Shown: positions 1 through 64,000 of the stretch, one piece after another
Layout of the letters: every line of letters starts with the position of its first letter
How positions within the stretch are numbered: the first letter of the stretch is position 1
Virus record (IMG/VR): IMGVR_UViG_3300042519_004024
Coordinates: 124,001 to 188,000 of that record
Reading direction: 5' to 3' (one strand)
Length of the DNA: 64,000 bases
Notes under the pieces: generated by a model
Told to the model about the DNA's origin: nothing
What the model saw: the letters and a program-made list of their open reading frames with translations, nothing else
Databases searched by the model: none
Position numbers and translations under genes: made by a program

Positions 1-2016
1 TGATGTATCTCCAGAATCTACAGTATTTAATCTACCACCTATAACTACACTCCAATCTCCATCAGCATAATTTAATTCTCCGTGTGAAAATGCTAATTCA
101 TTTGATCTTGAACCAACACCACCAGCATGTGAACTACTTCCGTAAGCATTTGTACCTTTATTTTGTGCGTGAGAATATTGCCCTGACGCTATTGAGGAGT
201 CTCCTTCAGCATGTGCAAAAACATTTGTCGCTTGTGAAGAACCTTCAGCGTGTGAGAACATTCCTGACGCTAACGAACCACTACCCTCTGAGTGTGAAAA
301 ATTACCTGAAGCGGTTGTTGATCCACCTTCAGCGTGGGCTCCAATACCTGTGGCGTTACTTCCTGAACCTTCACTATGTGAATAATCACCTGATGATGTT
401 GTTAAATTACCTTCAGCGTGACTATAAATACCATAACTATATGATTGCCCTTCAGCAGATGAAAATTGACCAATAGAATATGAACCAGACCCTTTTGAGG
501 TTGATCCTGTACCTATTGCGTAAGTCCTTATACCACTAGCATTACCATAATGTCCACCAAAAACTTGGTTCCCTCCCCAAAATGATGGTCCGTTAGTGTC
601 AGACATAATAGCATTGTCTCCTAAAGTATCAACTGACGTGTCATATAAATAAACAATAGTATTTGTACCATCAAATGTTACCGCACTAACACTAAATACG
701 GATGATGGATATAATGAAGAATATGAAGTATCATCAAAAAATACAAATGAAGATATTCCTGTTGAAAAATTTGAGGATACGTCTCCGTAGGTTGACTCTA
801 TAGCACAAATACCTGCGGTACACCCCGTTAATAAATAACCGTTATTTGATCCTGTTTCAGTCAGTTCACCATTCGCATGTGAATAATCACCATAAGTTTT
901 ACTGTTATTACCTAACGAAAAAGATAATGTTCCATAAGCGTTAGAACCATTAGTTTGTGTTTCATCCCAAATTGATATTGGTGAACATCCGTGAACGTTT
1001 CTTACATAAAAGTCTACAAAACAATTTCCTGAAGAAGAACCAGGTAAGTTATAATATGTTGTGGCACTTATTGTGTTTGCCGATAACCCGTTTGTAAAAT
1101 TAGTCGGTCCGTTAACTGTTCCTCCCGTAAATACACTACCACCCCCTGATGGTGCTTGCCAAGTTGCGTTTCCATCATTGTCAGATGTTAAAACCCACCC
1201 ATTCAATTCGTTTCCATCCACATATTTAAAAGTCCCTGTTGTTCCCGTTCCACCAACCTGTAAATTAGCTGTTGGGATTTCTGTTCCGTCAGGATTTAAC
1301 CTCAAACCTAAACTACCATCGGATGGTAGTGGACCACCTTTAAGATACATTACTGAATTACCATTTTGTTCAAACCATAAATTACCAGTATTTCCTGTTT
1401 GTGAGATGTTTATTACCATCCCGTCACTATTATTACCAAGAGATAGTATTCCTTTATTTTTATAAAAATTACTTCCCGTTACAGATACCCCGCTTGGTCT
1501 AACATAATTGTCTCCACCATATTCTAATTTTATATGTTTGTTAGATGCTAACGTTGAGGAAGCCATAATAACTGTATTACCACTTGTATTATTATTTGCC
1601 GATTGTATTGTGTTTGTGTCAGGATTATCAAAATTTACAATAAACCCTTTTCTATTTATTGCGTTATATCCAGCAACTATGGTATATGGATTAATTGAAT
1701 TGTCAGATTGTACATTAACACTTCCAAGATTCATAATGTTACCACCACTTGATATATCTATCGTTACTCCACTTGTGGATCCAAAATAAACATTACCTTC
1801 ATCAAGAGGGTTTATTCGTAAAGGTGAACACGAATGTATGTTAGAGACATATAAGTCACTAATACAATAACCTGTTATTGCATCAAACACTTGTTGTATT
1901 GATGCTTTATATGATGAACCCGCAGGGTCTTGTGATGTATCTCCTGTTATTACGATGTGAAGTAAATCGTTTACGGTTACTCCACTCGCTAAGGTTCTTG
2001 TTGTTAATTTTGCCAT
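1..2016 (-). CDS. Tail fibre/adhesin-like protein with SHAEG (YadA-head/Hep_Hag-like) repeats; 3'-truncated by the window edge, absent from the ORF track
   Basis: Manual translation from ATG at 2016 (MAKLTTRTLASGVTVNDLLHIVITGDTSQDPAGSSYKA...) stays open for 672 codons to position 1. The N-terminus is paralogous to 6958..8979 and the distal part has tandem (S/A)H(A/S)EG repeats. Confidence 0.85.
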   Translation of the reverse strand, partial: MAKLTTRTLASGVTVNDLLHIVITGDTSQDPAGSSYKASIQQVFDAITGYCISDLYVSNIHSCSPLRINPLDEGNVYFGSTSGVTIDISSGGNIMNLGSVNVQSDNSINPYTIVAGYNAINRKGFIVNFDNPDTNTIQSANNNTSGNTVIMASSTLASNKHIKLEYGGDNYVRPSGVSVTGSNFYKNKGILSLGNNSDGMVINISQTGNTGNLWFEQNGNSVMYLKGGPLPSDGSLGLRLNPDGTEIPTANLQVGGTGTTGTFKYVDGNELNGWVLTSDNDGNATWQAPSGGGSVFTGGTVNGPTNFTNGLSANTISATTYYNLPGSSSGNCFVDFYVRNVHGCSPISIWDETQTNGSNAYGTLSFSLGNNSKTYGDYSHANGELTETGSNNGYLLTGCTAGICAIESTYGDVSSNFSTGISSFVFFDDTSYSSLYPSSVFSVSAVTFDGTNTIVYLYDTSVDTLGDNAIMSDTNGPSFWGGNQVFGGHYGNASGIRTYAIGTGSTSKGSGSYSIGQFSSAEGQSYSYGIYSHAEGNLTTSSGDYSHSEGSGSNATGIGAHAEGGSTTASGNFSHSEGSGSLASGMFSHAEGSSQATNVFAHAEGDSSIASGQYSHAQNKGTNAYGSSSHAGGVGSRSNELAFSHGELNYADGDWSVVIGGRLNTVDSGDTS
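40..480 (-). repeat. About 10 tandem 13-14 aa SHAEG-type coding repeats
   Basis: Units such as GIYSHAEGNL, GDYSHSEGSG, GIGAHAEGGS, GNFSHSEGSG, GMFSHAEG, NVFAHAEG, GQYSHAQNKG, GSSSHAGGVG; seen on the + strand as recurring ccttcagcgtg. Confidence 0.85.
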
Positions 2017-2039
2017 TTCTTTTTATAATATATATAAGT

Positions 2040-2321
2040 TTATTGAAATTCATATGGTACTCCATCCATAAATTCAAATAAATCTGAATTTTGGAATTGT
2101 TTATAGAATATTTCGTTGTCACAATACACACAACCATTATCATCTATAATTTTTACAACATAACTACCATATGTTTCATATATCGCAGGTAATGTAAATG
2201 TATATGGTATGGTAGATGTCGTATTTATATACTGACAAGTACCATAACAAGTGTCACAAACCCATATATCGTATGGTGATGTTCCTGATGTTACTGAATT
2301 TATAGTTACTATTGTTGCCAT
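2040..2321 (-). CDS. Small single-domain SprB/Ig-like virion protein (paralogue of 9009..9293 and 9295..9504)
   Basis: SGTSPYDIWVCD...YVVKIIDDNGC pattern and C-terminal FMDGxxYxFQ tail shared with 9009..9293. Confidence 0.7.
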   Translation of the reverse strand: MATIVTINSVTSGTSPYDIWVCDTCYGTCQYINTTSTIPYTFTLPAIYETYGSYVVKIIDDNGCVYCDNEIFYKQFQNSDLFEFMDGVPYEFQ

Positions 2322-2325
2322 AATT

Positions 2326-4422
2326 TTAACAGTTTCCGTTTGGTGTACATTTGAATGTTAACTTACCATTACCGTCAACCTCAAATATCTGAGATATTGC
2401 GTTACCACTCTGATTGATTGGTACTTTTATGTATGTTACACTCAAAGGTGTGGTTAATGAACTATCTTCGTAAGCATATACACCTGTTTGTATCGTGTTA
2501 ACATTAAACGATGTAAAGAAATTTGCCGCTACTCCAAAATTTGTAAGTTCACAAATAGGACAAGATAGTGAGAACTCTCCTGACGCTCTCCATTCTTTAT
2601 ATTTTGGTGTTGGTGTAGGTTCAGGCGTTAAACATTCTAAACATGTTGTATATGTTGTTGCGGTTGTCGCAGTAAAAGTATCTTGTGTTACAGAAATAAA
2701 TCCTGATGGTGGTGTATAACCAACATAGTTACCAATGTAATTATAACAATCACCTGTTGTTTTTAAGATATCTCCAACAATTACATTAATTGGTGGATAA
2801 GCGTTTTGAATTATCATTGTATTATTAGTACATGATGTGAATATAAATTGTGTTCCCATAGGATATGATGGTGGTATTGGTAATGCGCATTCAGTATCTC
2901 CCGTACAAGTTCCTCCTGAAACAATAGTTGTTGTTCCTGTTATACAACTAAATGATATTGTGTTTTCTTGTGCACAAATACCAAAAGAAGTATCACCTGT
3001 CAATACTATTGATTCTGAATTACCTGAACAACCTGTCCATGTAACTGTACATCCACTATTAGATGTGATAGTATAACAATAACATTGTGGTACAGGAGTA
3101 GGTGTCGGTGTTGGTGTTGGTGTCACACAAACAGAACATCCACTGTAAACGTCCAATACTTGTATTAAATTTCTATTACTAGATGCTGTAGTTGTTCCTA
3201 AATATGTTACACACTGTATTTGATTGGATGCGCTTCCGTATAAAAGTGCTAAGAATGTAGTTCCTGTACTAACAACGGAACCTGAATATGTTATCGGTTC
3301 TGTTATATAATAATGTTCACCCGTATCACAGTCTAATAAATCTTTAACAGACGAACAAACAAAACTTCCACTATCAACAACAAATGTTACCGTATCAGCA
3401 GATGGCGTTACAGGACAATATGATGGTGTAGGGGGTGGGGTTGGTGTTGGTGTTGGGGTTGTTCCACTAGTTGTTGTACTAATTGTTGCAGTAAACCCAC
3501 TACAAATATCAGGAGTCGGTGTTGGAGTTGGTGGCACACAAATACCATAATCTGAAGATAATATTCTAAAAGGTATTACCGTTGTTACGACATCAACCCA
3601 AGGATATGTTATACTACTTTCAGGATAATACGCCGGATTATCATTATACGCAATTAAAGTTGTTGTTGGTGTGTATGATTGTTCCCACCTAACAGTAATA
3701 CTATTCCAATAAACAATAGTATCAGTAGAAGTTGAGCAATCGTTATAAAATAAACCATAGTAAGGTTTTCCATTAATAAAACCAATATAATTTAAAGTAC
3801 ATTGCCATGGGTTAGTTGATAACAATTCATTATCCAAAGTAAAACACATATCAGGACCTGGTGTCGGTGTTGGTGTTGGTATGTCACATTCCAACAATAC
3901 GTCAAAATCTAAATCTGAACACGGATCTGTAGGAATTGGTGTTATTAAACAAGTACCTTCGTACATTACAGTCGTATCTAAATCTGGACAACTGTACGAT
4001 GTTGGGTTTTGTCCAAAGAAATCACAACTACCACCTAAACTATTAGATAAACACCAATTTGTTCCGTTAAAAAACATATATCCAGGAGTAGTTCCTCCTG
4101 TCCAATAATAATCACCCCCATAAGTACCTTCTAATGTGTAGGTACCATTATATCCACTATATGAATTAATTGGTATGGATATGCAATAGTTATTTTGACA
4201 ATATCCAGTACAAAGAGTATCATTACAATCGAGTACCAAAGTTGCGGTACCATCCATAAATACTGTCATCATTGATAAAGAACCTATGGTATAACACCCG
4301 TCGGGTATAACCGTATCACCAACAATATTAAAAACTAATCCAAGTGTTGTTGTATAACTCCAGTTAGGAACCCTAAAGCTAATACTACTATTTATACAAC
4401 TTTCTATTTGTACTGTTGCCAT
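2326..4422 (-). CDS. Cys-rich multidomain virion-associated protein with five Pro/Thr linkers
   Basis: 698 aa, about 39 Cys counted by hand, PTPTPTP-type linkers between domains; TATTTATA motif upstream. Confidence 0.7.
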   Translation of the reverse strand: MATVQIESCINSSISFRVPNWSYTTTLGLVFNIVGDTVIPDGCYTIGSLSMMTVFMDGTATLVLDCNDTLCTGYCQNNYCISIPINSYSGYNGTYTLEGTYGGDYYWTGGTTPGYMFFNGTNWCLSNSLGGSCDFFGQNPTSYSCPDLDTTVMYEGTCLITPIPTDPCSDLDFDVLLECDIPTPTPTPGPDMCFTLDNELLSTNPWQCTLNYIGFINGKPYYGLFYNDCSTSTDTIVYWNSITVRWEQSYTPTTTLIAYNDNPAYYPESSITYPWVDVVTTVIPFRILSSDYGICVPPTPTPTPDICSGFTATISTTTSGTTPTPTPTPPPTPSYCPVTPSADTVTFVVDSGSFVCSSVKDLLDCDTGEHYYITEPITYSGSVVSTGTTFLALLYGSASNQIQCVTYLGTTTASSNRNLIQVLDVYSGCSVCVTPTPTPTPTPVPQCYCYTITSNSGCTVTWTGCSGNSESIVLTGDTSFGICAQENTISFSCITGTTTIVSGGTCTGDTECALPIPPSYPMGTQFIFTSCTNNTMIIQNAYPPINVIVGDILKTTGDCYNYIGNYVGYTPPSGFISVTQDTFTATTATTYTTCLECLTPEPTPTPKYKEWRASGEFSLSCPICELTNFGVAANFFTSFNVNTIQTGVYAYEDSSLTTPLSVTYIKVPINQSGNAISQIFEVDGNGKLTFKCTPNGNC

Positions 4423-4440
4423 TAAATTATTACTTTATTA

Positions 4441-4448
4441 TATAAATA
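4441..4448 (-). promoter_or_regulatory. TATTTATA putative late-promoter motif
   Basis: 18 nt upstream of the ATG at 4422; member of a recurring motif family. Confidence 0.55.
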
Positions 4449-4484
4449 ATCAAAAGTTTATTTTATTTAAAATGATTTATAAAA

Positions 4485-5687
4485 TTATAGAGTTAAAGAA
4501 AAATCAATTCTATTTTTCCATTCACCATCTTTATTATTAACCCAATAAACCCATTTGTGTGGTTTTTCCGTAGTTTTTAAGTCTATTTTTAAATACTCCT
4601 GATATTTGTATAAATCTTGTCTATGTATAACATTCCCCATTTCATCTTCAACACCAATATAAATAAACTTAAAGTTATCAGTAAATGGGATATAAAGATT
4701 TAAATTATATGTTTTTTCAACTTTTTTATACCATTCAGTATTATCGTTTATTGGTGGAAATATTCCTTTAATTGTGTCTTGATGTAACTTTCTATTTTTA
4801 AAATTTATCCCGGCATAATCCTCATATTCTTTATGTGTTCTAACCGAACCTAATCCATATATTGTTAAATCAATATTATTATCTTCTTCTTGTAACATGT
4901 GTCTTAATCTACGTTTGGATTCATTATCCATTTCCCACCATTGTTTTTCAATAATACCATTGTTTTTATTTTCTTGATTAAAATCTGTCCAATGTTTTGT
5001 TCTACCTTCTCTTGTGTATTCGTGCCAAACAACAGTTTTATGTGGATGAAACAAATCATAACCTAAAGTGTATGATCTAATTGATAGACTAATTTCGTCA
5101 CCAGCAAAATAAATGTTTGGGTCGTACTTATATTCTTCACAATGTTTACCTAGTGTGAAAAAGAAATGTCCACTTACAAATCTAGCCGGTATTGGGGTTT
5201 CCAATGTTTGCCAATTTGGGATTGCGTGTGGTCTAAAAAGTATAGTACCACCTGGTGTGAAATTAGATGCAACCATCATATATGGTTCAACATTTAATAA
5301 TTGGTTATCTGATGGTCGGTACATCCCAGCATATGATGTGATGATTGGTTTTTCTGAACCTGTCATATTCATCATTTCAATCAATTCTATATCCCAATCT
5401 TGTAAAAATCTATGATGTGAATCTAACTGCATTGTATATTCTTCACCATCCCACAATTTTTGGATTTCTGAACGAGCCCAACAAAGTCCTTTACTTTCTG
5501 TCCAATGATAATCTAAAATTTTAAATCTCTCATCGTCTGTAAATTCTTCCATTGACTCAGTTTCATCTCTTTGCCAACAAACACCAAATGTTAAATTTTC
5601 AGGGTGTTTTGCTTTATTAATACAATCTCTAATTGTTGGTAAAAGTTCGGGATCCCTATAAGATGCGATTTGTACAAATATTTTCAT
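4485..5687 (-). CDS. GT60-like UDP-GlcNAc:polypeptide GlcNAc-transferase (GlcNAc/PF11397-like, Skp1 Gnt1/mucin-type initiating family)
   Basis: N-terminal IFVQIASYRDPEL..TI, SKGLCWARSEIQKLWDGEEYTMQLDSHHRF (DxH metal motif), GHFFF and YFAGDEISLSIRSYTLGYDLFHP match the family pattern as I recall it. Confidence 0.8.
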   Translation of the reverse strand: MKIFVQIASYRDPELLPTIRDCINKAKHPENLTFGVCWQRDETESMEEFTDDERFKILDYHWTESKGLCWARSEIQKLWDGEEYTMQLDSHHRFLQDWDIELIEMMNMTGSEKPIITSYAGMYRPSDNQLLNVEPYMMVASNFTPGGTILFRPHAIPNWQTLETPIPARFVSGHFFFTLGKHCEEYKYDPNIYFAGDEISLSIRSYTLGYDLFHPHKTVVWHEYTREGRTKHWTDFNQENKNNGIIEKQWWEMDNESKRRLRHMLQEEDNNIDLTIYGLGSVRTHKEYEDYAGINFKNRKLHQDTIKGIFPPINDNTEWYKKVEKTYNLNLYIPFTDNFKFIYIGVEDEMGNVIHRQDLYKYQEYLKIDLKTTEKPHKWVYWVNNKDGEWKNRIDFSLTL

Positions 5688-5732
5688 AATTAAAATATAT
5701 TCTAAAATATTTTAAAGTGAATTTAATATATC

Positions 5733-6953
5733 TTATAAATAATATAATACTTCTGCAGTTCCTGCAAATGTTGCGTTTGCACCTAATGGTGTTATACATA
5801 TCCACATTTCGTCAAGTGTTCCGTTAACATTAGAACCAACCCTAATTTGATTATCATCAATTTTTAATGTGGTAAGTGCTGATGTTCCTGATTCACCAAT
5901 AAGTGATGACATAATGTGTCCGTTTGTTGTAACAGTTGCAGTTGTTGTTCCAGTAAATAAACTATACTGAAATGGTGAGTTCGGTATATCCACCCAAGTT
6001 GGTGTTGTAGATATTGTTGGGTTATATTCAACTGTAACCAAATAGTTATCATTTGATGTATTTAAAATACTTAAACTACTATATTGTGATGTAACTGACT
6101 TATAACTTTGTTTAAGCCTATAACCAATATACGGATATTTTGTATCTGAAGTTTCTAAGGTCGTTGTTGTTTGGTGTTGTATACCTACTGTCGAATAAAG
6201 TCCGTTTAACGCTCCTTCGGTTGATACTTGACTACATAACATATCAAAGTATCCTGAACCAACACCTACTTGTCTTATTTCATACCTAATTGGTTGATTT
6301 GGTGATGACATGTAAACGGTAGGTATATTATTTGCCGAAGTATATTCTAAAAAATAAAATGTTTGACCCGATAATACCATTCCAAACCTCATCCTACCAA
6401 CACCTAACCATTGATAATCTACTGTCATTAGATTTGTGTTACTCCAATCAAAATTGTTTACGTCAAAGTCTGTATTATTCCAAGTTGTTGTATCGGCACT
6501 ATAAGTACAAGAACCACTTAAATAAATGTTAAATGTTATCGCACTTGTTACACCATTACTTTCTAAAAAGAACCCGTCAAATACCGAATTGTACGTGGAT
6601 GCCGTTGTTGATGTGAAACATCCAATTCGTTTAATTATATTTGTTTCTATTTGGAAGTTTGAAAAACTGCCTTCAAATAGTTGACTTTTACCTGGTTGAT
6701 AAATTGGGTGTGTTTTAGTTTGTCTAACAACCAAATCGTTATTTGCCGATGTTGACATTCTAACTCTCGCATATTGTTGGTTAAATACTGATGTTGCAGT
6801 ACCTGCGGTTACTTCATTGACCTGTAAAGGATTTTTATCGTAAACGTGTTTAATGTCTAATAAATTTTGAACCGCTGCGGTCCTTAATCTACCGAAAGCG
6901 TCCATATTTGGTCCGTCCGCGTACTTTATTGAGTTGTTAAAAATAAATGACAT
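5733..6953 (-). CDS. Hypothetical virion protein, beta-rich (possible lectin-like fold)
   Basis: 406 aa; N-terminal DAFGRLR motif typical of aquatic phage structural proteins; located in the fibre cluster. Confidence 0.5.
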   Translation of the reverse strand: MSFIFNNSIKYADGPNMDAFGRLRTAAVQNLLDIKHVYDKNPLQVNEVTAGTATSVFNQQYARVRMSTSANNDLVVRQTKTHPIYQPGKSQLFEGSFSNFQIETNIIKRIGCFTSTTASTYNSVFDGFFLESNGVTSAITFNIYLSGSCTYSADTTTWNNTDFDVNNFDWSNTNLMTVDYQWLGVGRMRFGMVLSGQTFYFLEYTSANNIPTVYMSSPNQPIRYEIRQVGVGSGYFDMLCSQVSTEGALNGLYSTVGIQHQTTTTLETSDTKYPYIGYRLKQSYKSVTSQYSSLSILNTSNDNYLVTVEYNPTISTTPTWVDIPNSPFQYSLFTGTTTATVTTNGHIMSSLIGESGTSALTTLKIDDNQIRVGSNVNGTLDEMWICITPLGANATFAGTAEVLYYL

Positions 6954-6957
6954 AATA

Positions 6958-8979
6958 TTAAATTAAATACCAATTTCCGTTTCTCACCATAATGGTGAGA
7001 GACATATAGTTTATATTCATATCAACATATGAATTTCCGTCAATCAAACCCGATGCCGGTGTTAATCTTATTCTAAAAAACCCGGAAGTTCCGGCTTCGT
7101 CTTTTATGACTAAATAATACCCGTCTCTTGACGTTGTTGTTGGTAATGTTAAATCAACATTTGATGATCCACTAACACCCCAATATGATTTATCCCAAGT
7201 TAAGGTTTGTGATGATGTTATCGCGCTTGTTACAAATACATTGATGGGTAAATTTTGATAGGTTGTTGCAGAAATTGTGTTTGCGGTTAAACCATCAGTA
7301 AATGAAGTAGACCCTGTTACAGTACCACCTGTAAATCCATTACTTAACGAACCATCACCCATAACATATTTTGATGATGTACCGCCTTGTGTAATAAATT
7401 TATCTGCATTTATGTATTGAAAATAATCTATTGAATTAGTACTAGTTCCTGTAAGCGTAGAACCTGGTTTATCATATATGGTGTTAATAATTGTGTAAAT
7501 ACCTGCAACACTTATAGGTGCTACATTATTCCCCGCCGTAACAAGCACTTGACTATTTAGCAATGTTAATGTAGTCAAAGATCCCGTTATCGTTATACCA
7601 TTACCACCTAAAGCAGTAACAATACAATCAACTATTGCTAAGTTACCTGCACTAGCTGATGGTGTTACTACACTATTACATCCCTTTATAATAACTTGTG
7701 CTGAGGCATTGCTTACTGATACTCCAACATTTTTATTACCGTTGATAATAGTGATGCCAGCACCAGAAATTTGAATACCTAAAGTACATTGCAGTTCTGA
7801 GTTAATAATTTCAACATAACCACTAGATGATTTGGTTACTTGAGTATCAATAGTACAGTTGCTTATATAAGCTTGAGCTGTTCCACTAATGACAAGGTTA
7901 CTCATCTTCAAACCTGAAATGCGAGTACCAGAACCTAATGTACCAATAGTTAATGTACCTGATAATAGAGTATTTGCTCCTGTTAACTCTGATGTTGAAA
8001 TTGTCGTATTAGTGTTAGCGACCGTAACATTTTCTGAATAAGTACCAGGGTGGATAATTATTGTTTTACGAGACCCAGTAAGTAAGGTTAATGCCTTAGT
8101 AATGGTCGCAACAGGATTAAGTAAATCACCATTACCTGTAGTATCATTTCCATCTATTTGACTTACGTGTATCTCATATTGAAAATTTGACGAAACATTA
8201 TAATATGTTGTTGCCGAAATTGTGTTTGCGGTTAATCCACCATCAATTTTAGTATTACCACTTACATGTAGTTTTTGTGTTGGTGTGGTTGTTCCAATAC
8301 CAACATAACCTCTTGTCGCACCTAAACCTTGTATGTGTATATCAGGTGTTGTCCCATTAGCGGTTTGTCCTGCATAAAATCTAATGTAATCCTCAGTTCC
8401 TGTGCCAGGTGGGTTTAAAAAATTAAAACCATATGTTTCATTACCAGCATAAAAGAATGCGTCACCAACTTTACCATATCCAGGATACGAGACATCATTC
8501 CACGCCCTCATACCTAATTCAAATCCCGCAATTGGTTTTGTTAAATATGGTGTAATTGCGACAGAAATTCTTGGTACGTTTGTATTCCCACTTAAAAGTA
8601 ACCTACCTCCAACACTTTCAGAATCATAATATAATCTACTTTGGATACCTCTAGCGTCAAAAACATATTGTGGTGTGCTTGTATTAATACCTATTCTTTT
8701 ATTTAAAATATCTAAAGTAATTCCGCTTGTTGATCCAAAATACACATCACCCTCATCTAACGGATTTATGTTTAATGGGGAACATGAATGAATATTTGAG
8801 ACATAAAAATCGGTAAAACAATATCCCGAAATAGAATCAAATACTTGTGATATTTTTGCCTTATATGATGAACCATCAGGATCTTGTGAGGTATCTCCTG
8901 TTATTACAATATGTATTAAATCGTCTGTAGTTACACCTGACGCTAATACTCTTTCTGTAAGTCTTTGATAAACTGCCAT
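6958..8979 (-). CDS. Modular tail fibre/spike: shared N-terminal anchor, GIGT motifs, putative right-handed beta-helix, small C-terminal domain
   Basis: IGINTSTPQYVFD and YVGIGTTTPTQKLHVSGN motifs; HVSQIDGNDTTGNG...NPVATITKAL...IIIHPGTYSENV is a typical beta-helix cap; ends LTLP...IKDEAG...IDG...GNWYLI. Confidence 0.7.
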   Translation of the reverse strand: MAVYQRLTERVLASGVTTDDLIHIVITGDTSQDPDGSSYKAKISQVFDSISGYCFTDFYVSNIHSCSPLNINPLDEGDVYFGSTSGITLDILNKRIGINTSTPQYVFDARGIQSRLYYDSESVGGRLLLSGNTNVPRISVAITPYLTKPIAGFELGMRAWNDVSYPGYGKVGDAFFYAGNETYGFNFLNPPGTGTEDYIRFYAGQTANGTTPDIHIQGLGATRGYVGIGTTTPTQKLHVSGNTKIDGGLTANTISATTYYNVSSNFQYEIHVSQIDGNDTTGNGDLLNPVATITKALTLLTGSRKTIIIHPGTYSENVTVANTNTTISTSELTGANTLLSGTLTIGTLGSGTRISGLKMSNLVISGTAQAYISNCTIDTQVTKSSSGYVEIINSELQCTLGIQISGAGITIINGNKNVGVSVSNASAQVIIKGCNSVVTPSASAGNLAIVDCIVTALGGNGITITGSLTTLTLLNSQVLVTAGNNVAPISVAGIYTIINTIYDKPGSTLTGTSTNSIDYFQYINADKFITQGGTSSKYVMGDGSLSNGFTGGTVTGSTSFTDGLTANTISATTYQNLPINVFVTSAITSSQTLTWDKSYWGVSGSSNVDLTLPTTTSRDGYYLVIKDEAGTSGFFRIRLTPASGLIDGNSYVDMNINYMSLTIMVRNGNWYLI

Positions 8980-8988
8980 GTTTTATTC

Positions 8989-8996
8989 TATAAATA
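8989..8996 (-). promoter_or_regulatory. TATTTATA putative late-promoter motif
   Basis: 9 nt upstream of the ATG at 8979. Confidence 0.55.
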
Positions 8997-9008
8997 CTTT
9001 AATATTAT

Positions 9009-9293
9009 TTATTGGAATAAATAATTATTACCGTCCATAAAAGTGAAGTAATTGGCGTCTTGATAAATTTTTTGTCCACATATTAAGAAGTTATTTGCAA
9101 TACACCCATTAGTATCGATTATTTTAACATAAAGAATTTGTTCATAAGGAAAATAATCATCGGTATCAAATATCACACTTGGTGGAATAAATGTTGTTCC
9201 TGAAACATAAAAACAAGACGTGTTAGTTGCATCACATATATAAACGTCATATGGTGCCTGCCCACTTGTTACTCCTGTTATTTCTATATTCAT
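9009..9293 (-). CDS. Small single-domain SprB/Ig-like virion protein (paralogue of 2040..2321)
   Basis: SGQAPYDVYICD...LYVKIIDTNGC...FMDGNNYLFQ. Confidence 0.7.
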   Translation of the reverse strand: MNIEITGVTSGQAPYDVYICDATNTSCFYVSGTTFIPPSVIFDTDDYFPYEQILYVKIIDTNGCIANNFLICGQKIYQDANYFTFMDGNNYLFQ

Positions 9294-9294
9294 T

Positions 9295-9504
9295 TTATGT
9301 ACAATTTACTAATTCAAAATACTCACATCCTGTTGAATCGATAGTTTTAACCATTAATGTATTCGCACTTGAATAGAAGGGGTTAAGTGTATAAGTTCCT
9401 CCCGTTGTACTTATTAGATAACAGTTATTTCCATATTCATCACATAGATAAATACTTAATGGTGGTGTTCCACCTGTTGTTCCTGATATAGTAATAACAC
9501 TCAT
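9295..9504 (-). CDS. Small SprB/Ig-like protein, third paralogue lacking the FMDG tail
   Basis: GGTPPLSIYLCD...LMVKTIDSTGC; tightly coupled to its neighbours. Confidence 0.65.
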   Translation of the reverse strand: MSVITISGTTGGTPPLSIYLCDEYGNNCYLISTTGGTYTLNPFYSSANTLMVKTIDSTGCEYFELVNCT

Positions 9505-11981
9505 TATTGATAAACTAATATGAATCCATCTTCAGTCATCATAAAATAACTGTCTTCGGTTAATATTATAAATGTGTCTCCACAGTCATCTTGACAAGTC
9601 ACGTCATAATCAATTTTTAATCTTAGGTTAAAAATACAATCAGCCAATGGATCTTCATCACCATTACATTTAGAAACAATTTCAAGAGTGTTTGTCAATA
9701 AATCAACAGTATAACTTTGTATGTTTGGTATACTACTTAAAATACCTTCGATTGTTGATTGCCAAAGGGTGTCTTGTGGAATATCATTTAACGTAGTTGC
9801 AGTATAGAAAGGCACAGTGTATGTAGTATCACCGGATTGACAATCGGCGTACACTAAGAAATCACCATTTTCTGTTGTAATCGTAAATACGTCTTCAGTT
9901 AAAATAAAACACGTATCTCCCGATCCAGGACAATCGATTTCTATTTCACAACTAAACACCGCACCACTAAAACTACAACCTGAGTATCCCGAAATGATAT
10001 CAACATATCCTTCATTTAACATCTCTGAAAGTCCTCTTTTTGTCCCAACAGTTGTGGTAAAAGTACTATTACAAACATTAAATAGTTGGTAGGATGTTGG
10101 TGCGATTCCGTTACATATTATTGTAAAATATTGTATATCGTAACAACCGTTACTATCTGTTATTTCGACATAATAATTACCAGCAGATAATCCCGTAACT
10201 GTTGAACCTGTTTGTCCATTACTCCAATTATATGTGAATGTAGGTTCTCCCTGATATATAACAACCTCGGCAAATCCATCATTACCGTTTACACAATCAA
10301 CTTTTTGTATTGATGTAACTAATTGTCCGCTAGTTGTTATTGTAAATCCTGTCGATACTGCACATCCGACACTATCTGTAACCGTTATTGTATAGTTACC
10401 AGGTAATAAGTTATTATATGTTACTGCAGTTGTTGTTGTATCAATTAAAGTGTCACCATTACTTAACACATAATCTAATACACCACTATAACCACTATAC
10501 ACCTCAATATATGCAACTCCGTTTGAAACCCCACAAGTTGATCCGGTAGTTGTTGCACTTACCGTAAATTTTTGAGTAGAATTTATATTTATTGTTGTTG
10601 TATATTCACAGGCAGTTCCTGAACCTGAAATCGTTAAAACATAAGTATCATTTTGTAAATTTGTAAAATTATTAGTCTGATTTAAACTAGTGTTTTGAAT
10701 AACTTGATTTGAATTTTGTCCCGATAGTGTATAAGTATAGTATCCACCCAAACCAGCAATCTGTACGTCAATCTCACCATTATTTTGATTACAGTCTGAG
10801 TTGGTGACAATTATGTCGACTACATTAAATCCTCCTACGGGACTTAGAAACCCGCTTAATGTTGTTTCACAAAAATTAGCATCTCTTACAACTACTTGGT
10901 AGGTTCCTGCAGCTAAATTTGTTAATGTAAACGTGTTTGAAAGTGTGTATCCAACCTGCGCAGTTGATGCGGAATAATAAAAAGGTGCGGTTCCTCCTGT
11001 TAAAATATATGTTAAACTACCATCCGAAGCAAAACAAGAAGGTGTGGACGCACTTAATAATCCAATCCCTAATGGTGCCGCGTTTCCAACATATTCACTT
11101 TTTGTTAGTTCACATCCATTCGCATCAGTCACAGTACAAGTATATACTCCTTGTGTTAGTCCTGTTATTAATTGTGTTGTTTCACCATTACTCCATAAAT
11201 ACGTATAAGGCCCCGTACCCGTTAAACCTGTTACCGCTAACTTACCTTTATCAATAACACAATTTGAGGTGTTAACAACCCAAAACCCATAATCTAAAGA
11301 AGTACTTGCAGATATTATAGCATTTTCAGTGTTAGCAGTGGTACCACCTGAATCAAAAACAGTAGCATAATAAATACCACTAGGTAAACCGTTAAAATCG
11401 TATGGTAAAGTTCCTGTTGTTTCTACATCGTAAGGAACACCGTCTTGATAAAGAAGAATAGTGTATGGTGCACCTGAAGATGTTGCACTTATAGTCAAAA
11501 ATCCTGTATCTTGACCACAAGTAGTGCCCGATGCAGTAACCACATTCGCCTCAAAACATCCTGTTACATTAACATTAATATATAATTCATTATTTTGTAA
11601 ATTAAGAGTATCATTTAATCTGAACACATAAGTACCACCCGTTAATCCTGTAAATGTTATAGGTGAACTACTTGTTTGAGCGGTTAAAGTTCCCGGAATA
11701 ATATTATCAATTGTGTATGGTGCAACACCACCATATGAAGTGAAAGTTACACTACCTGTTGCTGCGGAGCAAACCCCCGTAACTTGGAATCCGTAACTAA
11801 GTGGTCCTGATGTACATGTTTGAGTACAAGTCACCCCTGTAGCAATATAAACTCCTCTTGCCGAACCGGAAAATGATTCATCTATACATATACTTTCACC
11901 AAGTGAAACACCGAATTGGTATAATCCACAACAATCAATATATTCATAAACACCATCGGTTAAACCTGATATACAAGCCAT
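9504..11981 (-). CDS. SprB-repeat adhesin-like virion protein
   Basis: Repeated GxxPY(T/Y)YxWSNGxTxxxITGLxxGxYxxTVTDxNGC units, e.g. GPYTYLWSNGETTQLITGLTQGVYTCTVTDANGC and PTFTYNWSNGQTGSTVTGLSAGNYYVEITDSNGC. Confidence 0.8.
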   Translation of the reverse strand: MACISGLTDGVYEYIDCCGLYQFGVSLGESICIDESFSGSARGVYIATGVTCTQTCTSGPLSYGFQVTGVCSAATGSVTFTSYGGVAPYTIDNIIPGTLTAQTSSSPITFTGLTGGTYVFRLNDTLNLQNNELYINVNVTGCFEANVVTASGTTCGQDTGFLTISATSSGAPYTILLYQDGVPYDVETTGTLPYDFNGLPSGIYYATVFDSGGTTANTENAIISASTSLDYGFWVVNTSNCVIDKGKLAVTGLTGTGPYTYLWSNGETTQLITGLTQGVYTCTVTDANGCELTKSEYVGNAAPLGIGLLSASTPSCFASDGSLTYILTGGTAPFYYSASTAQVGYTLSNTFTLTNLAAGTYQVVVRDANFCETTLSGFLSPVGGFNVVDIIVTNSDCNQNNGEIDVQIAGLGGYYTYTLSGQNSNQVIQNTSLNQTNNFTNLQNDTYVLTISGSGTACEYTTTININSTQKFTVSATTTGSTCGVSNGVAYIEVYSGYSGVLDYVLSNGDTLIDTTTTAVTYNNLLPGNYTITVTDSVGCAVSTGFTITTSGQLVTSIQKVDCVNGNDGFAEVVIYQGEPTFTYNWSNGQTGSTVTGLSAGNYYVEITDSNGCYDIQYFTIICNGIAPTSYQLFNVCNSTFTTTVGTKRGLSEMLNEGYVDIISGYSGCSFSGAVFSCEIEIDCPGSGDTCFILTEDVFTITTENGDFLVYADCQSGDTTYTVPFYTATTLNDIPQDTLWQSTIEGILSSIPNIQSYTVDLLTNTLEIVSKCNGDEDPLADCIFNLRLKIDYDVTCQDDCGDTFIILTEDSYFMMTEDGFILVYQ

Positions 11982-12012
11982 ATTATTTTTTTTTAATTTA
12001 TATTTTTATTTA

Positions 12013-14964
12013 TCATGGTGTTACCGATTGGGTACAATTAATTTGTAAATCAACACCGATATTTAAATAAAGTGTTTTATTTGTAAAATTATCATAACAC
12101 GTAGAATTACTAACAATTAGTGTACTTCCCGCAAAATAATAATTAAGTCCATAATTATATAACCCCACCAAATATGTATTTGCCGCATTTGAAAAATCAG
12201 TGAGTGTCGGATATCCGGATATTCCGTATCCCGTATAAAACTGTTCTTGTATCAATACTTGAGAATCTAATCGACAATCAATATACCAATTAGTAACAAT
12301 ACTATTCAAATCACAATCACTTTGTGTAAAACCACTATTAGTTAACACATTGTTTAGTGCAAAGTTTAAAACTGCTGCCGGATCAACTTTAGTCTCACAT
12401 TTTAGTGTTTGATCAATACAATCATAACTAAACGGTTCACCATTATATGTACAAGGAATACAGGCAACAGGTATAAACGCACAACCTCTTTGTCTTCTCC
12501 AAACAAATTTTTGTCTGTGGAAAATAGAATTTTCCATCTTTTGTCCTGTTAACCATAATGTTGTTCCAGGTACCACTTGTTCTAAAAGTCTTTGCCAATG
12601 ATCCCCTAATCCTAAAGTATAGTCAATCATCTTTTGGTAAGTAAATTTATTAGAAGGTATGCCCACTGTTTGTTCAGACTCTAAATACCTCCAATAAACT
12701 GACTGTAGTGTTGGGTATCCTCCTGTTTTACCATCAAATATTGTTTGTCTATTTCTTACATTAATAAAATTATTATAGAAACTTTGAGCGAACTCAAAGA
12801 ATGTTTTTTCTTTTGGTTTTGGATTAATAAAAGTCCAATCCACGTTTCCTGGGTAAGGGTATGGTGCGGTTAATCCTGAATTTGGTATTGGGTAATTATA
12901 CTTAACGGACATATCCCAAATGTCATAAGTAATACCTTGCCCCATATTAACATATACCTCAATATTTTTTGAATTAATAATTAACCTATCGTCACTAACA
13001 GTATAGTCAACACCATTAAAATTAGAATTATCTTTTCTATTTCCAATGTCATTAACCGCCCAAGATTTTTGGTTGTCATTTATTTTTGTTAGAGTATATC
13101 CTTCAGCAATGTCAGGAAAATCTCTAAATCTATCCATATATTCCTGTCCATAACTAAACGGTTTTAATGATGATATTAGATATGGATTTGTTGGATTAAA
13201 CGATGAATTGGCTGAATCCGCCACTTCAGGTGAACGATGTTTTGGGCTTTTTTCAAACCACCCAGCACCTTTTTGAAAAAAGTTATCGTCTGTAGTTGCA
13301 GGACTTTGTGGGTAACCGTCGGCACCAATACCATAATCTTCAAGTGTTGTTGATATTAAATTTATAACTCCACTCGTAGTGTATCCAGTATATATGTTAC
13401 CCATAATACTAAATGTATTTGCCGGATCTAACACAGGTGTTTCTACATATGAGGTACCTCCCGATATCTGACAATATTTTTCATAAAATTCATTATAGTT
13501 AATTTTGGTGTCCGCCAAATACACCACCTCATTAAATTCAAGTAATGCTTCAGGAGCACCAACAAATCTCATTATATATTCTAATGATTGTCTAGTCCCT
13601 TTTGTTCTAAACATATAAGCCGAATTTAATATTATATTTCTATAATATTCATAATTTAACTCTGTTGGTGTTGATGATACCGCCTGTCCCGGAAAAACTT
13701 GTTTTGCGTTAGGATCAAACACCGCATTAACAAAACTTTCATTTGTTATTGGTGAAATGTCCGAATTAATCCCTAAAGTTTGTGCTAAATTTGTTAATAA
13801 TTGTGATGGTATATCATTACCGACTTGGTAATTAACTGAATTCATGTATGCTAACGCATCTATAAATTTTTTAACTTCGTCAAAACTTCTACCGTAAATT
13901 TGTAATACTTTTTCTATTTTTTGATCCGAAGTATCAAATTCCTTAAAAGAACCTGTAATTAAAAAACGACTTATTAAGTCTGTTTTATATTCATCTAATT
14001 TTTCAGCAATTGATTGTATATCTGAAAGATATTTTTCAAACTTAGATCCATTAATATTTAAATTCCAATATTTGTCTAAAGGCCAAGTAACGGTTTTACT
14101 AAATAGTGTATATTTACCAGCTGAATCATAATCAGGGTAAGTAAATTTGGCACTATATTTAGGAAAAACATAACGATTTAATAAAAAATCTTCAACCTCA
14201 TCAAAATTATTTAAAAACTCTTTTTCTGTAACTTCATTATTAGGTTTAATAACTAAATTAAATGTTGATGCTGATTGTTCAGGAAACATTTCACCTTTAA
14301 CTGTTACGGTTAAAGTTCCTCCTGTCATATTCTCAACAGGAATCATATCTGTTATTTGATATTCAGTACTAAGATCCCTAAAATATACCGCATAATCTTC
14401 AAAATTATTAGTCATGTCACGATAAGGACTAACAGGTATTGGTCTTGTTGATACATTTCTCGCAGCATTATCAGAATAATCAATACTGAATGGGTTATAA
14501 ATTAAACCACTATCAATATCAAAAGTCGTTTCATCATTTTTTCTGTCGTACGTAATATTATATGCAGTGTTACCTGTATATAAACCTGAAGCTTGTCTTG
14601 GGTAGACTTCTAATCCGGCAGGAAAATAATTAATTATTTTTATTATGGATGTTGACAATCTTTTTTGTAATGATCCATATAATGAAAAACTTGTTATTTC
14701 AGAGATATCAAAATTAGGATAAACCTTAAAAGTTTTTTCAATAATTTTTTTTATTTCTTGTATATTATCAATTTTAAGATTCTCTAAAGTATAAGGATTA
14801 GAGAATACGCCGGTATCAAACTTTCTATTTGTTTTTTCGTATATAGCACTTGTAAACTCAAAGTTACCCTGCGTCAAACCACCCCCATCAACAATCTGAA
14901 GTCCTACTATATTATCGGAAAAGGTTTTTACTCCTCCAGGTGGGAAAAAAATTTTATTTGCCAT
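12013..14964 (-). CDS. Baseplate wedge protein (T4 gp7/P2 gpI-like domain)
   Basis: LLTNLAQTLGI...YYRNIILNSAYMFRTKGTRQSLEYIMRFVG resembles the gpI/gp7 KGT motif; located in the baseplate cluster. Confidence 0.55.
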   Translation of the reverse strand: MANKIFFPPGGVKTFSDNIVGLQIVDGGGLTQGNFEFTSAIYEKTNRKFDTGVFSNPYTLENLKIDNIQEIKKIIEKTFKVYPNFDISEITSFSLYGSLQKRLSTSIIKIINYFPAGLEVYPRQASGLYTGNTAYNITYDRKNDETTFDIDSGLIYNPFSIDYSDNAARNVSTRPIPVSPYRDMTNNFEDYAVYFRDLSTEYQITDMIPVENMTGGTLTVTVKGEMFPEQSASTFNLVIKPNNEVTEKEFLNNFDEVEDFLLNRYVFPKYSAKFTYPDYDSAGKYTLFSKTVTWPLDKYWNLNINGSKFEKYLSDIQSIAEKLDEYKTDLISRFLITGSFKEFDTSDQKIEKVLQIYGRSFDEVKKFIDALAYMNSVNYQVGNDIPSQLLTNLAQTLGINSDISPITNESFVNAVFDPNAKQVFPGQAVSSTPTELNYEYYRNIILNSAYMFRTKGTRQSLEYIMRFVGAPEALLEFNEVVYLADTKINYNEFYEKYCQISGGTSYVETPVLDPANTFSIMGNIYTGYTTSGVINLISTTLEDYGIGADGYPQSPATTDDNFFQKGAGWFEKSPKHRSPEVADSANSSFNPTNPYLISSLKPFSYGQEYMDRFRDFPDIAEGYTLTKINDNQKSWAVNDIGNRKDNSNFNGVDYTVSDDRLIINSKNIEVYVNMGQGITYDIWDMSVKYNYPIPNSGLTAPYPYPGNVDWTFINPKPKEKTFFEFAQSFYNNFINVRNRQTIFDGKTGGYPTLQSVYWRYLESEQTVGIPSNKFTYQKMIDYTLGLGDHWQRLLEQVVPGTTLWLTGQKMENSIFHRQKFVWRRQRGCAFIPVACIPCTYNGEPFSYDCIDQTLKCETKVDPAAVLNFALNNVLTNSGFTQSDCDLNSIVTNWYIDCRLDSQVLIQEQFYTGYGISGYPTLTDFSNAANTYLVGLYNYGLNYYFAGSTLIVSNSTCYDNFTNKTLYLNIGVDLQINCTQSVTP

Positions 14965-15872
14965 TAACTAATAATATTTGTGAAATTTTTACTAAAGTCT
15001 ATATTATTACCTCTATCTTGTCTAACCTCATAAAGTAACTCATTAAAGTTATCTCTAACCTCAAATAAGTTGTATTGTTTGTATATATTACCTCCACTAT
15101 CGTATAACGTGTAAATACCATCTTCAATACTCTTAGTTTGATTACCGTAAAGTGCGATTGCAATTGTATCTAAATCGTAATCCGCCATTTGTATATCTAT
15201 GGTTATTGGGTTAAAAAATGTGTTAGTAACAATAATATTTTGATTTGGTTGCCCAATAAAAGGTGTTGCGTTTGGTTTATTTGTTGGTGATGATGATGGT
15301 GATAAAGTACAAAATACTAAATCACTTCCTCCATCAACATATCTATATCTTATACTTTTCTGTGATGAATTAACTTGTTCAGTCACTACAGGTTCACAAA
15401 AAAATGATGAGGTTACTATTCTATAAAAATTAGGTATTTTTGTACCGTCTTGATTTAGGTATTCAACTCTATACCCAACAAGTCCTTGGTTTGTAAATTT
15501 ATTTCTAAATTGTGATGGTACCTGATTGATGTCTATTACGATACCTTTAACATTAGGTAGTGCAGATAAAATCCCACAATCACTAATAGTTGTTCTTATT
15601 TCTGCAGGACGTAAATAAACAGTATAAATTCCTTTTTTATTAAATTCCGATGCCGGTAATTTTAAACTATACAATCCACCTAATATTTCAACATTGGCAT
15701 TTCCACCTGTATTTGAGTTGTGAAAATACGGTGTTAAAATACTTCTTGAATTTAATTTTTTTAATAGAAAGTTATCTGTAACATCTCTTGATACGGTATA
15801 ATGTAATATTATATCAACGTCGTCAGGTGATACGTCAGCGGGTCTAACAATTCCATAAGTTCCTAATGCCAT
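14964..15872 (-). CDS. Hypothetical structural protein
   Basis: 302-aa ORF, coupled to 12013..14964, TATTTATA upstream. Confidence 0.55.
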   Translation of the reverse strand: MALGTYGIVRPADVSPDDVDIILHYTVSRDVTDNFLLKKLNSRSILTPYFHNSNTGGNANVEILGGLYSLKLPASEFNKKGIYTVYLRPAEIRTTISDCGILSALPNVKGIVIDINQVPSQFRNKFTNQGLVGYRVEYLNQDGTKIPNFYRIVTSSFFCEPVVTEQVNSSQKSIRYRYVDGGSDLVFCTLSPSSSPTNKPNATPFIGQPNQNIIVTNTFFNPITIDIQMADYDLDTIAIALYGNQTKSIEDGIYTLYDSGGNIYKQYNLFEVRDNFNELLYEVRQDRGNNIDFSKNFTNIIS

Positions 15873-15882
15873 TTTTTTATTT

Positions 15883-15890
15883 TATAAATA
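15883..15890 (-). promoter_or_regulatory. TATTTATA putative late-promoter motif
   Basis: 10 nt upstream of the ATG at 15872. Confidence 0.55.
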
Positions 15891-15905
15891 GTTTATATTG
15901 TTTTT

Positions 15906-17048
15906 TTATGTTGTCTTTATTCTATAATATCCATAACCATATCTTACAAGGTCACCAATATTATCCACCTCACCCAATCTTTGTAATGGTTCAAATGCTG
16001 AATATTTACCCCTCTCTATATAGACATCTGTTTGTATTTCTGGTGACATAACAAAATCAAGTAAGTACTCATTTTTTGTCATGGCAGATGCAACAATATC
16101 ATTTGACGTAATACCACTACTATTAACAATATAAAAAGTTTTACCATTAACTAAATCATAATAATTAACATTATTGATTGTGTAAGCAGTAAAATCAGGA
16201 GTAATAGAATCAACTTGCCCAAACACTTGATTATTTTTATTAAACACGTAACCAACCGTATATGGTGTTGGTCCCCATCTTTTTAAATCTTGTAACCTCG
16301 AACTTGTAAATCCTGAAATAGGGAATGGTACTGTTGTAAAGTTACTTGATATCTGATATGGTATATTATTTTGTGCGTCACCATCAAAAATATAGTTATA
16401 TGATACAGGAATATTAGCCCAATTACCTTGTTGTGGTATAAATGTTATTGTTCCTTGTGGGTTAGTAACTACTGCAGGTACTAAAGGTATGGTAATCGGT
16501 TTTTGAATTATTGTCACACCCCAAGGGTTGCTACCAGATAATGAAATAGTATAATTACCGGCAGATGAGTATGTATGATTTAAGGATGTTGTTGTTAATG
16601 GTTGTGAAAACCCATCGCCCCAATCAACACTATATGTTGTAAAATCTAAATAACTTACAGTAAAATCACCAGAAGTATTAAATAACGTTACTTCATACGT
16701 ATTCAATATATTTGTACCTGAAAATAAAAAATTAGTTACAATATCTTTTTGTAACATTAATCCATCAAATTCAGAATAAAAACCAATATCATTATATGTT
16801 TGTGTAAATACAACAGGTATTGTTAACCCTGTCAATAAAGAGTCTCCGTTTGTTCCTCCACTTAATATGTAAGACATACCTGAGTACACATATATTGAGT
16901 CGGTTCTAAATAATTGGTTGGGTGTTGCCACGTCTAAACATGGTTGTTCTTCATAGTTATACCCCGTATCTGCGGTGTACACAAAACCAAATAAATCTAA
17001 TGAAAGATTTTCAGGTGAAATTAAAACACTATATTTTTCAGCTTCCAT
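15906..17048 (-). CDS. Structural protein with a PKD domain
   Basis: YSVDWGDG...NHTYSSAGNYTISLSGSN is the PKD signature. Confidence 0.65.
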   Translation of the reverse strand: MEAEKYSVLISPENLSLDLFGFVYTADTGYNYEEQPCLDVATPNQLFRTDSIYVYSGMSYILSGGTNGDSLLTGLTIPVVFTQTYNDIGFYSEFDGLMLQKDIVTNFLFSGTNILNTYEVTLFNTSGDFTVSYLDFTTYSVDWGDGFSQPLTTTSLNHTYSSAGNYTISLSGSNPWGVTIIQKPITIPLVPAVVTNPQGTITFIPQQGNWANIPVSYNYIFDGDAQNNIPYQISSNFTTVPFPISGFTSSRLQDLKRWGPTPYTVGYVFNKNNQVFGQVDSITPDFTAYTINNVNYYDLVNGKTFYIVNSSGITSNDIVASAMTKNEYLLDFVMSPEIQTDVYIERGKYSAFEPLQRLGEVDNIGDLVRYGYGYYRIKTT

Positions 17049-17893
17049 TATGGGTTAACGTATTCATACCACATTATAGCTTCAGAGGCTAAAGGACCAA
17101 CACCAACTCTTGATGTTGCAGGATATTCTCTATAAATTTTATATTCATATGTTAAATAATTAAAATCTACTTTATAATAAAAGAAGTCGGCTTTGTCAAA
17201 ATTGTAAACATTAGGTCCAACTAATGACGATTGTGGTGTATTCATCATTCTAATAAATTGTCCTTTTTTTGCATTAAAAAATTTAGCACTCATATAAAAA
17301 GTCGTGTTAGTTAAATATGATGGATTTTTTAACCAATAAAAAAAGAAACCTTCTTTATCGGCACCAACATAGTCAAGTAAATATTTAGGTTTTTTAACAT
17401 CAACTTGTGTTGGGTTTAAAATTGGTCCAATAAAACCTGGTTCTTTTAACCCTTGTTGTGTTGGTAACACAACTGAGAATAATATCTTTTGATTTTCAGA
17501 ATTTTTAGTATCATAAAAATCTAATTTAAAAAAACTACCTTTAAATGAGTTTGCAAAATAATAAATTTCACTATCGGTAAATGTCGCATATTGATAATCG
17601 TCTAACCAATTTGTTGCCGTTGGTGGTGTTGTAATTAAGTCTGTGGGTGCGGTTGGGTCGAAAAAATTAAACTGATAATAAATTTCTGTCTTATCTTGAT
17701 TTAAATCCCATGGTGCGTGTGCAAATTTTGTAGTTTCAAAATCATCAATACCGTTTATCGCTTTTTTTACAACATCAGCTTCATATTCTTCAACACCCAT
17801 ATCTCTACCTTCATTATCAAATGAAAGTTCAACAGGTATGATGATGTCTCTATCATTAACGTTAAGATTAAATCTATAATAATTATTATTCAC
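17048..17893 (-). CDS. Hypothetical structural protein
   Basis: 281-aa ORF overlapping both neighbours in the structural operon. Confidence 0.55.
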   Translation of the reverse strand: MNNNYYRFNLNVNDRDIIIPVELSFDNEGRDMGVEEYEADVVKKAINGIDDFETTKFAHAPWDLNQDKTEIYYQFNFFDPTAPTDLITTPPTATNWLDDYQYATFTDSEIYYFANSFKGSFFKLDFYDTKNSENQKILFSVVLPTQQGLKEPGFIGPILNPTQVDVKKPKYLLDYVGADKEGFFFYWLKNPSYLTNTTFYMSAKFFNAKKGQFIRMMNTPQSSLVGPNVYNFDKADFFYYKVDFNYLTYEYKIYREYPATSRVGVGPLASEAIMWYEYVNP

Positions 17894-19637
17894 AATCGTC
17901 GTTAGTTGGTTCGTTTATTAGGTTTGTTGTTACAATATTTGTTCGTTTTATTGGTTTTTGTAAAAATAGAATGTTATTAAATGGGTAGTGTGATCCATTT
18001 ATAAAAGGATAATCAACCCCTAACCCATCAGCATCTATGTAACCGTATGTGTAAATGTCCCTCCATATGAAAGTTTCATTATACTGTGAATACCAAGCAT
18101 AATTAGGTATATTGTCCACCGCACCTTTATTTCCATATTCTAAATAATCACTAAAAACCCTAATAGGTACTGGATAATGTGGTTCATATGCGTATCCACT
18201 AGGTAAAGTTAATGGTGAGTTATCTAAAAAATAAATAGGGTTAAATGAGTATTTGTGATATAAAGGTGAGATAACATACTCTTTTTGTTCCATATAATTA
18301 TATTCACAAAAATCACCCTTAATAACATCACCTATAGATAAGAATGAGTTATAATAAAAATATTGCCCACTACCGGTAGGGTACTCATATGTAGATAAAG
18401 GAATATTATCTTTATTTAATACGGATGTATGATCCCACCAGTTATCTACGTTGTTTCTTTGGAAATTAAATCCCCAACCAACATCTAAACCAACAACATT
18501 ACCGTTTTGGTTTGTTGCGGGTGGATTAAACCAACCCATATACCCTCTTTCTATGATAGTAACAAATAAATCAGTTACAGGTTTACCGTTATTATCTACC
18601 AATGGTTTTATATTTATGTCTCTATCAAACGTATAACTAAAAGTTTTTGATCCGTCCTTCACAGAAACTCTTTGTACTTGGTTTGGTGTTAATGCCGAAT
18701 ATTCCAATTTTGATTTAATAGGAAACGGATTTGTTTCAAACCCAGCCTGTGTTATGTTAACGTCTTCAACATTAGTTAATAGTTTATGTAATCTAACATA
18801 ATATTTTGATTTTGTTTCTCCACTGTTTTGTAAATTAGCAATCCTTTTAAAATTACCGTAAGTACCTGTAGCCACTTGTGTGGTTGGGAACTTCAAATCA
18901 TATATACTAAAAACTGTTTCTTCTGATCCGTAAGATCCATTACCAACACCGTAAACTTCAAAGATATTTCTACCCCCTAAACCTGAAGGGTTTGTTGGTA
19001 TAGATATTTCCACATTTTCTCCGGGTTTTAAATTATGTCTTGTTCCACAATTAAAATATACCAATGATTTACCATTAAAAGATGAGGTATCAATTACAAA
19101 TGGAATACCGTCAGACGCTATAAAATTATTAGTGACGTTAAACACTTCACTTGTATAAGCCATACTTTGTTGTGTATCACTACTAAAAGCGTATGTTAAA
19201 TAAACTGCCCAATTATATGTTGTTGAACTTTTTGCAACAAAAGGAACATGCCCTGTAATCCCCTTATTTCTAATAAAAGTAAACTCTTCAAATTGTGGGT
19301 AACCTTCCCAAGCAACCGAAGGGTTTGGTGGTGTGTTTGATGTCGCATTTGCGATAGCATTTGTATAATAAAGATCATCCCTATAAGGTGTGTAAGTTGT
19401 TTTACCGCTAACAGTATTATTAAATACATTTACTATTTTACCTGAAACCCTAAACTCTCCACTCTCTTGTCTTTCTTGATTAAATAATTCTTCTTGGTTT
19501 ATAGTTACCGACCTATCCCCCTCAACCATGGTTCTTCTATCACCAATTAATGGTGGTTGAATCCAAACGTCTTTGTCTGTATTGGATGCGTATCGTTTTG
19601 AACCTAAAACTATTAATATTTCATTTTCATTAGACAT
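17886..19637 (-). CDS. Hypothetical structural (tail/baseplate) protein
   Basis: 583-aa ORF with 8-nt overlaps to both neighbours. Confidence 0.55.
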   Translation of the reverse strand: MSNENEILIVLGSKRYASNTDKDVWIQPPLIGDRRTMVEGDRSVTINQEELFNQERQESGEFRVSGKIVNVFNNTVSGKTTYTPYRDDLYYTNAIANATSNTPPNPSVAWEGYPQFEEFTFIRNKGITGHVPFVAKSSTTYNWAVYLTYAFSSDTQQSMAYTSEVFNVTNNFIASDGIPFVIDTSSFNGKSLVYFNCGTRHNLKPGENVEISIPTNPSGLGGRNIFEVYGVGNGSYGSEETVFSIYDLKFPTTQVATGTYGNFKRIANLQNSGETKSKYYVRLHKLLTNVEDVNITQAGFETNPFPIKSKLEYSALTPNQVQRVSVKDGSKTFSYTFDRDINIKPLVDNNGKPVTDLFVTIIERGYMGWFNPPATNQNGNVVGLDVGWGFNFQRNNVDNWWDHTSVLNKDNIPLSTYEYPTGSGQYFYYNSFLSIGDVIKGDFCEYNYMEQKEYVISPLYHKYSFNPIYFLDNSPLTLPSGYAYEPHYPVPIRVFSDYLEYGNKGAVDNIPNYAWYSQYNETFIWRDIYTYGYIDADGLGVDYPFINGSHYPFNNILFLQKPIKRTNIVTTNLINEPTNDDCE

Positions 19638-22600
19638 CTTGATTCAATATGTATTTAGTAATATATCTGTTTATTGCACTTTTTCCTTTACCTAAACCAA
19701 AATAATAATGATATGGTGCACCAACCAAGAATCGGTTTTGTTGTCCTGCTGGCATAGTCTCGTCAGTGGCACCTGCAGGTGTTGAGTTATATATATAACC
19801 TCTTCTACCTGTATTTAAGTTATTAAAGTACTGTGAATACGGTGATTGGTAAAAACTTAAACTTTGATACTTTTCTGAGTAGAACCCATTACCTAAAAGA
19901 TTTGTTTCCCATTCATTCAAGTCACTACCAAAAATAGTATTAACGGAACCTTGATTTAATTTCCACTGATAAAAAGGTACTTCTTGTGTTTTAGGGTATC
20001 CAAAATAATTTGTTAGTGTTGGTGTAAATGTTGTAATACCGGGTGATACTACAATTCTATTTTCAGTATTTGACGTAAAGAATACTCCAAATGTTGCGTC
20101 TCCCGCAGTGGCAATGTAAATGTCGCCAACACCATCATAACTATCCTCATCAAATCCTTCAACACCATATTCAGAGTTAATACTAAATAATTGTACAACA
20201 TCCCCATCCATTCTATCATCACTTCTAGAAAACATTCTATTAATAGACGCATCTCCAAAATTGAATATTTGTTGTAAAAAGCTAGTATTAATTAACCTTG
20301 ACACAATAAATAACTGTAATAAATCGGATGTGTCGTTATATGATGTAGATTTTAAAGTGTCAATAATATACCCTTCGAAATCAGGATTTGTACATATTTC
20401 TTTTGTAAACTCATCTCTTGGACCCATATCCATTACTGTTGTCGGGAAAAATAAATTTCTATCATTAGTTCCACCAAAGTTAACAGGTTGTAAAGTTGGG
20501 TTTGAGTATGTCCCTTGTTTTGGAATTTGTCCAACGAAGTTATTAGAATCATATGGTGTACATCTATAAAAAAGTGAGTTAGTTGTATTTTCAGTATAGA
20601 AAATTGGACCTTGTCCAGGTCTCAATGTACTATCATATGAACCACAGAATTTATATTTTTTAGGTTGCCCAATTATATTAAAAATTGTTTGTTTTTTAAA
20701 TGAAAACATATATAACGTACCATTAACCCAATTGTTTTGGAAAACGTGAGCAAATATCCCTCTACATGCACCAAACATCATTCTAAAACGTAACTTCCAT
20801 TCTGTGAAGTTTTCAAAGTCTTTTTTAATGTTTACCACATATGGTTTTTGAATGAACTGATAACAACCCGATTTAATTCTAACGGGATCCTCATTATCGT
20901 CACATGGTGTTTCAACACCAAAAGTATTATTTGCGGGATCGACTGTGTAACATTTTAATGGTACCATTCCCGCACAATCAAACGTTGAGAGAACACTACT
21001 CGCAGCGTTTGGTGTGTCAGGACCAAAGTCTTGTGCATTATTTGAAGAATCCGTTTGTCCCACTCCAACTATTATTGGATTAGCTCCCGAATCTACTCTA
21101 TATGCTGCGAAGTTATCATTTTGATGTAGGGCAAATGAGTTAGCATTTACACCTGAACCACCACCACTTTGCGTTAAATCGGAAGTTGGTAGTCTATCTG
21201 ATCTTAAAATAAGTTTTGGGTTAGTCCCTGCAGGTATTGTTACATTAAGTAAGGGGTTAGTTGTTACGTAAGCAGGGGCATAAACTCGAGCGTTAATACT
21301 TGATAATGCTCCAACGACGTTACCTGTTGATGATATTGATCCTATTAATGATCCTCCTTCAATATTACCTTGTAATGTGGTATTATAAAATTTTATAGTA
21401 TTTGTATTATTTGATGCGACACCAGGACCTGAAGTTATAGTACTAAGAGTTGGTCCTGAAGTTGGGTTCCATCCAGCCCCTCTTGATTTATCCAACGAAG
21501 AATAGTATTTAATAGAATCTGATGTTACCGCACTAAATTGTGTTCCTGTTATTTGAAAATTGTATGGTTCGTGATAAATAGATGATGAGGCATAAGATTG
21601 AGTATGTCCCTCTGGAGTAATATAATTGTTCCACCAAGAGTTAGATGCATTACCTGTGTTAGGTTGTATCGGTACATTTAAATAATACTGCCCATTAACA
21701 GTAACACTATTTGTAGGTTGCCCAAATAATGTTGATAAATCATATTTTATATTTTGTTTGTCTGTCCATGGATCCGTCCCTCTAACCAAAATCAATATTC
21801 CCATATTTTTCCAACCATCTCCATTTACAGTCAATGGATTTATTGTTTCGGTTCGTAGAGTTTGGCTAGTGTCTTCATACCTAATGTCTTGTAATTTATT
21901 TAAAATATATTTCCTTAATAAGTTTGTTGTAACCAACTGTAATGATGGGTTTGGTTGCACATTAATTTGTGTACCGGCAGCTAATAAATCAGCATCATAC
22001 GCAGTCATACCAGTTACCACTTGGAAGTATTCCAACCCTGTTTTAAATTTATATTCTTTTTCTGAACTTGTTCCTGATATTTGTATAGTACTTGTTCCTA
22101 ATCCTCCCGCAGCGGTAATATAACTAACTGTATAATTTGTAACCGCAGTGGTAGAAGTTCCTGTAATTGAATTTGTTTCAAATTGGTTTGTTGTTCCACT
22201 AACTAAATTTAAATCATTAATATTATTAGGGTTTGTAAATGTTAATAATGATCCGGGTTGGTAGGTACTTGCAACTGCAGGATCACATAATATTATTAAA
22301 ACATTATCAGTAAAAGACGCCCCATTATTTACTGTTGTTGTTATTCTATTTGGTGCCGTTGTGTCAAAATATCTTGCTCTAACATTTGCTAAATTTAATG
22401 ATTGTGCGTATGTCACATCTCTTTGTAAAATATATTGTGAGTCTGAAAATACACTTACTATTGGTACTCCAATTTCAGGAGTTGTCGGGTATCCAGCCAT
22501 CGCATATCTTATACCATAGGCGTCTGCTTGATATTTATTGTTCTTTTTTGTTTCACTACCTCCATATTCATCAACATTCAAATAACAAAAATAAGTAGGA

Positions 22601-24642
22601 TACCCTTGTTCTATTTGATTATCACTACCATCAACATCACATAATTGAATACTTGGTACTCCACCCCAAAAATCGTTTGAATTGACATTTGCAAGAAACG
22701 AATTATTACTTCTTGTATAAATCGTATATTTACCAATTTTATTTTCAGACGTACTTCCACCTCCACCAGGAGTATCATCAATTTCGTCTAATTCCAAATC
22801 AGGAGCATCACAAGAACACGCCTCACAATCAGGGTACGACATCATAGGTAAATTAATACCTTTAAAATTAAATGCCGTTAACATCGGTGATACTTTAGCA
22901 GCAAACAATACCGCAGCAGCAACAAAGAAAATTGCCGCTAAACCATAGAGTACTATTAAACCTATTGCTGGGTAAGCAGCAACCGCAGCGGCGATATATT
23001 GATATCCTAAATACGCTAAATAAATAGGAAAGAATATTGCAATCACCCATTTTAATATCGGCCAAACAAGGGCTAAAACGTGTAATACGGGTATCAACGC
23101 ATAAAGTACAGGACTGAAAATTGTGATTACTAAATTGAATAAAAAGAAAATAAAATCAAAATTTCTTACACCATCATTAACAGGAAACCTATTTGTTGTT
23201 GTTGTACATGTTCTATCAGTGATTTCTTTAATACCTAAATGTCTACTTCTATTATACCCCCATTTCCATCTATCTAAAAAGTTAGCAATTGTATACACTT
23301 TATTAAAGTGGAATTCATAGAACCTATCCTCACAATTGATAGCCTCTTGTATCATTTGGTTACCTATGGTTGTTGTTACATCCCCATAGTCATTCCAATC
23401 TAAACTAAATGCGTATGAATATAGTTGAGCATTTAAATCCACAGGTTGGTTAGTGTTACTTGGTGACCACCCCCATTCTTTTATATTTGGAACTAAGTAG
23501 TCCGCCCTTAATATACTACTTTCCATACCCTCTTCATTTTGGTATTGGATTCTAAATCTATATTTTGCTTTTGTCGGTATCCCTTGTGTTGGATCATTAG
23601 ATAATACTTGTTCACCAAATTCATTTGTTGTAATATAATCTAAATTCATAGGAACTTCGGTTAACCAAGTACCTTCATCGTCAATAATTTTACCTCCTTC
23701 AGGTAAACTATATTGTTCGAGTATTGGTCTACCATTAACATCGTAATCTATTGTTTGTCTAATTGCTAAGATTTTTCCTGAAGCGGAAACTAAATCACAC
23801 AAATTCCCTGAATTTCTTTTTGGTTTACAATTTGTTTTTAAGAAATCTTCATCTGCAGTTGAAAATATTGATCCCATAAAAACCGCCTGTGGTTTTATTT
23901 CTATCCCAACATCCCTTAAGTCAAAATCAACTCTTGTGATTCCAATATCACAAAGATCCTGTTCACCCCAAAATGATGTTACATCGGCATCTTTTTTTAT
24001 ATTAATTATTTGTGGTAATGATGCTAAGTCTGTTGATGATTTAAATTGATCACCATTAAACTGTTCAGATGATGCCATTCCCATTCTTATCAAATCGGAA
24101 GGACGTAAAGAGAAACAACCGATGTTTGATAAATCTAAATCTAAAACGACTGTTTGTATACCAAGTGGTACACCTATAATCATAAAGTCACCACTCTCAT
24201 TAGTTTTAACTGTAAATTTGTAGTATTTTTCGTATACCTCAAGAACTTCTTTTCTTGTTAGTATGTCTTCTCTATCAGGAAATGTTCCTGTTGGTGTGTG
24301 CCCACCATATTCTTGAACGTATGGTAAAAGATTATACCTATAACCGTCCTCATTTTTATCTTCAAGTGTTTTGTATGGGTATAATGTCGATATTACAATA
24401 TCATCTTCGTCTTCAGGCTTTAAAGGTACAAAAACAGATACCGTTGCGTTTGGTATTCCATACCCTCCATTAACAATAATTCTTCCTGCGATAACACCAT
24501 AGTCGGCACAGAATCTTGTATATACATCATCTTGTCTTAATTTTAATGATAAAATTTCAAGAAAATCAAAATCTTGATTAACGTTAATTCTTATGTTTTT
24601 GTCTACTCCCGGCTGTGTTCTTATTCTATAACTTTTAGTCAT
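19630..24642 (-). CDS. Large baseplate-region protein with carboxypeptidase-regulatory-like N-terminal domain and an internal hydrophobic multi-helix segment
   Basis: YGVIAGRII...GIPNATVSVF...KTNESGDFMIIGVP; about 90 consecutive mostly hydrophobic residues followed by DCEACSC. Confidence 0.55.
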   Translation of the reverse strand: MTKSYRIRTQPGVDKNIRINVNQDFDFLEILSLKLRQDDVYTRFCADYGVIAGRIIVNGGYGIPNATVSVFVPLKPEDEDDIVISTLYPYKTLEDKNEDGYRYNLLPYVQEYGGHTPTGTFPDREDILTRKEVLEVYEKYYKFTVKTNESGDFMIIGVPLGIQTVVLDLDLSNIGCFSLRPSDLIRMGMASSEQFNGDQFKSSTDLASLPQIINIKKDADVTSFWGEQDLCDIGITRVDFDLRDVGIEIKPQAVFMGSIFSTADEDFLKTNCKPKRNSGNLCDLVSASGKILAIRQTIDYDVNGRPILEQYSLPEGGKIIDDEGTWLTEVPMNLDYITTNEFGEQVLSNDPTQGIPTKAKYRFRIQYQNEEGMESSILRADYLVPNIKEWGWSPSNTNQPVDLNAQLYSYAFSLDWNDYGDVTTTIGNQMIQEAINCEDRFYEFHFNKVYTIANFLDRWKWGYNRSRHLGIKEITDRTCTTTTNRFPVNDGVRNFDFIFFLFNLVITIFSPVLYALIPVLHVLALVWPILKWVIAIFFPIYLAYLGYQYIAAAVAAYPAIGLIVLYGLAAIFFVAAAVLFAAKVSPMLTAFNFKGINLPMMSYPDCEACSCDAPDLELDEIDDTPGGGGSTSENKIGKYTIYTRSNNSFLANVNSNDFWGGVPSIQLCDVDGSDNQIEQGYPTYFCYLNVDEYGGSETKKNNKYQADAYGIRYAMAGYPTTPEIGVPIVSVFSDSQYILQRDVTYAQSLNLANVRARYFDTTAPNRITTTVNNGASFTDNVLIILCDPAVASTYQPGSLLTFTNPNNINDLNLVSGTTNQFETNSITGTSTTAVTNYTVSYITAAGGLGTSTIQISGTSSEKEYKFKTGLEYFQVVTGMTAYDADLLAAGTQINVQPNPSLQLVTTNLLRKYILNKLQDIRYEDTSQTLRTETINPLTVNGDGWKNMGILILVRGTDPWTDKQNIKYDLSTLFGQPTNSVTVNGQYYLNVPIQPNTGNASNSWWNNYITPEGHTQSYASSSIYHEPYNFQITGTQFSAVTSDSIKYYSSLDKSRGAGWNPTSGPTLSTITSGPGVASNNTNTIKFYNTTLQGNIEGGSLIGSISSTGNVVGALSSINARVYAPAYVTTNPLLNVTIPAGTNPKLILRSDRLPTSDLTQSGGGSGVNANSFALHQNDNFAAYRVDSGANPIIVGVGQTDSSNNAQDFGPDTPNAASSVLSTFDCAGMVPLKCYTVDPANNTFGVETPCDDNEDPVRIKSGCYQFIQKPYVVNIKKDFENFTEWKLRFRMMFGACRGIFAHVFQNNWVNGTLYMFSFKKQTIFNIIGQPKKYKFCGSYDSTLRPGQGPIFYTENTTNSLFYRCTPYDSNNFVGQIPKQGTYSNPTLQPVNFGGTNDRNLFFPTTVMDMGPRDEFTKEICTNPDFEGYIIDTLKSTSYNDTSDLLQLFIVSRLINTSFLQQIFNFGDASINRMFSRSDDRMDGDVVQLFSINSEYGVEGFDEDSYDGVGDIYIATAGDATFGVFFTSNTENRIVVSPGITTFTPTLTNYFGYPKTQEVPFYQWKLNQGSVNTIFGSDLNEWETNLLGNGFYSEKYQSLSFYQSPYSQYFNNLNTGRRGYIYNSTPAGATDETMPAGQQNRFLVGAPYHYYFGLGKGKSAINRYITKYILNQDV

Positions 24643-24715
24643 TTGCCTTTTTAAAAATAAATAGTTATGTTCCTATTTTTTAAAAATAGGTGTTATAGAA
24701 ATAAAATAAAGAATC

Positions 24716-26554
24716 TTATGAAAAGTCTACCGTTTTAAGGCTCTTAACCCTAACCTTAATATCCTTATTGTCAAATTTAACTTGATAAATTTGATCTGGT
24801 TCCGCAAAAATAGTATCGTCAATTAATCCAATTTCTCTTGTAACTTTATTAACATATTTTTGTGATGTTTCAGATGAAGAATATTGTCCACCAACTTTAT
24901 TGTATATTTTTAAATCAGATAGTGTAGAAACACCGGCTACGTTTTGTATTAATCGTCTAACATCAGATACGTTAACATTTTGTCCTAACTCCCTATTGCC
25001 AGGTTCCATATAGTTTGCAACAGAATTAATGATTTCGGTAATGACTTGTCCTTGGTTTCTATCCGATTCCATCACTACAAAAATTTCAAATTCCAAATCA
25101 ACTACCTTCGCAACATCAATAGAAATGTAATCGTTTATCATTCTATATTTAGAAAGGTATGTTGCTAAATTAGATTTCAAGTTATTTGAAACGACTTGTG
25201 TTAGTTTTCCTGAAGTATCGTAAGATAATATTTGAATTCTAATTTTATTGTTATTTTCAGTTATTGAAACTTTTGCAGGAGCCCCAAACTTACCCGGCAT
25301 TGTATCTATTAATGATTTATAATCATTCACAGTTACCGCTCTTTTTTGTGCCGCAAAATTAAAAGACACCATATTTCTAACCTCTTCTGTTGTTGGTGGG
25401 TTTGATCCTCCAATCGCAGCGGTAACATTTGTTATTGATAATGAATTTTGTACGTTTGTGTTTACTATGTCTGAAGGTCCTGTTATTGAAAAATCTATGG
25501 TACCTACTTGATTAATTACCCCTACACCAACATTTGATGCAATCCCACCACCTATTCTATATTGAACAAAAACTGTAGTATTTGGTTGTACGGTTAAACC
25601 TAACCCTATATTATTTTGGTAATTCGCCAAATCTAATTTAATGCCATTTCTTGCAAAGTCAGCCAATTGTTGGTTTGGGGTGTTAGTTCCCCCACCAAAT
25701 TGTACCTTCATAAACCCTTCAGGTGTGTATTCTGTTATAAATCTATTTTCAGTCTTTATATATTTACCAACTTTAACACCCGCATTATCTGTTGGTTTTG
25801 TTGGGTCCTCAATAAATACAGTATCTTCAGCTAAAGCGTCCACCTCATACCATCTATTTTGTGAACTTAAAAAATCACCGTATGATGGTATATTAGGGTA
25901 ACTAGTCCCATCTTTTTGTATTATGGATGTTACTCCAAGTACGTTTCTTTCAGGTAAAAAGAAATTAAAAAACGGAACAACGTCAGCAGGATTAATAACC
26001 CTTTTGAATACCTTTGTTGTACCATTAACAACCACTTCCCTTTTTGTTATAATATAATTTATAATTTTATTATTAGCATCAAAAGTAGGTACTTTTGTTC
26101 TATTTACGAAACCTTCTTGATTATACTGTGTTGAGAAGTCGATATCGTAAACAGTCTCAAAGGATGTCCCCGCACCATTAAATTGTGATCCGGCCCTTAA
26201 AATACCTAAATATCTATAATCCTCACTATCACCTAATGGTGGTACTGTAATAGATATGTCAACAACTGCAACTGATGGGCGATAACCTGGTATTTTTAAA
26301 CCATAAGTTCTTGCAATATTGTAAATTGATGATCTTTGTTGAGCATACTGTAGAACAGTTTCTTGTATACTTCTATCAATATGAAAATGTAAATTATCAG
26401 CAACCGCAGCATTCAAATCCATTAGAACTGAAAACACCGATGCGTCATTAAAATTTTGTACTAATTCAGGGTAATACTGTTTAGTATAATTTATCAAGTC
26501 TTGTCTTATCCCTTGAAAGTCCCTCGTTGTATAATTTATCTTTTGGTTAGCCAT
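24716..26554 (-). CDS. Baseplate wedge subunit (T4 gp6/baseplate J-like)
   Basis: INYTTRDFQGIRQDLINY...DLNAAVADNLHFHIDRSIQE...A..R.SIY..A...G and AQKRAVTVNDY are gp6 hallmarks. Confidence 0.85.
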   Translation of the reverse strand: MANQKINYTTRDFQGIRQDLINYTKQYYPELVQNFNDASVFSVLMDLNAAVADNLHFHIDRSIQETVLQYAQQRSSIYNIARTYGLKIPGYRPSVAVVDISITVPPLGDSEDYRYLGILRAGSQFNGAGTSFETVYDIDFSTQYNQEGFVNRTKVPTFDANNKIINYIITKREVVVNGTTKVFKRVINPADVVPFFNFFLPERNVLGVTSIIQKDGTSYPNIPSYGDFLSSQNRWYEVDALAEDTVFIEDPTKPTDNAGVKVGKYIKTENRFITEYTPEGFMKVQFGGGTNTPNQQLADFARNGIKLDLANYQNNIGLGLTVQPNTTVFVQYRIGGGIASNVGVGVINQVGTIDFSITGPSDIVNTNVQNSLSITNVTAAIGGSNPPTTEEVRNMVSFNFAAQKRAVTVNDYKSLIDTMPGKFGAPAKVSITENNNKIRIQILSYDTSGKLTQVVSNNLKSNLATYLSKYRMINDYISIDVAKVVDLEFEIFVVMESDRNQGQVITEIINSVANYMEPGNRELGQNVNVSDVRRLIQNVAGVSTLSDLKIYNKVGGQYSSSETSQKYVNKVTREIGLIDDTIFAEPDQIYQVKFDNKDIKVRVKSLKTVDFS

Positions 26555-26556
26555 AA

Positions 26557-27021
26557 TTAAATATTAATAATTACGAATTCTCTACTTCCGAATGCTTTAT
26601 TTTCGTCAGTATAATCGATTTTTAGTTTTGCTGTGTATTCCGCAGTATTTGCCCCCGGTATTTTATATATACTTGCTTGACCCAATAATTCATAATCTAA
26701 TTGCCCAACAACTTCGTCGGTTTCGGTGTAGGGTTCTATAGTAATACTATTAATTAACAAATTTGGTATATATTTTGCAACTTGTTCTTCAATGTCAGAT
26801 TTTATATTTTCAAACGTTTCACCATCTAATGGTTCAAAAATAAATTCATAAATTCTAGTTCCAAAATCGGGCAAATAATATCTACTTCCCTTTCTTGTTA
26901 ATATTAAATGCAATAAGTCTGTCCTAATCTCTTCATCTGATTGTTGAGTTAGTAACAAATAATCTCCTACATTACTTTGTCTAAACGGAAAACTTATTCC
27001 ATATGTTCTACCATCTGCCAT
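26557..27021 (-). CDS. Baseplate wedge subunit, gp25/GPW-like
   Basis: GISFPF...EEIRTDLLHLILTRKGSRYYLPDFGTRIYEFIFEP. Confidence 0.9.
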   Translation of the reverse strand: MADGRTYGISFPFRQSNVGDYLLLTQQSDEEIRTDLLHLILTRKGSRYYLPDFGTRIYEFIFEPLDGETFENIKSDIEEQVAKYIPNLLINSITIEPYTETDEVVGQLDYELLGQASIYKIPGANTAEYTAKLKIDYTDENKAFGSREFVIINI

Positions 27022-27068
27022 ATTAAATAAATATAATGTTGTGAATTTTTGAATAAATAGATATAAAA

Positions 27069-27095
27069 TAAAAAATCACCGATTTCTCAGTGATT
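27069..27095 (-). terminator. Rho-independent terminator after the RNR/DUF5522 genes
   Basis: Minus strand AATCACTGA-GAAA-TCGGTGATT followed by a T-run. Confidence 0.7.
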
Positions 27096-27306
27096 CTTTT
27101 AAATTTATATTTCCTTTTTCGTAACTTGGTTCGTAAGGACAATGTAAACACCTGTTACCACAACATTTACCTCTCTTCTTATGATATTCTTCAGTCATAA
27201 CCATTCTACCTTGTTTATCATAATAAAAATCGTCTTGTTGTAATTTAGGTCCAAATTCTCTAACATATAATTGTTGTACCCAATCCTTAGATGCTCCTAC
27301 ATTCAT
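27076..27306 (-). CDS. DUF5522-like small Cys-rich protein
   Basis: DFYYDKQGRMVMTEEYHKKRGKCCGNRCLHCPY. Confidence 0.75.
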   Translation of the reverse strand: MNVGASKDWVQQLYVREFGPKLQQDDFYYDKQGRMVMTEEYHKKRGKCCGNRCLHCPYEPSYEKGNINLKESLRNR

Positions 27307-27307
27307 T

Positions 27308-27388
27308 TTAATTAGTTTTTCTTTGGTTATAAAACGCTAACAAAACTTGGTATGTTATCGTTATATTGTTTCCCCATTGTACTTTCAT
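27308..27388 (-). CDS. Putative 26-aa microprotein (not in the ORF track)
   Basis: MKVQWGNNITITYQVLLAFYNQRKTN; fills the gap between nrdJ (3 nt) and the DUF5522 gene (1 nt). Confidence 0.5.
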   Translation of the reverse strand: MKVQWGNNITITYQVLLAFYNQRKTN

Positions 27389-27391
27389 AAC

Positions 27392-29251
27392 TTAAACGAT
27401 TTCACATGCGCCACCCGCACACGCAGCTTCTCCTCGTAGATCGGTGTTATCTTGTAACTCAATTACTTTTGTAAGATTAACATCTGATAATGTTTTAACC
27501 AATCTTTCAAAATCTTCTTTTGTACAATCTTCAAAAGGGGCTTGTGTGTAAGTTCCTCCGTTGTAAGGTAGTACTGACAAACCGTTATAGAAATCTCTAT
27601 TGTTCCACATCCAATCACCAACTAAACTCCACTCGTCTTCTTTAATTGATACTGTAGCAGATACGTTGTGTGTGTTTTGTCCGTTTCTATGTCCAGGTTT
27701 AATCCATTCTTGAGATACTTTCTTAACTCTTTCCAACATTTGGAACACTGATTCATGTCTTACGATTGAACCTTCAGGTGCTCTTTGTGGGATAGTAATT
27801 ACCGCAGTATCGTGAGGACGGAAAAACTCATCTTCAATCAACTCAGGATGATTAATCGCCAAGTATGAATAGATTGATTCGTTTTTACCAACACGGATTC
27901 TTCTTAGGTAATAATCATTATGCCATGCGTGGATTCCTGATGATGTACCCAATACCAATGATGAGGTACCTGATGGTTTAACTGTTGTTGTTCTTGCGGA
28001 TTTGTTGATTCCAATAAGACCAGCAACTCTTTCGTTTTCTTCTTTAACCATCTTAGCCGCTTTTTTCATATCATAACCCAACACAACACCTGAACCAATT
28101 CCTGTCATACCTACACCGATAAGTGCATCTTTTTCAGTTGTTCTTTTCCAAATATCTCTTAAATAATGGAAGTCTGTGTATCCTGCCTGTAGTGTACCAA
28201 TGAACGATGCCGCCCTAACTCTTGCATCAAAGTCTTCTTGTGATTCAATATCTGAAGCGTTAACCTCACATAAGTTACAGAATTGGAATGGACGAAGTGC
28301 GATTTCACAACAAGGGTTTGTTCCCCAATCTTTATCGTTAGATAAGTAGATTCCAGGTTCACCTGCGCCTGACAACTCAATACGTTTCCACAAATCCATA
28401 AAAAATTCTTTTGTGATTTTGTGACGAAGAAGAACCGCCGAGTTATTTGCTCTACCTCTTTGTGCGTTTTGTTCCCACCAACTTCCTGATTTACAAGAAA
28501 TCATTTCTTCATCATCTGCCGAAAATAATGAGATAAGAGCCGCACGTCTGATACCACCCGCTAGTACTGCATCCGCAATATGACATACGATATCGTGAGT
28601 TTCAATTGGTGTTAGTTTTTCTCCATCTTTTTTGTTATCCAATACTTTTGTAATGTTATGGATACAATCTTTTAATGGTTGAGGGCCCGGAGCCTTTCCC
28701 CCTGATGTTACAAGCATCGCACCTTTTTGTCTAATATCTGAAAAGTCGAATATAGGTGTTGATGACTTATAACCTAAATATGATTCCATTAATACTTTAA
28801 TGGCATCTGCCCACCCTTCAATAGAATCACCAATAAGGTATCTTCTTGTTCTTTCAGGATTTGGTTTTTTAATATCTGGTAGTTTTTCAACGTGGTGTTT
28901 TTGAACTGAGTAACCAACTCCTGTTCCACCTAAAAGTAAAAACATTGTTTCAGAAAACGAGTCAACGTGATCGATTGGCATATATGCACAATTATAAACT
29001 CTGTTTGGTGAGATTTCAATTGGCTTTCCACCAAATTGTAAAGATCTCATAGATGGTAAAACTTTCTTGTCGTACACCATTTTATATACCTCTTCAATCT
29101 CATCTTTGATGTGTGGGTACTTTCTTTGGTGCATCTCTTTGTTACGTGTTACCAACTCTTCCCAAGTCTCTCTCCGATTCTTTTCGGGTTGAAACTTAGC
29201 GTATTTCATAAAGACAGTAATGTCACTTAATATTTTTTGCGAAATATCCAT
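27392..29251 (-). CDS. nrdJ: Class II (adenosylcobalamin-dependent) ribonucleotide reductase, RTPR/NrdJ type
   Basis: RVYNCAY, GTNPCCEI, FCNLCEVN, TTVKPSGT and C-terminal ACAGGACEIV; no ATP cone and no intein seen. Confidence 0.9.
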   Translation of the reverse strand: MDISQKILSDITVFMKYAKFQPEKNRRETWEELVTRNKEMHQRKYPHIKDEIEEVYKMVYDKKVLPSMRSLQFGGKPIEISPNRVYNCAYMPIDHVDSFSETMFLLLGGTGVGYSVQKHHVEKLPDIKKPNPERTRRYLIGDSIEGWADAIKVLMESYLGYKSSTPIFDFSDIRQKGAMLVTSGGKAPGPQPLKDCIHNITKVLDNKKDGEKLTPIETHDIVCHIADAVLAGGIRRAALISLFSADDEEMISCKSGSWWEQNAQRGRANNSAVLLRHKITKEFFMDLWKRIELSGAGEPGIYLSNDKDWGTNPCCEIALRPFQFCNLCEVNASDIESQEDFDARVRAASFIGTLQAGYTDFHYLRDIWKRTTEKDALIGVGMTGIGSGVVLGYDMKKAAKMVKEENERVAGLIGINKSARTTTVKPSGTSSLVLGTSSGIHAWHNDYYLRRIRVGKNESIYSYLAINHPELIEDEFFRPHDTAVITIPQRAPEGSIVRHESVFQMLERVKKVSQEWIKPGHRNGQNTHNVSATVSIKEDEWSLVGDWMWNNRDFYNGLSVLPYNGGTYTQAPFEDCTKEDFERLVKTLSDVNLTKVIELQDNTDLRGEAACAGGACEIV

Positions 29252-29276
29252 TTTTAATTTATTTTAATAATTTATT

Positions 29277-30656
29277 TTAAGATTCTTGTTCTTTTTGTTT
29301 TTTTCTTTCCAACAGTTCTTTTATTCTGTTCCTGTTCTTTTCTTCCTTTTGTTCTTCATGACCAAGGAAAGTAACACTTTGTTCAGTGTCTATGTCTAAC
29401 ATACCATTGTCAAACTTACAATTTTCAAAGATAATTCCATCTTTACCGATTCTTGATTTAGTTATTGCAATCGTTGCTAAATTCATTTCTTTTTGTTGTA
29501 ACGATTTAGCCACTGTTATAATAACGTGTCCAACTTGTGCTTTCTTGATTGAACCCCCCATTTGATCTGTGGTTACAACTTCAGATGAAATTGAATTTCT
29601 ATTACCCTGCGTTGCTGTCCATCCTGCGATATCCAACTCGTGACACATTGCTTCAAATCCTCGCATTACTGATCCTTCACTCTTCCATTCATCACCTAAC
29701 ATTTTGTCCGGTACAACACAATCAATATAATCTAAAATAATAATATCAACCTTTATCCCTTCGGCAATCATTTTTCTAACCTGATTTTTAATCTGATTCA
29801 TTGTTACAGTATCAGATGCCAATTTTTTCATAATCAACTTATTTTTTCTTGTTGATTGAATTTCTTTGACTCTTTCAGTAACTTCTTTTCTATTTTCAGA
29901 AAGGTCGTCGGGGTGTATTCCAGTCCAAAGTGTAAAGTGTTTTCTTTGGATAATTTTTGGGTTGTCCTCAAAAAATATTTGAAGAACGTTATACCCTAAG
30001 TTAAATGCGTGGTTAGCAATCTTTGTTGTAAACGTTGATTTACCAACACCGGTTGGTGCTAAAATTACACCGATTTCACCTTTAGCAAGTCCACCTTTTA
30101 ATAGGTTATCTATGCCAGGTACTCCAATTGGAATTGGGTGTCTGTAATCATCATCCAATACCTCATCAAGGTTAAAAAACACATCCGTAGTTCCCTTATC
30201 TACTTCACCAACTTGAAGTGCTCCCCTAACCATTTCTTCTAACTTATCATAACTCTCGAAATCACCTTTATCGATGATTGATTGAGCCTTTGTCATTACT
30301 TTTTGGAGTTCTTGTTGTTTACAGAATTTAAGGGATTTTTCTTGAACAAAGATTGAACCTTCGTCAGATACGTTCTTAACCTGATTTAATGTGTCTAAAA
30401 TACTCTTTTGAGCCATCGGTGAACTGATTTCTGACTTAGTCAACTGTTCAAGGGTATCAAATGTCGGTGTATGCTCATACTTAGAATAATATTCTTTAAT
30501 CATCTGACAAATGATTTTAAAATATTGATTATCAAAGTAGTGAGGATCTATAACTTCTATGATGGAATTAGAGAAATCTTTGTAAGTAATAATGTTATTT
30601 AATAATTGAATTTGAAAAGTATTTCCTAAGTATCCGAAGTTTTTTTTGTCTGACAT
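29277..30656 (-). CDS. dnaB: Replicative DnaB-like helicase
   Basis: Walker A APTGVGKST, IILDYID, WTATQGNR. Confidence 0.88.
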   Translation of the reverse strand: MSDKKNFGYLGNTFQIQLLNNIITYKDFSNSIIEVIDPHYFDNQYFKIICQMIKEYYSKYEHTPTFDTLEQLTKSEISSPMAQKSILDTLNQVKNVSDEGSIFVQEKSLKFCKQQELQKVMTKAQSIIDKGDFESYDKLEEMVRGALQVGEVDKGTTDVFFNLDEVLDDDYRHPIPIGVPGIDNLLKGGLAKGEIGVILAPTGVGKSTFTTKIANHAFNLGYNVLQIFFEDNPKIIQRKHFTLWTGIHPDDLSENRKEVTERVKEIQSTRKNKLIMKKLASDTVTMNQIKNQVRKMIAEGIKVDIIILDYIDCVVPDKMLGDEWKSEGSVMRGFEAMCHELDIAGWTATQGNRNSISSEVVTTDQMGGSIKKAQVGHVIITVAKSLQQKEMNLATIAITKSRIGKDGIIFENCKFDNGMLDIDTEQSVTFLGHEEQKEEKNRNRIKELLERKKQKEQES

Positions 30657-30693
30657 ATTGTTGAGATTTTGTTCCTTGTTTTAATAAATATTG

Positions 30694-31146
30694 TTAAACT
30701 AATGAATAATTCATCATCTCAAAAGATAAATTTTTCTCTGATAAAATGTCAGTCAACTCTCTTAAAATGTTTTTTATGTCTGGGCGTACATCCAGCGTAT
30801 ATCTTACTTTTGGTGGGTACAGTTTCGCATCAATAATTCTATGACAAATTGTCTCATTTCCAACCTTTAAAATAATGTTAAATATTTCAGGTCCATCTGT
30901 ATTTGACGTTTCAAGGATTGATGAGTCCTCTTCGATTTGGAATCTGTTCTCAAGCATATAAACAACACATTTGTTTCGTAGTTTTGTTTGTAGTGTGTTT
31001 GAAAGTGATTTTATAAAATCATACAATTCTACACTACCTTTAACTTTAGGGTTATACCCTTTTACGTTAAAGAATCTTTGAACTACAAAGTTGTTGTTTA
31101 GCGTGATTAAGAACTCAACCTTTGTTACATCATTCTGCTCTTTCAT
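30694..31146 (-). CDS. Hypothetical protein in the replication block
   Basis: 150-aa ORF between the exonuclease and helicase genes. Confidence 0.6.
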   Translation of the reverse strand: MKEQNDVTKVEFLITLNNNFVVQRFFNVKGYNPKVKGSVELYDFIKSLSNTLQTKLRNKCVVYMLENRFQIEEDSSILETSNTDGPEIFNIILKVGNETICHRIIDAKLYPPKVRYTLDVRPDIKNILRELTDILSEKNLSFEMMNYSLV

Positions 31147-31150
31147 AATT

Positions 31151-32158
31151 TTACTTTTTTGTTTTAAACTTTGTTTTTTCTTTTCTTGTTAACTTTAAAA
31201 ATGGTTTTAAAAAATATACCCACTGTTCGTCTCCTTTAGGTAGGTATTTAAATAATCCATCATCCATCATCATTCTAATTAGATTCTTATACCCTCTTCC
31301 GTCAGGATCCAATGACTCAGAGTAATATGCCATTACTAATTTTTTTCCTTCTTCACTAATTAGTGGTTCCGATAAATCTACAATCTTTTTATTGATTTCA
31401 AAAAACTCGTCACCAAAAATACCTTCTTTTGTTTTACCCGTCAGTAAATTTTTTAAAACCGTATTTTCTTTTTGTTCTTTTAAGAGTTCTTCACCCTTTG
31501 TTAAAATATCGGTAAAAGAAACTTCTTTTTCAAGTAGCTCAGGAAATAATTTGATAATGGTTTTTTCACCTAAGTAATAGATACCATCAATATTATCTGA
31601 TTTGTCACCAGATATTATTTTAAATGTTTTAACGTTATAGTGTGGGATTTCAATTTCTTTTAATTTAATTTTATCTCCCTTCTTATAATACTTCTTGGTA
31701 TTAGGCGAATAGATAGTCACATCATCTGTAATAAGCTGTGTAAGGTCTCTATCTCCACTAAAAATAGTTTTATCTTCTCCTTTAGATATTTGACAATAAT
31801 ATGCAATTAAATCATCAGCCTCTGAGTTTGGGAACTCGACTTGTCTTACAAACATTTCTTCAAGGTACTCCTTTACTCTATGTTTTTGTTTGTTAAATGA
31901 TTCCTCCTTCATTTCATTTTCAGGAGACTTTCGGTGAAGTTTATATTTTGGGTAGATTAACCTTCTCTGTGAAGAGCTTGTTTCTCCGTCCCAAAATACA
32001 ACTACCTTACAGAAGTTTTCTTCGTCTATGAACCTACGTAATGTATTTAGAAAGTGCCAAAGACCTCCAATATGTTCACCTTTGTTAAAGTAATCTTTAA
32101 CACCGTGAAATCCAATTTTTAATAGGTTGTTACCGTCAACCAATAACGTCTTTGTCAT
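31151..32158 (-). CDS. 5'-3' exonuclease/flap endonuclease (Pol I N-terminal or T4 RNase H-like)
   Basis: LLVDGNNLL, EADDLIAY, SGDRDLTQL, GDKSDNIDGI..LGEKT. Confidence 0.9.
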   Translation of the reverse strand: MTKTLLVDGNNLLKIGFHGVKDYFNKGEHIGGLWHFLNTLRRFIDEENFCKVVVFWDGETSSSQRRLIYPKYKLHRKSPENEMKEESFNKQKHRVKEYLEEMFVRQVEFPNSEADDLIAYYCQISKGEDKTIFSGDRDLTQLITDDVTIYSPNTKKYYKKGDKIKLKEIEIPHYNVKTFKIISGDKSDNIDGIYYLGEKTIIKLFPELLEKEVSFTDILTKGEELLKEQKENTVLKNLLTGKTKEGIFGDEFFEINKKIVDLSEPLISEEGKKLVMAYYSESLDPDGRGYKNLIRMMMDDGLFKYLPKGDEQWVYFLKPFLKLTRKEKTKFKTKK

Positions 32159-32179
32159 TTCTGTATTATTACAGGGTTC

Positions 32180-33187
32180 TTACTCTACTTCTTCTTTTTC
32201 TGATTTCAAATCAAAGTCACCATCAACTCCAATTATTTCTTTCCAATACTCAGCATATTCTTTTTTGTATTGTTCAATCGAAGCCTTCTCTTCGGAAGCT
32301 TCTTTTCCAGGTAAAAACCCGTGTGGTGTTACAATAATCTTTCCGTCTTCAAACCCAAGTCCATTAATGTGGTTTTTCATAACTGACACTTTTGTTCTTG
32401 ATGCAAACTTTACTGTACGTTTGTCTTTAGTTGCAGTAATCTTTGTTGTTCCTGCCCCTTTTTGATTTCCAAATAAGAATACTAATGATGAATTTAACCA
32501 AATTGCTTCACCACCCTTTGCTTTAATTTTTGGTTGTCCAAATGGATTGTCAGGTAATTCTACCCAAGGTTGGTTTACGATAATCAAAGTATTCTCAAAT
32601 TTTGAATCCGCTTTACGAGAACCTGAAATTCTTTGGTTGATTCCCATTCCTATCTTGTCCGCCAAAACACTTGCATTGTGTTGTTTACCTCCTTTACCTT
32701 CATAAGTCATCTTACAAGGAACTGAACCAACAGAATCCCACATGATACATAATGAATAGTCTAAATCGCCTTTTTCTTGTGCATCTAACAATTCATTAAT
32801 GTAATCGGTAATTTGTTCAATGTAATCAAAATTATTGTTAAAGATATAAAAACCATCCCACTCTAATTCACCCGTTTCAGTATCAACCACTTCATCACAT
32901 TCAAACCCCATTAGTTTTGCGTGTTCAAAACTCCATTTTTGTTCCGTAATAATGAATACAGGAAGTATACCTTTCTTTTGAGCATCAACCGCAGTTTTAA
33001 CTAAGGCAGTTGTCTTACCCGTATCACTATGACCAAGAAACATATTTATGTGTCCCATCGCAGGACCAGGTAATCCAACTGCGTCTAAAAATGGTGCCCC
33101 AAGATCAAAAAATCTCTGTGGTTTATATTTTGCAGACGTAGAAAATTTCTTTTTTAATGACCCAAAGTCAGTCTTTTTAATTGCCAT
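32180..33187 (-). CDS. recA: RecA/UvsX-like recombinase
   Basis: Walker A GHSDTGKT, IMWDSVGS, IIVNQ, GGEAI, KNHING. Confidence 0.88.
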   Translation of the reverse strand: MAIKKTDFGSLKKKFSTSAKYKPQRFFDLGAPFLDAVGLPGPAMGHINMFLGHSDTGKTTALVKTAVDAQKKGILPVFIITEQKWSFEHAKLMGFECDEVVDTETGELEWDGFYIFNNNFDYIEQITDYINELLDAQEKGDLDYSLCIMWDSVGSVPCKMTYEGKGGKQHNASVLADKIGMGINQRISGSRKADSKFENTLIIVNQPWVELPDNPFGQPKIKAKGGEAIWLNSSLVFLFGNQKGAGTTKITATKDKRTVKFASRTKVSVMKNHINGLGFEDGKIIVTPHGFLPGKEASEEKASIEQYKKEYAEYWKEIIGVDGDFDLKSEKEEVE

Positions 33188-33211
33188 ATATTGTTTGTTT
33201 TTTTAAAAGTT

Positions 33212-33244
33212 AAAAAAAGGTAGTGACTTTATCAATCACTACCT
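33212..33244 (-). terminator. Rho-independent terminator after the SSB gene
   Basis: 9-bp stem AGGTAGTGA/TCACTACCT with a 9-nt loop and a minus-strand T-run. Confidence 0.7.
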
Positions 33245-33263
33245 ATCTTTTATAGGATTTTTA

Positions 33264-34121
33264 TTAGAATGGTAATTCCTCAGATGGTTCATCATTTGCT
33301 TGTGGATCAACGATTGGCGTTTCTTCTTTCGTTTCGTTTCCGCCACCTAATGAAATTTCCGCTTCATCTCCGTAAACATATTTTTTAAGTTCTGAACTCC
33401 ACATTGGTGTTTCACCTACAGCAACTGCCTCTAAATATTCAACAGGTTTTTTAGAGTAAACGTCTTTCCAAGTAAGTTCATCTATCATCCAACCTTCCAT
33501 AATTTCACTATCAGTGTGGATTGGTGCTGGATCATCATACATAATAGTTTGTACTACAGTATACTCTTTTCCTTGTGGTGTTTTTGCTTTTATTAGTTCA
33601 ATAATCAAATCACGTCCTTTTTCAGAATCAGTTAAGTCACCTTTTGCTTTCCAAATAGGAAGGATTTTATCCAAGACACCTTCTTGTTTGTAGTTATGTT
33701 TGAATCTCCAAAACTTAACCCCATCTTGTTCGTTATCACGATCAATAACTTTTACGATGTAGAATAAACGTGAACGGTATTGAGACGCCAATTCTTTATC
33801 TTCTTTTTTCCCTGTAGCAATAAGTTCGTTATAAACTTCTGTAAGTGGGGAACGCTCGTTGTCGTTTTTTTCAGGATCATACAACTTAACCCATTGTCCA
33901 TTAACTTGGATTTCGTGATACCAAACTTCAACAAATGGTGAAGAACCATCTTTTGTAGGTAGAATACGAATTCTTCTTTGTGCTGATTTTTCATTTTTTT
34001 GAAGAATTGCTGAAAAATATCTTTTCATTCTGTCTTCTTGTGAGATGTTTTGTCTCTGTGAACTACTTGGTGTTGAGTTCTTTTCGTACTGTGCAAGTAC
34101 TGCGTCAATTGAATTTGCCAT
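33264..34121 (-). CDS. Single-stranded DNA-binding protein (T4 gp32-like)
   Basis: RRIRILP...PFVEVWYHEI, acidic C-terminal tail ending EELPF; next to recA. Confidence 0.8.
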   Translation of the reverse strand: MANSIDAVLAQYEKNSTPSSSQRQNISQEDRMKRYFSAILQKNEKSAQRRIRILPTKDGSSPFVEVWYHEIQVNGQWVKLYDPEKNDNERSPLTEVYNELIATGKKEDKELASQYRSRLFYIVKVIDRDNEQDGVKFWRFKHNYKQEGVLDKILPIWKAKGDLTDSEKGRDLIIELIKAKTPQGKEYTVVQTIMYDDPAPIHTDSEIMEGWMIDELTWKDVYSKKPVEYLEAVAVGETPMWSSELKKYVYGDEAEISLGGGNETKEETPIVDPQANDEPSEELPF

Positions 34122-34160
34122 AGATTTTTGTTTTTAATTTATACTCTTTTATCTATAACA

Positions 34161-34188
34161 ATTATAAGTGATTTTTAATAAATGTCAA
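34161..34188 (-). promoter_or_regulatory. Perfect sigma70-type promoter TTGACA-N16-TATAAT upstream of the SSB gene
   Basis: Minus strand TTGACA (34188-34183), 16-nt spacer, TATAAT (34166-34161), 39 nt before the ATG at 34121. Confidence 0.7.
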
Positions 34189-34190
34189 AT

Positions 34191-34214
34191 AAAAAAGGGA
34201 CTTTTCAGTCCCTT
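34191..34214 (-). terminator. Rho-independent terminator separating the structural and replication blocks
   Basis: Perfect 8-bp stem AAGGGACT-GAAA-AGTCCCTT plus T-run, just after the stop at 34219. Confidence 0.8.
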
Positions 34215-34218
34215 CTTA

Positions 34219-34875
34219 TCAAAACGTTTGTTCGTCGTTTTCGTTGTAATTATTGAATGTTTTTTTAACTTCGTTTGGTGAAAAATTCTCAACTTCATCT
34301 GATGTTAGAATATATTCATTTTTACCTGTTTCTTCCATCTCATCTTTTTTGTCATCAAAAAAATCAGTTAGTTTTTGATTGTATGGATAAGAATCTAATG
34401 ATCTTAACATTAATTTTTCTTCAGGTGTTTTTTCTCTATATCTATCAAATTTAGTTTCTAATGAATTTATCTTATCCATTATACTATCCATGTGTTGTAG
34501 TTTTTTTTCTAAATCATCTAATTTAGTAAAAATCCCATCCATGAATTCGTCTTGTTTTGCTTTAATGTCCTGTTGTGCGGTAACTAAATCTGTGATGTCA
34601 ACTTCCTCTGTTTCAGCATCACCTTCTTTGTCGTCAGTCACTTCTTCAACATCAGGATCATTTTCAACATCTATTGGTTCAGGTATTGGTGCTCCCGCTG
34701 CAGGTGCATCTCCTCCTGCCGCAGGTGGCGGTGGTACATCTCCCCCCGCTGCCGGTGGTGGCGGTGGAGCATCTCCTCCTGCCGGTGGTGGCGGTGGAGC
34801 GTCTTGTTCATTTATATAAGAATTAATATTATTAAATCTTCTTAATTCCTCTAAAATTTTATTATCTATACTCAT
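34219..34875 (-). CDS. Hypothetical acidic protein with PPPPPA(A)GGD repeats and a coiled coil
   Basis: 218 aa; three Pro/Ala/Gly repeats after an N-terminal ...INEQ leader. Confidence 0.65.
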   Translation of the reverse strand: MSIDNKILEELRRFNNINSYINEQDAPPPPPAGGDAPPPPPAAGGDVPPPPAAGGDAPAAGAPIPEPIDVENDPDVEEVTDDKEGDAETEEVDITDLVTAQQDIKAKQDEFMDGIFTKLDDLEKKLQHMDSIMDKINSLETKFDRYREKTPEEKLMLRSLDSYPYNQKLTDFFDDKKDEMEETGKNEYILTSDEVENFSPNEVKKTFNNYNENDEQTF

Positions 34876-34888
34876 TTTTTTTAGTTTT

Positions 34889-35116
34889 TTAACCGTTTAA
34901 TAATGTTTTAACACCTGCTGGTGTCTCGACTCTTAATGTTCTATTAGTTTTAACGGTGTTGTCAAATCTTTCTATTAAACCGTCTTTCATTCTTATTGTA
35001 TAACAGTCACCTGTATCTAGATCACAAACTTGTTTGTGATCGGCATCTATTTGTTTTTCAGACACTCTAGTGTCTTTTCTCAAATAATCATCTAATAAAT
35101 TTTTAACGTTACTCAT
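34889..35116 (-). CDS. Small hypothetical protein
   Basis: 75 aa with CDLDTGDC; TATTTATA upstream. Confidence 0.6.
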   Translation of the reverse strand: MSNVKNLLDDYLRKDTRVSEKQIDADHKQVCDLDTGDCYTIRMKDGLIERFDNTVKTNRTLRVETPAGVKTLLNG

Positions 35117-35130
35117 ATTTTTATTTTTTA

Positions 35131-35138
35131 TATAAATA
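35131..35138 (-). promoter_or_regulatory. TATTTATA putative late-promoter motif
   Basis: 14 nt upstream of the ATG at 35116. Confidence 0.55.
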
Positions 35139-35142
35139 TATC

Positions 35143-38100
35143 TTAATTAGGATTAAGTACAAAATATTCGTAATATTCTGTAAAAACAACAACGTAATCA
35201 TTATAAGTATTGATAACACCACTACTTACATTATTAACAACTTCATTTTTAATTTCTTCTGCAGTTAGTGGTGGCGGTCCAAAAGCCACAGGAGTGTCCC
35301 AAGTAGTTAAATACAATTGTGATAACGCTTTACCATATTGTTTATATTCATTTGTATCGGGGTTTATAGTTTTTAGTGATTCTATAAGTGGTACCATAGA
35401 TTGATAGAATGATACCATAAAACTACTAGATGTAGTATTTTCAGTAAAACTAGCAAATACTCTGGATGTTCCAGCAACATCAACACATGTTTGTTCTTTT
35501 AGGTAAGTGTCCAAACTTCCATTGTGTTTAGTCTCTGTTGATATCTCGTAAAAATTATTATTAATACTATTCAATTCTGTTGTTACCGGATCGTAAGAAT
35601 TTAATGGTCTTGTTAACGCAATACCTAAAAGTAATGTCCTTAATCTACTATCATTTGTTACTGATTTTATTATTGGTATAATTTCCTCTAAAGAGAATGG
35701 TGTTCGTTTAACTTCAACAAATGGTAATGTTGTGTATTTAGTTATTTCTCTACACTTATCTAAACCTGTTTTTGTTACCGTTATTGTTGGGTCAGTATTA
35801 ACAAGTGTTTCTTTTTTTATTTCCTCATCAGTTTTTGTTTTCTTAATTTTTTCTTTATATGATTGTAGAATTTTTTGATTTACATTAATCAACAAATTAT
35901 CAACATTTGGTAAACTATATTTTGGGATTCTTGTTCCTTTAAATTTAGTGGTAAATCCGTTTTCTGAAATGTTATGATCAACTTCATAAATCCAATATGG
36001 ACCATAAAATAATGGTACGTGCCTTAAAACAAAATACATTGTTGGTTGTATCATAGCATTACCCATAGACTCGACCCCACAACTATAAGACCTAGATTTA
36101 TAAATACTATACATCGATACTGATTGTTGGGCAACTTTATCTCCAGACACCGAACCACCAATATCCGCAAACACTTTAAAAGACTCTGAAGTATTTTTCA
36201 TTTCAGACATATCTAAATCTAAATTTTTAAACATGTTCTGATTTTGTATACCAAAATCAACACTAAACCCAACTACTTTGTTTGTTTTAGAGTAATCCCT
36301 ATTAGGGTCAGAAATTCTTAATGGGTTGTCAGGCATTCTTAAATCAAAACTATCATCATCAAATCTAATAAAAGAGTTTTCTTTTGGTTTTGGGTATTCT
36401 GAAGGATTACCCATGTAAAGACATAAAAACTTAGGACTTGATTTTGTATAATCCACTTCTAGATATGTTCCAAACATTGAGTTGGGTATTTCAATATCTA
36501 TTGGTTGTCCGTTTTTAACTGCCGATTGTATACCATAAAAATTTATATATGCAGGCATTGGGAAAAACATAAACTGATTATCACCTAATATGTTGCTAAC
36601 TAATGTCATCAAATTCATATCAGGGTTGTTTGTTGTGTCCATTCTTTTTATAACTTTATCTATGTCAACAACGTATGTATCACCAATATCACTATTAGCC
36701 CTATCCATAAATAAAAAGTCTTCAAACAAGGTTACATATTTTAAATCAGACCCTGCAATCCATTTATCATTAAACGCCTTTAATGTATTATAAAGGGTTA
36801 ATTTACCAACATCTCCAGTTACGGCATTTGTTGTATTATTATTTACAGTAATATTACTTAAGTTTTTATTTAAATTTAAAAAAGTTTGGTTTAATATTTT
36901 TTCTTGTATTGATTTTTGATCAGTTAAATACTGATTTATTAATGTTGTAAACGTTTGTTTATTTAAATTAGAATCTTCTAATTTTTTCTGCGAATATAAT
37001 CTTATTAATGGGTACGTCAGTATTATATTGTCAGATGTAAATTCAATATCATTATCAATAAAAAAATCTGCAACCGTCGATTTTGGTGTTCCCGGTAATG
37101 GTATAGTTGTTTGTGGTTGGGTTACAGGTAATTGTTGTTGTACTGTTTGTGTTTGTTGTGGTTGTGGTTGTTGTAAACAATTTGAAGTTAATATCTCATT
37201 AGTAACACAAACAACCGCAGCATTAGGTTCACCAACATAATTATCATCATCAAAATCTAACGTATATGTTTTAATCGCATTTGCAGATTGATTTTGATTA
37301 ACAGGATTAAAAGTTGAGGTATTTGCAATTTTTCTTGCACAAAACTGTACTCCGTTAGGAATATTAAATTCTTCAACTTCAAGATAGTAAACTTCTCCTT
37401 CTAAATATGTTGTACCTGTACCTACAACGTTTGAAATAACATTATTTGGTATTACAACATTGAATATTTCATTTGAATTGCAACAACTTTGAAAAGTATA
37501 ATGTGTTGATGGTGGTATAGTTACATTTGTAGTGGATGTAGGTGGTACCACAGTTGTTGCCAAAGGTGTAGCCGTTGGCGGTGTTGATGGGAATACGGGA
37601 CTTGGTTGCCCTGGATAGTCAACTCCGGCAATCGATGAAAACCCTAAATATGTTCTTAATGTATTCCAAGCATCTTGGTTTTGAGTAACACTTTGTAGTA
37701 ACGTAACATTTGTACCGTCACCAGGTAATGTTCCTTTTACGTATGGTTTAAATTCGTATTTATCAAATTCAGGGACAAACTCTTTAAGATTAGAAAACGA
37801 ATTAAATAACCTTCTGTCAAAATTTCCTGGATTTCCTAATTTTAAAACACAATCAAAATTTAAAAATTCTTTTAAAGATGAGGTAAATGTTAATATCTGT
37901 TTTTGTCCTAATGTTTTACCATCAACGTCCTCGTTAACAAAAGTAATACCTGTTTTATTAACTAAAAATAAATTAAGTATTTGACTGTATAATCTTTTTT
38001 GTGCGGAATTCGCAATTTTATTACTTGACGTATAAGATGGATCAATTATCTCGTCTTTTAAAATTAAATTTTTAGAAAGTGGCTTATAATTACAAAACCC

Positions 38101-41100
38101 AATAAATTGTTCTTCAAACTTATCAAGGATTTCCGGTGTAAAAATTGCAAATATTTCTTCAATAGAAGAATACTCGGATTGTGCGGATTTTAAATCAAAA
38201 GGCGTTTGTTCGTCAGTATTTAATTTTATAGCCTTTAAATACTGTGTAGGTGCCGGTTTTACTATTAATGAATTATCAAAATATCCAAAATGCGATGATG
38301 CCCATAAACTTCTTACAGAACCATTGTAAACTGATTTATTATTAAATAATTCTTTTGTTAATATGTTATTTGGATTAACAGATTCATATATTGACTGATC
38401 TATTGGGATACCCCCCATAGATGGGAACAACATCATAAATTGTTGTGTTGTTGCACTTAATTCCGCATAACTATAGTAGTTTGTTTTTTGTAAAGATCTA
38501 TTTGGGTTTGATGTATCAAATCCAAAGTTTAGATAAGTGTTTGATTGATTATTTTTACCTAACCTAAAATTATTTTGATTATATATGTTTTGAAAATTAG
38601 TTGTCGTATAACCAGTTAATAAATCTTTACCTTCAATAAAATTATAAACCGCATTAATTACTTTAGGGTAAAATCCCGTACCTATATAGTCTTTAGATTG
38701 TAATGAAGGTAATGGGAAATTTTCAGTTTTTTGTAAAAGTACAGTTTGATTGTTACCACTATAATCAGGAATTATGTATTGTAATGTGGATGCTGAAGTT
38801 GCCGGATCATACGCACCAATATAGTCAAAATTTTTCCAAACAGAATCTAAAATATCAACCCCATCATTTACAAATTTTTTATATCTATACCAAATAGAAC
38901 CATATTTTAATACCCAAGCATATGGTACTTGATGTATTGATGAATATTTTTTTAGTGTGGACGCCAAATAATCTAAATCAGTATATGAACCATTATCAAT
39001 AGATTTAATTTTTTCTTTTGTTGTGATTAATGGTAATGAATTTAAATATAAGTAACCTAAAGTGGTAAATGCATTATCTGTGTTTGTTTTATTATCCTCA
39101 ACACCTTTAATAAGTGCATTTACAAAATATGGTGTGTTTAATAATGAAGTTGTCTGTATTTGTGTACCAACATTACCAGAATATGAATTACCGTAATTGA
39201 TATAACTTTCTGTTGGGTAAAAATCTTTTATTTTTCTATCTTGATAGAAACTCTTAAGTATTAATTGATTGTTTATTGGTGCATTTAACGTTGATACGTA
39301 AGGTTGGTTTGCGGTTTCTAAAATCCTAAAATCACTTAAAAGAGATAACTTTTGGTATTTTTCAGTTTCATTTATTCTTGCAATAGTTTTTTTATCATCT
39401 AAATAAATAAAGGTTTTTGTTGTATCGTTGAATTGTTCTAAACTACTAACAGTATTACCGTTAGATGTGTTACCACTAATCCAATTTATATCAGTAAAAG
39501 GGTATGTATCTAAAAAATTCATTTTAGATGATTCGGTACTCTCTAAATATTCTTTTAGATTATTTGCCAATTCTAAATCAGAAGATATTTTAATGGATCT
39601 ATTAGAAATTGTATCAATACTATATATGTCGTTAGTAGTTTTTAATAAATTATCAATATATTCTGTCTTATATTTACTTCTAATATATGTTTGCCAACTT
39701 TCACCATTCCCGTCGTTTGATATTTTTTTAAGGTATGCGATAAAACTATTATAATCAAACTTATAATTTTTTAATATTTGGTTTAGTTCTATACTATTAC
39801 CTACTGAGTTTTCAATATTTTTACTTTCAATATTACCATAAAACTTATCTATTTGTTTTTTTGATATTTCATCATTAATAAATTTAGTATAAAATGACGA
39901 TAGGTATGTTCTTTCAAATAATTCATAAAAAAATGGTATAGCCCCTAAATCTTGATACGGAGTTGTTTTAAATGGAAATTCTATAGCATTTGCCGAAACA
40001 TATTTACTATAATCGGAAGGATTATTATAAACATTAGAACTAACCGGTTTTGACGTTTCAGTAGTACCTTTTAAGTATGCCTCAACAAATCCTATTTCAG
40101 GCCATAATCTATAATCATACCCTTTTGTTTGTTGTATTACTTTAGCATCACCAGGATATTGTATAGTATAAACTTCTCTACCGTCTTTTTGTTTTTCTTT
40201 AACAAAATATAACGGCCAAGGGTAAACCACATTATCTTTATTTAATTCACCGCTAGATGTTTGCAAAGTTCTCAAGGCATCCACTGAAAAGTTTTTTTCG
40301 GGTGGTATTACCGCAAGTAGTCTTGATGGGTCATTCCTAACGTCCCACGCCGATTCGTGAACTTCTTCCATTAACCTATAAAATGCATCTGCACCTGCAA
40401 AAATAATTGCAAAAACATTCCTTATTGTTGGTTTAAACCCTAACCCACCTTCACTTGGATTTTTTAAAGCCCTGTCCGCCAATACTTGAGATAAAATGTT
40501 TTCTATCTCTTCTTCATTAGTTTGTAGTGATTTTTCAGCATCGTCTATATCATCCAAAAAACTATTTGGTACATAAGTTGAGTCTGCAACAATTTTATCA
40601 CCAAAAACAAAATAGGTTACATTATCTTCAACCCACTCACCTTTTTCATTTAAAACCTTTTCTTTTAGTAGTTTATTTTTATCTTCATCTAATTTGAATT
40701 TTTCAAATTCCTTTATTCCATTTTCAGTAGATAAGTCTACAGGTTTGTTAAACCTATAAAAAAAAGTATTTTTTAAATCTTCATCATTATTAATCCAAGA
40801 CTCAAAATCTAATTTTTTTAACACATCACTTTTATCTTTTATTTTTAATGGTATTTCTCTTTTACCTCCTTTACCAAAAGTTGCGTTATCGTTTAATTTT
40901 TTAATGTAATATGTTATTCTTTCATTAATTTTTGTTTTGTAGTCTTCTTTTGTCTGATCTTGTATATCTTTTTTAAATGGATAATAAATTAATTTTTGAT
41001 TTCCACTTACATAAAAACTACTTTTATCTAAAAACTTATCTAATGAATTAGTGTACACACTTTTTCTTAACCCCGCTAATGAATCTCTATAATCTTGTAT

Positions 41101-42105
41101 ATCATTTAGTTGGGTGAAGTCCCCCTTTTTTTCTGCGTCTTTTTGTAGTTTAGAAGTATATCCATCTACTCTTTGTTTAAATTCGTCTATTGATAATTGT
41201 GGGAAATTTTGTGGTATTAACCCTTTTCTTTTATATATCTCATAAACCTCATCTAATTTTTGTCTGCCCTTATATGTGTTTATTGTTTGTACAGTACTGT
41301 TATTATTATTCTTATAGGTTATTTCAGTGTTATACATTTTAGGTGCCGTAACAGCATATTGTAAAGGAGTATCAAATAAAAGTGCCGTAAATTTACCGAC
41401 AAGTTTTAAACTTATATCATAATTTCCTGTGTTAGCATCAAATCTAGCATTAAAAGATAATAAAGACAAACGATATCTAATCGCCTTCCCGTAATAACCT
41501 TTTAATGTTAAATAAAATAAAGGGTATGGAAAATTAAAAAATGCAGAGTATATTGAATTTTCCCCCTGTTCAAATAAAGCCCTCCCTTGAATATCAGTCA
41601 TTTCAATATTAACTTCAGGTACTCCAGTTCCTTTTATATTAACTCTTATTGACTTAATACCTAACATTTGGGTATCTTCGTACTTAGCGACAGAGTTTTT
41701 AAATCTAGGTTTACCGTCTATTGTTACTATTTCTTCGGTTTTTTGATTTGCACCTTTACCTAATCTTGATTCAAACCCCGTTAGTTGATCCGACCAACTC
41801 GTATCAAATGCGGTTTTACCTTTTGGCTTTAAAAAGTTAATTTTTAAATCTTCTTCACCACCAAAAACAGTCGCTATGGTGGTATTGACAACGGGAGAGT
41901 CAAAAGTCTCACCAATAGCCAATTTTGTTCTTGGTATAATAAATGTTTCTAAATTTGCATAATAAACCAAGTCTTCGTGATCTACAAGTCTTGGTGCTCG
42001 TAAATTATTTGCGTCGTAAATCTCATTAGGGTTTACAACGATAATGTTATCATACTCAGTTTCGACGTATATTTTTTTTGTTTGTTTTAATCTCTTATCT
42101 GCCAT
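35143..42105 (-). CDS. Giant baseplate hub-like protein (gp27/GpD-like C-terminal motif); likely start 42105 (MADKRLK), not 42156
   Basis: C-terminal region SCGVESMGNAMIQPTMYF..VPLFYGPYWIYEVDHNISENGFTTKFKGTR fits the hub G.Y.I..V.H.I...F.T motif; ATG at 42105 overlaps the stop of the upstream LysM-like gene. Confidence 0.55.
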   Translation of the reverse strand: MADKRLKQTKKIYVETEYDNIIVVNPNEIYDANNLRAPRLVDHEDLVYYANLETFIIPRTKLAIGETFDSPVVNTTIATVFGGEEDLKINFLKPKGKTAFDTSWSDQLTGFESRLGKGANQKTEEIVTIDGKPRFKNSVAKYEDTQMLGIKSIRVNIKGTGVPEVNIEMTDIQGRALFEQGENSIYSAFFNFPYPLFYLTLKGYYGKAIRYRLSLLSFNARFDANTGNYDISLKLVGKFTALLFDTPLQYAVTAPKMYNTEITYKNNNNSTVQTINTYKGRQKLDEVYEIYKRKGLIPQNFPQLSIDEFKQRVDGYTSKLQKDAEKKGDFTQLNDIQDYRDSLAGLRKSVYTNSLDKFLDKSSFYVSGNQKLIYYPFKKDIQDQTKEDYKTKINERITYYIKKLNDNATFGKGGKREIPLKIKDKSDVLKKLDFESWINNDEDLKNTFFYRFNKPVDLSTENGIKEFEKFKLDEDKNKLLKEKVLNEKGEWVEDNVTYFVFGDKIVADSTYVPNSFLDDIDDAEKSLQTNEEEIENILSQVLADRALKNPSEGGLGFKPTIRNVFAIIFAGADAFYRLMEEVHESAWDVRNDPSRLLAVIPPEKNFSVDALRTLQTSSGELNKDNVVYPWPLYFVKEKQKDGREVYTIQYPGDAKVIQQTKGYDYRLWPEIGFVEAYLKGTTETSKPVSSNVYNNPSDYSKYVSANAIEFPFKTTPYQDLGAIPFFYELFERTYLSSFYTKFINDEISKKQIDKFYGNIESKNIENSVGNSIELNQILKNYKFDYNSFIAYLKKISNDGNGESWQTYIRSKYKTEYIDNLLKTTNDIYSIDTISNRSIKISSDLELANNLKEYLESTESSKMNFLDTYPFTDINWISGNTSNGNTVSSLEQFNDTTKTFIYLDDKKTIARINETEKYQKLSLLSDFRILETANQPYVSTLNAPINNQLILKSFYQDRKIKDFYPTESYINYGNSYSGNVGTQIQTTSLLNTPYFVNALIKGVEDNKTNTDNAFTTLGYLYLNSLPLITTKEKIKSIDNGSYTDLDYLASTLKKYSSIHQVPYAWVLKYGSIWYRYKKFVNDGVDILDSVWKNFDYIGAYDPATSASTLQYIIPDYSGNNQTVLLQKTENFPLPSLQSKDYIGTGFYPKVINAVYNFIEGKDLLTGYTTTNFQNIYNQNNFRLGKNNQSNTYLNFGFDTSNPNRSLQKTNYYSYAELSATTQQFMMLFPSMGGIPIDQSIYESVNPNNILTKELFNNKSVYNGSVRSLWASSHFGYFDNSLIVKPAPTQYLKAIKLNTDEQTPFDLKSAQSEYSSIEEIFAIFTPEILDKFEEQFIGFCNYKPLSKNLILKDEIIDPSYTSSNKIANSAQKRLYSQILNLFLVNKTGITFVNEDVDGKTLGQKQILTFTSSLKEFLNFDCVLKLGNPGNFDRRLFNSFSNLKEFVPEFDKYEFKPYVKGTLPGDGTNVTLLQSVTQNQDAWNTLRTYLGFSSIAGVDYPGQPSPVFPSTPPTATPLATTVVPPTSTTNVTIPPSTHYTFQSCCNSNEIFNVVIPNNVISNVVGTGTTYLEGEVYYLEVEEFNIPNGVQFCARKIANTSTFNPVNQNQSANAIKTYTLDFDDDNYVGEPNAAVVCVTNEILTSNCLQQPQPQQTQTVQQQLPVTQPQTTIPLPGTPKSTVADFFIDNDIEFTSDNIILTYPLIRLYSQKKLEDSNLNKQTFTTLINQYLTDQKSIQEKILNQTFLNLNKNLSNITVNNNTTNAVTGDVGKLTLYNTLKAFNDKWIAGSDLKYVTLFEDFLFMDRANSDIGDTYVVDIDKVIKRMDTTNNPDMNLMTLVSNILGDNQFMFFPMPAYINFYGIQSAVKNGQPIDIEIPNSMFGTYLEVDYTKSSPKFLCLYMGNPSEYPKPKENSFIRFDDDSFDLRMPDNPLRISDPNRDYSKTNKVVGFSVDFGIQNQNMFKNLDLDMSEMKNTSESFKVFADIGGSVSGDKVAQQSVSMYSIYKSRSYSCGVESMGNAMIQPTMYFVLRHVPLFYGPYWIYEVDHNISENGFTTKFKGTRIPKYSLPNVDNLLINVNQKILQSYKEKIKKTKTDEEIKKETLVNTDPTITVTKTGLDKCREITKYTTLPFVEVKRTPFSLEEIIPIIKSVTNDSRLRTLLLGIALTRPLNSYDPVTTELNSINNNFYEISTETKHNGSLDTYLKEQTCVDVAGTSRVFASFTENTTSSSFMVSFYQSMVPLIESLKTINPDTNEYKQYGKALSQLYLTTWDTPVAFGPPPLTAEEIKNEVVNNVSSGVINTYNDYVVVFTEYYEYFVLNPN

Positions 42106-42412
42106 AATAAAAAATATGTGTATCCAATGCAGATTTGTAGTCTTGCAGTGCCGCAACTAGCGGAAAAGGTATAACTAATATTGTTCCATCAGGTATATTT
42201 GTTTCCAAACCACCATAAAGCGGATTTGCCATCATAATTAACCAACCAAAATAAGGTGCTCCGTATTTTTCATAACTTATCTTATCCAATCTACTTTGAT
42301 TTTTTCTATACACATATCTTTGATCCGAAGACCTTAGTGGTAAGTTTAAGAATGGTACTACCGTTTGTTTACCATTTATTAAAAAGTTTTGGTATCTATC
42401 GTAATATTGCAT
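42095..42412 (-). CDS. LysM-like baseplate protein (T4 gp53/tail X-like)
   Basis: SRLDKISYEKYGAPYFGWLIMMANP...IPDGTILVIP. Confidence 0.75.
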   Translation of the reverse strand: MQYYDRYQNFLINGKQTVVPFLNLPLRSSDQRYVYRKNQSRLDKISYEKYGAPYFGWLIMMANPLYGGLETNIPDGTILVIPFPLVAALQDYKSALDTHIFYYGR

Positions 42413-42414
42413 TA

Positions 42415-45400
42415 TTAATTAAATGTTTTTTTCAAATTAAATTTATTCCATCCTGAATTTTGATCTGACCACAGTTCTTTTAAGTTGTTATCATTTGGTG
42501 GTATGATTGGACTTTGTGTTTCATAATTAAGTATTCTAGTTTTACTTTTATTATATGGATTATATGTGTTATATTTGTTTTTATAAAAATTGTCATTAAA
42601 ACTTTTAAATCTATCATCCACAATTTTCTTTGATTTGTTATAACTATCTACTAACCCTTCGTCTTTTACATAGAACGATTCGCCAAAATAAAATTTCCAA
42701 TTTTCTTTAACTTGTGTATCTTCATTTTTTAATGCCTCGTCAACAATGCTATTACTAAACCCTTCGGCATCAATCGCAATATCTTTACCAAATAACATGA
42801 AAAATCTATTTTCGGCGGGTGATGTAAGTGAAGGGTCACTTTCAATGTATGTATTAAACACAAATTGATCGTTATACTCATCTGTAGTTCCTGAGGCTAT
42901 TATTTTATCTTGATAAAGTTTATCATAATATTCATTTAAGTCTGAACGTACTTTAAGAAAGTCTTGTACTAATTCTGAATATGTATCCGTTACACCAACA
43001 CTTGATGGGTCAACCCCAGTCCCTCCGCTTAAACTATATATAACGACATCACCATTTTTAGCGATGTAACCATCATTTTTACTTGTTACAAAATTTAACT
43101 TATCTATTGTAAAAATTAATTTAAGTTCTTCGTTTGCAATAGTTGAGTTACAATTTTCAAGTAACGCTAACATGTCGTTACCTTTTTTTTCAATTAAATC
43201 TTTAATTCGTTTTTTAATTTTTCTAATGTTTGCGTCCGTAAAATTTTGGTATTGTACTTCAGGTAATAATGGACAACTCCCGTCGTCAACATCTTTTTTC
43301 GCCTTTTCTACTAACAATTTAATTTTATCTTGTATCGTATCTGTCTTACCGTAAATGTTAGCATTATTAGATGTGTTACCGGTTAAGTAATCAAATAAAC
43401 CTTCAGTATATTTTCTATCTTTAGTAGACATTAAAAGTCCCCCTAATAAGAAATTGTCGTTTATTTTTTGTAAATTACTTATAACGGTATCCGCATATGA
43501 TTTTGTACCATCAGCCAATGTTTTCATTATTTCTTCATATGAAATAGTACCATAAGCCTTTTGAGTATTTAAATCATAACTATTAGTTTTTATAAGCCCT
43601 ATAGTATCTCCAGCATCATTTGTTCTTTGTTTATTTGGATCGTCTTGTATACCAAGTTGGTTTTTAATGTCCGCTAAAATTTCTGCATCGTACTGTGATG
43701 TAACATCTTCAGTTACATCTGCCCTTTCATCATACATTTCAGTATTTGCATAAAAATTAAATGAAAGCGCATTTTGTAATTTAGCAACAGGTCCCGCTAA
43801 TCCATGTCCACCAATAAAATTAAATGAAATACTTACATCAGCAATCATTGGTTGAACTCCAATACCTTCAGGGTTAAGGTCAAACCTACCATCTTCGTAT
43901 TTTATACTTAAAGAATCAATTACTATTTTTGTATGGAAAAAGTCACCGATTCTTAAAACACAAACAGGTGGTGCACCAAATACACTATTTGTTACATCAT
44001 TATACACTAACGTAAAGTTTTCCCCATCTTTAGAAACCGTAGGTATTGTATCGCCCGGACGCATACATTGTTGTAAAAACGTTAGTCTAGAATTTAAACC
44101 TTCAGGTGTTATAGAGTGGAAAACAGGATGAAAATGTTTTAATTTACTTTTTAACCCGTCGTATATCATAGGGTCACTTTGTTTAACTAATTCAAAATAG
44201 TTACATTCTGTTAATAATTTTCTTGCAAGTCTTTTTGTTAAATCTGATCTCACTACTGTGGTTTTTTTAACTATAGGGTCTTGTTTTTGTCTTATTGTTG
44301 TATAACCAGCGGGATCAGCTTTAATTGTTTCACCATTAGCTGTGGTTGTTGTTTCACTTCCTGGGTTTTCTTCAGGTTCTGTAAACGTTCTACCCTCTAA
44401 TGGTTGTGATTCCTCACTACTTGGTGGCGGGGTGTCTATAGTTTCTGCAGGAGGAGCTTCGTGTTTAACGTCTAAAATTCTTACTCTTCTACAAGCCATA
44501 GCATTAACCGACACAGTTCCCTCATTACTATTACTCTTATACTCTTTATTACAATTAATAAATTTATATTTTGGATCCAAAATACTTGTAGTTTCACCTT
44601 TAGGTTCTTGTTTTACTAATAAATTTTTATTATATTCATTTTTTAATTTTACGCCGTCGTACTCAAAATTTAAAATATATTGTAGAGCAGCATCAATTCT
44701 TCTTTTTGAAAGGGTGACGTTATACGCATCATCAGTAACTGCAGAAGCTGAAGATAATAGTGTGAATGATATTTTACCTCCCTGTTTTATTGCAATACAA
44801 ACTTGGGTTAAAAATGTTTTTATTTCTTCAAATTCAGATTTTATATAATTAAAAAATTCAGATATTGATTCATCTCTTGTGTCAATATAAGAATCTAAAT
44901 ATTTTTCTTTTAGCTCATCACTACCCGATAAAATAAAATTAGTATAGTCAACATATGTTCCGTCACCATATTTTATAATTTTATCTCTAGCACCTCCAAA
45001 GTTTCTTGTTCCGTCACTACCACCTGTTGTTAAATATTTTTCTTCTAAAGCTAAATAATCTGCCAACCATTTTTCATAAGATTTTGACGCATAAATTCTA
45101 GTCGTGTTAGGATCTGGAAAGTCATTATGGAAAAAGAATAACGGTTCTTTAAAATTATAATCCTCAACTTCCGGTGGTTCAGTAAACACTTTTCCTCCTG
45201 TACCTGTAGGTGTTGGTGTGGGTGTTGGTGATGTCGTTGGTGGTAGTGTTACCGGTGGAATAGTATCTTCATCAATAAAATTGTCTACAACCTCGTTAGG
45301 TAAATTCTCAACAACAGTCACCACATCTTCAGGATATATTATTTCTTCCATTACTTGGAACACGTCGTTTGGTGTAAACATTGGGTATTTTTTTACCAAA

Positions 45401-48400
45401 TCATATAAATCGTACTTGGTACATCCAGCAAAAAACGAATCTAAAACTTTAGTTATTTGTGAGTCGGGTGTTGCGTTTTCTAACTCCCTATCTAAAATAA
45501 CGTTCATTATTGACGGGTGATCAACAACTATTTTAAAACTTACGTTACCTTTTCTACTTGTATTGTTATATGTATAAATTGGTTCAGGTCTACCTAAAAA
45601 TGTATTATCTGTCCAATTGGTGTTAATGGATTCGTCAAAAGTTAAATCATATGGTGGAAACCACATTATTCTACCTCCATTAGGTCCTCTTTCACAATCA
45701 GGCAAATCTTCATAAGTATAACCAGGCCTATTAGATGTTCTCCATGATAAATTCTCTAAAGAGAACATATACTTTTTTACTTTTCCGTTTTGGATATTTG
45801 TTGATCCAGGATTTTGCCAAGGAGCAATATTCAAATTGTATGTGTTATCTAAAATTGAATTTGTGTATTTTCTAATATTACCGTCGGTTTTTTGTAATTC
45901 ATCAAATGAATAATATGGTCTATCTTTTGTGAAAACCCTACAGTACTCATATCCTGTTGGTGTTGCGGTTCTTTCTCCTTCAGGTAAAGATGTTTTTGTT
46001 GTATATCTAACAACTCTTGAACCTTTTGTTAATTCAATATATCCGTCATTAAAAACTTTAGACACTTGATTAATGGCGTTACCAACATGTTGTAATTTAT
46101 TATTAGAACGGTTACCGGCATCAATTAATTTTTGAGTTACGTCTAAAATTGAATTTTCAGTAAATTCATAATTAGTCGACTTTGTTGGGTCATATGTAGA
46201 ACTAAGATTTGAAAAATTAAATTCACTGTTGTCTTGAAATATCGATGCTCCTGGACCAGCAAAATCCCCCGGTATCATCCAATTTTGTCCACCTTTACCT
46301 GCCTTAGATAACCATGTGAATCCCGCTTGTACACCATTTAAACCATCAAAATATGATCTACTATTTAGCCCTGTGTATAAATTACTAATTTTAGTTCCTT
46401 CATATTCTTCACCAATTTTACCATAAGAAAAAACGGGACTTCTATCTGTTGCAACGCCTTTTATTTTACTTTCAGGTAATTCACCATCAGGTGAGACTAT
46501 TTCTGTGATTGATGATTTTCTATTTCCAATATAATATTTACCTTGTGGTGCTAATAAATTATTACCTATCTTATAATCAGGCCTAAAGTTATTAAGCCTT
46601 AACTGATCATATAATAAATCTCTTGTTGCTATAGATGTGTACTCAACAAATAATTCAGATGCAGTTTGGTTTTTAGGTTGTAACATTCTAAATACCCCTC
46701 CAATAGCACCACCAATAGCAGACAATGGATTATTAAATATTGCGGAACCTTTTTTATCGGGATAATCAAAATACTCACCAGGAATATATGAATATGGTGA
46801 GTATGTTCCTGCAAGTTTAGCGGCAAAATTAATTGCCTGCCCTAAAAATAAATCAGGATTTGTAATTGAATAATTTCTAGCAATGATTGGTACTTGTCCT
46901 GATAATAATCCTATCGCATTAAATGGGTCTAAATTTGGTTCTGCAGATATTTCTCCCGTATCAGGATTAACATTAGAATTTAAAATATTAACTCTACCTA
47001 ATGTTTGTTGTAGTAATTCTAAAGCAACTCTATGTTTAAATTCTTTTTGTAATTGTTTTGCTGCTAAATTAGCAAGAGAAGAATCTTGAGATAAAGTACC
47101 GTCTGAACCTGATGGGTCATTACTTAATAATATACTAACAGGACTATATGATGATGGTAAAAATATAAATGTATTGTCAGAATTAGCGTAAGGTAACCCT
47201 GTATTTGGTATTTCTAAATCGTCAATAGTTACAAGTTCAGGGTCACCATAAGTACCACTTCCTGTAACGTACTTATTTATTACATAAGCATCGTTTTCTT
47301 TTATTTCACTAATATTTTCTAAAGGACTATTAATACTATCAGGGTACCCATACTCACCTTCATTAGAATTTGTTTGTAAATTTTGGTTAATGTTTACCGA
47401 CCCGTTTACTATGTTTTGAGGACCATATTGATTAATAGCAATTAATAATGGTCTGTCATTAACACCTTCAGTATATAAATCACTATTAACTGTGTCAGCA
47501 TATGTATATTCACCTTCGTTTGAACCTATAGTTAAAATATTATTTATATCGTATCTCGGTTCACCGTATTGTACACTATTTTCAGGTGTATATTTATTTT
47601 TTGTTATTAGTTGTATTTCTTGGGAATTACCTATTTGGTATAGGAAACTATTCAAGGTGTCTCCAATATCATATAACCCACTACCATTTGTTTGTAGTGT
47701 TTGATCGTTGTTAATATACCAAACAGTGTTACCATAATCTAAAGGTGATCCAGGTTTGTATACGTTTCTTACTTTGTGTACAATTTCTTGATTATTACCT
47801 ATTTGGAATAAATTACTATTAAGTGTATCTCCAATATCATAAATCCCACTACCGTTAGTTTGTATTGTTTGATCATTGTTAATATACCAAACAGTGTTAC
47901 CATAATCTTGTGGGGATGCTGGTTTATAAATGTTTCTTACTTTATGTACAATTTCTTGACTATTACCTATTTGAAATAAAAAGCTGTTAAGGGTATCATC
48001 TATACCATAGATTCCTCCCCCCATACTTTGTATGTTTTGATCATTATTAATATACCAAACAGTGTTACCGTAATCTTCAGGTGTCGTTGGTTTGTATAAA
48101 TTTCTTACTTTATGGTAAACTTCTTGTGTATTTCCAATCTGATATAAGTAACTATTTAAAGTGTCGGTAATGGTATATTCACCATCACCCATAGTTAAAA
48201 TATTTTGATCGTTATTAATATACCAAACAGTACTACCAAAATCGCCTAACCCAAAAGGTTTATAAACGTTTCTTACTTTATGTATGACTTCTTGATCATC
48301 ACCTATCGTTTCTAATTTACTACCAATAGTTAATGGGTAACCATAATTACCTAAATTAGCATTACTAAGTAATGTATTATTAATTGTAACCGTTTCACCA

Positions 48401-48804
48401 TAGTTTGTTCCTAAACCAATAGGTCCATAAAGATTTTTTACATAAAGAAGAGTTTCTTGATTATCACCAATTCTTTCTAAATCACTACCTAAACTGTCAG
48501 GATATCCATATTCACCTTCATTAGTTTTTGTTCCTAAATCTAAATTAATTAATACCATGTCACCATAGTATGTTTTATTTTCGGGTGTATATTGGTTTTT
48601 TGTGTATAATGTTTTTTCTTGAATGTCACCAACAACTTCTATTTTTGGTGAATCTATTATTGCGTAGTCCAATATTAAGAAGTCATTAACCCCAGGTACA
48701 TCTCCTGTTGAAAATGCATTTTCTACTTTATATGGTGGTAAATTTCTTAAAAGTAGTTTCTTTCTGAAATTTTCACTTGAATTGAATGATAAAGGACTCT
48801 CCAT
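42415..48804 (-). CDS. Giant tail-tube-initiator/baseplate protein (gp48/gp54-like domains) with N-terminal 56-aa repeats and an OmpA-like domain
   Basis: IMWFPPYDLTFDESINTNWTDNTFLGRPEPIYTYNNTSRKG and PPVCVLRIGDFFHTKIVIDSLSIKYE...PMIADVSISF tube-like motifs; position right after the tape measure. Confidence 0.55.
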   Translation of the reverse strand: MESPLSFNSSENFRKKLLLRNLPPYKVENAFSTGDVPGVNDFLILDYAIIDSPKIEVVGDIQEKTLYTKNQYTPENKTYYGDMVLINLDLGTKTNEGEYGYPDSLGSDLERIGDNQETLLYVKNLYGPIGLGTNYGETVTINNTLLSNANLGNYGYPLTIGSKLETIGDDQEVIHKVRNVYKPFGLGDFGSTVWYINNDQNILTMGDGEYTITDTLNSYLYQIGNTQEVYHKVRNLYKPTTPEDYGNTVWYINNDQNIQSMGGGIYGIDDTLNSFLFQIGNSQEIVHKVRNIYKPASPQDYGNTVWYINNDQTIQTNGSGIYDIGDTLNSNLFQIGNNQEIVHKVRNVYKPGSPLDYGNTVWYINNDQTLQTNGSGLYDIGDTLNSFLYQIGNSQEIQLITKNKYTPENSVQYGEPRYDINNILTIGSNEGEYTYADTVNSDLYTEGVNDRPLLIAINQYGPQNIVNGSVNINQNLQTNSNEGEYGYPDSINSPLENISEIKENDAYVINKYVTGSGTYGDPELVTIDDLEIPNTGLPYANSDNTFIFLPSSYSPVSILLSNDPSGSDGTLSQDSSLANLAAKQLQKEFKHRVALELLQQTLGRVNILNSNVNPDTGEISAEPNLDPFNAIGLLSGQVPIIARNYSITNPDLFLGQAINFAAKLAGTYSPYSYIPGEYFDYPDKKGSAIFNNPLSAIGGAIGGVFRMLQPKNQTASELFVEYTSIATRDLLYDQLRLNNFRPDYKIGNNLLAPQGKYYIGNRKSSITEIVSPDGELPESKIKGVATDRSPVFSYGKIGEEYEGTKISNLYTGLNSRSYFDGLNGVQAGFTWLSKAGKGGQNWMIPGDFAGPGASIFQDNSEFNFSNLSSTYDPTKSTNYEFTENSILDVTQKLIDAGNRSNNKLQHVGNAINQVSKVFNDGYIELTKGSRVVRYTTKTSLPEGERTATPTGYEYCRVFTKDRPYYSFDELQKTDGNIRKYTNSILDNTYNLNIAPWQNPGSTNIQNGKVKKYMFSLENLSWRTSNRPGYTYEDLPDCERGPNGGRIMWFPPYDLTFDESINTNWTDNTFLGRPEPIYTYNNTSRKGNVSFKIVVDHPSIMNVILDRELENATPDSQITKVLDSFFAGCTKYDLYDLVKKYPMFTPNDVFQVMEEIIYPEDVVTVVENLPNEVVDNFIDEDTIPPVTLPPTTSPTPTPTPTGTGGKVFTEPPEVEDYNFKEPLFFFHNDFPDPNTTRIYASKSYEKWLADYLALEEKYLTTGGSDGTRNFGGARDKIIKYGDGTYVDYTNFILSGSDELKEKYLDSYIDTRDESISEFFNYIKSEFEEIKTFLTQVCIAIKQGGKISFTLLSSASAVTDDAYNVTLSKRRIDAALQYILNFEYDGVKLKNEYNKNLLVKQEPKGETTSILDPKYKFINCNKEYKSNSNEGTVSVNAMACRRVRILDVKHEAPPAETIDTPPPSSEESQPLEGRTFTEPEENPGSETTTTANGETIKADPAGYTTIRQKQDPIVKKTTVVRSDLTKRLARKLLTECNYFELVKQSDPMIYDGLKSKLKHFHPVFHSITPEGLNSRLTFLQQCMRPGDTIPTVSKDGENFTLVYNDVTNSVFGAPPVCVLRIGDFFHTKIVIDSLSIKYEDGRFDLNPEGIGVQPMIADVSISFNFIGGHGLAGPVAKLQNALSFNFYANTEMYDERADVTEDVTSQYDAEILADIKNQLGIQDDPNKQRTNDAGDTIGLIKTNSYDLNTQKAYGTISYEEIMKTLADGTKSYADTVISNLQKINDNFLLGGLLMSTKDRKYTEGLFDYLTGNTSNNANIYGKTDTIQDKIKLLVEKAKKDVDDGSCPLLPEVQYQNFTDANIRKIKKRIKDLIEKKGNDMLALLENCNSTIANEELKLIFTIDKLNFVTSKNDGYIAKNGDVVIYSLSGGTGVDPSSVGVTDTYSELVQDFLKVRSDLNEYYDKLYQDKIIASGTTDEYNDQFVFNTYIESDPSLTSPAENRFFMLFGKDIAIDAEGFSNSIVDEALKNEDTQVKENWKFYFGESFYVKDEGLVDSYNKSKKIVDDRFKSFNDNFYKNKYNTYNPYNKSKTRILNYETQSPIIPPNDNNLKELWSDQNSGWNKFNLKKTFN
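44465..45150 (-). other. OmpA-like peptidoglycan-binding domain within the 2129-aa protein
   Basis: FFFHNDFPDP...SSASAVTDDAYNVTLSKRRIDAALQYI...KGET...ACRRVRI. Confidence 0.65.
47230..48640 (-). repeat. About 9 tandem 52-56 aa coding repeats; core copies have an exact 168-bp period
   Basis: ttaatataccaaacagt starts at 47711, 47879, 48047 and 48215; consensus QIGNxQExxHKVRNxYKPxxPxDYGNTVWYINNDQ. Confidence 0.9.
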
Positions 48805-48819
48805 TTAGTCTATTTTATT

Positions 48820-48827
48820 TATAAATA
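48820..48827 (-). promoter_or_regulatory. TATTTATA putative late-promoter motif
   Basis: 15 nt upstream of the ATG at 48804. Confidence 0.55.
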
Positions 48828-48844
48828 GATAAATTTTTATTTTT

Positions 48845-50683
48845 TTATGCGATTACGCCTTGTTGTTTTTTGTAAGAATTAAGATTATATAATACGGTAT
48901 CCATTATTTGTTTTTTAACTCTTGAGTCTTCAAACATTTTAGATATGTTATTTGCGGAATCTCCTCCAACAGTACCATTAATATTTATATTAATATCTAA
49001 TTTTCCTGATCCACCACCAACTTGATTTAAATAGTTTGATAAATTTGTTCCTACCGCAATTTGATCCTCAGGTAATGTTTTATACATTTCACCTCTACCT
49101 TTAATAATTGCAGCACCTGAAGAAGGGAAAAAACCATCTCCAACTTTTTTTCCTTCTTCCAATTCTTTTTTCTTCTTTTTTAACTCTTCTTTTCTATTTT
49201 CCATGTCCATTTCATCAGTAGCACTAATAACTTCCGCAATTTTAGAAGCACCTGTTGCCGCCGCTTGATTAAGCCCTCCAAGTCCTTCTGCGGTTACTGG
49301 TGCCGCTTTGTCGGCTGCGGTTTTGAATGAATTGCCTAAACTCTCATTACTTGTTTTTATATCTTCAAGAAATTTATCTCTATCGGGTATATTTCTTATA
49401 ACTGCCTCTTTAATAATATTAACATCTTTTGCTTGATTTTCAGTTATAGTCATTTGTGCAGTAGCTAAATCTTTCTCTGACATCGCTGCTTTGTCTTGAT
49501 AATCTTTTAATGCTTTTTGTGTGTCCGCATTTTGAAGTTGTGCCTTTAATTGTTCGGCACTATCCGCTTCTATTTTTTTAAACCCTGGAATATCAATAGA
49601 TACCTTTCCGTCTTTACCAATTTCTGCTAACCCAGCAACTAATGATTGTGTGTCTTCAGACATTGATCCTAAATCAAATTTATCTTTTAAATAATCCATT
49701 TTTGATGCTTCTTTTCCTGCTTCAAGTAATTCATCAAAATTTTGTCCTGTTATTTGTGCTTGTTGTCTAAGTCTATATAAATCTTCTGTTGATGCCTCAA
49801 ATCCTCCGGTAGCCTTATTAAAAGTAAATGCTGCTTTTGTTGAGTTTACAAGTTCTTTTTGAAGTCCTTCCATGTCACTCTGTGCCATGTGCATTAGTTG
49901 GAACGGGTCTGCTAATTTTCCAACCGCACCTCCTAACATTTGCATATTTGCTGCAGCTTCAATTGCCTTTTCGGGATCCAATAAATTATTCGCAAACTGT
50001 TTAGCACCTATTTTATCTACGGTAGTTCTTAATAACATAGCTTGTTTAACCATATTTTTCATACCGTCAATACCGGTTTTAAACCCAAAACCACTAACTG
50101 ACTTTACGTTTGATCCAATCTCTTTAAGATAACTTTTAGCACTTAATCCTGCCTGTCTAGCCTCAACCGATAATTCATGTATTTTTTTTGTTGCTTCTTC
50201 TTGAGTCCCCCCAAATCTAGTCATTTCTGTAATTAAAGTTGAGATTTCTTTTGTAGATGCTCCTGTTCCTTTTGACAACTCTACGATATTTTCTAAAACT
50301 TGTGTGCTTGGGTTAACAATTCTACCCATACCTTCAGCTAGTCCAGCAACAGCATCAGTTACGTCTTTAAATGATGAACCAAGTTCTAATGTTGCCTCAT
50401 ATGCGGTGTACATTCTTTCTCTAAAATTATTGGTTCCCATTGCAACTCCACCCATAGATCTTTGTAAAGACAATGCTTGATCATTCAAAGAAATCATTTC
50501 TTTGTTTGCATTCTCCAAAATGATTTTCCAATTGGTACTTACTACAAAATTTGTTAGGGCAGACTTTAAATCTTCTATTTGATCAATTGTTCCTTGAACA
50601 CTACTACCATATGCACTTGTAGAACCTCCTGCGGTAGAATTTGTACTTGCATTTGGATCTGTTGTTACACCTTCTAAAAACAT
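48845..50683 (-). CDS. Tail tape measure protein
   Basis: Ala/Gly/Met-rich helical 612-aa protein directly downstream of the tube and chaperone genes. Confidence 0.7.
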   Translation of the reverse strand: MFLEGVTTDPNASTNSTAGGSTSAYGSSVQGTIDQIEDLKSALTNFVVSTNWKIILENANKEMISLNDQALSLQRSMGGVAMGTNNFRERMYTAYEATLELGSSFKDVTDAVAGLAEGMGRIVNPSTQVLENIVELSKGTGASTKEISTLITEMTRFGGTQEEATKKIHELSVEARQAGLSAKSYLKEIGSNVKSVSGFGFKTGIDGMKNMVKQAMLLRTTVDKIGAKQFANNLLDPEKAIEAAANMQMLGGAVGKLADPFQLMHMAQSDMEGLQKELVNSTKAAFTFNKATGGFEASTEDLYRLRQQAQITGQNFDELLEAGKEASKMDYLKDKFDLGSMSEDTQSLVAGLAEIGKDGKVSIDIPGFKKIEADSAEQLKAQLQNADTQKALKDYQDKAAMSEKDLATAQMTITENQAKDVNIIKEAVIRNIPDRDKFLEDIKTSNESLGNSFKTAADKAAPVTAEGLGGLNQAAATGASKIAEVISATDEMDMENRKEELKKKKKELEEGKKVGDGFFPSSGAAIIKGRGEMYKTLPEDQIAVGTNLSNYLNQVGGGSGKLDINININGTVGGDSANNISKMFEDSRVKKQIMDTVLYNLNSYKKQQGVIA

Positions 50684-50698
50684 ATTTTTTATTTTCTA

Positions 50699-50706
50699 TA
50701 TAAATA
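50699..50706 (-). promoter_or_regulatory. TATTTATA putative late-promoter motif
   Basis: 15 nt upstream of the ATG at 50683. Confidence 0.55.
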
Positions 50707-50719
50707 GACAGTTATAATG

Positions 50720-50905
50720 TTATTTATTATAGCTTTCAATCAATTTATCTATGAAGTACCTTCTTTCAAATGTTGGCATTGTCATAATATCACTATACGT
50801 AAAATGACACTTACTTACTAAATAAAAAATTTCATCTAGTAATGACTGTTTATATTGAGAAGAAAGGACGAAAAAACTCAACCCCAAAAGCGATGTCAAC
50901 ATCAA
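50720..50905 (-). CDS. gp51-like baseplate hub/tail assembly chaperone segment; probably reached by frameshift from 50850..51608
   Basis: LLDEIFYL....FTYSDIMTMPTFERRYFI; 56-nt overlap with the upstream gene across a T6 run. Confidence 0.65.
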   Translation of the reverse strand: MMLTSLLGLSFFVLSSQYKQSLLDEIFYLVSKCHFTYSDIMTMPTFERRYFIDKLIESYNK

Positions 50906-51608
50906 CTCTTTCTCCAGACGGGGCTATAATACTTCTTTTAAGATTTATTGATGGTTCAGCTTCGTTTAAAAATTTTCTTAGATTTTTAGAGTCTGATATT
51001 GGCATTTGATTAACAAATGATGCTATTTTCATTCTATCGGTATCACCATTTAATTCAACAATATGTTTTTCTAATCTTTTAGTCACTATTGGTGCAACCA
51101 TACCTTGTGGATACGAATCTTTTAATTTATCAATTTCATTAGTATCACCTAAAGTTAAAAGTTTACATTTAACTGTTGTTTTAGAAACCGGCAATACAAA
51201 CTCAAATAATCCATTATCGTTAGGTTTATGGATTACTTCAGTAAAATTTATTTCATCTAATTTTAGATTATATTCAAATTTTCTATTTGTTTGTGGGTCT
51301 ATTGCAGATATTAAATAATCTGAACCAAAAGAAGTGTTTCTTAAAAACAATAATATTGCTTTAGCATCCGCATCTATTAATTGGTTCACGTCGAACCCCG
51401 GTTCATAGATTTTGTTTTTTAATAAAGTAGTGATTAATCCATCAATTGGTATATTTTGTGACATTAAAAGATTCTCGTCTGATGCGGTTAAATAACCAAC
51501 TTTTACTGACTCTTTTCTTGGTTTATAAAATATTCCTTTTGAAGGTAACTTGACTACGTCGTGTGGTAAGTTAAAATCTTGTTGTCCATAAATTGCTGAT
51601 TGATCCAT
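50850..51608 (-). CDS. gp26-like baseplate hub assembly/tail assembly chaperone
   Basis: VVKLPSKGIFY, YLTASDENLL, LRNTSFGSDY, ends FGVEFFRPFF; located between tube and tape measure. Confidence 0.75.
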   Translation of the reverse strand: MDQSAIYGQQDFNLPHDVVKLPSKGIFYKPRKESVKVGYLTASDENLLMSQNIPIDGLITTLLKNKIYEPGFDVNQLIDADAKAILLFLRNTSFGSDYLISAIDPQTNRKFEYNLKLDEINFTEVIHKPNDNGLFEFVLPVSKTTVKCKLLTLGDTNEIDKLKDSYPQGMVAPIVTKRLEKHIVELNGDTDRMKIASFVNQMPISDSKNLRKFLNEAEPSINLKRSIIAPSGERVDVDIAFGVEFFRPFFSI

Positions 51609-51653
51609 AATAAATTTTTCTTAAAAAATAAAGGATAAATATTGTATGTAAAC

Positions 51654-51681
51654 AAAAAAACCCCACTTTGTTAGTGAGGTT
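51654..51681 (-). terminator. Rho-independent terminator after the tail tube gene
   Basis: AACCTCACT-AACAA-AGTGGGGTT followed by a T-run. Confidence 0.7.
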
Positions 51682-51705
51682 CTTAAAATTATTTTTATAT
51701 TTGTA

Positions 51706-52194
51706 TTAGTAAACTAAAATACATCTATCAGGTCTAAGAGATGCTTTAACCGTGATTAATCCATCTTCACTATATCCTAATGAATCAAAGTCAACACTAG
51801 TTAAAAATACACCTTGTAGAATCCATTTTTCAACCGCAACTCCTGTTGGGTCTAACATTTCTAAGTCAATATCTTTTTTATAACCAGCAGCATAACCCAT
51901 ACGTCCTGTTACTGATTCAGCATGTAAACGAACCCACTCCATAAGTGCTTGTGAAGCTGAAGGACCGATTGGATCACGAAAAGTAACATCCATAGCCTCC
52001 CAATTGAATCGTCCTGCAACATATGTAGAAGTGTTTAAGAATGGAATCTCAACATCTTTAATTGTAACTTTAGGTCTTGTGGTTGACTCAACATACCACG
52101 AGTTAATCCCCAAAGAAGATGGGAATGTCAATATAAACCTATTTTTTCTTTTAGGTTCGTACTGAAAGGGCATTTTCATTAATAAATCAGCCAT
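51706..52194 (-). CDS. Tail tube protein (T4 gp19-like)
   Basis: EPKRKNRF, RPKV, YVAGRFNWEAMDVTFRDP, YKKDI.LEMLDPTG..VEKW.L.G. Confidence 0.9.
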   Translation of the reverse strand: MADLLMKMPFQYEPKRKNRFILTFPSSLGINSWYVESTTRPKVTIKDVEIPFLNTSTYVAGRFNWEAMDVTFRDPIGPSASQALMEWVRLHAESVTGRMGYAAGYKKDIDLEMLDPTGVAVEKWILQGVFLTSVDFDSLGYSEDGLITVKASLRPDRCILVY

Positions 52195-52224
52195 GTCTTA
52201 TTTTTTTAATTTGTTTTATTTATT

Positions 52225-52232
52225 TATAAATA
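52225..52232 (-). promoter_or_regulatory. TATTTATA putative late-promoter motif
   Basis: 30 nt upstream of the tube ATG at 52194. Confidence 0.55.
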
Positions 52233-52306
52233 TCTATTGTTTTATTTTTTTTCTATTTACTTTTTTCTGGTTTAAAATTATCCTTCTACTAGACCGGACT
52301 TAATTA

Positions 52307-53182
52307 TTAAACTTCTTTTTTTTCTCCTCCTTTAGTTAAATATAATCTTATAGGTTTTTTTTCATATTCTTTTTCTACAAAATCTTTAATCTTTTCCATA
52401 TTTCTAGGGTCATCATCTGAAAAACCAATAATTGGGATTATTTCTTGGTTGATAACATCATTTTTAAAATAACTCTTCTTTCCAATTTCATTAGCCAACT
52501 CTATACAATATGAAACAAATTTTCTAATTGCAATTATTTTACCTTCTTCGGGACTCGCAGCACTACCCTTACCAAAAGTAACAGGTTCAAAACGACATAA
52601 ATCAAGATACTCCATTATTATGTCTTTATCATTAAAATTTAAATTAACCGATTCATCAATTGGGTTATCTGCCCAATTTCTATATGTCTTTAAAGAATTA
52701 ACGACTTCTTTACTATTAATACCATTATGATTGGATAGTATATAATTAAGGACAGCTTCTTTTAATGTTTCAGGATTATGTCCCCTTGCTGTGATAATTG
52801 CAAATACAGAACCACCATTTATACACTCAACAAAATCATTCCAAGAAGGTCCTGGACTTGCCGACATTGCATCAATAATAAATCTCTTATCCCCTTTAAT
52901 ACCAAAATTTCTAAAAGGATCAGTTGCATAACCAACAACAGTTGTACCTTTATATGAAAAAGGTTCCTCACCTATTTGGTGTCTATGTTCCGCAAAATCT
53001 TCGGTAGACATAGGGATTTCTTCTTCATTTTCTGTCATTAAAATGATTGTAGTTGGCATAAAAACGATGTTGTCGTCCCAGTCAAAACCATAATATTTAG
53101 AATCGGGAGTACCTTCGGCGGTTATCCCCTCATTAATATTTCTACGGTTAACATAGTTTAATACATGTTTTTTAATATCCAT
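52307..53182 (-). CDS. HAD-superfamily-like hydrolase/phosphatase
   Basis: Motif I FDWDDNI, motif II IITARGH, motif IV IGFSDDDPRN. Confidence 0.6.
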   Translation of the reverse strand: MDIKKHVLNYVNRRNINEGITAEGTPDSKYYGFDWDDNIVFMPTTIILMTENEEEIPMSTEDFAEHRHQIGEEPFSYKGTTVVGYATDPFRNFGIKGDKRFIIDAMSASPGPSWNDFVECINGGSVFAIITARGHNPETLKEAVLNYILSNHNGINSKEVVNSLKTYRNWADNPIDESVNLNFNDKDIIMEYLDLCRFEPVTFGKGSAASPEEGKIIAIRKFVSYCIELANEIGKKSYFKNDVINQEIIPIIGFSDDDPRNMEKIKDFVEKEYEKKPIRLYLTKGGEKKEV

Positions 53183-53319
53183 TATTTTTGAAGTTTTGAC
53201 AAAAGTTTTTCAAGTTGTTTTTCGGTGATTATTATATTTTGTTTTTTAACCGAAAATGTTTTAGGACTTTTTTGATTGTCTCCAATAGATTCTTTAATAA
53301 GTTTTTTCTCTATTTTCAT
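53182..53319 (-). CDS. 45-aa basic peptide (not in the ORF track)
   Basis: MKIEKKLIKESIGDNQKSPKTFSVKKQNIIITEKQLEKLLSKLQK; TAATG overlap with the HAD gene; own TATTTATA motif. Confidence 0.65.
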   Translation of the reverse strand: MKIEKKLIKESIGDNQKSPKTFSVKKQNIIITEKQLEKLLSKLQK

Positions 53320-53332
53320 AATTATTTTATTT

Positions 53333-53340
53333 TATAAATA
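53333..53340 (-). promoter_or_regulatory. TATTTATA putative late-promoter motif
   Basis: 13 nt upstream of the ATG at 53319. Confidence 0.55.
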
Positions 53341-53344
53341 TTAA

Positions 53345-53368
53345 GTGGGGAATATTTCTACTCCCCAC
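53345..53368 (-). terminator. Hairpin terminator after the tail sheath gene
   Basis: GTGGGGAGTA-GAAA-TATTCCCCAC; T-rich on both sides. Confidence 0.65.
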
Positions 53369-53383
53369 ATTTTTATTTTTTAA

Positions 53384-56300
53384 TTATACATCATCAAAAG
53401 ATGCTCCTGTTGGTGTAATAACGAATTCGATATCAATGTATTCTAATGCTCTTGTAGGTTTTAAGAAAATTTTACCTGTTAAAGTATTTGAATCCAAATC
53501 TTCAGGAGTGTTTGATACTGTCACACGGAAATCTATCAAACCTCTATCTCTTCTGATTCCATCTAATATTGGGTTAACTGAATCCAAGAAGTCTTGTCTT
53601 ACTTTGTTATCGTTTTGTTCGAATAGTAATCTAATAGCCACTGCTGAAATCAACTTACGTGCTTGTAGTAACAATCTTCTAACGTTAATTCTATCAAGTG
53701 CAGACTCTCTAATTTGTAAAGTTTTGTTACCCCAAATCACTGTACCAACATCAGAGAAAGTTGCGATTGGGTTAATTCTACCTTTATAAAGTGTGTCTCT
53801 ATCGTCTTGTGTCAATTTACGTCTTGCTCTAATTGCGTTTACCAAACCTCTTGTGTAACCTGCAGATGCGAACCAAGGGAATGCGATATTGTCTGTCAAA
53901 GCTAAGTTCTTAACAACTTCAGAAGTTGGTGGAATGTATATTTGTGTATTGTTAACCGAATCTCTTGTTAAAATCCAAGGGTAATAAGTGGCGGTATAGT
54001 TAGAGTCTATTCCTGTTGCTTCTAAGTTATCTACCGTCTGTTGAGGGAAAATTAACCCTTCCTCAATATCGTTATATGTTGGTAAAAACAAATCAAAGTC
54101 AGGTGTAGTACAGATATAAATAGAGTCCGCTCTATCAGTTTCAATCATATCAATAGCGTCCTCAACAAGATTTGAGTTATTAACATAATCAATACCAGGT
54201 GTTGCAAATACATTTATGTTTGTTGCTTCAGGGTTAGCAAAAGTACTTTGTCCCCATTTGTATGCGTAAAAGTCAGTATTTGCCCAATTTTCTTGGTTTG
54301 GTCCTGAAATCGCTTTAAATGCTCCCCAACCCGTTGCGGTAGGATAAGTTATACTTGCTTCTGCACCATATTTAAATCCTGTTTGTCCTAATGCGAATGA
54401 ATCTGAATTTGTTCTATATTCTCTATATATGTCCCATCCATCAAAACCACCATAAGCCATTACCGTAAATTTACGAGTATTAAGTCTATAATATGGACTT
54501 GAACTATCTGTAGGTTCAGAGTTAAATGACCCGGCACCTACTTCAAACGCCGACTGTCCTGATGTTACATAACCATTTGCGATTGTTACAACAGTTGCTC
54601 CGCTATCCATGTGGAAACCTTTTGTTAAATAACCCCAAGCCATACCTGTGGTATCAGTACCTAAATTTGCAGGTAACTGCTTTCCTTTGTATTCAAAGAA
54701 ATCGTAATCAATTCCTGATATATTAGAAATACCTAAGTATGCCTTTCTTGGATTTTCACCACTTGAAATAACAGGGTTGTCACCTCCGTTAGATGAACCA
54801 AAAGGTGGGTTATACACAACGTCACCAGGTTTGAAATATTTAGTTTTATATACTAAGAATGGTGGTGTTGCATTTGCGTATTCTCTTGAGATAAATCCTT
54901 CAAAACCACAAGGTAGTGCGTCTATCGGGGCTTCATCACTCATTTCTAACATTACGTATTTAGACTTAACTTGGTATTCTCCGTTTGATGTTCCTATCTT
55001 ATTTGCTACGTAATTATTTTGACTTGGGTCTAATGAACAATTAGTGAAACTTTCAATAACTCTTGGGTTTTGATCGGTATCATAAAAATCTCTAATAAAT
55101 ACGTCAAACGTACTACTATTAAATGATATATTACCTATAGACATTTTTACAAGTCTATTAGCTGCGTTACCGTCAGAAATTAAAACAAACTTAAATAATT
55201 TATAAACTTTATTACCTCTAAGTTCTGAAACTAAATACGGTGTTTCAGGTGTTTGATATTGTTCTAAATAGAAACCTATTGAGTCGGTATCTAATGATCT
55301 CGCTCCTGGTAATTCGATAATATCACAGTCTAATCCTCTAATTCTACCTAATCTATATCCACTTGTTAACAAACTAGTATACGTCTCCTCGACAAATAAA
55401 GGAACCTCATTTCTGTCTTTACCAAAATTACTTCTACCAAATACTTTAGAAATAAAGTTCTTATCAGTAGATAACATTGATGTTTGGAATTCAAAATTGT
55501 CCCCGTCATAGGTTACCCCTGAAATAAGGAATGGTGAGTATGGGTTTTTAGTAACCGCAGAATAAGAACCTGTACAAATCATTTGTACATCAGTTGTACC
55601 CGTTACTTCATAATTCGGTCCTGCTTGTGTTGCACTGTAGTTAGATATACCTCTTGATCTTAAAGTTGCAACAACTAAATCATCATAATCTAAATAAGGC
55701 GTACCTGAATAGTTTGTGTTGTAAAAAACACAAGAACCTGAGAAATTACCTCCTGATCCCGATAGTGTGTTTACCGCGGCACCAAAACCTTGTCCGTAAT
55801 AACTACTTACATCGTTTACTTGTGAGTAATTAAACAATGCGTAATACCAAGCATCGTTAGTAGATGCTGATAAGTTAGCCAAAGATAGATTAACATTATT
55901 AACCCCAAAGTTTTCAGTGTATGCAGTAATAGTACCCGTACCATTAAGTGTTGTACCCGTTACTAAGTTAAATGTTCCTGCACTAACAGTACCCCAAAAG
56001 ACTGCCGATGAACCTGAAGAAGGTGAGCCAACGGCAAATAAATTTACTTGGTTTGATATATAAGTTCTTAAATCTTGATCAATAGTTGATGTACCACCAT
56101 TAAATTCAGTATATGTATTATAAAAATTATTATTTACATTAATAATACCAGGGACTGACATATTATATGCAATATTTGAACTTGTTCCTGTTGTTCCTGT
56201 AAATGTTAATACTGTGGATGATACTCCTGTTGCTGCGATTGTTGCCGGATTAACGTTACCTATTGTCGTTATTGACCAAGAAGGTCCTGCGTCATATCCT

Positions 56301-56599
56301 GATAAACCAAGAACTCTTGTAACAAATAATTGATTCGATTGTTGCAAATATGCCTTTGTAATATACGCTAATTCATATTTAGGTATTTGTGTATTAACAA
56401 ATTTTTCAGGACTAGTTCCTCCAAAATATACTTGGAACTCGTCAAAATTAGTTATGAATATTGGTTCAAACGCCGGACCCTGAAGAGTTTCTCCAGCCAA
56501 ACCTAAAGTTGTTACACCTACACTTTGTGCAACAAAAGTTAAATCTCTTTCTGACGTATAAACCCCAGGTGAAACGAAAACTTTGTTTGATGATGCCAT
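53384..56599 (-). CDS. Tail sheath protein (T4 gp18-like) with large insertion domains
   Basis: SPGVYTSERDLT, LFVTRV, WFASAGYTRG, RINPI, WGNKTLQ, RINVRRL, PTRALEYIDIEF. Confidence 0.95.
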   Translation of the reverse strand: MASSNKVFVSPGVYTSERDLTFVAQSVGVTTLGLAGETLQGPAFEPIFITNFDEFQVYFGGTSPEKFVNTQIPKYELAYITKAYLQQSNQLFVTRVLGLSGYDAGPSWSITTIGNVNPATIAATGVSSTVLTFTGTTGTSSNIAYNMSVPGIINVNNNFYNTYTEFNGGTSTIDQDLRTYISNQVNLFAVGSPSSGSSAVFWGTVSAGTFNLVTGTTLNGTGTITAYTENFGVNNVNLSLANLSASTNDAWYYALFNYSQVNDVSSYYGQGFGAAVNTLSGSGGNFSGSCVFYNTNYSGTPYLDYDDLVVATLRSRGISNYSATQAGPNYEVTGTTDVQMICTGSYSAVTKNPYSPFLISGVTYDGDNFEFQTSMLSTDKNFISKVFGRSNFGKDRNEVPLFVEETYTSLLTSGYRLGRIRGLDCDIIELPGARSLDTDSIGFYLEQYQTPETPYLVSELRGNKVYKLFKFVLISDGNAANRLVKMSIGNISFNSSTFDVFIRDFYDTDQNPRVIESFTNCSLDPSQNNYVANKIGTSNGEYQVKSKYVMLEMSDEAPIDALPCGFEGFISREYANATPPFLVYKTKYFKPGDVVYNPPFGSSNGGDNPVISSGENPRKAYLGISNISGIDYDFFEYKGKQLPANLGTDTTGMAWGYLTKGFHMDSGATVVTIANGYVTSGQSAFEVGAGSFNSEPTDSSSPYYRLNTRKFTVMAYGGFDGWDIYREYRTNSDSFALGQTGFKYGAEASITYPTATGWGAFKAISGPNQENWANTDFYAYKWGQSTFANPEATNINVFATPGIDYVNNSNLVEDAIDMIETDRADSIYICTTPDFDLFLPTYNDIEEGLIFPQQTVDNLEATGIDSNYTATYYPWILTRDSVNNTQIYIPPTSEVVKNLALTDNIAFPWFASAGYTRGLVNAIRARRKLTQDDRDTLYKGRINPIATFSDVGTVIWGNKTLQIRESALDRINVRRLLLQARKLISAVAIRLLFEQNDNKVRQDFLDSVNPILDGIRRDRGLIDFRVTVSNTPEDLDSNTLTGKIFLKPTRALEYIDIEFVITPTGASFDDV

Positions 56600-56637
56600 T
56601 TTTTTCTGTATTTTTTATTTATGGTTTTATTTTTTTA

Positions 56638-56645
56638 TATAAATA
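56638..56645 (-). promoter_or_regulatory. TATTTATA putative late-promoter motif
   Basis: 38 nt upstream of the sheath ATG at 56599. Confidence 0.55.
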
Positions 56646-56687
56646 CCTTGAAAAAAACCAAAAAACTTTACATTTAAATAATATTTA

Positions 56688-56730
56688 TTATGTGGTGAGA
56701 AAAAATTCTGCCTTTTTTCTACCCACATAA
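56688..56730. promoter_or_regulatory. Imperfect 18-bp inverted repeat (candidate operator or 5'-UTR hairpin)
   Basis: TTATGTGGTGAGAAAAAA-7 nt-TTTTTTCTACCCACATAA, 16/18 paired, directly before the ATG at 56741. Confidence 0.55.
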
Positions 56731-56740
56731 TTTATTAAAA

Positions 56741-56896
56741 ATGAAAAAGATAAAAAACATAAAAATATCAGTAGAAACACACCAAATCCTAAAAAACTAT
56801 TGTGATGACAATAATTTAAAGATGTATAAATTTTTAGAATCTTTAATTAAAAAAAATTGTGAAAAGAAAAAGGATATATATGGTGATGCTATTTAA
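56741..56896 (+). CDS. Ribbon-helix-helix-like DNA-binding protein, 51 aa (not in the ORF track)
   Basis: MKKIKNIKISVETHQILKNYCDDNNLKMYKFLESLIKKNC...: alternating beta-strand KNIKIS followed by two amphipathic helices; A-rich start context. Confidence 0.65.
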   Translation: MKKIKNIKISVETHQILKNYCDDNNLKMYKFLESLIKKNCEKKKDIYGDAI

Positions 56897-58122
56897 ACTA
56901 AGTACGCTACCGTTTTTATTGATGATGTTTTTGTGATATCATCTTTATACGCCTGTATTAATAATGTATCCCCATCATTAATTTGTATCACATCTAAGTC
57001 ATCACCAACATAGTTACCATTGATATAAACTGAGTACCCCGATGCGCATGACGAACCTTGAGTTAATGTTCCTCCAGTAACGCCACTAAAATTAGGTACT
57101 GTTCCTCCTTTAACACATATTGTGTTTGAGTTTCCTGAGTTTAAAGATAATGTTATTGTATTTCCTGAACAATTGGTGTATGTTAAATTAGTATTTGTTA
57201 TTGCACTATATGTTGTGTTATAACAATTAATTAAATTTTCTTGTCCTGTAACTTTTAAATCTGCAGTGTATCTAAATACTTCACTTAACTGAGTTACACC
57301 ACTTAAAAAAGTGATGTCCAAGTCAAAAAAGTTAGGTTTTGGTGGATTATTAATTACTTTTTTACCTCTTACTTTAGTGTCTACTTCAAACATAGTCACT
57401 TGTCTTGAAATTGCGGGTGATATTTGGAACTCTTCTTCATCAATTAATAATCCTTTCATTGTGAATTTATAATTCGCTATATAGTATTTTCTTTTTTCTA
57501 AGTCTTTAGCCGATTCATCCGAAACGTCATCTAATATAATTGGTATGTAATGTCCTTTAATTTGTTGGTACGCCTGTTTCGATGTGAATGTTTGCATAAC
57601 AATTTTATTAAATTGATTGATTTCTCTCATTCTATTACAGAACAATTTAACGTTATAAGTTATGTCAACGGGAATTGGTTGTGGTATTTTATAAACATCA
57701 GCCCCCTTTCTTTGTCCATCCCAAGTGGGTACGGTATAGTAAAAAAACTGTCTTCTATTTGGTATGTTAGCCGCTCCACCTTGGAATGTCCCATATTTTA
57801 CTTCGGGCATTCTTACTGTAGCAATAAACGGTAAAGAAATGTTTTTATCTAAATCTTGAAAATTCCAAGTCTCAACAAATTGACTCCAATTCTGATTGGT
57901 TATTATCTTATCAATTGTTGGAACATTTTTTTCACTAACAACTAGCTTTAATCTATCCTTTACAAAGTCTATCATTCCAAGATCCAAATCTTCATGTAAA
58001 ACTCCTTTAGGTAAAAAAGTGCCGTCATCGGTAATATCATCAAGCATTTGTTGTCTTCTTTCCCTACCAACTTTTTCAGGAATTAAAGGTAAATGTTTTT
58101 TTATTTTTTTTGGTAACGCCAT
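56893..58122 (-). CDS. Tail terminator/sheath stabiliser (T4 gp15/gp3-like) with a Cys-rich C-terminal insertion
   Basis: PQPIPVDITYNVKLFCNRMREINQFNKIVMQTF...KGHYIPIILDDVSDES; located between the neck and sheath genes. Confidence 0.55.
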   Translation of the reverse strand: MALPKKIKKHLPLIPEKVGRERRQQMLDDITDDGTFLPKGVLHEDLDLGMIDFVKDRLKLVVSEKNVPTIDKIITNQNWSQFVETWNFQDLDKNISLPFIATVRMPEVKYGTFQGGAANIPNRRQFFYYTVPTWDGQRKGADVYKIPQPIPVDITYNVKLFCNRMREINQFNKIVMQTFTSKQAYQQIKGHYIPIILDDVSDESAKDLEKRKYYIANYKFTMKGLLIDEEEFQISPAISRQVTMFEVDTKVRGKKVINNPPKPNFFDLDITFLSGVTQLSEVFRYTADLKVTGQENLINCYNTTYSAITNTNLTYTNCSGNTITLSLNSGNSNTICVKGGTVPNFSGVTGGTLTQGSSCASGYSVYINGNYVGDDLDVIQINDGDTLLIQAYKDDITKTSSIKTVAYLV

Positions 58123-58124
58123 TA

Positions 58125-58640
58125 TTATATTCCTTTAAATTCGTTATCATTAACAGGAGCTCCTATTATTGAACGATAAAATGGTTTGTAACCACCATAA
58201 GTATGTTTATTATCTGATAGTACACGACCATCATTTACTACTGAATAATATCTAACCCTCGTTTCCGTTTCGTAATACCCTATGTAATCACCATAGTTAA
58301 TATCAACACCTAAATTATCCAATTCTTTTTGGTAAACACCAACCTTAACATTACCAGGCTCTGTTTGTGATAATTTTGATGATCCGTAATCCGCATTTGT
58401 AGGAGCCTCTACCTGAACATATCCTTTAAATTCTACCGGAGGTAAGAATTGTATTGCATTCTCTAACGCTTCCCCATAAACATCGTCATTATTTGTTCGT
58501 TGTCTATCAACTCTGTATAAAACTAAAGTAAAATTCATATCTCCACCAAGCCATTCCTCACCCATAGAAATGTCTAAGTCAAAATCTTCTTCAGAGAAGA
58601 ATTTGTTTAATCTAGTAATTGGAACTTTATTTTGTGTCAT
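58125..58640 (-). CDS. Neck/head-closure protein (T4 gp14-like)
   Basis: FTLVLYRVD....DDVYGEA....FLPPVE, GDYIGY...RYY.V; typical position. Confidence 0.55.
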   Translation of the reverse strand: MTQNKVPITRLNKFFSEEDFDLDISMGEEWLGGDMNFTLVLYRVDRQRTNNDDVYGEALENAIQFLPPVEFKGYVQVEAPTNADYGSSKLSQTEPGNVKVGVYQKELDNLGVDINYGDYIGYYETETRVRYYSVVNDGRVLSDNKHTYGGYKPFYRSIIGAPVNDNEFKGI

Positions 58641-58644
58641 ATAA

Positions 58645-58652
58645 TATAAATA
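58645..58652 (-). promoter_or_regulatory. TATTTATA putative late-promoter motif
   Basis: 4 nt upstream of the ATG at 58640. Confidence 0.5.
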
Positions 58653-58686
58653 CTTTGATTGATTTTTTATTAATATTTACTATTTT

Positions 58687-58694
58687 TATTTATA
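58687..58694 (+). promoter_or_regulatory. TATTTATA motif on the plus strand
   Basis: 5 nt upstream of the probable ATG at 58700. Confidence 0.45.
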
Positions 58695-58699
58695 ATATA

Positions 58700-60463
58700 A
58701 TGGAAGAATTAATTTCAAAAACTCCCGAAACAAGGGCTCTTCAACTATTAGACGAATATGAAGGGTCAAATAACTATATCCTGTCGTTAAAACACAAAAA
58801 ACAAAATAGTAAATCATTTACTCCCACAAGATCACAAGCAGAATACATAATCAACTTTCATGGAAGAACCCCAAAAGTGGCAAAAAAATGGGTAAAGCTG
58901 GATGCTTACTTTGGAAAAAAGATGATGGAAGATAAAATGTACACAAAAGAACCATCAGAAATTTACGTTGAGAAGTTGTTGGTTGAAAAAGATAAATCAT
59001 ATCATATTTGGGGTAAAATATTTTCAGGTGATACTATACACGATTTCTGGGTTCCTAAATCTGCCCTTATTAAAGATAACGAAGTAAAAAATGTCGTTAT
59101 TGAATACTCAAAGTATGATCATAGATCACCTATGGAACACCAAAAAGAGGCTATCGAAAAACTTGTAAGAAACAAAAAGTTTATTTTGGCTGATGATATG
59201 GGACTTGGAAAAACTACATCAACAATTATTTCTGCATTAGAGACGGGAGCAAAAAAAATATTAATTGTTTGTCCAGCATCTTTAAAAATAAATTGGCAAC
59301 GTGAAATTGAAAATTATTCAGACAGAACCATTTATATTGCAGAAGGTAAAAAATTTTCAAGTGAACACGATTTTGTAATAATTAATTATGATATTTTAAA
59401 AAACTTTCACGACCCAAAAAAGAAAGACGAATCCATCATTTTAAATTCTAAATTTGATTTAGTTATTATGGATGAAGCCCATATGATATCAAACCCACAA
59501 GCACAAAGAACAAAAATAGTTAATGACTTATGTGATAAGGTTGAAAGGGTTTGGTTACTAACAGGAACTCCGATGACATCAAGACCAATGAATTATTATA
59601 ATCTTTTAAGTTTAGTTGAAAGCCCCGTTGCGGCAAATTGGATGGCTTACGCAAGAAGGTACTGTAACGGATTTCAATTTAGTGTAGGTAAAAGAAAAGT
59701 ATGGAACGTAACAGGGGCATCTAACTTAGATGAGTTGAGAGAACGAACACAATCTCACATTTTAAGAAGATTAAAAGAAGATGTTTTAGATTTACCTGAT
59801 AAAATTATCACACCTGTTTATTTGAGACTAAAGTCTAAGGACTACGAAGAACTTATGGGTGAGTATTTTAATTGGTATGATAATAACTCAGAAGAGTCTT
59901 CATCTTTAACTATTCAGTTTGGTAAATTAATGAAAGTTAGAAAAGTAATTGCTGAAGAAAAAGTAAAAAATACAATTGAATTGGCTGAAAATATTATTGA
60001 ACAAGGAAAAAAAGTTATCATATTTACAAATTTTACTGACACCTTAAGAACCATTTATGAACATTTTGGAAAACAGGCGGTATATTTAGACGGTAGTTGT
60101 TCAAAACCTCATAGACAAAAAGCAGTGGACGATTTTCAAGAAAACGATAAAATAAAAGTTTTTGTTGGTAATTTAAAGGCTGCGGGTGTGGGTATTACTT
60201 TAACATCTGCAGAAGCAGTAATCATGAATGATTTATCATTTGTTCCTGCAGAACATGCACAAGCAGAGGATCGATCACACAGAATCGGACAGAAAAAATC
60301 AACGTCAGTTTATTATCCATTATTTGAAAACACAATAGAAGGTGCAATTTATGATATTTTAAATAGAAAGAAAAAAATCATATCAACAGTAATGGGAGAT
60401 GATATGATGGACGACGCATCTTCAATTGAAGAAATGTTAAATATGATTTCTAATAAGAGGTGA
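58700..60463 (+). CDS. SNF2/SWI2-family helicase (SMARCAL1/HARP-like); likely start 58700
   Basis: ILADDMGLGKT, VCPASLKINW, IMDEAH, LTGTP, AAGVGITLT, QAEDRSHRIGQ. Confidence 0.9.
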   Translation: MEELISKTPETRALQLLDEYEGSNNYILSLKHKKQNSKSFTPTRSQAEYIINFHGRTPKVAKKWVKLDAYFGKKMMEDKMYTKEPSEIYVEKLLVEKDKSYHIWGKIFSGDTIHDFWVPKSALIKDNEVKNVVIEYSKYDHRSPMEHQKEAIEKLVRNKKFILADDMGLGKTTSTIISALETGAKKILIVCPASLKINWQREIENYSDRTIYIAEGKKFSSEHDFVIINYDILKNFHDPKKKDESIILNSKFDLVIMDEAHMISNPQAQRTKIVNDLCDKVERVWLLTGTPMTSRPMNYYNLLSLVESPVAANWMAYARRYCNGFQFSVGKRKVWNVTGASNLDELRERTQSHILRRLKEDVLDLPDKIITPVYLRLKSKDYEELMGEYFNWYDNNSEESSSLTIQFGKLMKVRKVIAEEKVKNTIELAENIIEQGKKVIIFTNFTDTLRTIYEHFGKQAVYLDGSCSKPHRQKAVDDFQENDKIKVFVGNLKAAGVGITLTSAEAVIMNDLSFVPAEHAQAEDRSHRIGQKKSTSVYYPLFENTIEGAIYDILNRKKKIISTVMGDDMMDDASSIEEMLNMISNKR

Positions 60464-60471
60464 TATTTATA
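60464..60471 (+). promoter_or_regulatory. TATTTATA motif on the plus strand
   Basis: 3 nt upstream of the ATG at 60475. Confidence 0.5.
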
Positions 60472-60474
60472 GTT

Positions 60475-61194
60475 ATGATATTTAAAAACTTTAATCAAAA
60501 AATAACCCTTTTAGAAACAAAATTAAAAACACATTCGTTTTCAAATGAATTGTTAATTACTGAAATTAAAAAAATTTCAATAGAAAAATTACCTTATGAG
60601 TTTGATGATTTAGATATGTTTATTGACGGTGAAACTATGAGAACTCACTATAATAAACATTACAAAGGTTACGTTGAAAAATTAAATTCTGAATTAGAAA
60701 AAATAAAAGGTAAAGATTTAGATTTAGAAGAGATTGTAAGTAGTATCACAAAATTTAACACGAAAGTTAGAAATAACGGTGGTGGAGCATTTAACCACGC
60801 ACTATTTTGGAAAATGTTAACACCTAAAAAAACAAAATTAGAAAATCCTTTATTATATAAAATAGAATCAACATTTGGTTCATTTGAAAAATTTAAACAA
60901 AAATTTGAAGAGGAAGCAAAATCAAGATTCGGTTCTGGTTGGGTTTGGTTAGTAATTACTAAAGCAAATAGATTAAAAATTATAACCACCGCAAATCAAG
61001 ATAATCCATTAATGTTAAAAGGTAGTAATAAAGCGTACCCACTATTAGGATTGGATTTATGGGAACATGCATATTATTTAAAATATAAAAACGAAAGAGA
61101 TAGATACATCCATAATTTTTGGAAAGTAGTTAATTGGGATTTTGTTTCCGATTTATATTCAACACAAGTAAAATTAAATAAAGTTAATCAGTAA
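60475..61194 (+). CDS. sodA: Mn/Fe superoxide dismutase (Mn-type signature) with N-terminal extension
   Basis: KLPY...TMRTHYNKH..Y, RNNGGGAFNHALFW, FGSGWVWL, TANQDNP, LDLWEHAYY; all four metal ligands present. Confidence 0.92.
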   Translation: MIFKNFNQKITLLETKLKTHSFSNELLITEIKKISIEKLPYEFDDLDMFIDGETMRTHYNKHYKGYVEKLNSELEKIKGKDLDLEEIVSSITKFNTKVRNNGGGAFNHALFWKMLTPKKTKLENPLLYKIESTFGSFEKFKQKFEEEAKSRFGSGWVWLVITKANRLKIITTANQDNPLMLKGSNKAYPLLGLDLWEHAYYLKYKNERDRYIHNFWKVVNWDFVSDLYSTQVKLNKVNQ

Positions 61195-61196
61195 GA

Positions 61197-61204
61197 TATT
61201 TATA
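61197..61204 (+). promoter_or_regulatory. TATTTATA motif on the plus strand
   Basis: 13 nt upstream of the ATG at 61218. Confidence 0.55.
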
Positions 61205-61217
61205 TAAAAAATATCAT

Positions 61218-62339
61218 ATGTCAACTACTGTTATTATCACAGAACCAGAAAGAAGTAAAATGTACAAAAGAATTAGAAATCTTTTGGGCGCACCTTTACG
61301 TGGTGTAGAATTGGAGGATGAAATGATGGATTCATTATTAGAACTCTCAATAGAAGACTACGAACAAGCGGTTCAAGATTGGTTAATTGAGTCACAATGG
61401 GCTTCAGTTGCCGGATTAAATGTTGAAGAACAATCTATTGCTAGAGCACTCACAACAAGAGATATGAATTGGGAGACTCAGTATACTTACGCTTACTCAA
61501 AAATTGTTGGGTTACAAGCTGGTGGTGATTGGGTTTTAAAAAAAGATTATATCGACTTAGTACCTAATCAACAAATCTACGAAATACCAAAATGTAGAGA
61601 AATGAATGAACTACTTTGGTTTGCGAGATCAGAATTAGATGCTGCGTATTTCGATCCTTTTATGGGTGGATTTGGTGGATTTGGTGGTATTGGTTTAGGT
61701 GGTGGTGCTGGATTTTCACAAATGGGTACTACAGGTAACTATGCTATTACACCGGCGTTTGACATTCTTTTAAGAATGGCTGACATACAATTAAAAAGAA
61801 GAGTGATAACGGGTGATTTAACATATAGAGTTACTGCACTTCCTGATGGTAAAAAGGCGTTACACCTATACAATGTACCTGGCGGTAAGTTTGATTTTGG
61901 TAATTTAAAAAGAAATGAATCAAGAGTTTGGTATTGGTATTACGATACTTGTGATAGGGAGGATTGTTTAGCAAATAATCCAGATGTGATAAGACTACCA
62001 TCTGATGTTACAGTTGAAAGACTTAGATGGGATAAGTTGAACTATCCTGCACAAACATGGGTAAGAAGATGGTTCACGGCATACTGTAAAGAAACATTAG
62101 CGAGAGTTAGAGGTAAATTTAGCGGTAATTTAAAAACCCCCGATTCTGAATTAACTTTAGAATATCAATCTTTACAAACTGAAGCTAAAGACGAAAAAAC
62201 GCAACTTCAAGAAGAACTTAAAACAAGACTTGAAAGATTAAGACCTGAAAAACTTATGGAAGCGAAAGCGATGCAGGCTGAGAATTTAAATAAATTATTA
62301 AAATTCAGAGCGTTTAATAGTCCTTATAATGTAATTTAA
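61218..62339 (+). CDS. Neck/head-tail adaptor protein (T4 gp13-like)
   Basis: RIRNLLGAPLRGVELEDEMMD..LE.SIEDY and WVRRWFTAYCKETLARVRGKFSG.L..P. Confidence 0.8.
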   Translation: MSTTVIITEPERSKMYKRIRNLLGAPLRGVELEDEMMDSLLELSIEDYEQAVQDWLIESQWASVAGLNVEEQSIARALTTRDMNWETQYTYAYSKIVGLQAGGDWVLKKDYIDLVPNQQIYEIPKCREMNELLWFARSELDAAYFDPFMGGFGGFGGIGLGGGAGFSQMGTTGNYAITPAFDILLRMADIQLKRRVITGDLTYRVTALPDGKKALHLYNVPGGKFDFGNLKRNESRVWYWYYDTCDREDCLANNPDVIRLPSDVTVERLRWDKLNYPAQTWVRRWFTAYCKETLARVRGKFSGNLKTPDSELTLEYQSLQTEAKDEKTQLQEELKTRLERLRPEKLMEAKAMQAENLNKLLKFRAFNSPYNVI

Positions 62340-62343
62340 TTTT

Positions 62344-62676
62344 ATGGCAATATTTAGAAGTCAACCATCAAAAAGAATAATAAATGGAAATGAAATAATA
62401 ACTTCAGACTCATCAGTTGTGACTAATCAAAAGTACACAACTGATGGTGAATATGTAATTGTTATTAAAGATGTTGAGTTTTGTGAACTAACATTAGATG
62501 AAAATAAAACCGATCACGTCGTAGTAAAATCTTTAACTCACGTTTTAGTTAAAACAGATAAACTAATCGATGATGAATACAATGAAGTAGAACTAGGTAA
62601 GGGTTCTTGTGTTGAATTTAAATTTATTGGCGGTAGATGGTATATACTATCATCTGATGGTTTAAAAAATTCTTAA
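62344..62676 (+). CDS. Small beta-rich structural protein resembling the fibre C-terminal domain
   Basis: LTL...VVK....LID....L......F..G.WYI pattern, similar to the end of 6958..8979. Confidence 0.45.
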   Translation: MAIFRSQPSKRIINGNEIITSDSSVVTNQKYTTDGEYVIVIKDVEFCELTLDENKTDHVVVKSLTHVLVKTDKLIDDEYNEVELGKGSCVEFKFIGGRWYILSSDGLKNS

Positions 62677-64000
62677 TCAAACACTAAAGATATTAAATCC
62701 CCATCCACATCAAATTCGTAGAATTCGTCTTCATCTACCTTAGATACCTTAGTTACTTTTTCCATTAATACCCTGTTATTGTTAACTCTACTGTCATCTA
62801 CTAAATTGATAGTGTCATCAATATACATATAGTAAGGATCGATACCTACCGATTGCCAAAAATTAATTTCCATATCTGATAGGGTTAATACCTCATCTAA
62901 ATTATCTTGATCCTTCTCTTTCATTGGGTATCCTCTACCTAATTCTGTTTGTGATTTAGTAAATATTGGTTGATCGTTAGGATCCTCAATTAAAATATCT
63001 TTTCTAATGTCAGGACTATAAACAACAAGTAATGGTTCGATTCTTTTATTAAATGCTGCTAATGCTCTTGATACATTATAATCACCTAATAAGTCAGGGT
63101 TATTTTCAATTTCCTTTTCATCAATTAAATAACAATTTAAAATAACTTCACTTTTTGATAACATTTCAGGTGGTACCGCTCCGTGAATTTGGGTATACTC
63201 CTCGATTTGTTTTTTAGTCATTTTTGTGGTTTTTTTCTGAACATCTCCGTGAGATTTTTTTTCACCATTATTAACATAATAAATTGTATCACCTAAACCT
63301 GGAGTTTTGCCAGCATTAATCAAAAGTTCCATATGAGCTTGTCTTGACATTAAACTTCCCGATTTTGTTGTTTTTGTGACGTGAACTTTATAATCCTCTA
63401 TAGATTGTTTAACACGAGCCTTGTTTGCCATCTTAGCCAACGGAATCTCTTTATTATAAATTTTACTAACATATTCGTAGTAGAAATCTAAAAACTCACC
63501 ACCTTTACCGTCAAGTAACATTCTTAACCCTTTATCTAAAAACTCAGCAACATATGTTTGAAGTTTTTTAGATTTAATGGAGTTACCTGTAAGTTTAACT
63601 TTACCTTTATCTGTAAGAAGTGCATAGTTTTTACGAGCCACATTTATTGTTGCCGGCCACACACCGTCAATATCAAGACCCATTTCATTTCTCATGAACA
63701 AATCGTTATACTCAGCAACATCAGCTTCAGCCCCTATATATTCTTTACCCTCTTTAACCAAACCATTAAGTCCTTTACCAATATACTTATAGTTTTCTCT
63801 ATCTTTTGGTGTCTCAAAGTTCACACCATCCGTATCCATCACTAGAGGTACGTAACCTCTTTTCATGAAGTACATAATCATCTGACGAAGATATTGTCTA
63901 CCCGTACAAGTAATCTGTTCACCCATGTCGATATCACCCCAAGGGAAAACGTGAGGGGCAGATAATGAACCAAAGAATGCGTTGATAAAGATTTTAATTG
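62673..64000 (-). CDS. polB: Family B DNA polymerase, C-terminal part (5'-truncated by the window edge)
   Basis: The frame is open to the window end: IKIFINAFFGSL (motif B), MDTDG (motif C), KNYAL. Confidence 0.9.
   Translation of the reverse strand, partial: IKIFINAFFGSLSAPHVFPWGDIDMGEQITCTGRQYLRQMIMYFMKRGYVPLVMDTDGVNFETPKDRENYKYIGKGLNGLVKEGKEYIGAEADVAEYNDLFMRNEMGLDIDGVWPATINVARKNYALLTDKGKVKLTGNSIKSKKLQTYVAEFLDKGLRMLLDGKGGEFLDFYYEYVSKIYNKEIPLAKMANKARVKQSIEDYKVHVTKTTKSGSLMSRQAHMELLINAGKTPGLGDTIYYVNNGEKKSHGDVQKKTTKMTKKQIEEYTQIHGAVPPEMLSKSEVILNCYLIDEKEIENNPDLLGDYNVSRALAAFNKRIEPLLVVYSPDIRKDILIEDPNDQPIFTKSQTELGRGYPMKEKDQDNLDEVLTLSDMEINFWQSVGIDPYYMYIDDTINLVDDSRVNNNRVLMEKVTKVSKVDEDEFYEFDVDGDLISLVFD

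What the first reader, a model, noticed from the sequence alone, without database searches (positions are those of the whole stretch)
1753..9293. Duplicated adaptor+fibre cassette: shared anchor, swapped distal domains
Seen: two copies of the arrangement [93-94 aa Cys protein ending FMDGxxYxFQ] then [fibre], at 2321-2040 then 2016-1, and at 9293-9009 then 8979-6958. The fibre N-termini are 68/85 identical by my manual alignment, then diverge completely (SHAEG roll versus beta-helix). Inference: two fibres plug into equivalent virion sockets through paralogous adaptors, giving a multi-receptor, interchangeable fibre system.
Basis: partly seen in the sequence, partly recalled or inferred. Interest (0 to 1): 0.6.

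Follow-up and report, generated by a model that had tools for sequence, protein, structure and literature searches.

The report
Paired tail-peptide and fibre-anchor module
A large uncultured lake-water phage carries two copies of a gene pair, a small protein ending in a conserved 22-residue peptide followed by a tail fibre starting with a conserved 50-residue module, and this pairing recurs in dozens of related phages with different fibre bodies, so it is probably a previously undescribed way of attaching exchangeable fibres to the virus particle.

Summary
The two fibres share 68/86 N-terminal residues (E 5e-42). The two upstream 93/94-aa proteins are 38% identical and both end in F-x-F-M-D-G-x2-Y-x-F-Q.

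The window is part of a 214-kb lake-water jumbo myovirus record, and the cassettes lie just after the baseplate genes.

Relatives narrow the coupled parts to two elements. One is a ~22-aa extreme C-terminal "tail" (K-x-F-Q-D-x3-F-x-F-M-D-G-x2-Y-x-F-Q). The other is a ~50-aa extreme N-terminal fibre "anchor" (LTxRxLAxGVTxxDLIHIVITGDTSQxPxGSSYKA).
- 59 of 67 distinct anchor fibres have a tail gene ending within 150 nt upstream.
- 54 of 56 tailed small genes are followed by an anchor fibre; only 3 of 36 tail-less paralogues are.
- Full tails and anchors match in number in six large records: 2:2, 1:1, 1:1, 2:2, 1:1, and 1:1 with the two genes far apart.
- Fibre bodies behind the anchor range from 153 to 1662 aa.

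The duplication is old (dS about 1.1, dN/dS 0.15). The family has at least 296 clusters, all unnamed, with no Pfam, PHROG, PDB or isolate-phage match.

Physical binding is inferred, not shown; the complex prediction gave no verdict. I judge it a new variant of the known adaptor/anchor fibre-attachment principle.

The parts
9504..11981 (-). 825-aa SprB-repeat protein directly upstream of cassette B. It carries two copies of a second tail type (ILTEDxF...TExGxFLVY), one internal and one at the extreme C-terminus (about 9507-9572).
   Evidence: Pfam PF13573 SprB, E 2.6e-14; C-terminal motif; conserved position after the p983 homologue in relatives
9295..9504 (-). Small C: 69-aa tail-less paralogue of the small proteins (beta-sandwich N-domain only). 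Its homologues in relatives are ~95 aa and end in the second tail type.
   Evidence: BLASTP against small B, E 7e-10; relatives
9009..9293 (-). Small B, 94 aa: N-terminal Cys-containing beta-sandwich (residues 1-72) followed by the C-terminal tail.
   Evidence: AF2 model with six strands, pLDDT 62-81, tail below 50
9012..9077 (-). Tail B: the last 22 residues of small B (QKIYQDANYFTFMDGNNYLFQ region). This is the most conserved part of the family.
   Evidence: Invariant K, F, M, F and near-invariant Q, F, D, Y columns in A2; always at the extreme C-terminus
8821..8979 (-). Anchor B: fibre B residues 1-53, the conserved N-terminal module LTxRxLAxGVTxxDLIHIVITGDTSQxPxGSSYKAxIxQV.
   Evidence: always at the extreme N-terminus; dN/dS 0.15 against anchor A
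6958..8979 (-). Fibre B, 673 aa: anchor, neck motif (residues 54-68), proximal domain, beta-helix (about 247-563), junction motifs at residues 248-262 and 563-577, and a C-terminal domain (574-673) that is always followed by a vsp406 homologue.
   Evidence: (phrog_4577 tail protein)
5733..6953 (-). vsp406: a virion structural protein homologue, coupled to the C-terminal domain of fibre B.
   Evidence: phrog_1645, E 1.7e-51; 27-32% identity to cyanophage 'virion structural proteins'; adjacency 5 of 5
4485..5687 (-). Glycosyltransferase (GlcNAc family). It lies between the two cassettes and is found in every two-cassette relative examined.
   Evidence: PF11397, E 2.8e-67; phrog_24687; synteny
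2326..4422 (-). Cys698: a 698-aa Cys-rich protein with (Thr-Pro)n linkers, directly upstream of cassette A. It is unrelated to the SprB825 protein.
2040..2321 (-). Small A, 93 aa, a paralogue of small B. Its C-terminal tail lies at about 2043-2108.
1867..2016 (-). Anchor A: fibre A residues 1-50.
1..2016 (-). Fibre A, residues 1-672 of 791 (the gene continues 357 nt beyond the window start): anchor, neck, proximal domain, junction motif (310-326), second neck motif (332-346), SHAEG-type repeats (about 480-660).
   Evidence: phrog_25468

Best explanation
The two cassettes are paralogous copies of a two-gene fibre-attachment module in a freshwater jumbo myovirus.

Proposed mechanism (inferred). 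The fibre's extreme N-terminal ~50 residues (two predicted beta-strands and a helix) and the extreme C-terminal ~22-residue peptide of the protein encoded just upstream (a predicted strand-turn-strand, F-x-F-M-D-G-x2-Y-x-F-Q, disordered on its own) fold together into a joint. The upstream protein's N-terminal Cys-containing beta-sandwich then holds this joint on the baseplate periphery or on the next protein inward. The anchor and tail are kept constant, so any fibre body placed behind the anchor can be mounted. The phage therefore carries two different fibres: A with a YadA-like beta-roll, and B with a beta-helix plus a tip coupled to vsp406. Relatives carry one or two fibres of very different make-up.

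Shown: paralogy, strict terminal position, adjacency, co-loss, matching numbers of tails and anchors, purifying selection, and exchange of distal modules.

Inferred: direct tail-anchor contact, presence of the small protein in the virion, and where it docks.
For: Paralogy.

Virion context. Sheath, hub, gp6-like and gp25-like baseplate genes lie upstream on the same strand. A virion structural protein homologue lies inside the region.

The tail is the most conserved part of the small family. It survives even where the N-domain is replaced by an unrelated sequence (L019/L020). It also occurs on 741-960-aa proteins (L112, L120).

Linkage, ascertained from the anchor side: 59 of 67 distinct anchor fibres have a tail gene ending within 150 nt upstream.

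Linkage, ascertained independently from the tail side:
- 54 tailed small genes are followed by an anchor fibre, 2 are not.
- 3 tail-less paralogues are followed by one, 33 are not.
- Fisher p = 4e-19.
- 3 of 10 clusters at 50% identity hold both states.

Co-loss: in L009/L010 the small-A homologue is cut to 73 aa without a tail and no fibre follows.

Whole-record counts of full tails to anchors: 2:2, 1:1, 1:1, 2:2, 1:1, 1:1. In G003 the second cassette lies 72 kb away. In G005 the tail gene and a 2138-aa anchor fibre are far apart, yet both are kept.

Position: anchors are always within the first 25 residues and tails always within the last 4, with no fusions.

Selection: dN/dS 0.15 with dS about 1.1 between anchors A and B, so the constraint is on the protein and this is not a recent conversion.

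Structure: in AF2 the tail is disordered on its own (pLDDT below 50) beside a folded six-strand sandwich. The anchor alone gives two strands and a helix at moderate confidence.

Fibre bodies behind the anchor span 153-1662 aa and are mosaics of shared modules.
Against: There is no direct evidence of binding. The only complex prediction (3+3 chains) scored 0.02, which the tool states is no verdict either way.

No virion proteomics or isolate exists. There is no match in 50,697 phage records.

The anchor occurs in other lineages without any tail gene (L027, L029, L031, L034), so it can presumably dock without the tail.

There are a few exceptions within the lineage (L115/L119, L120, L132).

The tail and anchor coding regions lie only 18-39 nt apart. 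Part of their co-inheritance is therefore expected from linkage alone, and the loci are phylogenetically related.

Within the window the anchors are 79% identical but the tails only about 50%, so tail-anchor specificity, if any, is not obvious.
Confidence: 0.55

Rival explanations
1. The small protein is a non-structural assembly factor (chaperone). It acts on the fibre's N-terminus, for example to nucleate trimerisation or hand the fibre to the baseplate, and is not part of the finished particle.
For: Small genes next to fibre genes are often assembly factors (established knowledge of T4 gp38/gp57A and the lambda and Mu Tfa proteins). The coupling statistics fit equally well. The tail is disordered alone.
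Against: Known fibre chaperones are encoded downstream and co-vary with the C-terminal receptor-binding part. Here the gene is upstream and is coupled to the invariant N-terminus, while distal parts change freely. No Pfam or PHROG chaperone family matches. The N-domain has conserved Cys residues and recurs as the N-terminal module of 69-736-aa proteins in the same structural operon, as expected of particle components.
Confidence: 0.15
2. The tail and the anchor do not touch each other. Both bind a common third partner, for example the conserved 983-aa protein or the SprB-repeat protein of the baseplate periphery, and are needed together there.
For: Matching numbers and co-loss fit a three-part joint as well. 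The gene order p983, SprB825, small, fibre is conserved. The anchor exists without tail genes in other lineages.
Against: The second cassettes (window cassette A; G003 at 201 kb) travel as small+fibre pairs without a second p983 or SprB825 copy.
Confidence: 0.15
3. There is no functional coupling. The small gene and the fibre start are simply neighbours in a conserved late operon, and the conserved stretch spanning the small gene's 3' end, the intergenic gap and the fibre's 5' end is a recombination or translation-coupling unit.
For: The gap is only 18-39 nt. Conserved junction motifs elsewhere in the fibres do look like recombination linkers.
Against: The constraint is on the protein (dN/dS 0.15, dS about 1.1). 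The intergenic DNA and gap length are not conserved. In G005 the tail and anchor are both kept although unlinked. The tail is lost exactly where the fibre is lost.
Confidence: 0.08

Closest known systems
Adapter system of coliphage K1-5/K1E and Salmonella phage SP6 (small trimeric adapter protein plus two tailspikes with 7- and 11-residue N-terminal docking peptides; as described in PMC6872550)
   Same: A small protein sits between the tail and exchangeable receptor-binding proteins. The receptor-binding proteins share a short conserved N-terminal element while their bodies differ. The particle carries two specificities.
   Different: There is no sequence or domain relation. The small proteins are 93-94 aa against about 300 aa, and no T7-fibre-like N-terminus or T4gp10-like domain was found. 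Here each fibre has its own small protein, with 1:1 counts, rather than one adapter carrying two spikes. The conserved element on the adapter side is an extreme C-terminal peptide. The host phage is a jumbo myovirus, not a podovirus.
Anchor-branch receptor-binding protein systems of Klebsiella phages and CBA120/G7C (anchor domain plus T4gp10-like branching domain on RBP1, conserved docking peptide on RBP2; PMC6872550, PMC13352976, PMC7506556, PMC8262889)
   Same: The build is modular: an N-terminal structural module for attachment and a swappable C-terminal specificity module. Paralogous N-termini occur within one genome. Distal parts are exchanged horizontally.
   Different: No T4gp10-like branching domain was detected in any of the ten proteins of the region. 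The partner of the conserved N-terminus appears to be a separate small protein's C-terminal peptide rather than a domain of another fibre.
T4 long tail fibre gene chain gp34-gp35-gp36-gp37 (established knowledge, recalled from memory)
   Same: Genes appear to lie in the physical order of the chain. Here each protein's C-terminal element is coupled to the N-terminal module of the next gene: second tail type to small N-domain (23 of 24), first tail type to anchor, and fibre-B C-domain to vsp406 (5 of 5).
   Different: No homology was detected. The elements here are short terminal peptides or modules, and the serial chain is my inference only.

Membership tests
K1-5/SP6-type tailspike adapter | Adapter of about 300 aa with a T7-fibre-like N-terminus and T4gp10-like D2/D3 docking domains (PMC6872550) | tested here: not met
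   Pfam scan of both small proteins and eight neighbours found no T4_gp9_10 or T7 fibre family at E <= 0.01. The small proteins are 93-94 aa.
K1-5/SP6-type tailspike adapter | One adapter carries two different receptor-binding proteins through two distinct short N-terminal peptides | tested here: not met
   Counts of tails to anchors are 1:1 or 2:2 in six records, and each fibre has its own upstream tail gene. The two anchors are 79% identical, not two different peptides.
Anchor-branch RBP system (Klebsiella phages, CBA120, G7C) | T4gp10-like branching domain on the primary RBP | tested here: not met
   No Pfam match in fibre A or B. The only hint is an Atlas structural row for fibre B 517-673 in which 11% of cluster members carry PF07880, with TM 0.31/0.68.
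Anchor-branch RBP system (Klebsiella phages, CBA120, G7C) | Conserved N-terminal attachment module with exchangeable distal specificity module | tested here: met
   The anchor is conserved in 67 distinct fibres of 153-1662 aa with mosaic bodies.
Tail fibre assembly chaperones (Tfa/gp38-like) | Membership of a known chaperone family; gene downstream of the fibre; co-variation with the fibre's C-terminal tip | tested here: not met
   No Pfam or PHROG hit for the small proteins. The gene is upstream and is coupled to the N-terminal anchor. By these criteria vsp406, not the small protein, has the downstream, tip-coupled position.
SprB repeat (PF13573) | Significant match to the repeat profile | tested here: not met
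   For the small proteins: no Pfam hit, and hhalign of A2 against the 825-aa SprB protein gives probability 2.3% with only the xKIIDxNGC strand alike. The 825-aa neighbour itself is a member (E 2.6e-14).
Ig-like beta-sandwich fold (small protein N-domain) | Two-sheet sandwich with a significant structural match | tested here: inconclusive
   The AF2 model has six strands and mean pLDDT 64. The best Foldseek PDB hit has E 0.027 and TM 0.39-0.47, and all hits are generic sandwiches.
Right-handed beta-helix / pectate-lyase-like tailspike body (fibre B) | Match to Beta_helix or Pect-lyase families | tested here: inconclusive
   Atlas features score 0.90 to a PF12708 cluster, and structure TM 0.53 to a DUF1565/NosD/Beta_helix cluster over 247-563. 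Pfam gave no hit at 0.01 and PDB sequence search none.
YadA-like head repeats / left-handed beta-roll (fibre A) | Match to trimeric autotransporter head repeats | tested here: inconclusive
   phmmer hit to the BpaC adhesin 7o23, E 0.0063, residues 481-637. No Pfam hit.

The most novel reading that the evidence does not exclude
The operon encodes a serial 'C-terminal peptide docks onto the next gene's N-terminal module' assembly code. The proposed chain is: SprB-repeat protein (second tail type), then small C N-domain; small C-type proteins (second tail type), then small B N-domain; small B (first tail type), then fibre anchor; fibre B C-domain, then vsp406. Under this reading gene order spells out a branched or chained fibre, and short terminal connectors make every link exchangeable. 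That would be a general plug-and-play grammar for receptor-binding organelles in freshwater jumbo phages, unrelated to the T4gp10-type branching known so far.
Probability: 0.2. Interest if true: 0.7.

Novelty: new variant of a known kind. Interest (0 to 1): 0.5.

Why it matters
How fibres are mounted decides which parts of a phage can be exchanged to change its host. The mounting systems described so far come from cultured phages of enterobacteria and rely on T4gp10-like domains or T7-type adapters.

This is an unrelated and so far unnamed solution, with at least 296 protein clusters, all annotated hypothetical. It is common in abundant lake-water jumbo phages, probably of Flavobacteriales. 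Its defining elements are short enough (22 and 50 residues) to test directly by pull-down, peptide competition or structure determination.

If confirmed, it gives a simple sequence rule for finding receptor-binding proteins and their attachment partners in uncultured phage genomes. It would also show that the adaptor-plus-conserved-N-terminus principle arose more than once.

Tried and rejected
Complex prediction. Fibre B 1-110 x3 plus small B x3, with my own alignments, scored 0.02 and 0.01. The tool's verdict is "no answer", so I count it neither for nor against.

Isolate phages. There was no DNA or protein match for the region, fibre B or small B in 50,697 records. No cultured relative or proteome could be used.

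PDB sequence searches. Profiles of the anchor and the small family, and fibre B, gave nothing significant.

Foldseek of the small-protein model gave only generic sandwiches. The top hit was a type 9 secretion C-terminal domain at E 0.027. I rejected that as an identification because the match is weak.

Small protein as a single SprB repeat: not supported.

Larger duplicated unit. Cys698 is unrelated to SprB825 and to SprB533, so only small gene plus anchor is duplicated.

Readthrough, frameshift or split-gene reading of tail plus anchor: rejected. The gaps are 18-39 nt in varying frames, and no ORF carries both elements.

Recent gene conversion as the cause of anchor identity: rejected. dS is about 1.1, nucleotide identity is 75%, and A-type and B-type anchors group by orthology across genomes.

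Host from bacterial genomes. The only hit was a 3.3-kb contig binned in a Flavobacteriales MAG, which is weak evidence.

Expression. Three freshwater metatranscriptome runs hold short exact contigs of the region, but contigs cannot prove transcription.

Procedural points. No alternative genetic code was used.
Full report
CONTEXT

The window is bases 124001-188000 of a 213,924-bp IMG/VR virus record. The record is labelled provirus and CheckV puts it at 71% complete. GC content is 30-37% and no tRNA was found in the window.

Almost all genes lie on the minus strand. PHROG matches identify these tail and baseplate genes:
- tail sheath, 53384-56599
- baseplate hub, 50850-51608
- a possible tape-measure protein, 48845-50683
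- gp6-like baseplate wedge, 24716-26554
- gp25-like baseplate wedge, 26557-27021

The record is therefore a jumbo contractile-tailed phage.

In transcription order, the genes after the wedge genes are:
- several large unnamed proteins, the last of 983 aa
- an 825-aa SprB-repeat protein (PF13573)
- small C (9295-9504)
- small B (9009-9293)
- fibre B (6958-8979)
- a virion structural protein homologue, vsp406 (phrog_1645; 27-32% identical to cyanophage "virion structural proteins")
- a GlcNAc-family glycosyltransferase (PF11397)
- a 698-aa Cys- and Thr-Pro-rich protein
- small A (2040-2321)
- fibre A (2016 to beyond the window; 791 aa in full)
- a 533-aa protein with SprB-like repeats

The same DNA is found in lake-water metagenomes from many samples. 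Three freshwater metatranscriptome runs hold short exact contigs of it. The only hit in bacterial genomes is a 3.3-kb contig binned in a Flavobacteriales MAG.

THE OBSERVATION

All coordinates are right. The fibre N-termini are 68/86 identical, E 5e-42. The small proteins are 38% identical over their whole length, E 7e-16, and both end in FMDGxxYxFQ. Only three ORFs of the whole record end that way, the third being the 825-aa protein with a divergent version.

Three corrections apply:
- A third, tail-less paralogue, small C, exists.
- The fibres share two more short motifs beyond residue 90.
- Fibre A continues past the window edge.

WHAT IS CONSERVED

I aligned 20 small proteins from related viral contigs (alignment A2). 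The most conserved part is the last ~22 residues, K-x-[FY]-Q-D-x3-F-x-F-M-D-G-x2-Y-x-F-Q. The N-terminal part, which has three near-invariant Cys residues, varies. In L019/L020 it is replaced by an unrelated Lys/Thr-rich sequence while the tail is kept.

I aligned 19 fibre N-termini (alignment A3). The invariant core is residues ~5-50, LTxRxLAxGVTxxDLIHIVITGDTSQxPxGSSYKAxIxQV.

Residues 51-90, the CxxDxYVSNIHSCSP "neck", form a separate module. It follows the anchor in only some fibres and also occurs inside many large fibres, including fibre A at residues 327-350.

AlphaFold2 models small B as a six-strand beta-sandwich (residues 1-72, pLDDT 62-81) with a tail that is disordered on its own (pLDDT below 50). 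The anchor alone is modelled as two strands and a helix at moderate confidence.

Neither element matches Pfam, PHROGs, PDB sequences or any isolate phage. The word-based protein search finds 296 clusters of the small family. All are unnamed and without Pfam domains, and some lie on contigs up to 293 kb.

LINKAGE IN RELATIVES

Two independent scans of IMG/VR were made, one seeded with the anchor and one with the tail pattern.

From the anchor side, 59 of 67 distinct anchor-bearing fibres have a tail-bearing gene ending within 150 nt upstream. The usual gap is 18-39 nt.

From the tail side, I took distinct small ORFs with enough sequence downstream:

| Small ORF | Followed by anchor fibre | Not followed |
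|---|---|---|
| With tail | 54 | 2 |
| Without tail | 3 | 33 |

Fisher p is 4e-19. The loci are related, so this overstates independence. However, 3 of 10 clusters at 50% identity contain both states.

The exceptions are informative:
- In L120 the tail sits on a 960-aa protein one gene further up.
- In L112 both a 741-aa protein and the small protein carry tails, and two anchor fibres follow.
- In L009/L010 the small-A homologue is cut to 73 aa without a tail, and no fibre follows.

Whole-record searches of five near-complete relatives, plus this record, give these counts:

| Record | Full tails : anchors | Note |
|---|---|---|
| G000 (this record) | 2:2 | the two cassettes of the window |
| G001 | 1:1 | |
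| G002 | 1:1 | |
| G003 | 2:2 | second cassette 72 kb from the first |
| G004 | 1:1 | |
| G005 | 1:1 | tail gene and a 2138-aa anchor fibre far apart, both kept |

Anchors are always within the first 25 residues and tails always within the last 4. No ORF carries both.

The anchor also occurs in other lineages with no tail gene upstream (L027, L029, L031, L034).

AGE AND SELECTION

The two anchors are 75% identical in DNA, with dS about 1.1 and dN/dS 0.15. A-type and B-type small proteins and anchors each group with their counterparts in other genomes. The duplication is therefore old and the similarity is maintained by selection on the protein.

Only the small gene plus anchor is duplicated. 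The proteins upstream of the two cassettes are unrelated.

Relatives with a single cassette lack the block from the glycosyltransferase through Cys698, small A and fibre A.

FIBRE BODIES

Behind the anchor, fibre lengths run from 153 to 1662 aa. The bodies are mosaics of modules also seen in fibres A and B.

Fibre B 247-563 is probably a right-handed beta-helix. Fibre A 481-637 weakly resembles YadA-type head repeats.

The C-terminal domain of fibre B (residues 574-673) is followed by a vsp406 homologue in 5 of 5 distinct cases. Every vsp406 homologue with a visible upstream gene follows such a domain.

INTERPRETATION

The best reading is that tail and anchor are the two halves of a joint that mounts fibres on the particle, with the small protein's sandwich domain as the inner attachment. 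This works like the adapter and anchor-branch systems of K1-5/SP6, Klebsiella phages and CBA120 (PMC6872550, PMC13352976, PMC7506556, PMC8262889). It fails their membership tests: no T4gp10-like domain, no T7-type adapter, and one small protein per fibre.

Direct contact is inferred only. The single complex prediction gave no verdict.

The rivals are a non-structural assembly factor, a shared third partner, and mere synteny. I weigh them in the rival explanations.

The different upstream neighbours suggest different sites.

A wider pattern fits a chain in which gene order follows physical order, but it remains speculative:
- A second tail type (ILTExG..LTTExGDxLVF) is followed by an ORF starting with the small N-domain in 23 of 24 cases.
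- The N-domain is N-terminal in 113 of 113 ORFs.

LIMITS

All relatives are metagenomic contigs and many loci are related. ORFs were called mechanically. Models are of moderate confidence.

Noticed in passing
window 7249-7293 and 8194-8238 (fibre B residues 563-577, 248-262); 1039-1089 and 979-1023 (fibre A residues 310-326, 332-346); 8776-8820 (fibre B residues 54-68): Two short motifs, GLxANTISATTYxNLP and CxxDxYVxNxHxCSP, bracket the modules inside both fibres. They recur up to four times in relatives' fibres, and within this genome they occur only in the two fibres. In a lake DNA run, otherwise unrelated contigs match the stretch only over 30-40 nt at exactly these places (7247-7302 and 8203-8235). 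They may be linkers at which fibre modules recombine.
   Followed up: partly
window 6961-7260 (fibre B C-terminal domain) and 5733-6953 (vsp406): The C-terminal ~100 residues of fibre B are always followed by a homologue of the 406-aa virion structural protein, 5 of 5 distinct cases. This holds even when the 'fibre' is only anchor plus this domain (153-180 aa). vsp406 may be a tip protein or a tip-specific assembly factor.
   Followed up: partly
window 9507-9572 and about 9840-9915 (825-aa protein); L008 5389-5676, L009 5377-5679 and many others: A second kind of extreme C-terminal tail, ILTExG..LTTExGDxLVF, ends the small-C-type proteins of relatives and occurs twice in the window's 825-aa SprB protein, while the window's small C lacks it. 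ORFs ending in it are followed by an ORF starting with the small N-domain in 23 of 24 cases.
   Followed up: partly
window 4485-5687 and 2326-4422: A GlcNAc-family glycosyltransferase (PF11397, E 2.8e-67) sits inside the fibre module, next to a 698-aa Cys-rich protein with five (Thr-Pro)n linkers. The two co-occur in all two-cassette relatives examined. The enzyme may glycosylate this virion protein; this is untested.
   Followed up: no
window 9504-11981; L004 10038-11639 (just outside the window): The phage encodes proteins built of SprB-type repeats, the repeat of the Flavobacterium gliding-motility adhesin, on both sides of the fibre cassettes. With the low GC and the single Flavobacteriales MAG hit, this points to a Bacteroidota host.
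   Followed up: no
window 27392-34875: A block of replication and nucleotide genes interrupts the tail and baseplate genes on the same strand: ribonucleotide reductase, DnaB-like helicase, exonuclease, UvsX-like recombinase and an SSB.
   Followed up: no
window 35143-42156 and 42415-48804: Two giant ORFs of 2337 and 2129 aa lie between the tail genes. They have essentially no family match; the only hit is phrog_16450 over 30 residues.
   Followed up: no
L142 532-1041 (G003 second cassette): The second anchor-bearing gene of relative G003 continues after the anchor into a collagen-like GTSGxxG repeat, and the ORF ends after 169 aa inside the repeat. It is either a very short fibre or an assembly or frameshift problem in the repeat.
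   Followed up: no

Follow-up and report, generated by a model that had tools for sequence, protein, structure and literature searches.

Genes and Pro-Thr linkers around the glycosyltransferase

The window, i.e. the whole 64-kb stretch of DNA analysed here, covers 64 of the approximately 214 kb of an uncultured freshwater phage. Family scans identified T4-like tail and baseplate genes in it, and the term "T4-like" used in the original prediction therefore holds for the type of gene. The sheath is only about 30% identical to that of the best isolated relatives, and a near-identity DNA search among deposited phages returned no match to the window. The features are listed below (PT stands for Pro-Thr and GT for glycosyltransferase).

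2040..2321 (-): small Cys-containing protein, 93 aa, conserved downstream of the PT protein (ORF, relatives)
2326..4422 (-): PT protein, Cys-rich (5.6%), multidomain, 698 aa, with five (PT)n linkers, candidate acceptor (ORF and tract scan)
3859..3879 (-): PT linker 1, PTPTPTP (tract scan)
3511..3534 (-): PT linker 2, PPTPTPTP (tract scan)
3421..3462 (-): PT linker 3, TTPTPTPTPPPTPS (tract scan)
3094..3123 (-): PT linker 4, TPTPTPTPTP (tract scan)
2605..2619 (-): PT linker 5, PTPTP within TPEPTPTPK (tract scan)
4423..4484 (-): AT-rich spacer, 62 bp, from GT stop to PT-protein start, no terminator-like site inside (terminator scan)
4485..5687 (-): GT60-like (PF11397) soluble GT-A glycosyltransferase, 400 aa (Pfam, PHROG, AF2 model, Foldseek, alignment)
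5733..6953 (-): virion structural protein, 406 aa, next gene upstream of the GT, 45 bp away (phrog_1645, E 1.7e-51)
6958..8979 (-): tail protein of the fibre module, 673 aa (phrog_4577, E 4.7e-7)
9504..11981 (-): SprB-repeat adhesin-like protein, 825 aa (PF13573, E 2.6e-14)
37528..37590 (-): P/T/S-rich, non-alternating stretch in a 2337-aa ORF (35143-42156) (tract scan)
45205..45243 (-): short (PT)4 tract, SPTPTPTPTG, in a 2129-aa tail-module ORF (42415-48804) (tract scan)

The original prediction had placed a co-oriented protein with five (PT)n linkers directly downstream of the enzyme gene. All five linkers were located, and the two genes are 62 bp apart. The PT protein had no family match in Pfam or PHROG, and none in deposited phages either. 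In related loci its homologues are also found downstream of the GT, with longer tracts (20 to 60 residues, versus 5 to 14 in the window). Only 2 of the 34 ORFs in the window that reach 150 aa have an uninterrupted run of six or more Pro or Thr residues. The two further Pro/Thr tracts reported from the sequence do exist: the (PT)4 tract at 45205-45243 is a possible additional acceptor, and the looser stretch at 37528-37590 a weak candidate. Family scans gave no informative match for the giant ORFs that carry them, putative core baseplate proteins in the original prediction.

On the other side of the GT, no fold could be assigned to the 673-aa tail protein, so that the original description of the GT as the only enzyme gene of the cluster is provisional; the relatives' homologues of the 825-aa SprB-repeat protein bear PT tracts. 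The GT gene is inside a structural gene block, as in virion glycosylation of the actinobacteriophage type, and about 22 kb away from the nearest replication gene. The packing of the genes suggests late co-transcription of the GT with the fibre module; support came neither from promoter and terminator scans near the GT, which gave counts equal to those of shuffled sequences or were uninformative, nor from the T4 late-promoter motif TATAAATA, for which the coding strand ahead of the GT had no clear site.

A GT60-family enzyme with a GT27-like fold

The 400-aa ORF (N-terminus MKIFVQIASYRDPELL) matched PF11397, 'Glycosyltransferase (GlcNAc)', with an E value of 2.8e-67 and 228.1 bits, for a curated cut-off of 21, so that the comparison to PF11397/GT60 models proposed with the original prediction was clearly positive. 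It also matched phrog_24687, 'glycosyltransferase' (E 1.2e-102); NCBIfam had no model for it, nor for its partners except YibB. In the AF2 model (pLDDT 95.3), a catalytic domain (residues 1 to 300 approximately) with the Rossmann-like beta/alpha core of a GT-A fold is followed by an all-beta C-terminal domain of some 75 residues (about 325 to 397). Alignment of 49 GT sequences, 38-67% identical, showed D89, S90, H91 and H222 to be invariant, which corresponds to a DxH motif and a distal His. The predicted soluble enzyme with its DxH motif, QLDSHHRF, was therefore found as described: its N-terminus lacks a hydrophobic segment, strand 1 of the modelled fold begins at residue 3, and the protein looks soluble and cytoplasmic.

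When the model was compared with the PDB using Foldseek, the best 50 matches were all polypeptide GalNAc-transferases of family GT27 (E down to 1.3e-12), animal and apicomplexan enzymes including GalNAc-T1, T2, T4, T7, T10, T12 and TgGalNAc-T3. A PDB search by sequence gave zero matches, leaving the fold search as the informative one, and GT60 structures were absent from the results of both; acceptor specificity can therefore not be read from the model. GT27 enzymes initiate dense O-glycosylation on Thr/Ser/Pro-rich tracts, and have the same Mn-binding DxH...H arrangement as the phage GT. The latter is only 12-15% identical to them and lacks their ricin B lectin domain and membrane anchor; the Pfam scan found no ricin-type lectin domain in it, the C-terminus being occupied by the different, small beta domain. 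With the family, the fold and the conserved catalytic residues in agreement, we conclude that the 400-aa protein is a GT60/PF11397-family enzyme, as originally assigned.

Characterised GT60 enzymes are polypeptide alpha-GlcNAc-transferases (PMC8724618), and that of T. cruzi is Mn2+-dependent and acts on KPPT8KPP (PMC8724618, PMC3769586). The phage GT resembles Dictyostelium Gnt1 and GntB and T. cruzi TcOGNT-2 by its strong HMM match, GT-A fold, DxH and distal His, and absence of a ricin-type domain, and Gnt1 in particular by being soluble, without signal anchor. Moreover, the known acceptors, Thr/Pro-rich mucin-like tracts, resemble the (PT)n linkers adjoining the gene. It differs from all these enzymes in being phage-encoded, in its extra C-terminal domain, and in belonging to a large bacterial/viral branch (4394 clusters at 50% identity and, at 90%, over 6000 proteins), in which some members are found in LPS-like or replication contexts. 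Our literature search found no characterised member of this branch.

Gnt1 brings up a particular acceptor. This GT60 enzyme, also soluble and cytoplasmic, modifies hydroxyproline (PMC8724618), and half of the residues of a PT tract are prolines, which could first be hydroxylated by a 2OG oxygenase of the phage or the host. We hold this to be very unlikely here, even if the absence of a 2OG-Fe(II) oxygenase or prolyl hydroxylase from the window ORFs scanned (64 of about 214 kb), and from the scanned neighbours in relatives, where none was noticed, is weak evidence against it. The Skp1 pathway (PhyA/Gnt1/PgtA) has a single defined acceptor, Pro143 of Skp1, whereas the candidate acceptors here are repetitive linkers that belong to a variety of unrelated proteins. 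Family scans of the window ORFs gave no match to Skp1, itself a eukaryotic protein.

Association with PT tracts, and homologues in other contexts

A PT tract of at least 8 residues was present in an ORF within 3 kb of the GT in 41 of 46 close relatives. Local enrichment was measured after de-duplication at 80% GT identity, which left 61 viral loci: a PT tract was carried by 30 of the 233 ORFs one or two genes away from the GT on either side, compared to 9 of 482 at ranks 5 and beyond (odds ratio 7.8, p 6e-9), with the proviso that shared ancestry is corrected only in part in these enrichment and co-occurrence statistics. The 34 PT neighbours of the GT fall into 16 families, mutually unrelated by BLAST, and at least 26 changes are needed to place the PT-adjacent state on the GT tree. 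In a reverse test, viral loci were chosen solely for (CCNACN)8, and control loci for (P[KE])8, 120 each: a GT60 homologue was found in 9 of the (PT)8-coding loci and in none of the controls (p 0.003). Finally, among 54 distinct clusters, 24 or more PT residues were counted in 41 of the 42 with a recognised GT and in 4 of the 12 without (Fisher 4e-6). The co-occurrence of GT and PT-rich genes, proposed earlier as a check, is therefore positive in several independent forms, and gene order, statistics and comparison together show that the two are associated.

Could the enzyme nevertheless glycosylate phage proteins elsewhere, for example the 406-aa structural protein or folded fibre domains, the PT tracts being unmodified flexible linkers? 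The gene is placed between the virion structural protein and the PT protein; as cited in PMC12619734, mycobacteriophage glycans are on capsid and tail-tube C-termini, not on repeats; and the four GT-less clusters above have PT tracts despite the absence of a recognised GT within 10 kb. We judge it improbable all the same, as the association follows the PT tract itself through 16 unrelated neighbour families and is also seen in loci selected solely for PT-coding DNA, and as Thr/Pro-rich tracts serve as substrates of characterised GT60 and GT27 enzymes (PMC8724618, PMC3769586). GT and PT tracts alike could also merely belong to a hypervariable fibre or accessory island.

The link does not extend to the whole family. 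At greater distance, about every second viral GT60 locus lacks a PT ORF within 10 kb. The cultured Xanthomonas jumbo phage XacN1 encodes a homologue 37.5% identical to the GT, and glycoprotein staining of its virions showed at least two glycoproteins, which makes it the one indirect precedent in culture; no PT tract was found within the 17 kb checked around this homologue. It and the homologue of Xoo-sp13, likewise a cultured Xanthomonas jumbo phage, adjoin DNA polymerase, RNaseH and carbamoyltransferase genes. Acidobacteriaceae homologues, without PT tracts, adjoin genes for a GT9 heptosyltransferase, an HldE-like kinase/adenylyltransferase and DUF4254, an LPS-type context. The predicted glycosylation of the phage's own virion is thus sustained by the GT60 family, the solubility of the enzyme, the PT co-occurrence and the replacement of one GT family by another beside the PT protein (see below), and weakened by the gene contexts in XacN1, Xoo-sp13 and the Acidobacteria.

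The LPS-type context is what would be expected if the GT acted on a non-protein acceptor, such as a host envelope glycan or lipid-linked precursor (LPS core, capsule, cell wall), and so remodelled the infected cell surface, e.g. to block superinfection or mask a receptor, with its place in the fibre island reflecting a host-interaction function only. Besides the Acidobacteriaceae genes, a GT9 gene is found 7 kb from the XacN1 homologue, the Verrucomicrobium homologue is part of a multi-GT cluster including the LPS-type family GT25, and HtrL/YibB, one of the families that replace GT60 (see below), is an rfa-cluster protein family. Yet this explanation does not account for the specific enrichment of alternating PT tracts beside the gene, the nearest structural relatives of the GT exclusively modify polypeptides, and all characterised GT60s modify protein (PMC8724618); we regard it as unlikely.

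The other acceptor to be weighed is DNA, with glycosylation of modified bases against restriction, as by the T4 glucosyltransferases. Modification of DNA is frequent among phage GTs (PMC12619734, PMC13326640), and would fit the DNA polymerase/RNaseH neighbourhood of the XacN1 and Xoo-sp13 homologues. It is extremely improbable for the present GT, which is in the fibre module, at the distance from replication genes given above, and has a fold of the polypeptide HexNAc-transferase type; no base-hydroxymethylase was found among the window ORFs scanned, and the paper on DNA-glycosylating phage GTs does not mention GT60/PF11397 (PMC13326640). GT29 and GT34 also replace the enzyme in some relatives. 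We know of no DNA-modifying enzyme in these two families, which also counts against a DNA acceptor.

Seemingly exchangeable cassettes and a proposed glycosylation of PT linkers

With a conserved 737-aa neighbour as anchor, 80 loci were compared for the gene slot that precedes the PT protein. This slot contained either GT60 alone, GT60 with a 265-aa protein of GT6-like fold, or GT60 with a GT34-like or HtrL-like protein; other loci had a single different occupant in place of GT60, namely HtrL_YibB, a GT29 sialyltransferase-like ORF or GT34. Distinct GT families thus displace one another beside the PT protein, non-orthologously. For the 265-aa neighbour, no match came from a profile search and hhalign, with the PDB, GT60 and the GT8-like pair as targets, and its modelled fold (pLDDT 72) points with moderate confidence to GT6-like enzymes. 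A cassette of GT60, GT32-like and sulfotransferase genes is common to phage L043 and Verrucomicrobium. The candidate elongating or capping enzymes of relatives are therefore the GT6-like fold, GT34-like, GT32-like plus sulfotransferase, and GT29-like proteins; none is present in the cassette of this window, which has the initiating enzyme only. Since sister phages hold other GTs in the same slot, the cassette resembles a swappable module for a virion-surface glycan.

Two parts of a mucin-type system are adjacent in the window, as judged from homology and sequence: a homologue of initiating polypeptide HexNAc-transferases and a dense Thr/Pro tract. This suggests that such phages sugar-coat their Pro-Thr linkers. 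The best explanation, to which we give somewhat better than even chances, is that the soluble GT60 enzyme puts HexNAc on Thr of the (PT)n linkers of fibre-module proteins. A metal-dependent (DxH) GT-A enzyme, from the protist/bacterial sister family of the animal mucin-initiating GT27, would probably be produced late in infection, along with the products of the fibre module. It would most likely act in the host cytoplasm, before virion assembly, by transferring HexNAc, probably alpha-GlcNAc from the host UDP-GlcNAc pool, to Thr of the alternating linkers, mainly in the product of the next gene, the 698-aa protein, and possibly in other PT-bearing tail proteins. The glycosylated linkers may then form short, mucin-like, extended and protease-resistant stalks on the virion, and the other GTs found in the slot of sister phages would extend or replace the glycan.

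A broader scenario, tentative and in our opinion rather doubtful, is that widespread large uncultured phages (IMG/VR contigs) build eukaryote-like mucin-type O-glycans on (PT)n fibre stalks by means of a glyco-cassette whose enzymes are readily swapped. HexNAc would first be put on Thr by GT60, and GT6-, GT34-, GT32- or HtrL-like enzymes would extend the glycan; some of the phages would cap it with a GT29 sialyltransferase-like enzyme or a sulfotransferase. Sister phages would then differ in their virion-surface glycan much as they do in receptor-binding proteins, and the benefit could be protection from proteases, adhesion or escape from recognition by the host.

To our knowledge, which includes the literature searched, virion glycosylation by phage enzymes has been demonstrated only in actinobacteriophages, with other enzymes and sites. 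As far as that work (Freeman et al. 2023) is cited in PMC12619734, GT genes are there too among structural genes and decoration in the cytoplasm before assembly is proposed; the GT families and host type are others, and the acceptors are capsid and tail-tube C-termini instead of (PT)n linkers inside fibre-module proteins. Experiments have established the actinobacteriophage system, whereas the GT60 system is proposed from sequence comparison. The freshwater 'moraphage' paper describes large Bacteroidota phages with core GTs and does not link them to PT repeats (PMC12619734). Our searches on GT60 and phage, PT linkers and phage, and phage O-glycosylation found no earlier description of a link between GT60 and PT linkers. 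O-glycosylated alternating PT linkers are familiar between the folded domains of glycoside hydrolases that bacteria and fungi secrete, e.g. the 'PT box' of Cellulomonas fimi, where the glycans protect from proteolysis and extend the linker; these are modified by the secretory or periplasmic machinery of the host, in contrast to the dedicated cytoplasmic phage enzyme proposed here.

If correct, our proposal would bring to phage virion glycosylation both a defined acceptor motif (alternating Pro-Thr) and a defined family of initiating enzymes (GT60), give a first functional handle on the very large bacterial/viral PF11397 branch, and be evidence for the exchange of entire glycosyltransferase cassettes between phages at a single fibre locus. 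It also suggests that many 'auxiliary' GTs of viromes act on the virion and not on host metabolism, and the GT could serve as a small soluble tool to decorate PT linkers in E. coli with sugars of the O-GlcNAc type. Outside phages, giant viruses encode their own multi-GT pathways, which act in the cytoplasm and glycosylate surface proteins of the virion (Vp54 of chlorovirus PBCV-1, mimivirus fibrils; PMC4691112); these viruses are eukaryotic ones and differ from the phages in GT set and acceptor motif. GT60-like folds are also found in Megaviridae and Pandoravirus.

The fibre cluster and its glycosyltransferase

The source record, IMGVR_UViG_3300042519_004024, is 213,924 bp long, and one of the loci drawn for comparison, L014, is 100% identical to the window. 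According to family scans of its ORFs, the window codes for a phage whose contractile tail is T4-like in its sheath, tube, baseplate hub and wedge genes. Genes of replication lie scattered in between, coding for RNR, a DnaB-like helicase, a UvsX-like recombinase, SSB and part of a DNA polymerase. An Fe/Mn superoxide dismutase gene is also present at 60460-61194 (+) (PF02777, 9e-41; PF00081, 2.5e-22). No close deposited phage was found, a megablast search with the window returning zero matches, and the sheath is only ~30% identical to those of Microcystis, T4-like and Flavobacterium phages. The original prediction had spoken of a T4-like Bacteroidota phage; the tail genes agree with the first half of this description, and the host assignment is tentative, the SprB repeats of a neighbouring adhesin-like protein being at best a hint of such a host. 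The features considered below are the following.

Features of the window
4485-5687 (-), GT, the candidate O-glycosyltransferase: 400 aa, starts MKIFVQIASYRDPELL, contains QLDSHHRF
2326-4422 (-), PT protein, the candidate acceptor: 698 aa, five PT linkers, 5.6% Cys and 16.6% Thr
2040-2321, 9009-9293 and 9295-9504 (all -), three small Cys-containing proteins (69-94 aa), scattered over the fibre cluster
35143-42156 (-), giant ORF of the tail/baseplate region: 2337 aa, essentially without family matches
42415-48804 (-), giant ORF of the tail/baseplate region: 2129 aa, essentially without family matches

As predicted, the ORF with QLDSHHRF lies directly upstream of the five-linker PT protein and on the same strand, 62 bp away, with a 45-bp gap on its other side. 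Runs of at least six residues that are all Pro or Thr are found in only 2 of the 34 large window ORFs. Both further Pro/Thr tracts announced for the two giant ORFs were located, only that of the 2129-aa ORF being a true (PT)n run, and the label of core baseplate proteins given to these ORFs is unsupported by family matches. The small Cys-containing proteins are kept in relatives, where some versions are fused to PT sequence (170-190 aa forms). The GT start is preceded by a spacer spanned (5690-5741) by an AT-rich 11-bp imperfect tandem repeat of ~4.8 copies, TTAAAATATT, which may be mere AT-rich intergenic sequence.

An HMM search confirmed the GT60 assignment (PF11397, 'Glycosyltransferase (GlcNAc)', E 2.8e-67; phrog_24687, 1.2e-102). 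Residues D89, S90, H91, R93, E198 and H222 are invariant in all 49 homologues aligned, which come from phage and bacterial loci and are 38-67% identical to the window protein. In the AlphaFold2 model built on this alignment (pLDDT 95.3, pTM 0.85), a separate all-beta domain covers residues ~325-397 and the GT-A core already begins at residue 3, so that GT is predicted to have no signal anchor. A sequence search of the PDB returned zero matches; by Foldseek, the top 50 PDB matches of the model were all polypeptide GalNAc-transferases of family GT27, including GalNAc-T1, T2, T4, T7, T10 and T12, Drosophila PGANT9 and Toxoplasma GalNAc-T3 (best E 1.3e-12, TM ~0.5). GT60 is the protist sister family of GT27, without its ricin-like domain, and comprises polypeptide alpha-GlcNAc-transferases; mucin-type O-glycans are initiated by those of the Golgi, and hydroxyproline of Skp1 is the target of a form that is soluble and cytoplasmic (PMC8724618). 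The T. cruzi enzyme is Mn2+-dependent and transfers from UDP-GlcNAc to KPPT8KPP (PMC3769586). Because sequence, fold and motif agree, we place GT in PF11397/GT60, its donor and acceptor being predicted. A hydroxyproline acceptor is, in our estimation, improbable. Scanning of window ORFs, from about a quarter of the genome, gave no prolyl hydroxylase.

The family is very large and, outside eukaryotes, practically unstudied: 6080 proteins were collected at E <=1e-5 in a collection clustered at 90% identity, and 4394 clusters at 50% identity with E <=1e-3, including fusions with up to five GT60 domains. Very long proteins (P0121-P0130, up to 2461 aa) carry 3-5 such domains in tandem. Uncultured Caudovirales, Megaviridae and Pandoravirus contribute entries to BFVD that carry the automatic annotation 'Glycosyltransferase, GlcNAc', and the closest cellular relatives of the window clade are verrucomicrobial GTs (52-56% identity).

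PT tracts beside GT60 genes

The co-occurrence of GT and PT-rich genes expected from the original prediction was found in neighbourhood, reverse and sister-phage comparisons, whose statistics allow only in part for kinship. Among 46 close-relative IMG/VR loci (GT 55-100% identical), 41 have a PT tract of at least 8 residues in an ORF within 3 kb of GT. Its product is usually homologous to the 698-aa protein, the tracts being far longer (12-26 residues). Where the architecture is not homologous to that of the window (L034, L036, L043 and, at ~8 kb, L025/L042), the PT-rich proteins are different ones, and their tracts reach ~60 residues. The first long tract measures 22, 16 and 23 residues in L002, L003 and L008, as against 7-13 in the window, for homologues ~90% identical, which suggests that repeat length changes rapidly.

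In 74 further viral loci, with GT at 33-76% identity, a PT ORF was found in 38; its distance from GT is at most 3 kb in 31 and at most 500 bp in 21. In the 61 viral loci that remained once GTs were de-duplicated at 80% identity, PT ORFs account for 30 of the 233 ORFs at gene ranks ±1-2 versus 9 of the 482 at ranks >=5 (OR 7.8, p 6e-9). Once their PT tracts were masked, 34 PT neighbours fell into 16 families without BLAST relationship, and at least 26 changes are needed to place the PT-adjacent state on a tree of 131 GTs. GT and PT ORF are not one inherited gene pair.

The reverse test used 120 viral loci chosen solely for (CCNACN)8, and 120 controls, about equal in DNA amount, chosen for (CCNRAR)8, the coding pattern of P[KE] repeats. 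A GT60 homologue was present in 9 of the former, and any GT reference in 11, versus none of the controls in either case (p 0.003).

Exchange of glycosyltransferases upstream of the PT protein

Sister phages were gathered through a 737-aa protein that is conserved and encoded downstream of the cluster (80 loci, 45-100% identity). The slot directly upstream of their PT protein had varied contents.

Content of the slot in sister phages
GT60 alone (window type)
GT60 and a 265-aa protein
GT60 and a GT34-like protein
GT60 and an HtrL/YibB-like protein
HtrL_YibB alone (PF09612, 2e-15)
195-aa GT29 sialyltransferase-like ORF alone (PF00777, 3e-22; best PDB match ST3Gal-I, 2e-10)
GT34 protein with two domains, alone (PF05637, 2.7e-22)
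No recognisable GT

In the 265-aa protein, EDGS and YEDDVW motifs are invariant, and a model of moderate confidence (pLDDT 72) resembles GT6 enzymes (ABO transferases, alpha-1,3-GalT, BoGT6a; E ~1e-7). The GT29-like ORF, of eukaryote-type sialyltransferase kind, at L326:5222-5809 (-) and also in L327, L330 and L349, sister phages without GT60, is short for a complete catalytic domain; we found no report of a phage GT29.

Among 54 de-duplicated clusters, at least 24 PT residues were counted in 41 of the 42 with a GT (median 52.5) versus 4 of the 12 without (median 8; Fisher 4e-6, Mann-Whitney 4e-4). In two of these four PT-rich, GT-less clusters the locus stops within a giant ORF. The strongest single argument for cooperation between a glycosyltransferase and the PT protein is that GT families replace one another at a fixed position beside this protein.

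We lean towards the reading in which GT modifies Thr of the (PT)n linkers in the downstream fibre-module protein, and perhaps in other tail proteins, before assembly. GT would be co-produced with the fibre genes, given the tight gaps, the common strand and the lack of a terminator-like site in the spacer that separates GT from the PT gene; relatives show an overlap of the GT stop with the start of the next GT. The donor would be a cytoplasmic UDP-HexNAc, probably UDP-GlcNAc, and the product extended, protease-resistant, mucin-like spacers, whose glycan the additional GTs of sister phages might lengthen or vary. Actinobacteriophages are already known to glycosylate virions with phage-encoded enzymes, and a parallel case exists in giant viruses. 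The case for GT60 and PT linkers is one of comparative genomics; we found no paper tying GT60 or PF11397 to phage PT repeats, nor any on GT cassettes that can be exchanged for one another at the fibre locus of a phage.

Other genomic contexts of GT60

In roughly half of the distant viral loci with GT60, no PT ORF lies within 10 kb. Only four cultured phages carry a homologue (XacN1, Xoo-sp13, CM1 and RAS14, 34-37% identity). A minimum of two glycoproteins was found in XacN1 virions, and the authors suggested phage GTs as their makers (PMC5852040); no PT tract occurs within the 17 kb checked around its GT gene. Action of the window enzyme on protein sites other than PT tracts is, in our estimation, unlikely. 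The XacN1 and Xoo-sp13 homologues adjoin genes for DNA polymerase, RNaseH, a NUDIX protein and a carbamoyltransferase. We regard DNA as a very improbable substrate of GT.

In Acidobacteriaceae, the homologues (L064:7247-11960, Tunturiibacter lichenicola chromosome) have as neighbours a GT9 heptosyltransferase, a bifunctional kinase/adenylyltransferase like HldE, and DUF4254. This setting gives a hint that the acceptor of that branch is not a protein, and part of the family may act on LPS-type acceptors, given the adjoining GT9 and HldE-like genes. It also speaks for a host envelope glycan as target of the phage enzyme, a reading to which we give a small chance only.

In phage L043 (9995-12440), the genes after GT60 code for a GT32-like DXD protein and then a sulfotransferase (Sulfotransfer_2), and the identical three-gene order, followed by a GT25 gene, is found in Verrucomicrobium sp. 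BvORR034 (L051:9998-13688), which suggests cassette exchange and possibly sulfated glycans. GT60 with a large adjoining PT-rich ORF was also seen on three MAG contigs assigned to bacteria, L124 (Planctomycetaceae TMED10) and L123 and L112 (Sphingomonas), which may stem from a phage or prophage whose DNA ended up in MAG bins; in L123, the stop of the PT ORF overlaps the GT start.

What the first reader, a model, noticed from the sequence alone, without database searches (positions are those of the whole stretch)
4441..61204. Strand-consistent TATTTATA upstream motif, the reverse complement of the T4 late promoter
Seen: exact sense-strand TATTTATA 3-38 nt before starts on both strands (minus: 4441, 8989, 15883, 35131, 48820, 50699, 52225, 53333, 56638, 58645; plus: 58687, 60464, 61197) and TATTTAT(T/C) variants at 24657, 27027, 30684 and 51635. 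It is absent before SSB, recA and nrdJ. Known: the T4 late promoter is TATAAATA in sense orientation. Several copies are only 3-5 nt from the ATG, which suggests initiation within or right after the motif (initiator-like or leaderless). Caveat: AT richness makes chance octamers common; the argument rests on position and orientation.
Basis: partly seen in the sequence, partly recalled or inferred. Interest (0 to 1): 0.6.

Follow-up and report, generated by a model that had tools for sequence, protein, structure and literature searches.

The report
Phage-specific TATTTAT promoter element
The repeated TATTTATA word is real and is very probably the core of a phage-specific promoter that heads most structural-gene operons of an uncultured freshwater jumbo phage of Bacteroidota, likely read by one of the phage's own sigma factors.

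Summary
Observation confirmed. All listed copies exist. In the window, 12 exact sense TATTTATA lie in 41 upstream 45-nt stretches, against 0.9±1.0 in dinucleotide shuffles. In the whole 214-kb contig z exceeds 10, while the reverse complement is not enriched. Any single substitution in TATTTAT abolishes the enrichment; position 8 is A/T/C, never G. The word is kept upstream of orthologous genes in 80 metagenomic relatives while flanks diverge: sheath 34/34, tube 21/21.

The host is a Bacteroidota member. The contig also carries canonical TTTG/TAnnTTTG promoters and a third TTGACA-N17-TATAtT class. There are two phage sigma genes and no phage RNA polymerase.

TATTTATN sits in the same register as the host −7 box: N3-4 before ATG in about a third of cases (leaderless register), otherwise N4 before a conserved AAA (6-11-nt A-rich leaders).

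A cultured distant relative, Microcystis phage Mel-JY01, has the same oriented motif before its structural genes. It has a homologue of the divergent sigma but not of the canonical one.

Best reading: a −10-like, −35-less middle/late promoter read through a phage sigma. It is analogous to the T4 late promoter, matching it 6/8 in the same orientation, but is not shown to be a member of that system. No 5'-end data were obtainable.

The parts
4441..4448 (-). TATTTATA, 18 nt before ATG of ORF 2326-4422 (698 aa, unknown)
   Evidence: kept with identical surroundings in the 292-kb relative G001, protein 49% identical
8989..8996 (-). TATTTATA, 9 nt before ATG of tail protein ORF 6958-8979; a second TATTTATT lies at 9016-9023
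   Evidence: comparison with G001 was out of register and is inconclusive
15883..15890 (-). TATTTATA, 10 nt before ATG of ORF 14964-15872
   Evidence: kept in G001 as TATTTATT
24656..24663 (-). TATTTATT, 13 nt before ATG of the 1670-aa ORF 19630-24642
   Evidence: kept in G001
27026..27033 (-). TATTTATT, 4 nt before ATG of baseplate wedge ORF 26557-27021 (leaderless register); a second copy lies at 27052-27059, just after a hairpin plus T-run
   Evidence: both copies kept in G001
30683..30690 (-). TATTTATT, 26 nt before ATG of DnaB-like helicase 29277-30656
   Evidence: kept in G001 with diverged flanks. This shows the class is not limited to structural genes.
34161..34188 (-). A different class: TTGACA-N16-TATAAT, 39 nt before the SSB gene 33264-34121. 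It heads the SSB / recA / exonuclease / 150-aa unannotated ORF / DnaB / nrdJ block.
   Evidence: kept in G001 as TTGACA-N16-TATATT
35131..35138 (-). TATTTATA, 14 nt before ATG of the 75-aa ORF 34889-35116, which precedes the 2337-aa ORF
   Evidence: kept in G001
48820..48827 (-). TATTTATA (part of the palindrome TATTTATAAATA), 15 nt before ATG of the 2129-aa ORF 42415-48804
   Evidence: kept in L060, protein 44% identical
50699..50706 (-). TATTTATA, 15 nt before ATG of ORF 48845-50683 (612 aa)
   Evidence: kept in 3 of 3 distinct relatives, down to 34% protein identity
51634..51641 (-). TATTTATC, 25 nt before the baseplate hub ORF 50850-51608; probably not the functional element
   Evidence: Kept in only 4 of 22 relatives. 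The conserved block lies about 12 nt downstream (TTATTTTTTAAGAAAAA-like).
52225..52232 (-). TATTTATA (palindromic TATTTATAAATA), 30 nt before ATG of the tail tube gene 51706-52194
   Evidence: kept in 21 of 21 distinct relatives
53333..53340 (-). TATTTATA just after a hairpin, 13 nt before ATG of the 45-aa ORF 53182-53319, which overlaps the start of ORF 52307-53182
   Evidence: kept in 17 of 30 distinct relatives
56638..56645 (-). TATTTATA, 38 nt before ATG of the tail sheath gene 53384-56599. It is followed by a conserved ATAnAAAAnTAAA and preceded at 13-15 nt by a conserved AAAGTTTTTTG.
   Evidence: kept in 34 of 34 distinct relatives at 77-100% protein identity, while the rest of the leader varies
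58645..58652 (-). TATTTATA, 4 nt before ATG of ORF 58125-58640 (leaderless register)
   Evidence: Kept in 20 of 20 distinct relatives, 19 of them at 4-5 nt from the 7-mer. It is kept even in two loci whose upstream context is replaced by a terminator.
58659..58694 (+). Helicase (58700-60463) upstream region: TTGATT-N16-TATTTT (58659-58686) abutting TATTTATA (58687-58694, 5 nt before ATG)
   Evidence: TATTTAT is kept in only 11 of 23 relatives. TTGATT and a TATATT-like hexamer are kept throughout, so this gene probably belongs to the TTGACA class.
60464..60471 (+). TATTTATA overlapping the stop codon of the helicase gene, 3 nt before ATG of ORF 60475-61194 (leaderless register)
   Evidence: It is kept wherever the same gene junction exists (8 of 22); the other relatives have a different N-terminal arrangement.
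61197..61204 (+). TATTTATA, 13 nt before ATG of ORF 61218-62339 (weak head-tail adaptor match)
   Evidence: kept in 20 of 20 distinct relatives with diverged flanks

Best explanation
TATTTAT followed by A, T or C is the core, −10-like element of a phage-specific promoter class. I put the probability that it is a promoter element at about 0.85.

Where it occurs. The phage is an uncultured freshwater jumbo myophage of a Bacteroidota host. Its relatives carry ribosomal protein bS21, the group described by Chen et al. 2022. The element has no conserved −35 partner. It heads most operons of the structural module (sheath, tube, baseplate and giant ORFs; in a complete relative also prohead protease, the capsid operon and bS21). 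It also heads some other genes, such as DnaB and small paralogous genes.

Inferred start site. By register, the 8-mer occupies about −12 to −5 and transcription starts 4-5 nt after it. In about a third of sites that base is the A of the ATG, giving leaderless mRNA. In the rest it is the first A of a conserved AAA, giving 6-11-nt A-rich leaders, or about 30 nt for sheath and tube.

Inferred reader. The phage has no RNA polymerase of its own, so host core polymerase must be redirected by a phage-encoded specificity factor. The most likely one (about 0.5) is the divergent 249-aa sigma-like protein at contig 212955-213704. The alternative (about 0.2) is the canonical 271-aa sigma at contig 108525-109340.

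Shown: the motif, its specificity, orientation, spacing and conservation.
For: Enrichment and orientation; repeated in 80 relatives (257 sense TATTTATA against 41 TATAAATA) and in the 99%-complete relative G001.

Base-by-base specificity: each single substitution in positions 1-7 removes the enrichment, and G is excluded at position 8.

Phylogenetic footprints.

The motif marks operon starts. In the window, 16 of 25 gene starts with an upstream gap of at least 20 nt carry it, against 1 of 17 with shorter gaps.

Register:
- The distance from the 7-mer to the ATG is bimodal, at 4-5 nt and 11-16 nt.
- In the second class, positions 6-8 after the 7-mer are A in 22-24 of 25 sites.
- Host-type TAnnTTTG-N4-ATG promoters occur in the same genome. 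The published −7 box lies at −12 to −5, with 4-5 nt to the start (PMC6847099; PMC9723704).
- In three relatives TATTTA replaces TATATT exactly 17 nt after TTGACA before the DNA polymerase gene.

Polymerase and sigma genes:
- No RNA polymerase beta or T7-like polymerase in the contig or in G001.
- Two sigma genes are kept in relatives.
- The divergent one has a sigma fold. All top Foldseek hits are sigma factors, although E is 0.016 or worse. It has weak gp55-family matches.

Cross-phylum conservation: Microcystis phage Mel-JY01 has ATATTTAT 21 times in sense and 3 times antisense upstream, ahead of SD-bearing leaders. It has a homologue of the divergent sigma (E 3e-11) and none of the canonical one.

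Link to late expression: the genes behind the motif in G001 (bS21, the capsid operon, protease, sheath) are those reported as highly expressed late in this phage group (PMC9723584).
Against: - No 5'-end data. Only short assembled fragments of the sheath gene were found in four river or freshwater metatranscriptomes.
- Gene starts come from a simple longest-ORF rule.
- The relatives are not independent samples, and some motif-bearing genes are paralogues.
- The divergent sigma gene lies at the end of an operon that itself starts with the motif. That needs a bootstrap by read-through or basal transcription.
- In Mel-JY01 the canonical host SigA could play the role of the canonical phage sigma, so that comparison does not exclude the canonical-sigma alternative.
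- The sigma-fold model is of moderate quality (pLDDT 65), and sequence searches against solved structures found nothing.
- DnaB also carries the motif, so 'late' is not strict.
Confidence: 0.65

Rival explanations
1. The motif is a promoter, but it is read by a canonical sigma-70-type factor. In Bacteroidota hosts that would be the phage's own 271-aa sigma, and in Microcystis the host SigA. It would be a strong −10-only variant of the TTGACA-N17-TATAtT class.
For: - The canonical phage sigma keeps the melting residues and the −35-reading residues of E. coli-type sigmas.
- It is itself behind a host-type promoter, so it is made early.
- Many sites read TATATTTAT, which contains TATATT.
- TATTTA substitutes for TATATT at N17 from TTGACA in three relatives.
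- Mel-JY01 lacks this sigma, but its host has a canonical one.
Against: - In the TATTTA register, the T at −7 that canonical sigmas need is an A.
- No TGn extension and no −35 element accompany the motif.
- Fewer than half of the sites have the TATATT reading.
- The 7-mer is far stricter than a canonical −10 box.
Confidence: 0.2
2. The motif is a degenerate host −7 box read by the host primary sigma alone, with no phage factor.
For: It sits in the same register as TAnnTTTG and shares T-12, A-11, T-8 and T-6.
Against: - T-7 and G-5 are nearly invariant in the host consensus (PMC6847099). Here position 6 is A, and G is excluded at position 8.
- The variant closer to the host box (TATTTTTA) is not enriched.
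- The genome holds a separate, canonical TTTG/TAnnTTTG class confined to the early region.
- The same motif is used by a phage of a cyanobacterium.
- None of the six promoter motifs found in F. psychrophilum is described as resembling it.
Confidence: 0.07
3. The word acts at the RNA level, as a 5'-leader element for translation (for example for ribosomes carrying phage bS21) or as a processing site, rather than as a promoter.
For: - It is always on the sense strand.
- It is followed by a conserved A-rich stretch.
- The relatives encode bS21.
Against: - The distance to the ATG ranges from 3 to 39 nt, and up to 65 nt in Mel-JY01, where an ordinary SD follows it.
- It usually comes straight after terminator-like hairpins, at the start of operons.
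- It can take the −10 place behind TTGACA.
Confidence: 0.07
4. The word is the binding site of another phage DNA-binding protein (an activator or repressor), or the promoter of an unrecognised, highly divergent phage polymerase.
For: - Many large ORFs have no family match: 2337, 2129 and 1670 aa.
- The contig is only about 71% complete.
Against: - The complete relative G001 also lacks detectable polymerase domains.
- The fixed register to start codons, and to TTGACA, fits a sigma-type −10 element.
Confidence: 0.08
5. Chance occurrence of an AT-only octamer in AT-rich intergenic DNA.
For: The plain window count is only mildly above shuffles: 25 against 16.9.
Against:: z exceeds 10 in upstream stretches, the reverse complement is not enriched, substitutions are not tolerated, and the word is conserved 34/34, 21/21, 20/20 and 20/20 before orthologues.
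Confidence: 0.01

Closest known systems
T4-type late promoter (TATAAATA at about −10, read by gp55 with gp33 and the gp45 clamp; PMC7892883, PMC2988020)
   Same: - An 8-bp AT-only element with no −35 partner, ahead of virion genes.
- The phage is a distant T4-like myovirus: sheath, tube, baseplate wedge, UvsX-like and gp32-like genes.
- It carries a small divergent sigma with weak gp55 similarity.
- In the same orientation 6 of 8 bases agree.
   Different: - The central AA is TT, and TATAAATA itself is not enriched.
- The candidate sigma has an extra C-terminal helical domain and only marginal gp55 similarity.
- No gp45 clamp domain was found, and gp33 was not searched.
- About a third of the sites are in a leaderless register.
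Bacteroidota primary-sigma promoter (−33 TTTG / −7 TAnnTTTG; PMC6847099, PMC9723704)
   Same: - Same apparent position, −12 to −5.
- Shares T-12, A-11, T-8 and T-6.
- Same N4 spacing to the ATG in leaderless cases.
- Bona fide examples coexist in the same genome.
   Different: - A instead of the invariant T at −7, and no G at −5.
- No −33 element.
- A different set of genes.
- Also present in a cyanophage relative.
Phage-encoded sigma cascades in general (for example Bacillus phage SPO1 gp28 and gp33/34; named from memory, not tested here)
   Same: Host-type early promoters, phage sigma genes among the early genes, and distinct later promoter words.
   Different: Here one phage sigma is a canonical primary-like sigma brought into a host whose own sigma reads a different grammar. 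The other is gp55-like. The assignments are untested.
bS21-encoding freshwater Bacteroidetes phages (Chen et al. 2022, PMC9723584)
   Same: - Same kind of genome: up to about 300 kb, freshwater, a Bacteroidota host signal, and bS21 next to the protease, capsid and portal genes in relatives G001 and G002.
- The genes behind the motif are those the paper reports as late and highly expressed.
   Different: That paper contains no promoter, motif or sigma analysis (0 occurrences of these words). This contig ends before the head/bS21 module.

Membership tests
T4-type late transcription system | TATAAATA on the non-template strand at about −10 | tested here: not met
   Sense TATAAATA occurs 10 times against 5.9±2.3 expected. 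The enriched word is TATTTATA, which matches at 6 of 8 positions.
T4-type late transcription system | No −35 element | tested here: met
   No informative column within 40 nt upstream of the motif in either spacing class.
T4-type late transcription system | gp55-family sigma | tested here: inconclusive
   phrog_234 gives E 5e-4 to 3e-3 on the 249-aa ORF in three genomes, but the same model also rings in 8 of 14 control genomes. hhalign to T4 gp55 gives 31% identity over 54 residues at probability 5%. The fold hits are sigma factors.
T4-type late transcription system | gp45 sliding clamp and gp33 co-activator | tested here: inconclusive
   PF09116 gives no hit above cut-off in the contig, G001 or G002. 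gp33 was not searched. The proteins of this phage are very divergent.
T4-type late transcription system | Dependence of late transcription on DNA replication | not testable with these tools
   Needs infection experiments.
Bacteroidota primary-sigma promoter | −7 box with near-invariant T-12, A-11, T-8, T-7, T-6 and G-5 | tested here: not met
   Position 6 of the motif is A, and the T variant is not enriched. G at position 8 occurs 0 times among the sense-upstream single-substitution variants. Consensus from PMC6847099.
Bacteroidota primary-sigma promoter | Box placed 4-5 nt upstream of the transcription start | tested here: inconclusive
   The spacing to the ATG (N3-4 from the 8-mer) and to the conserved AAA (N4) fits, but no start site was measured.
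Extended −10 promoters of canonical sigma-70 | TGn immediately upstream of a TATAAT-like hexamer with T at −7 | tested here: not met
   No TG at the required positions. The base before the motif is A, G or C and almost never T (none in 18 and one in 25 aligned sites). The hexamer TATTTA has A at −7.
Phage-sigma-dependent promoter class (generic) | A phage-encoded sigma, a motif distinct from the host's, and association with a functional gene class | tested here: met
   Two sigma genes; a motif distinct from the host class; the motif heads the structural operons.
Phage-sigma-dependent promoter class (generic) | Direct recognition of the motif by that sigma with host core polymerase | not testable with these tools
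   There is only co-occurrence: Mel-JY01 has the motif and the divergent sigma. LR756508 has a 25%-identical homologue and no motif.

The most novel reading that the evidence does not exclude
The phage runs three promoter grammars in one Bacteroidota cell:
- Host TTTG/TAnnTTTG for early genes.
- Canonical TTGACA/TATAtT for replication genes and tRNAs. This class would be readable only because the phage imports its own E. coli-type primary sigma into a host whose sigma cannot read such promoters.
- TATTTAT(H), read by a gp55-like sigma that is older than the host switch, since a cyanophage relative keeps both this sigma and the motif.

The TATTTAT promoters would be built to give leaderless or at most 11-nt A-rich-leader late mRNAs. 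Those would be the preferred substrates of ribosomes carrying the phage's bS21. The result would be a coupled, phage-private channel for transcription and translation.
Probability: 0.2. Interest if true: 0.8.

Novelty: new variant of a known kind. Interest (0 to 1): 0.55.

Why it matters
These jumbo phages are very abundant in lakes: one conserved gene alone gave over 8000 cluster representatives. Nothing is known about how they are transcribed.

A strict, conserved 7-8-bp promoter word has several uses:
- It predicts operons and timing in hundreds of uncultured genomes.
- It offers a compact orthogonal promoter/sigma pair for Bacteroidota, a phylum where standard promoters do not work.
- It points to a cultured system, Microcystis phage Mel-JY01, in which the prediction can be tested directly.
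- It makes testable the published idea that phage bS21 favours late phage messages, because it predicts what the 5' ends of those messages look like.

Tried and rejected
- Megablast of 12 kb of the window against GenBank phages gave no match.
- Literature searches for the word with 'promoter', 'phage' or 'late promoter' found nothing relevant except the T4 template-strand oligonucleotide. There is no paper on Mel-JY01 in the library. The Ma-LMM01 transcriptome paper reports no phage-specific motif and concerns a different phage.
- RNA evidence: four metatranscriptome runs hold only 5-9% of the sampled words. Laying them gave short assembled pieces inside the sheath gene and no information on ends.
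- My own EM motif finder drifted to G-rich terminator and coding composition and was abandoned. Discriminative k-mer counts were used instead.
- A sequence search of the divergent sigma against solved structures gave no meaningful hit.
- hhalign of the divergent sigma to T4 gp55 and to the canonical phage sigma gave the right regions but very low probability, because the alignment is shallow.
- A candidate internal TTGACA promoter ahead of the divergent sigma gene lies in a conserved PhoH-like coding segment, so its conservation says nothing.
- A −33-like TTTG at fixed spacing from the motif was not found in general. The conserved GTTTTTTG before the sheath promoter is specific to that gene.
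- Rejected: the idea that the motif is the T4 late promoter read backwards; chance; an SD-like ribosome site.

Full report
**What the window is.** The window is bases 124001-188000 of a single 213,924-bp viral contig. IMG/VR flags it as a provirus, and CheckV estimates it at about 71% complete. GC content is about 31%.

It encodes a T4-like contractile tail and a replication module:
- Tail: sheath, tube, baseplate hub and wedge.
- Replication: ribonucleotide reductase, DnaB-like helicase, exonuclease, UvsX/RecA-like recombinase, gp32-like SSB, a second helicase, and (just outside the window) a family-B DNA polymerase.
- Three giant ORFs without family matches.

There are 24 tRNA genes outside the window. 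More than 230 related contigs exist in IMG/VR, one of them 291,867 bp and 99% complete (G001).

G001 and a 219,553-bp relative, G002, carry ribosomal protein bS21; in G001 it lies next to the prohead protease, capsid and portal genes. That is the hallmark of the freshwater Bacteroidetes 'bS21 phages' of Chen et al. 2022 (PMC9723584). The contig studied here stops just where that head module begins in G001.

**The observation.** The raw count of TATTTATA in the window is unremarkable: 25 against 16.9±4.3. The placement is not:
- Window: 12 exact copies in 41 upstream 45-nt stretches, against 0.91±0.95 in 1000 dinucleotide-preserving shuffles of those same AT-rich stretches. The reverse complement is at background.
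- Whole contig: sense TATTTATA 26 against 4.4±2.0, and ATATTTAT 32 against 4.3±2.0. TATAAATA is 10 against 5.9, and ATAAATAT is 2 against 5.7.

A single-substitution scan shows that each of the seven bases of TATTTAT is needed. For example, the sense-upstream/total counts are 26/74 for TATTTATA, 5/129 for TATTTTTA, 7/88 for TATTAATA and 5/107 for TATTTAAA. The eighth base is A (26), T (19) or C (6), and never G. G001 gives the same picture.

Inside coding sequence, both the word and its complement are about 40% rarer than in codon-shuffled genes (z about −3). This fits avoidance of stray promoters, but it is weak evidence.

**Conservation.** In 80 related loci, sense TATTTATA occurs 257 times in 1032 upstream stretches, against 41 for TATAAATA. 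Before orthologous genes the 7-mer is kept while the flanks diverge:

| Gene | Distinct upstream sequences keeping the 7-mer |
|---|---|
| Sheath | 34 of 34 |
| Tube | 21 of 21 |
| ORF 58125-58640 | 20 of 20 |
| ORF 61218-62339 | 20 of 20 |
| ORF 48845-50683 | 3 of 3 (down to 34% protein identity) |

Sources. In two loci the whole region upstream of the 58125 orthologue has been replaced by a terminator, and yet TATTTAT-N4-ATG is still there.

The copies at 4441, 15883, 24656, 27026, 27052, 30683 and 35131 are kept in G001. Three copies are doubtful:
- 51634 is kept in 4 of 22 relatives. A T-rich variant 12 nt downstream is what is conserved there.
- 5734 is not conserved.
- 58687, before the helicase, is kept in 11 of 23. 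What is conserved there is TTGATT-N16-TATATT.

**Context: three promoter-like grammars.** The contig also holds canonical Bacteroidota promoters, TTTG-N18-22-TAhhTTTG. There are 11 in sense upstream regions against 0.47±0.70 expected. Nearly all lie before small genes at 4.6-108 kb, outside the structural module. With the lack of SD sequences and the bS21 link, this places the host in Bacteroidota.

A third class is TTGACA-N16-18-TATAtT, with a sharp spacing peak at 17. It precedes the SSB gene in the window (34161-34188), the DNA polymerase gene, the tRNA cluster and several others. It is conserved before SSB and the polymerase in relatives.

**Register and the leaderless question.** The distance from the end of TATTTAT to the ATG is bimodal. 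In this contig 4-5 nt occurs 14 times and 11-16 nt occurs 20 times; in G001 the figures are 23 and 29.

The host-type boxes in the same genome show TAnnTTTG-N4-ATG seven times. In F. johnsoniae the −7 box spans −12 to −5, with 4-5 nt to the start site (PMC6847099). So TATTTATN-N3/4-ATG puts the A of the ATG at the expected start.

In the longer-spaced class, the three bases that follow TATTTAT-N5 are A in 22, 24 and 23 of 25 sites. That is the same predicted +1, and it gives leaders of 6-11 nt.

In three relatives TATTTA takes the place of TATATT exactly 17 nt after TTGACA before the polymerase gene. This again puts it in the −10 register.

Roughly 30% of the predicted phage promoters are in a leaderless register. 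The published figure for F. psychrophilum mRNAs is 5.5% (PMC9723704). All of this is inference from spacing. No start site was measured.

**Who reads it.** Neither this contig nor the complete relative has a detectable multisubunit or T7-like RNA polymerase. Both have two sigma genes.

The first is a 271-aa primary-like sigma with regions 1.2, 2 and 4.
- It keeps the aromatic melting residues and the region-4.2 residues that read TTGACA in E. coli-type sigmas.
- It lies behind a host-type promoter, so it should be made early.
- It is the natural reader of the TTGACA class, which the host sigma should not recognise (PMC6847099).

The second is a 249-aa protein, highly conserved in this phage family.
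- Family scans miss it.
- It has a region-2-like segment, a two-domain helical model (pLDDT 65), Foldseek hits that are all sigma factors (best E 0.016), and weak gp55-family matches.

**A cross-phylum relative.** The best cultured relative is Microcystis phage Mel-JY01. It has the same order of terminase, protease, bS21, capsid, PhoH, sheath and tube genes.
- It carries (A)TATTTAT(H) before its structural genes, 21 times in sense and 3 times antisense, now 0-65 nt ahead of ordinary SD-bearing leaders.
- It has a homologue of the divergent sigma (31% identity, E 3e-11) and none of the canonical one.
- Because that host is a cyanobacterium, the motif cannot be a peculiarity of Bacteroidota sigma or of Bacteroidota translation. 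It travels with the phage lineage.

A still more distant 484-kb phage has a 25%-identical homologue and no such motif; other words recur there.

The canonical-sigma alternative remains open, because Microcystis supplies a canonical sigma itself.

**Relation to T4.** TATTTATA is arithmetically the reverse complement of TATAAATA. Read in the same direction, the two differ only in the central two bases. The system resembles T4 late transcription in its logic: a −35-less AT octamer, virion genes, a small phage sigma, and a T4-like virion. Membership is not shown. The T4 word itself is not enriched, the gp55 similarity is marginal, no gp45 clamp domain was found, and gp33 was not searched.

**Limits.**
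- Gene starts come from a longest-ORF heuristic, corrected by hand at two genes.
- The relatives share ancestry, so counts across them are not independent.
- Some motif-bearing genes are paralogues.
- The timing class is inferred from gene function and from the expression data published for the phage group.

Noticed in passing
contig 4.6-108 kb (loci L085-L091), e.g. contig 37879-37925, 44050-44095, 58391-58435: Canonical Bacteroidota promoters (TTTG-N19-21-TAnnTTTG) stand before many small early-region genes. Seven of them are exactly 4 nt before the ATG, so host-type leaderless messages are predicted too.
   Followed up: partly
window 34161-34188 (-) and 58659-58686 (+); contig 25866, 38561, 70468, 72989, 90546, 116722, 118520, 189638: A third promoter-like class, TTGACA-N17-TATAtT, stands before SSB, the helicase, the DNA polymerase, the tRNA cluster and others. 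It is conserved in relatives. The host sigma should not read it, and the phage's own canonical 271-aa sigma (contig 108525-109340) probably does.
   Followed up: partly
contig 212955-213704 (+) (L002:1444-2193): A 249-aa protein, highly conserved in this phage family (over 8000 cluster representatives, all annotated 'hypothetical'). It is a divergent two-domain sigma-like protein that Pfam and PHROGs miss.
   Followed up: partly
contig about 70.4-82.2 kb (L088, L089): 24 tRNA genes on the minus strand. The cluster starts right after a TTGACA/TATTAT promoter-like site.
   Followed up: no
contig 908-5316, 16723-17361, 20654-21139, 47911-48282, 73023-75033, 88698-89072, 118635-119126: Thirteen ORFs share one of two conserved N-termini (MKKIIRLTESDL... 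or MKxLIKKILKEE...). Many have their own TATTTAT site and terminator. They are paralogous cassettes of unknown role.
   Followed up: no
window 56659-56669 (-): AAAGTTTTTTG, 13-15 nt upstream of the sheath TATTTATA, is conserved in nearly all relatives. It is not seen at other TATTTAT sites and may be a gene-specific regulator site.
   Followed up: no
window 48816-48827 and 52221-52232: Two sites are the 12-bp palindrome TATTTATAAATA, which contains the motif on both strands and also the T4 word TATAAATA in sense.
   Followed up: no
window 35143-42156, 42415-48804, 19630-24642 (all -): Three giant ORFs (2337, 2129 and 1670 aa) have essentially no PHROG match. Two of them head or follow TATTTAT sites within the tail module.
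   Followed up: no
whole contig, coding regions: TATTTAT and its reverse complement are both about 40% rarer inside genes than after codon shuffling (z about −3).
   Followed up: partly
L131 (LR756508 186444-228417): The 484-kb uncultured relative lacks TATTTAT upstream of its genes. Words such as ACTTAAAG or ACTTTAAG recur there instead and may be its counterpart motif.
   Followed up: no
contig ends; G001 144145 onward: IMG/VR labels the contig 'provirus', but no host flank or integrase was noticed. It simply breaks off before the head/bS21 module present in G001.
   Followed up: partly
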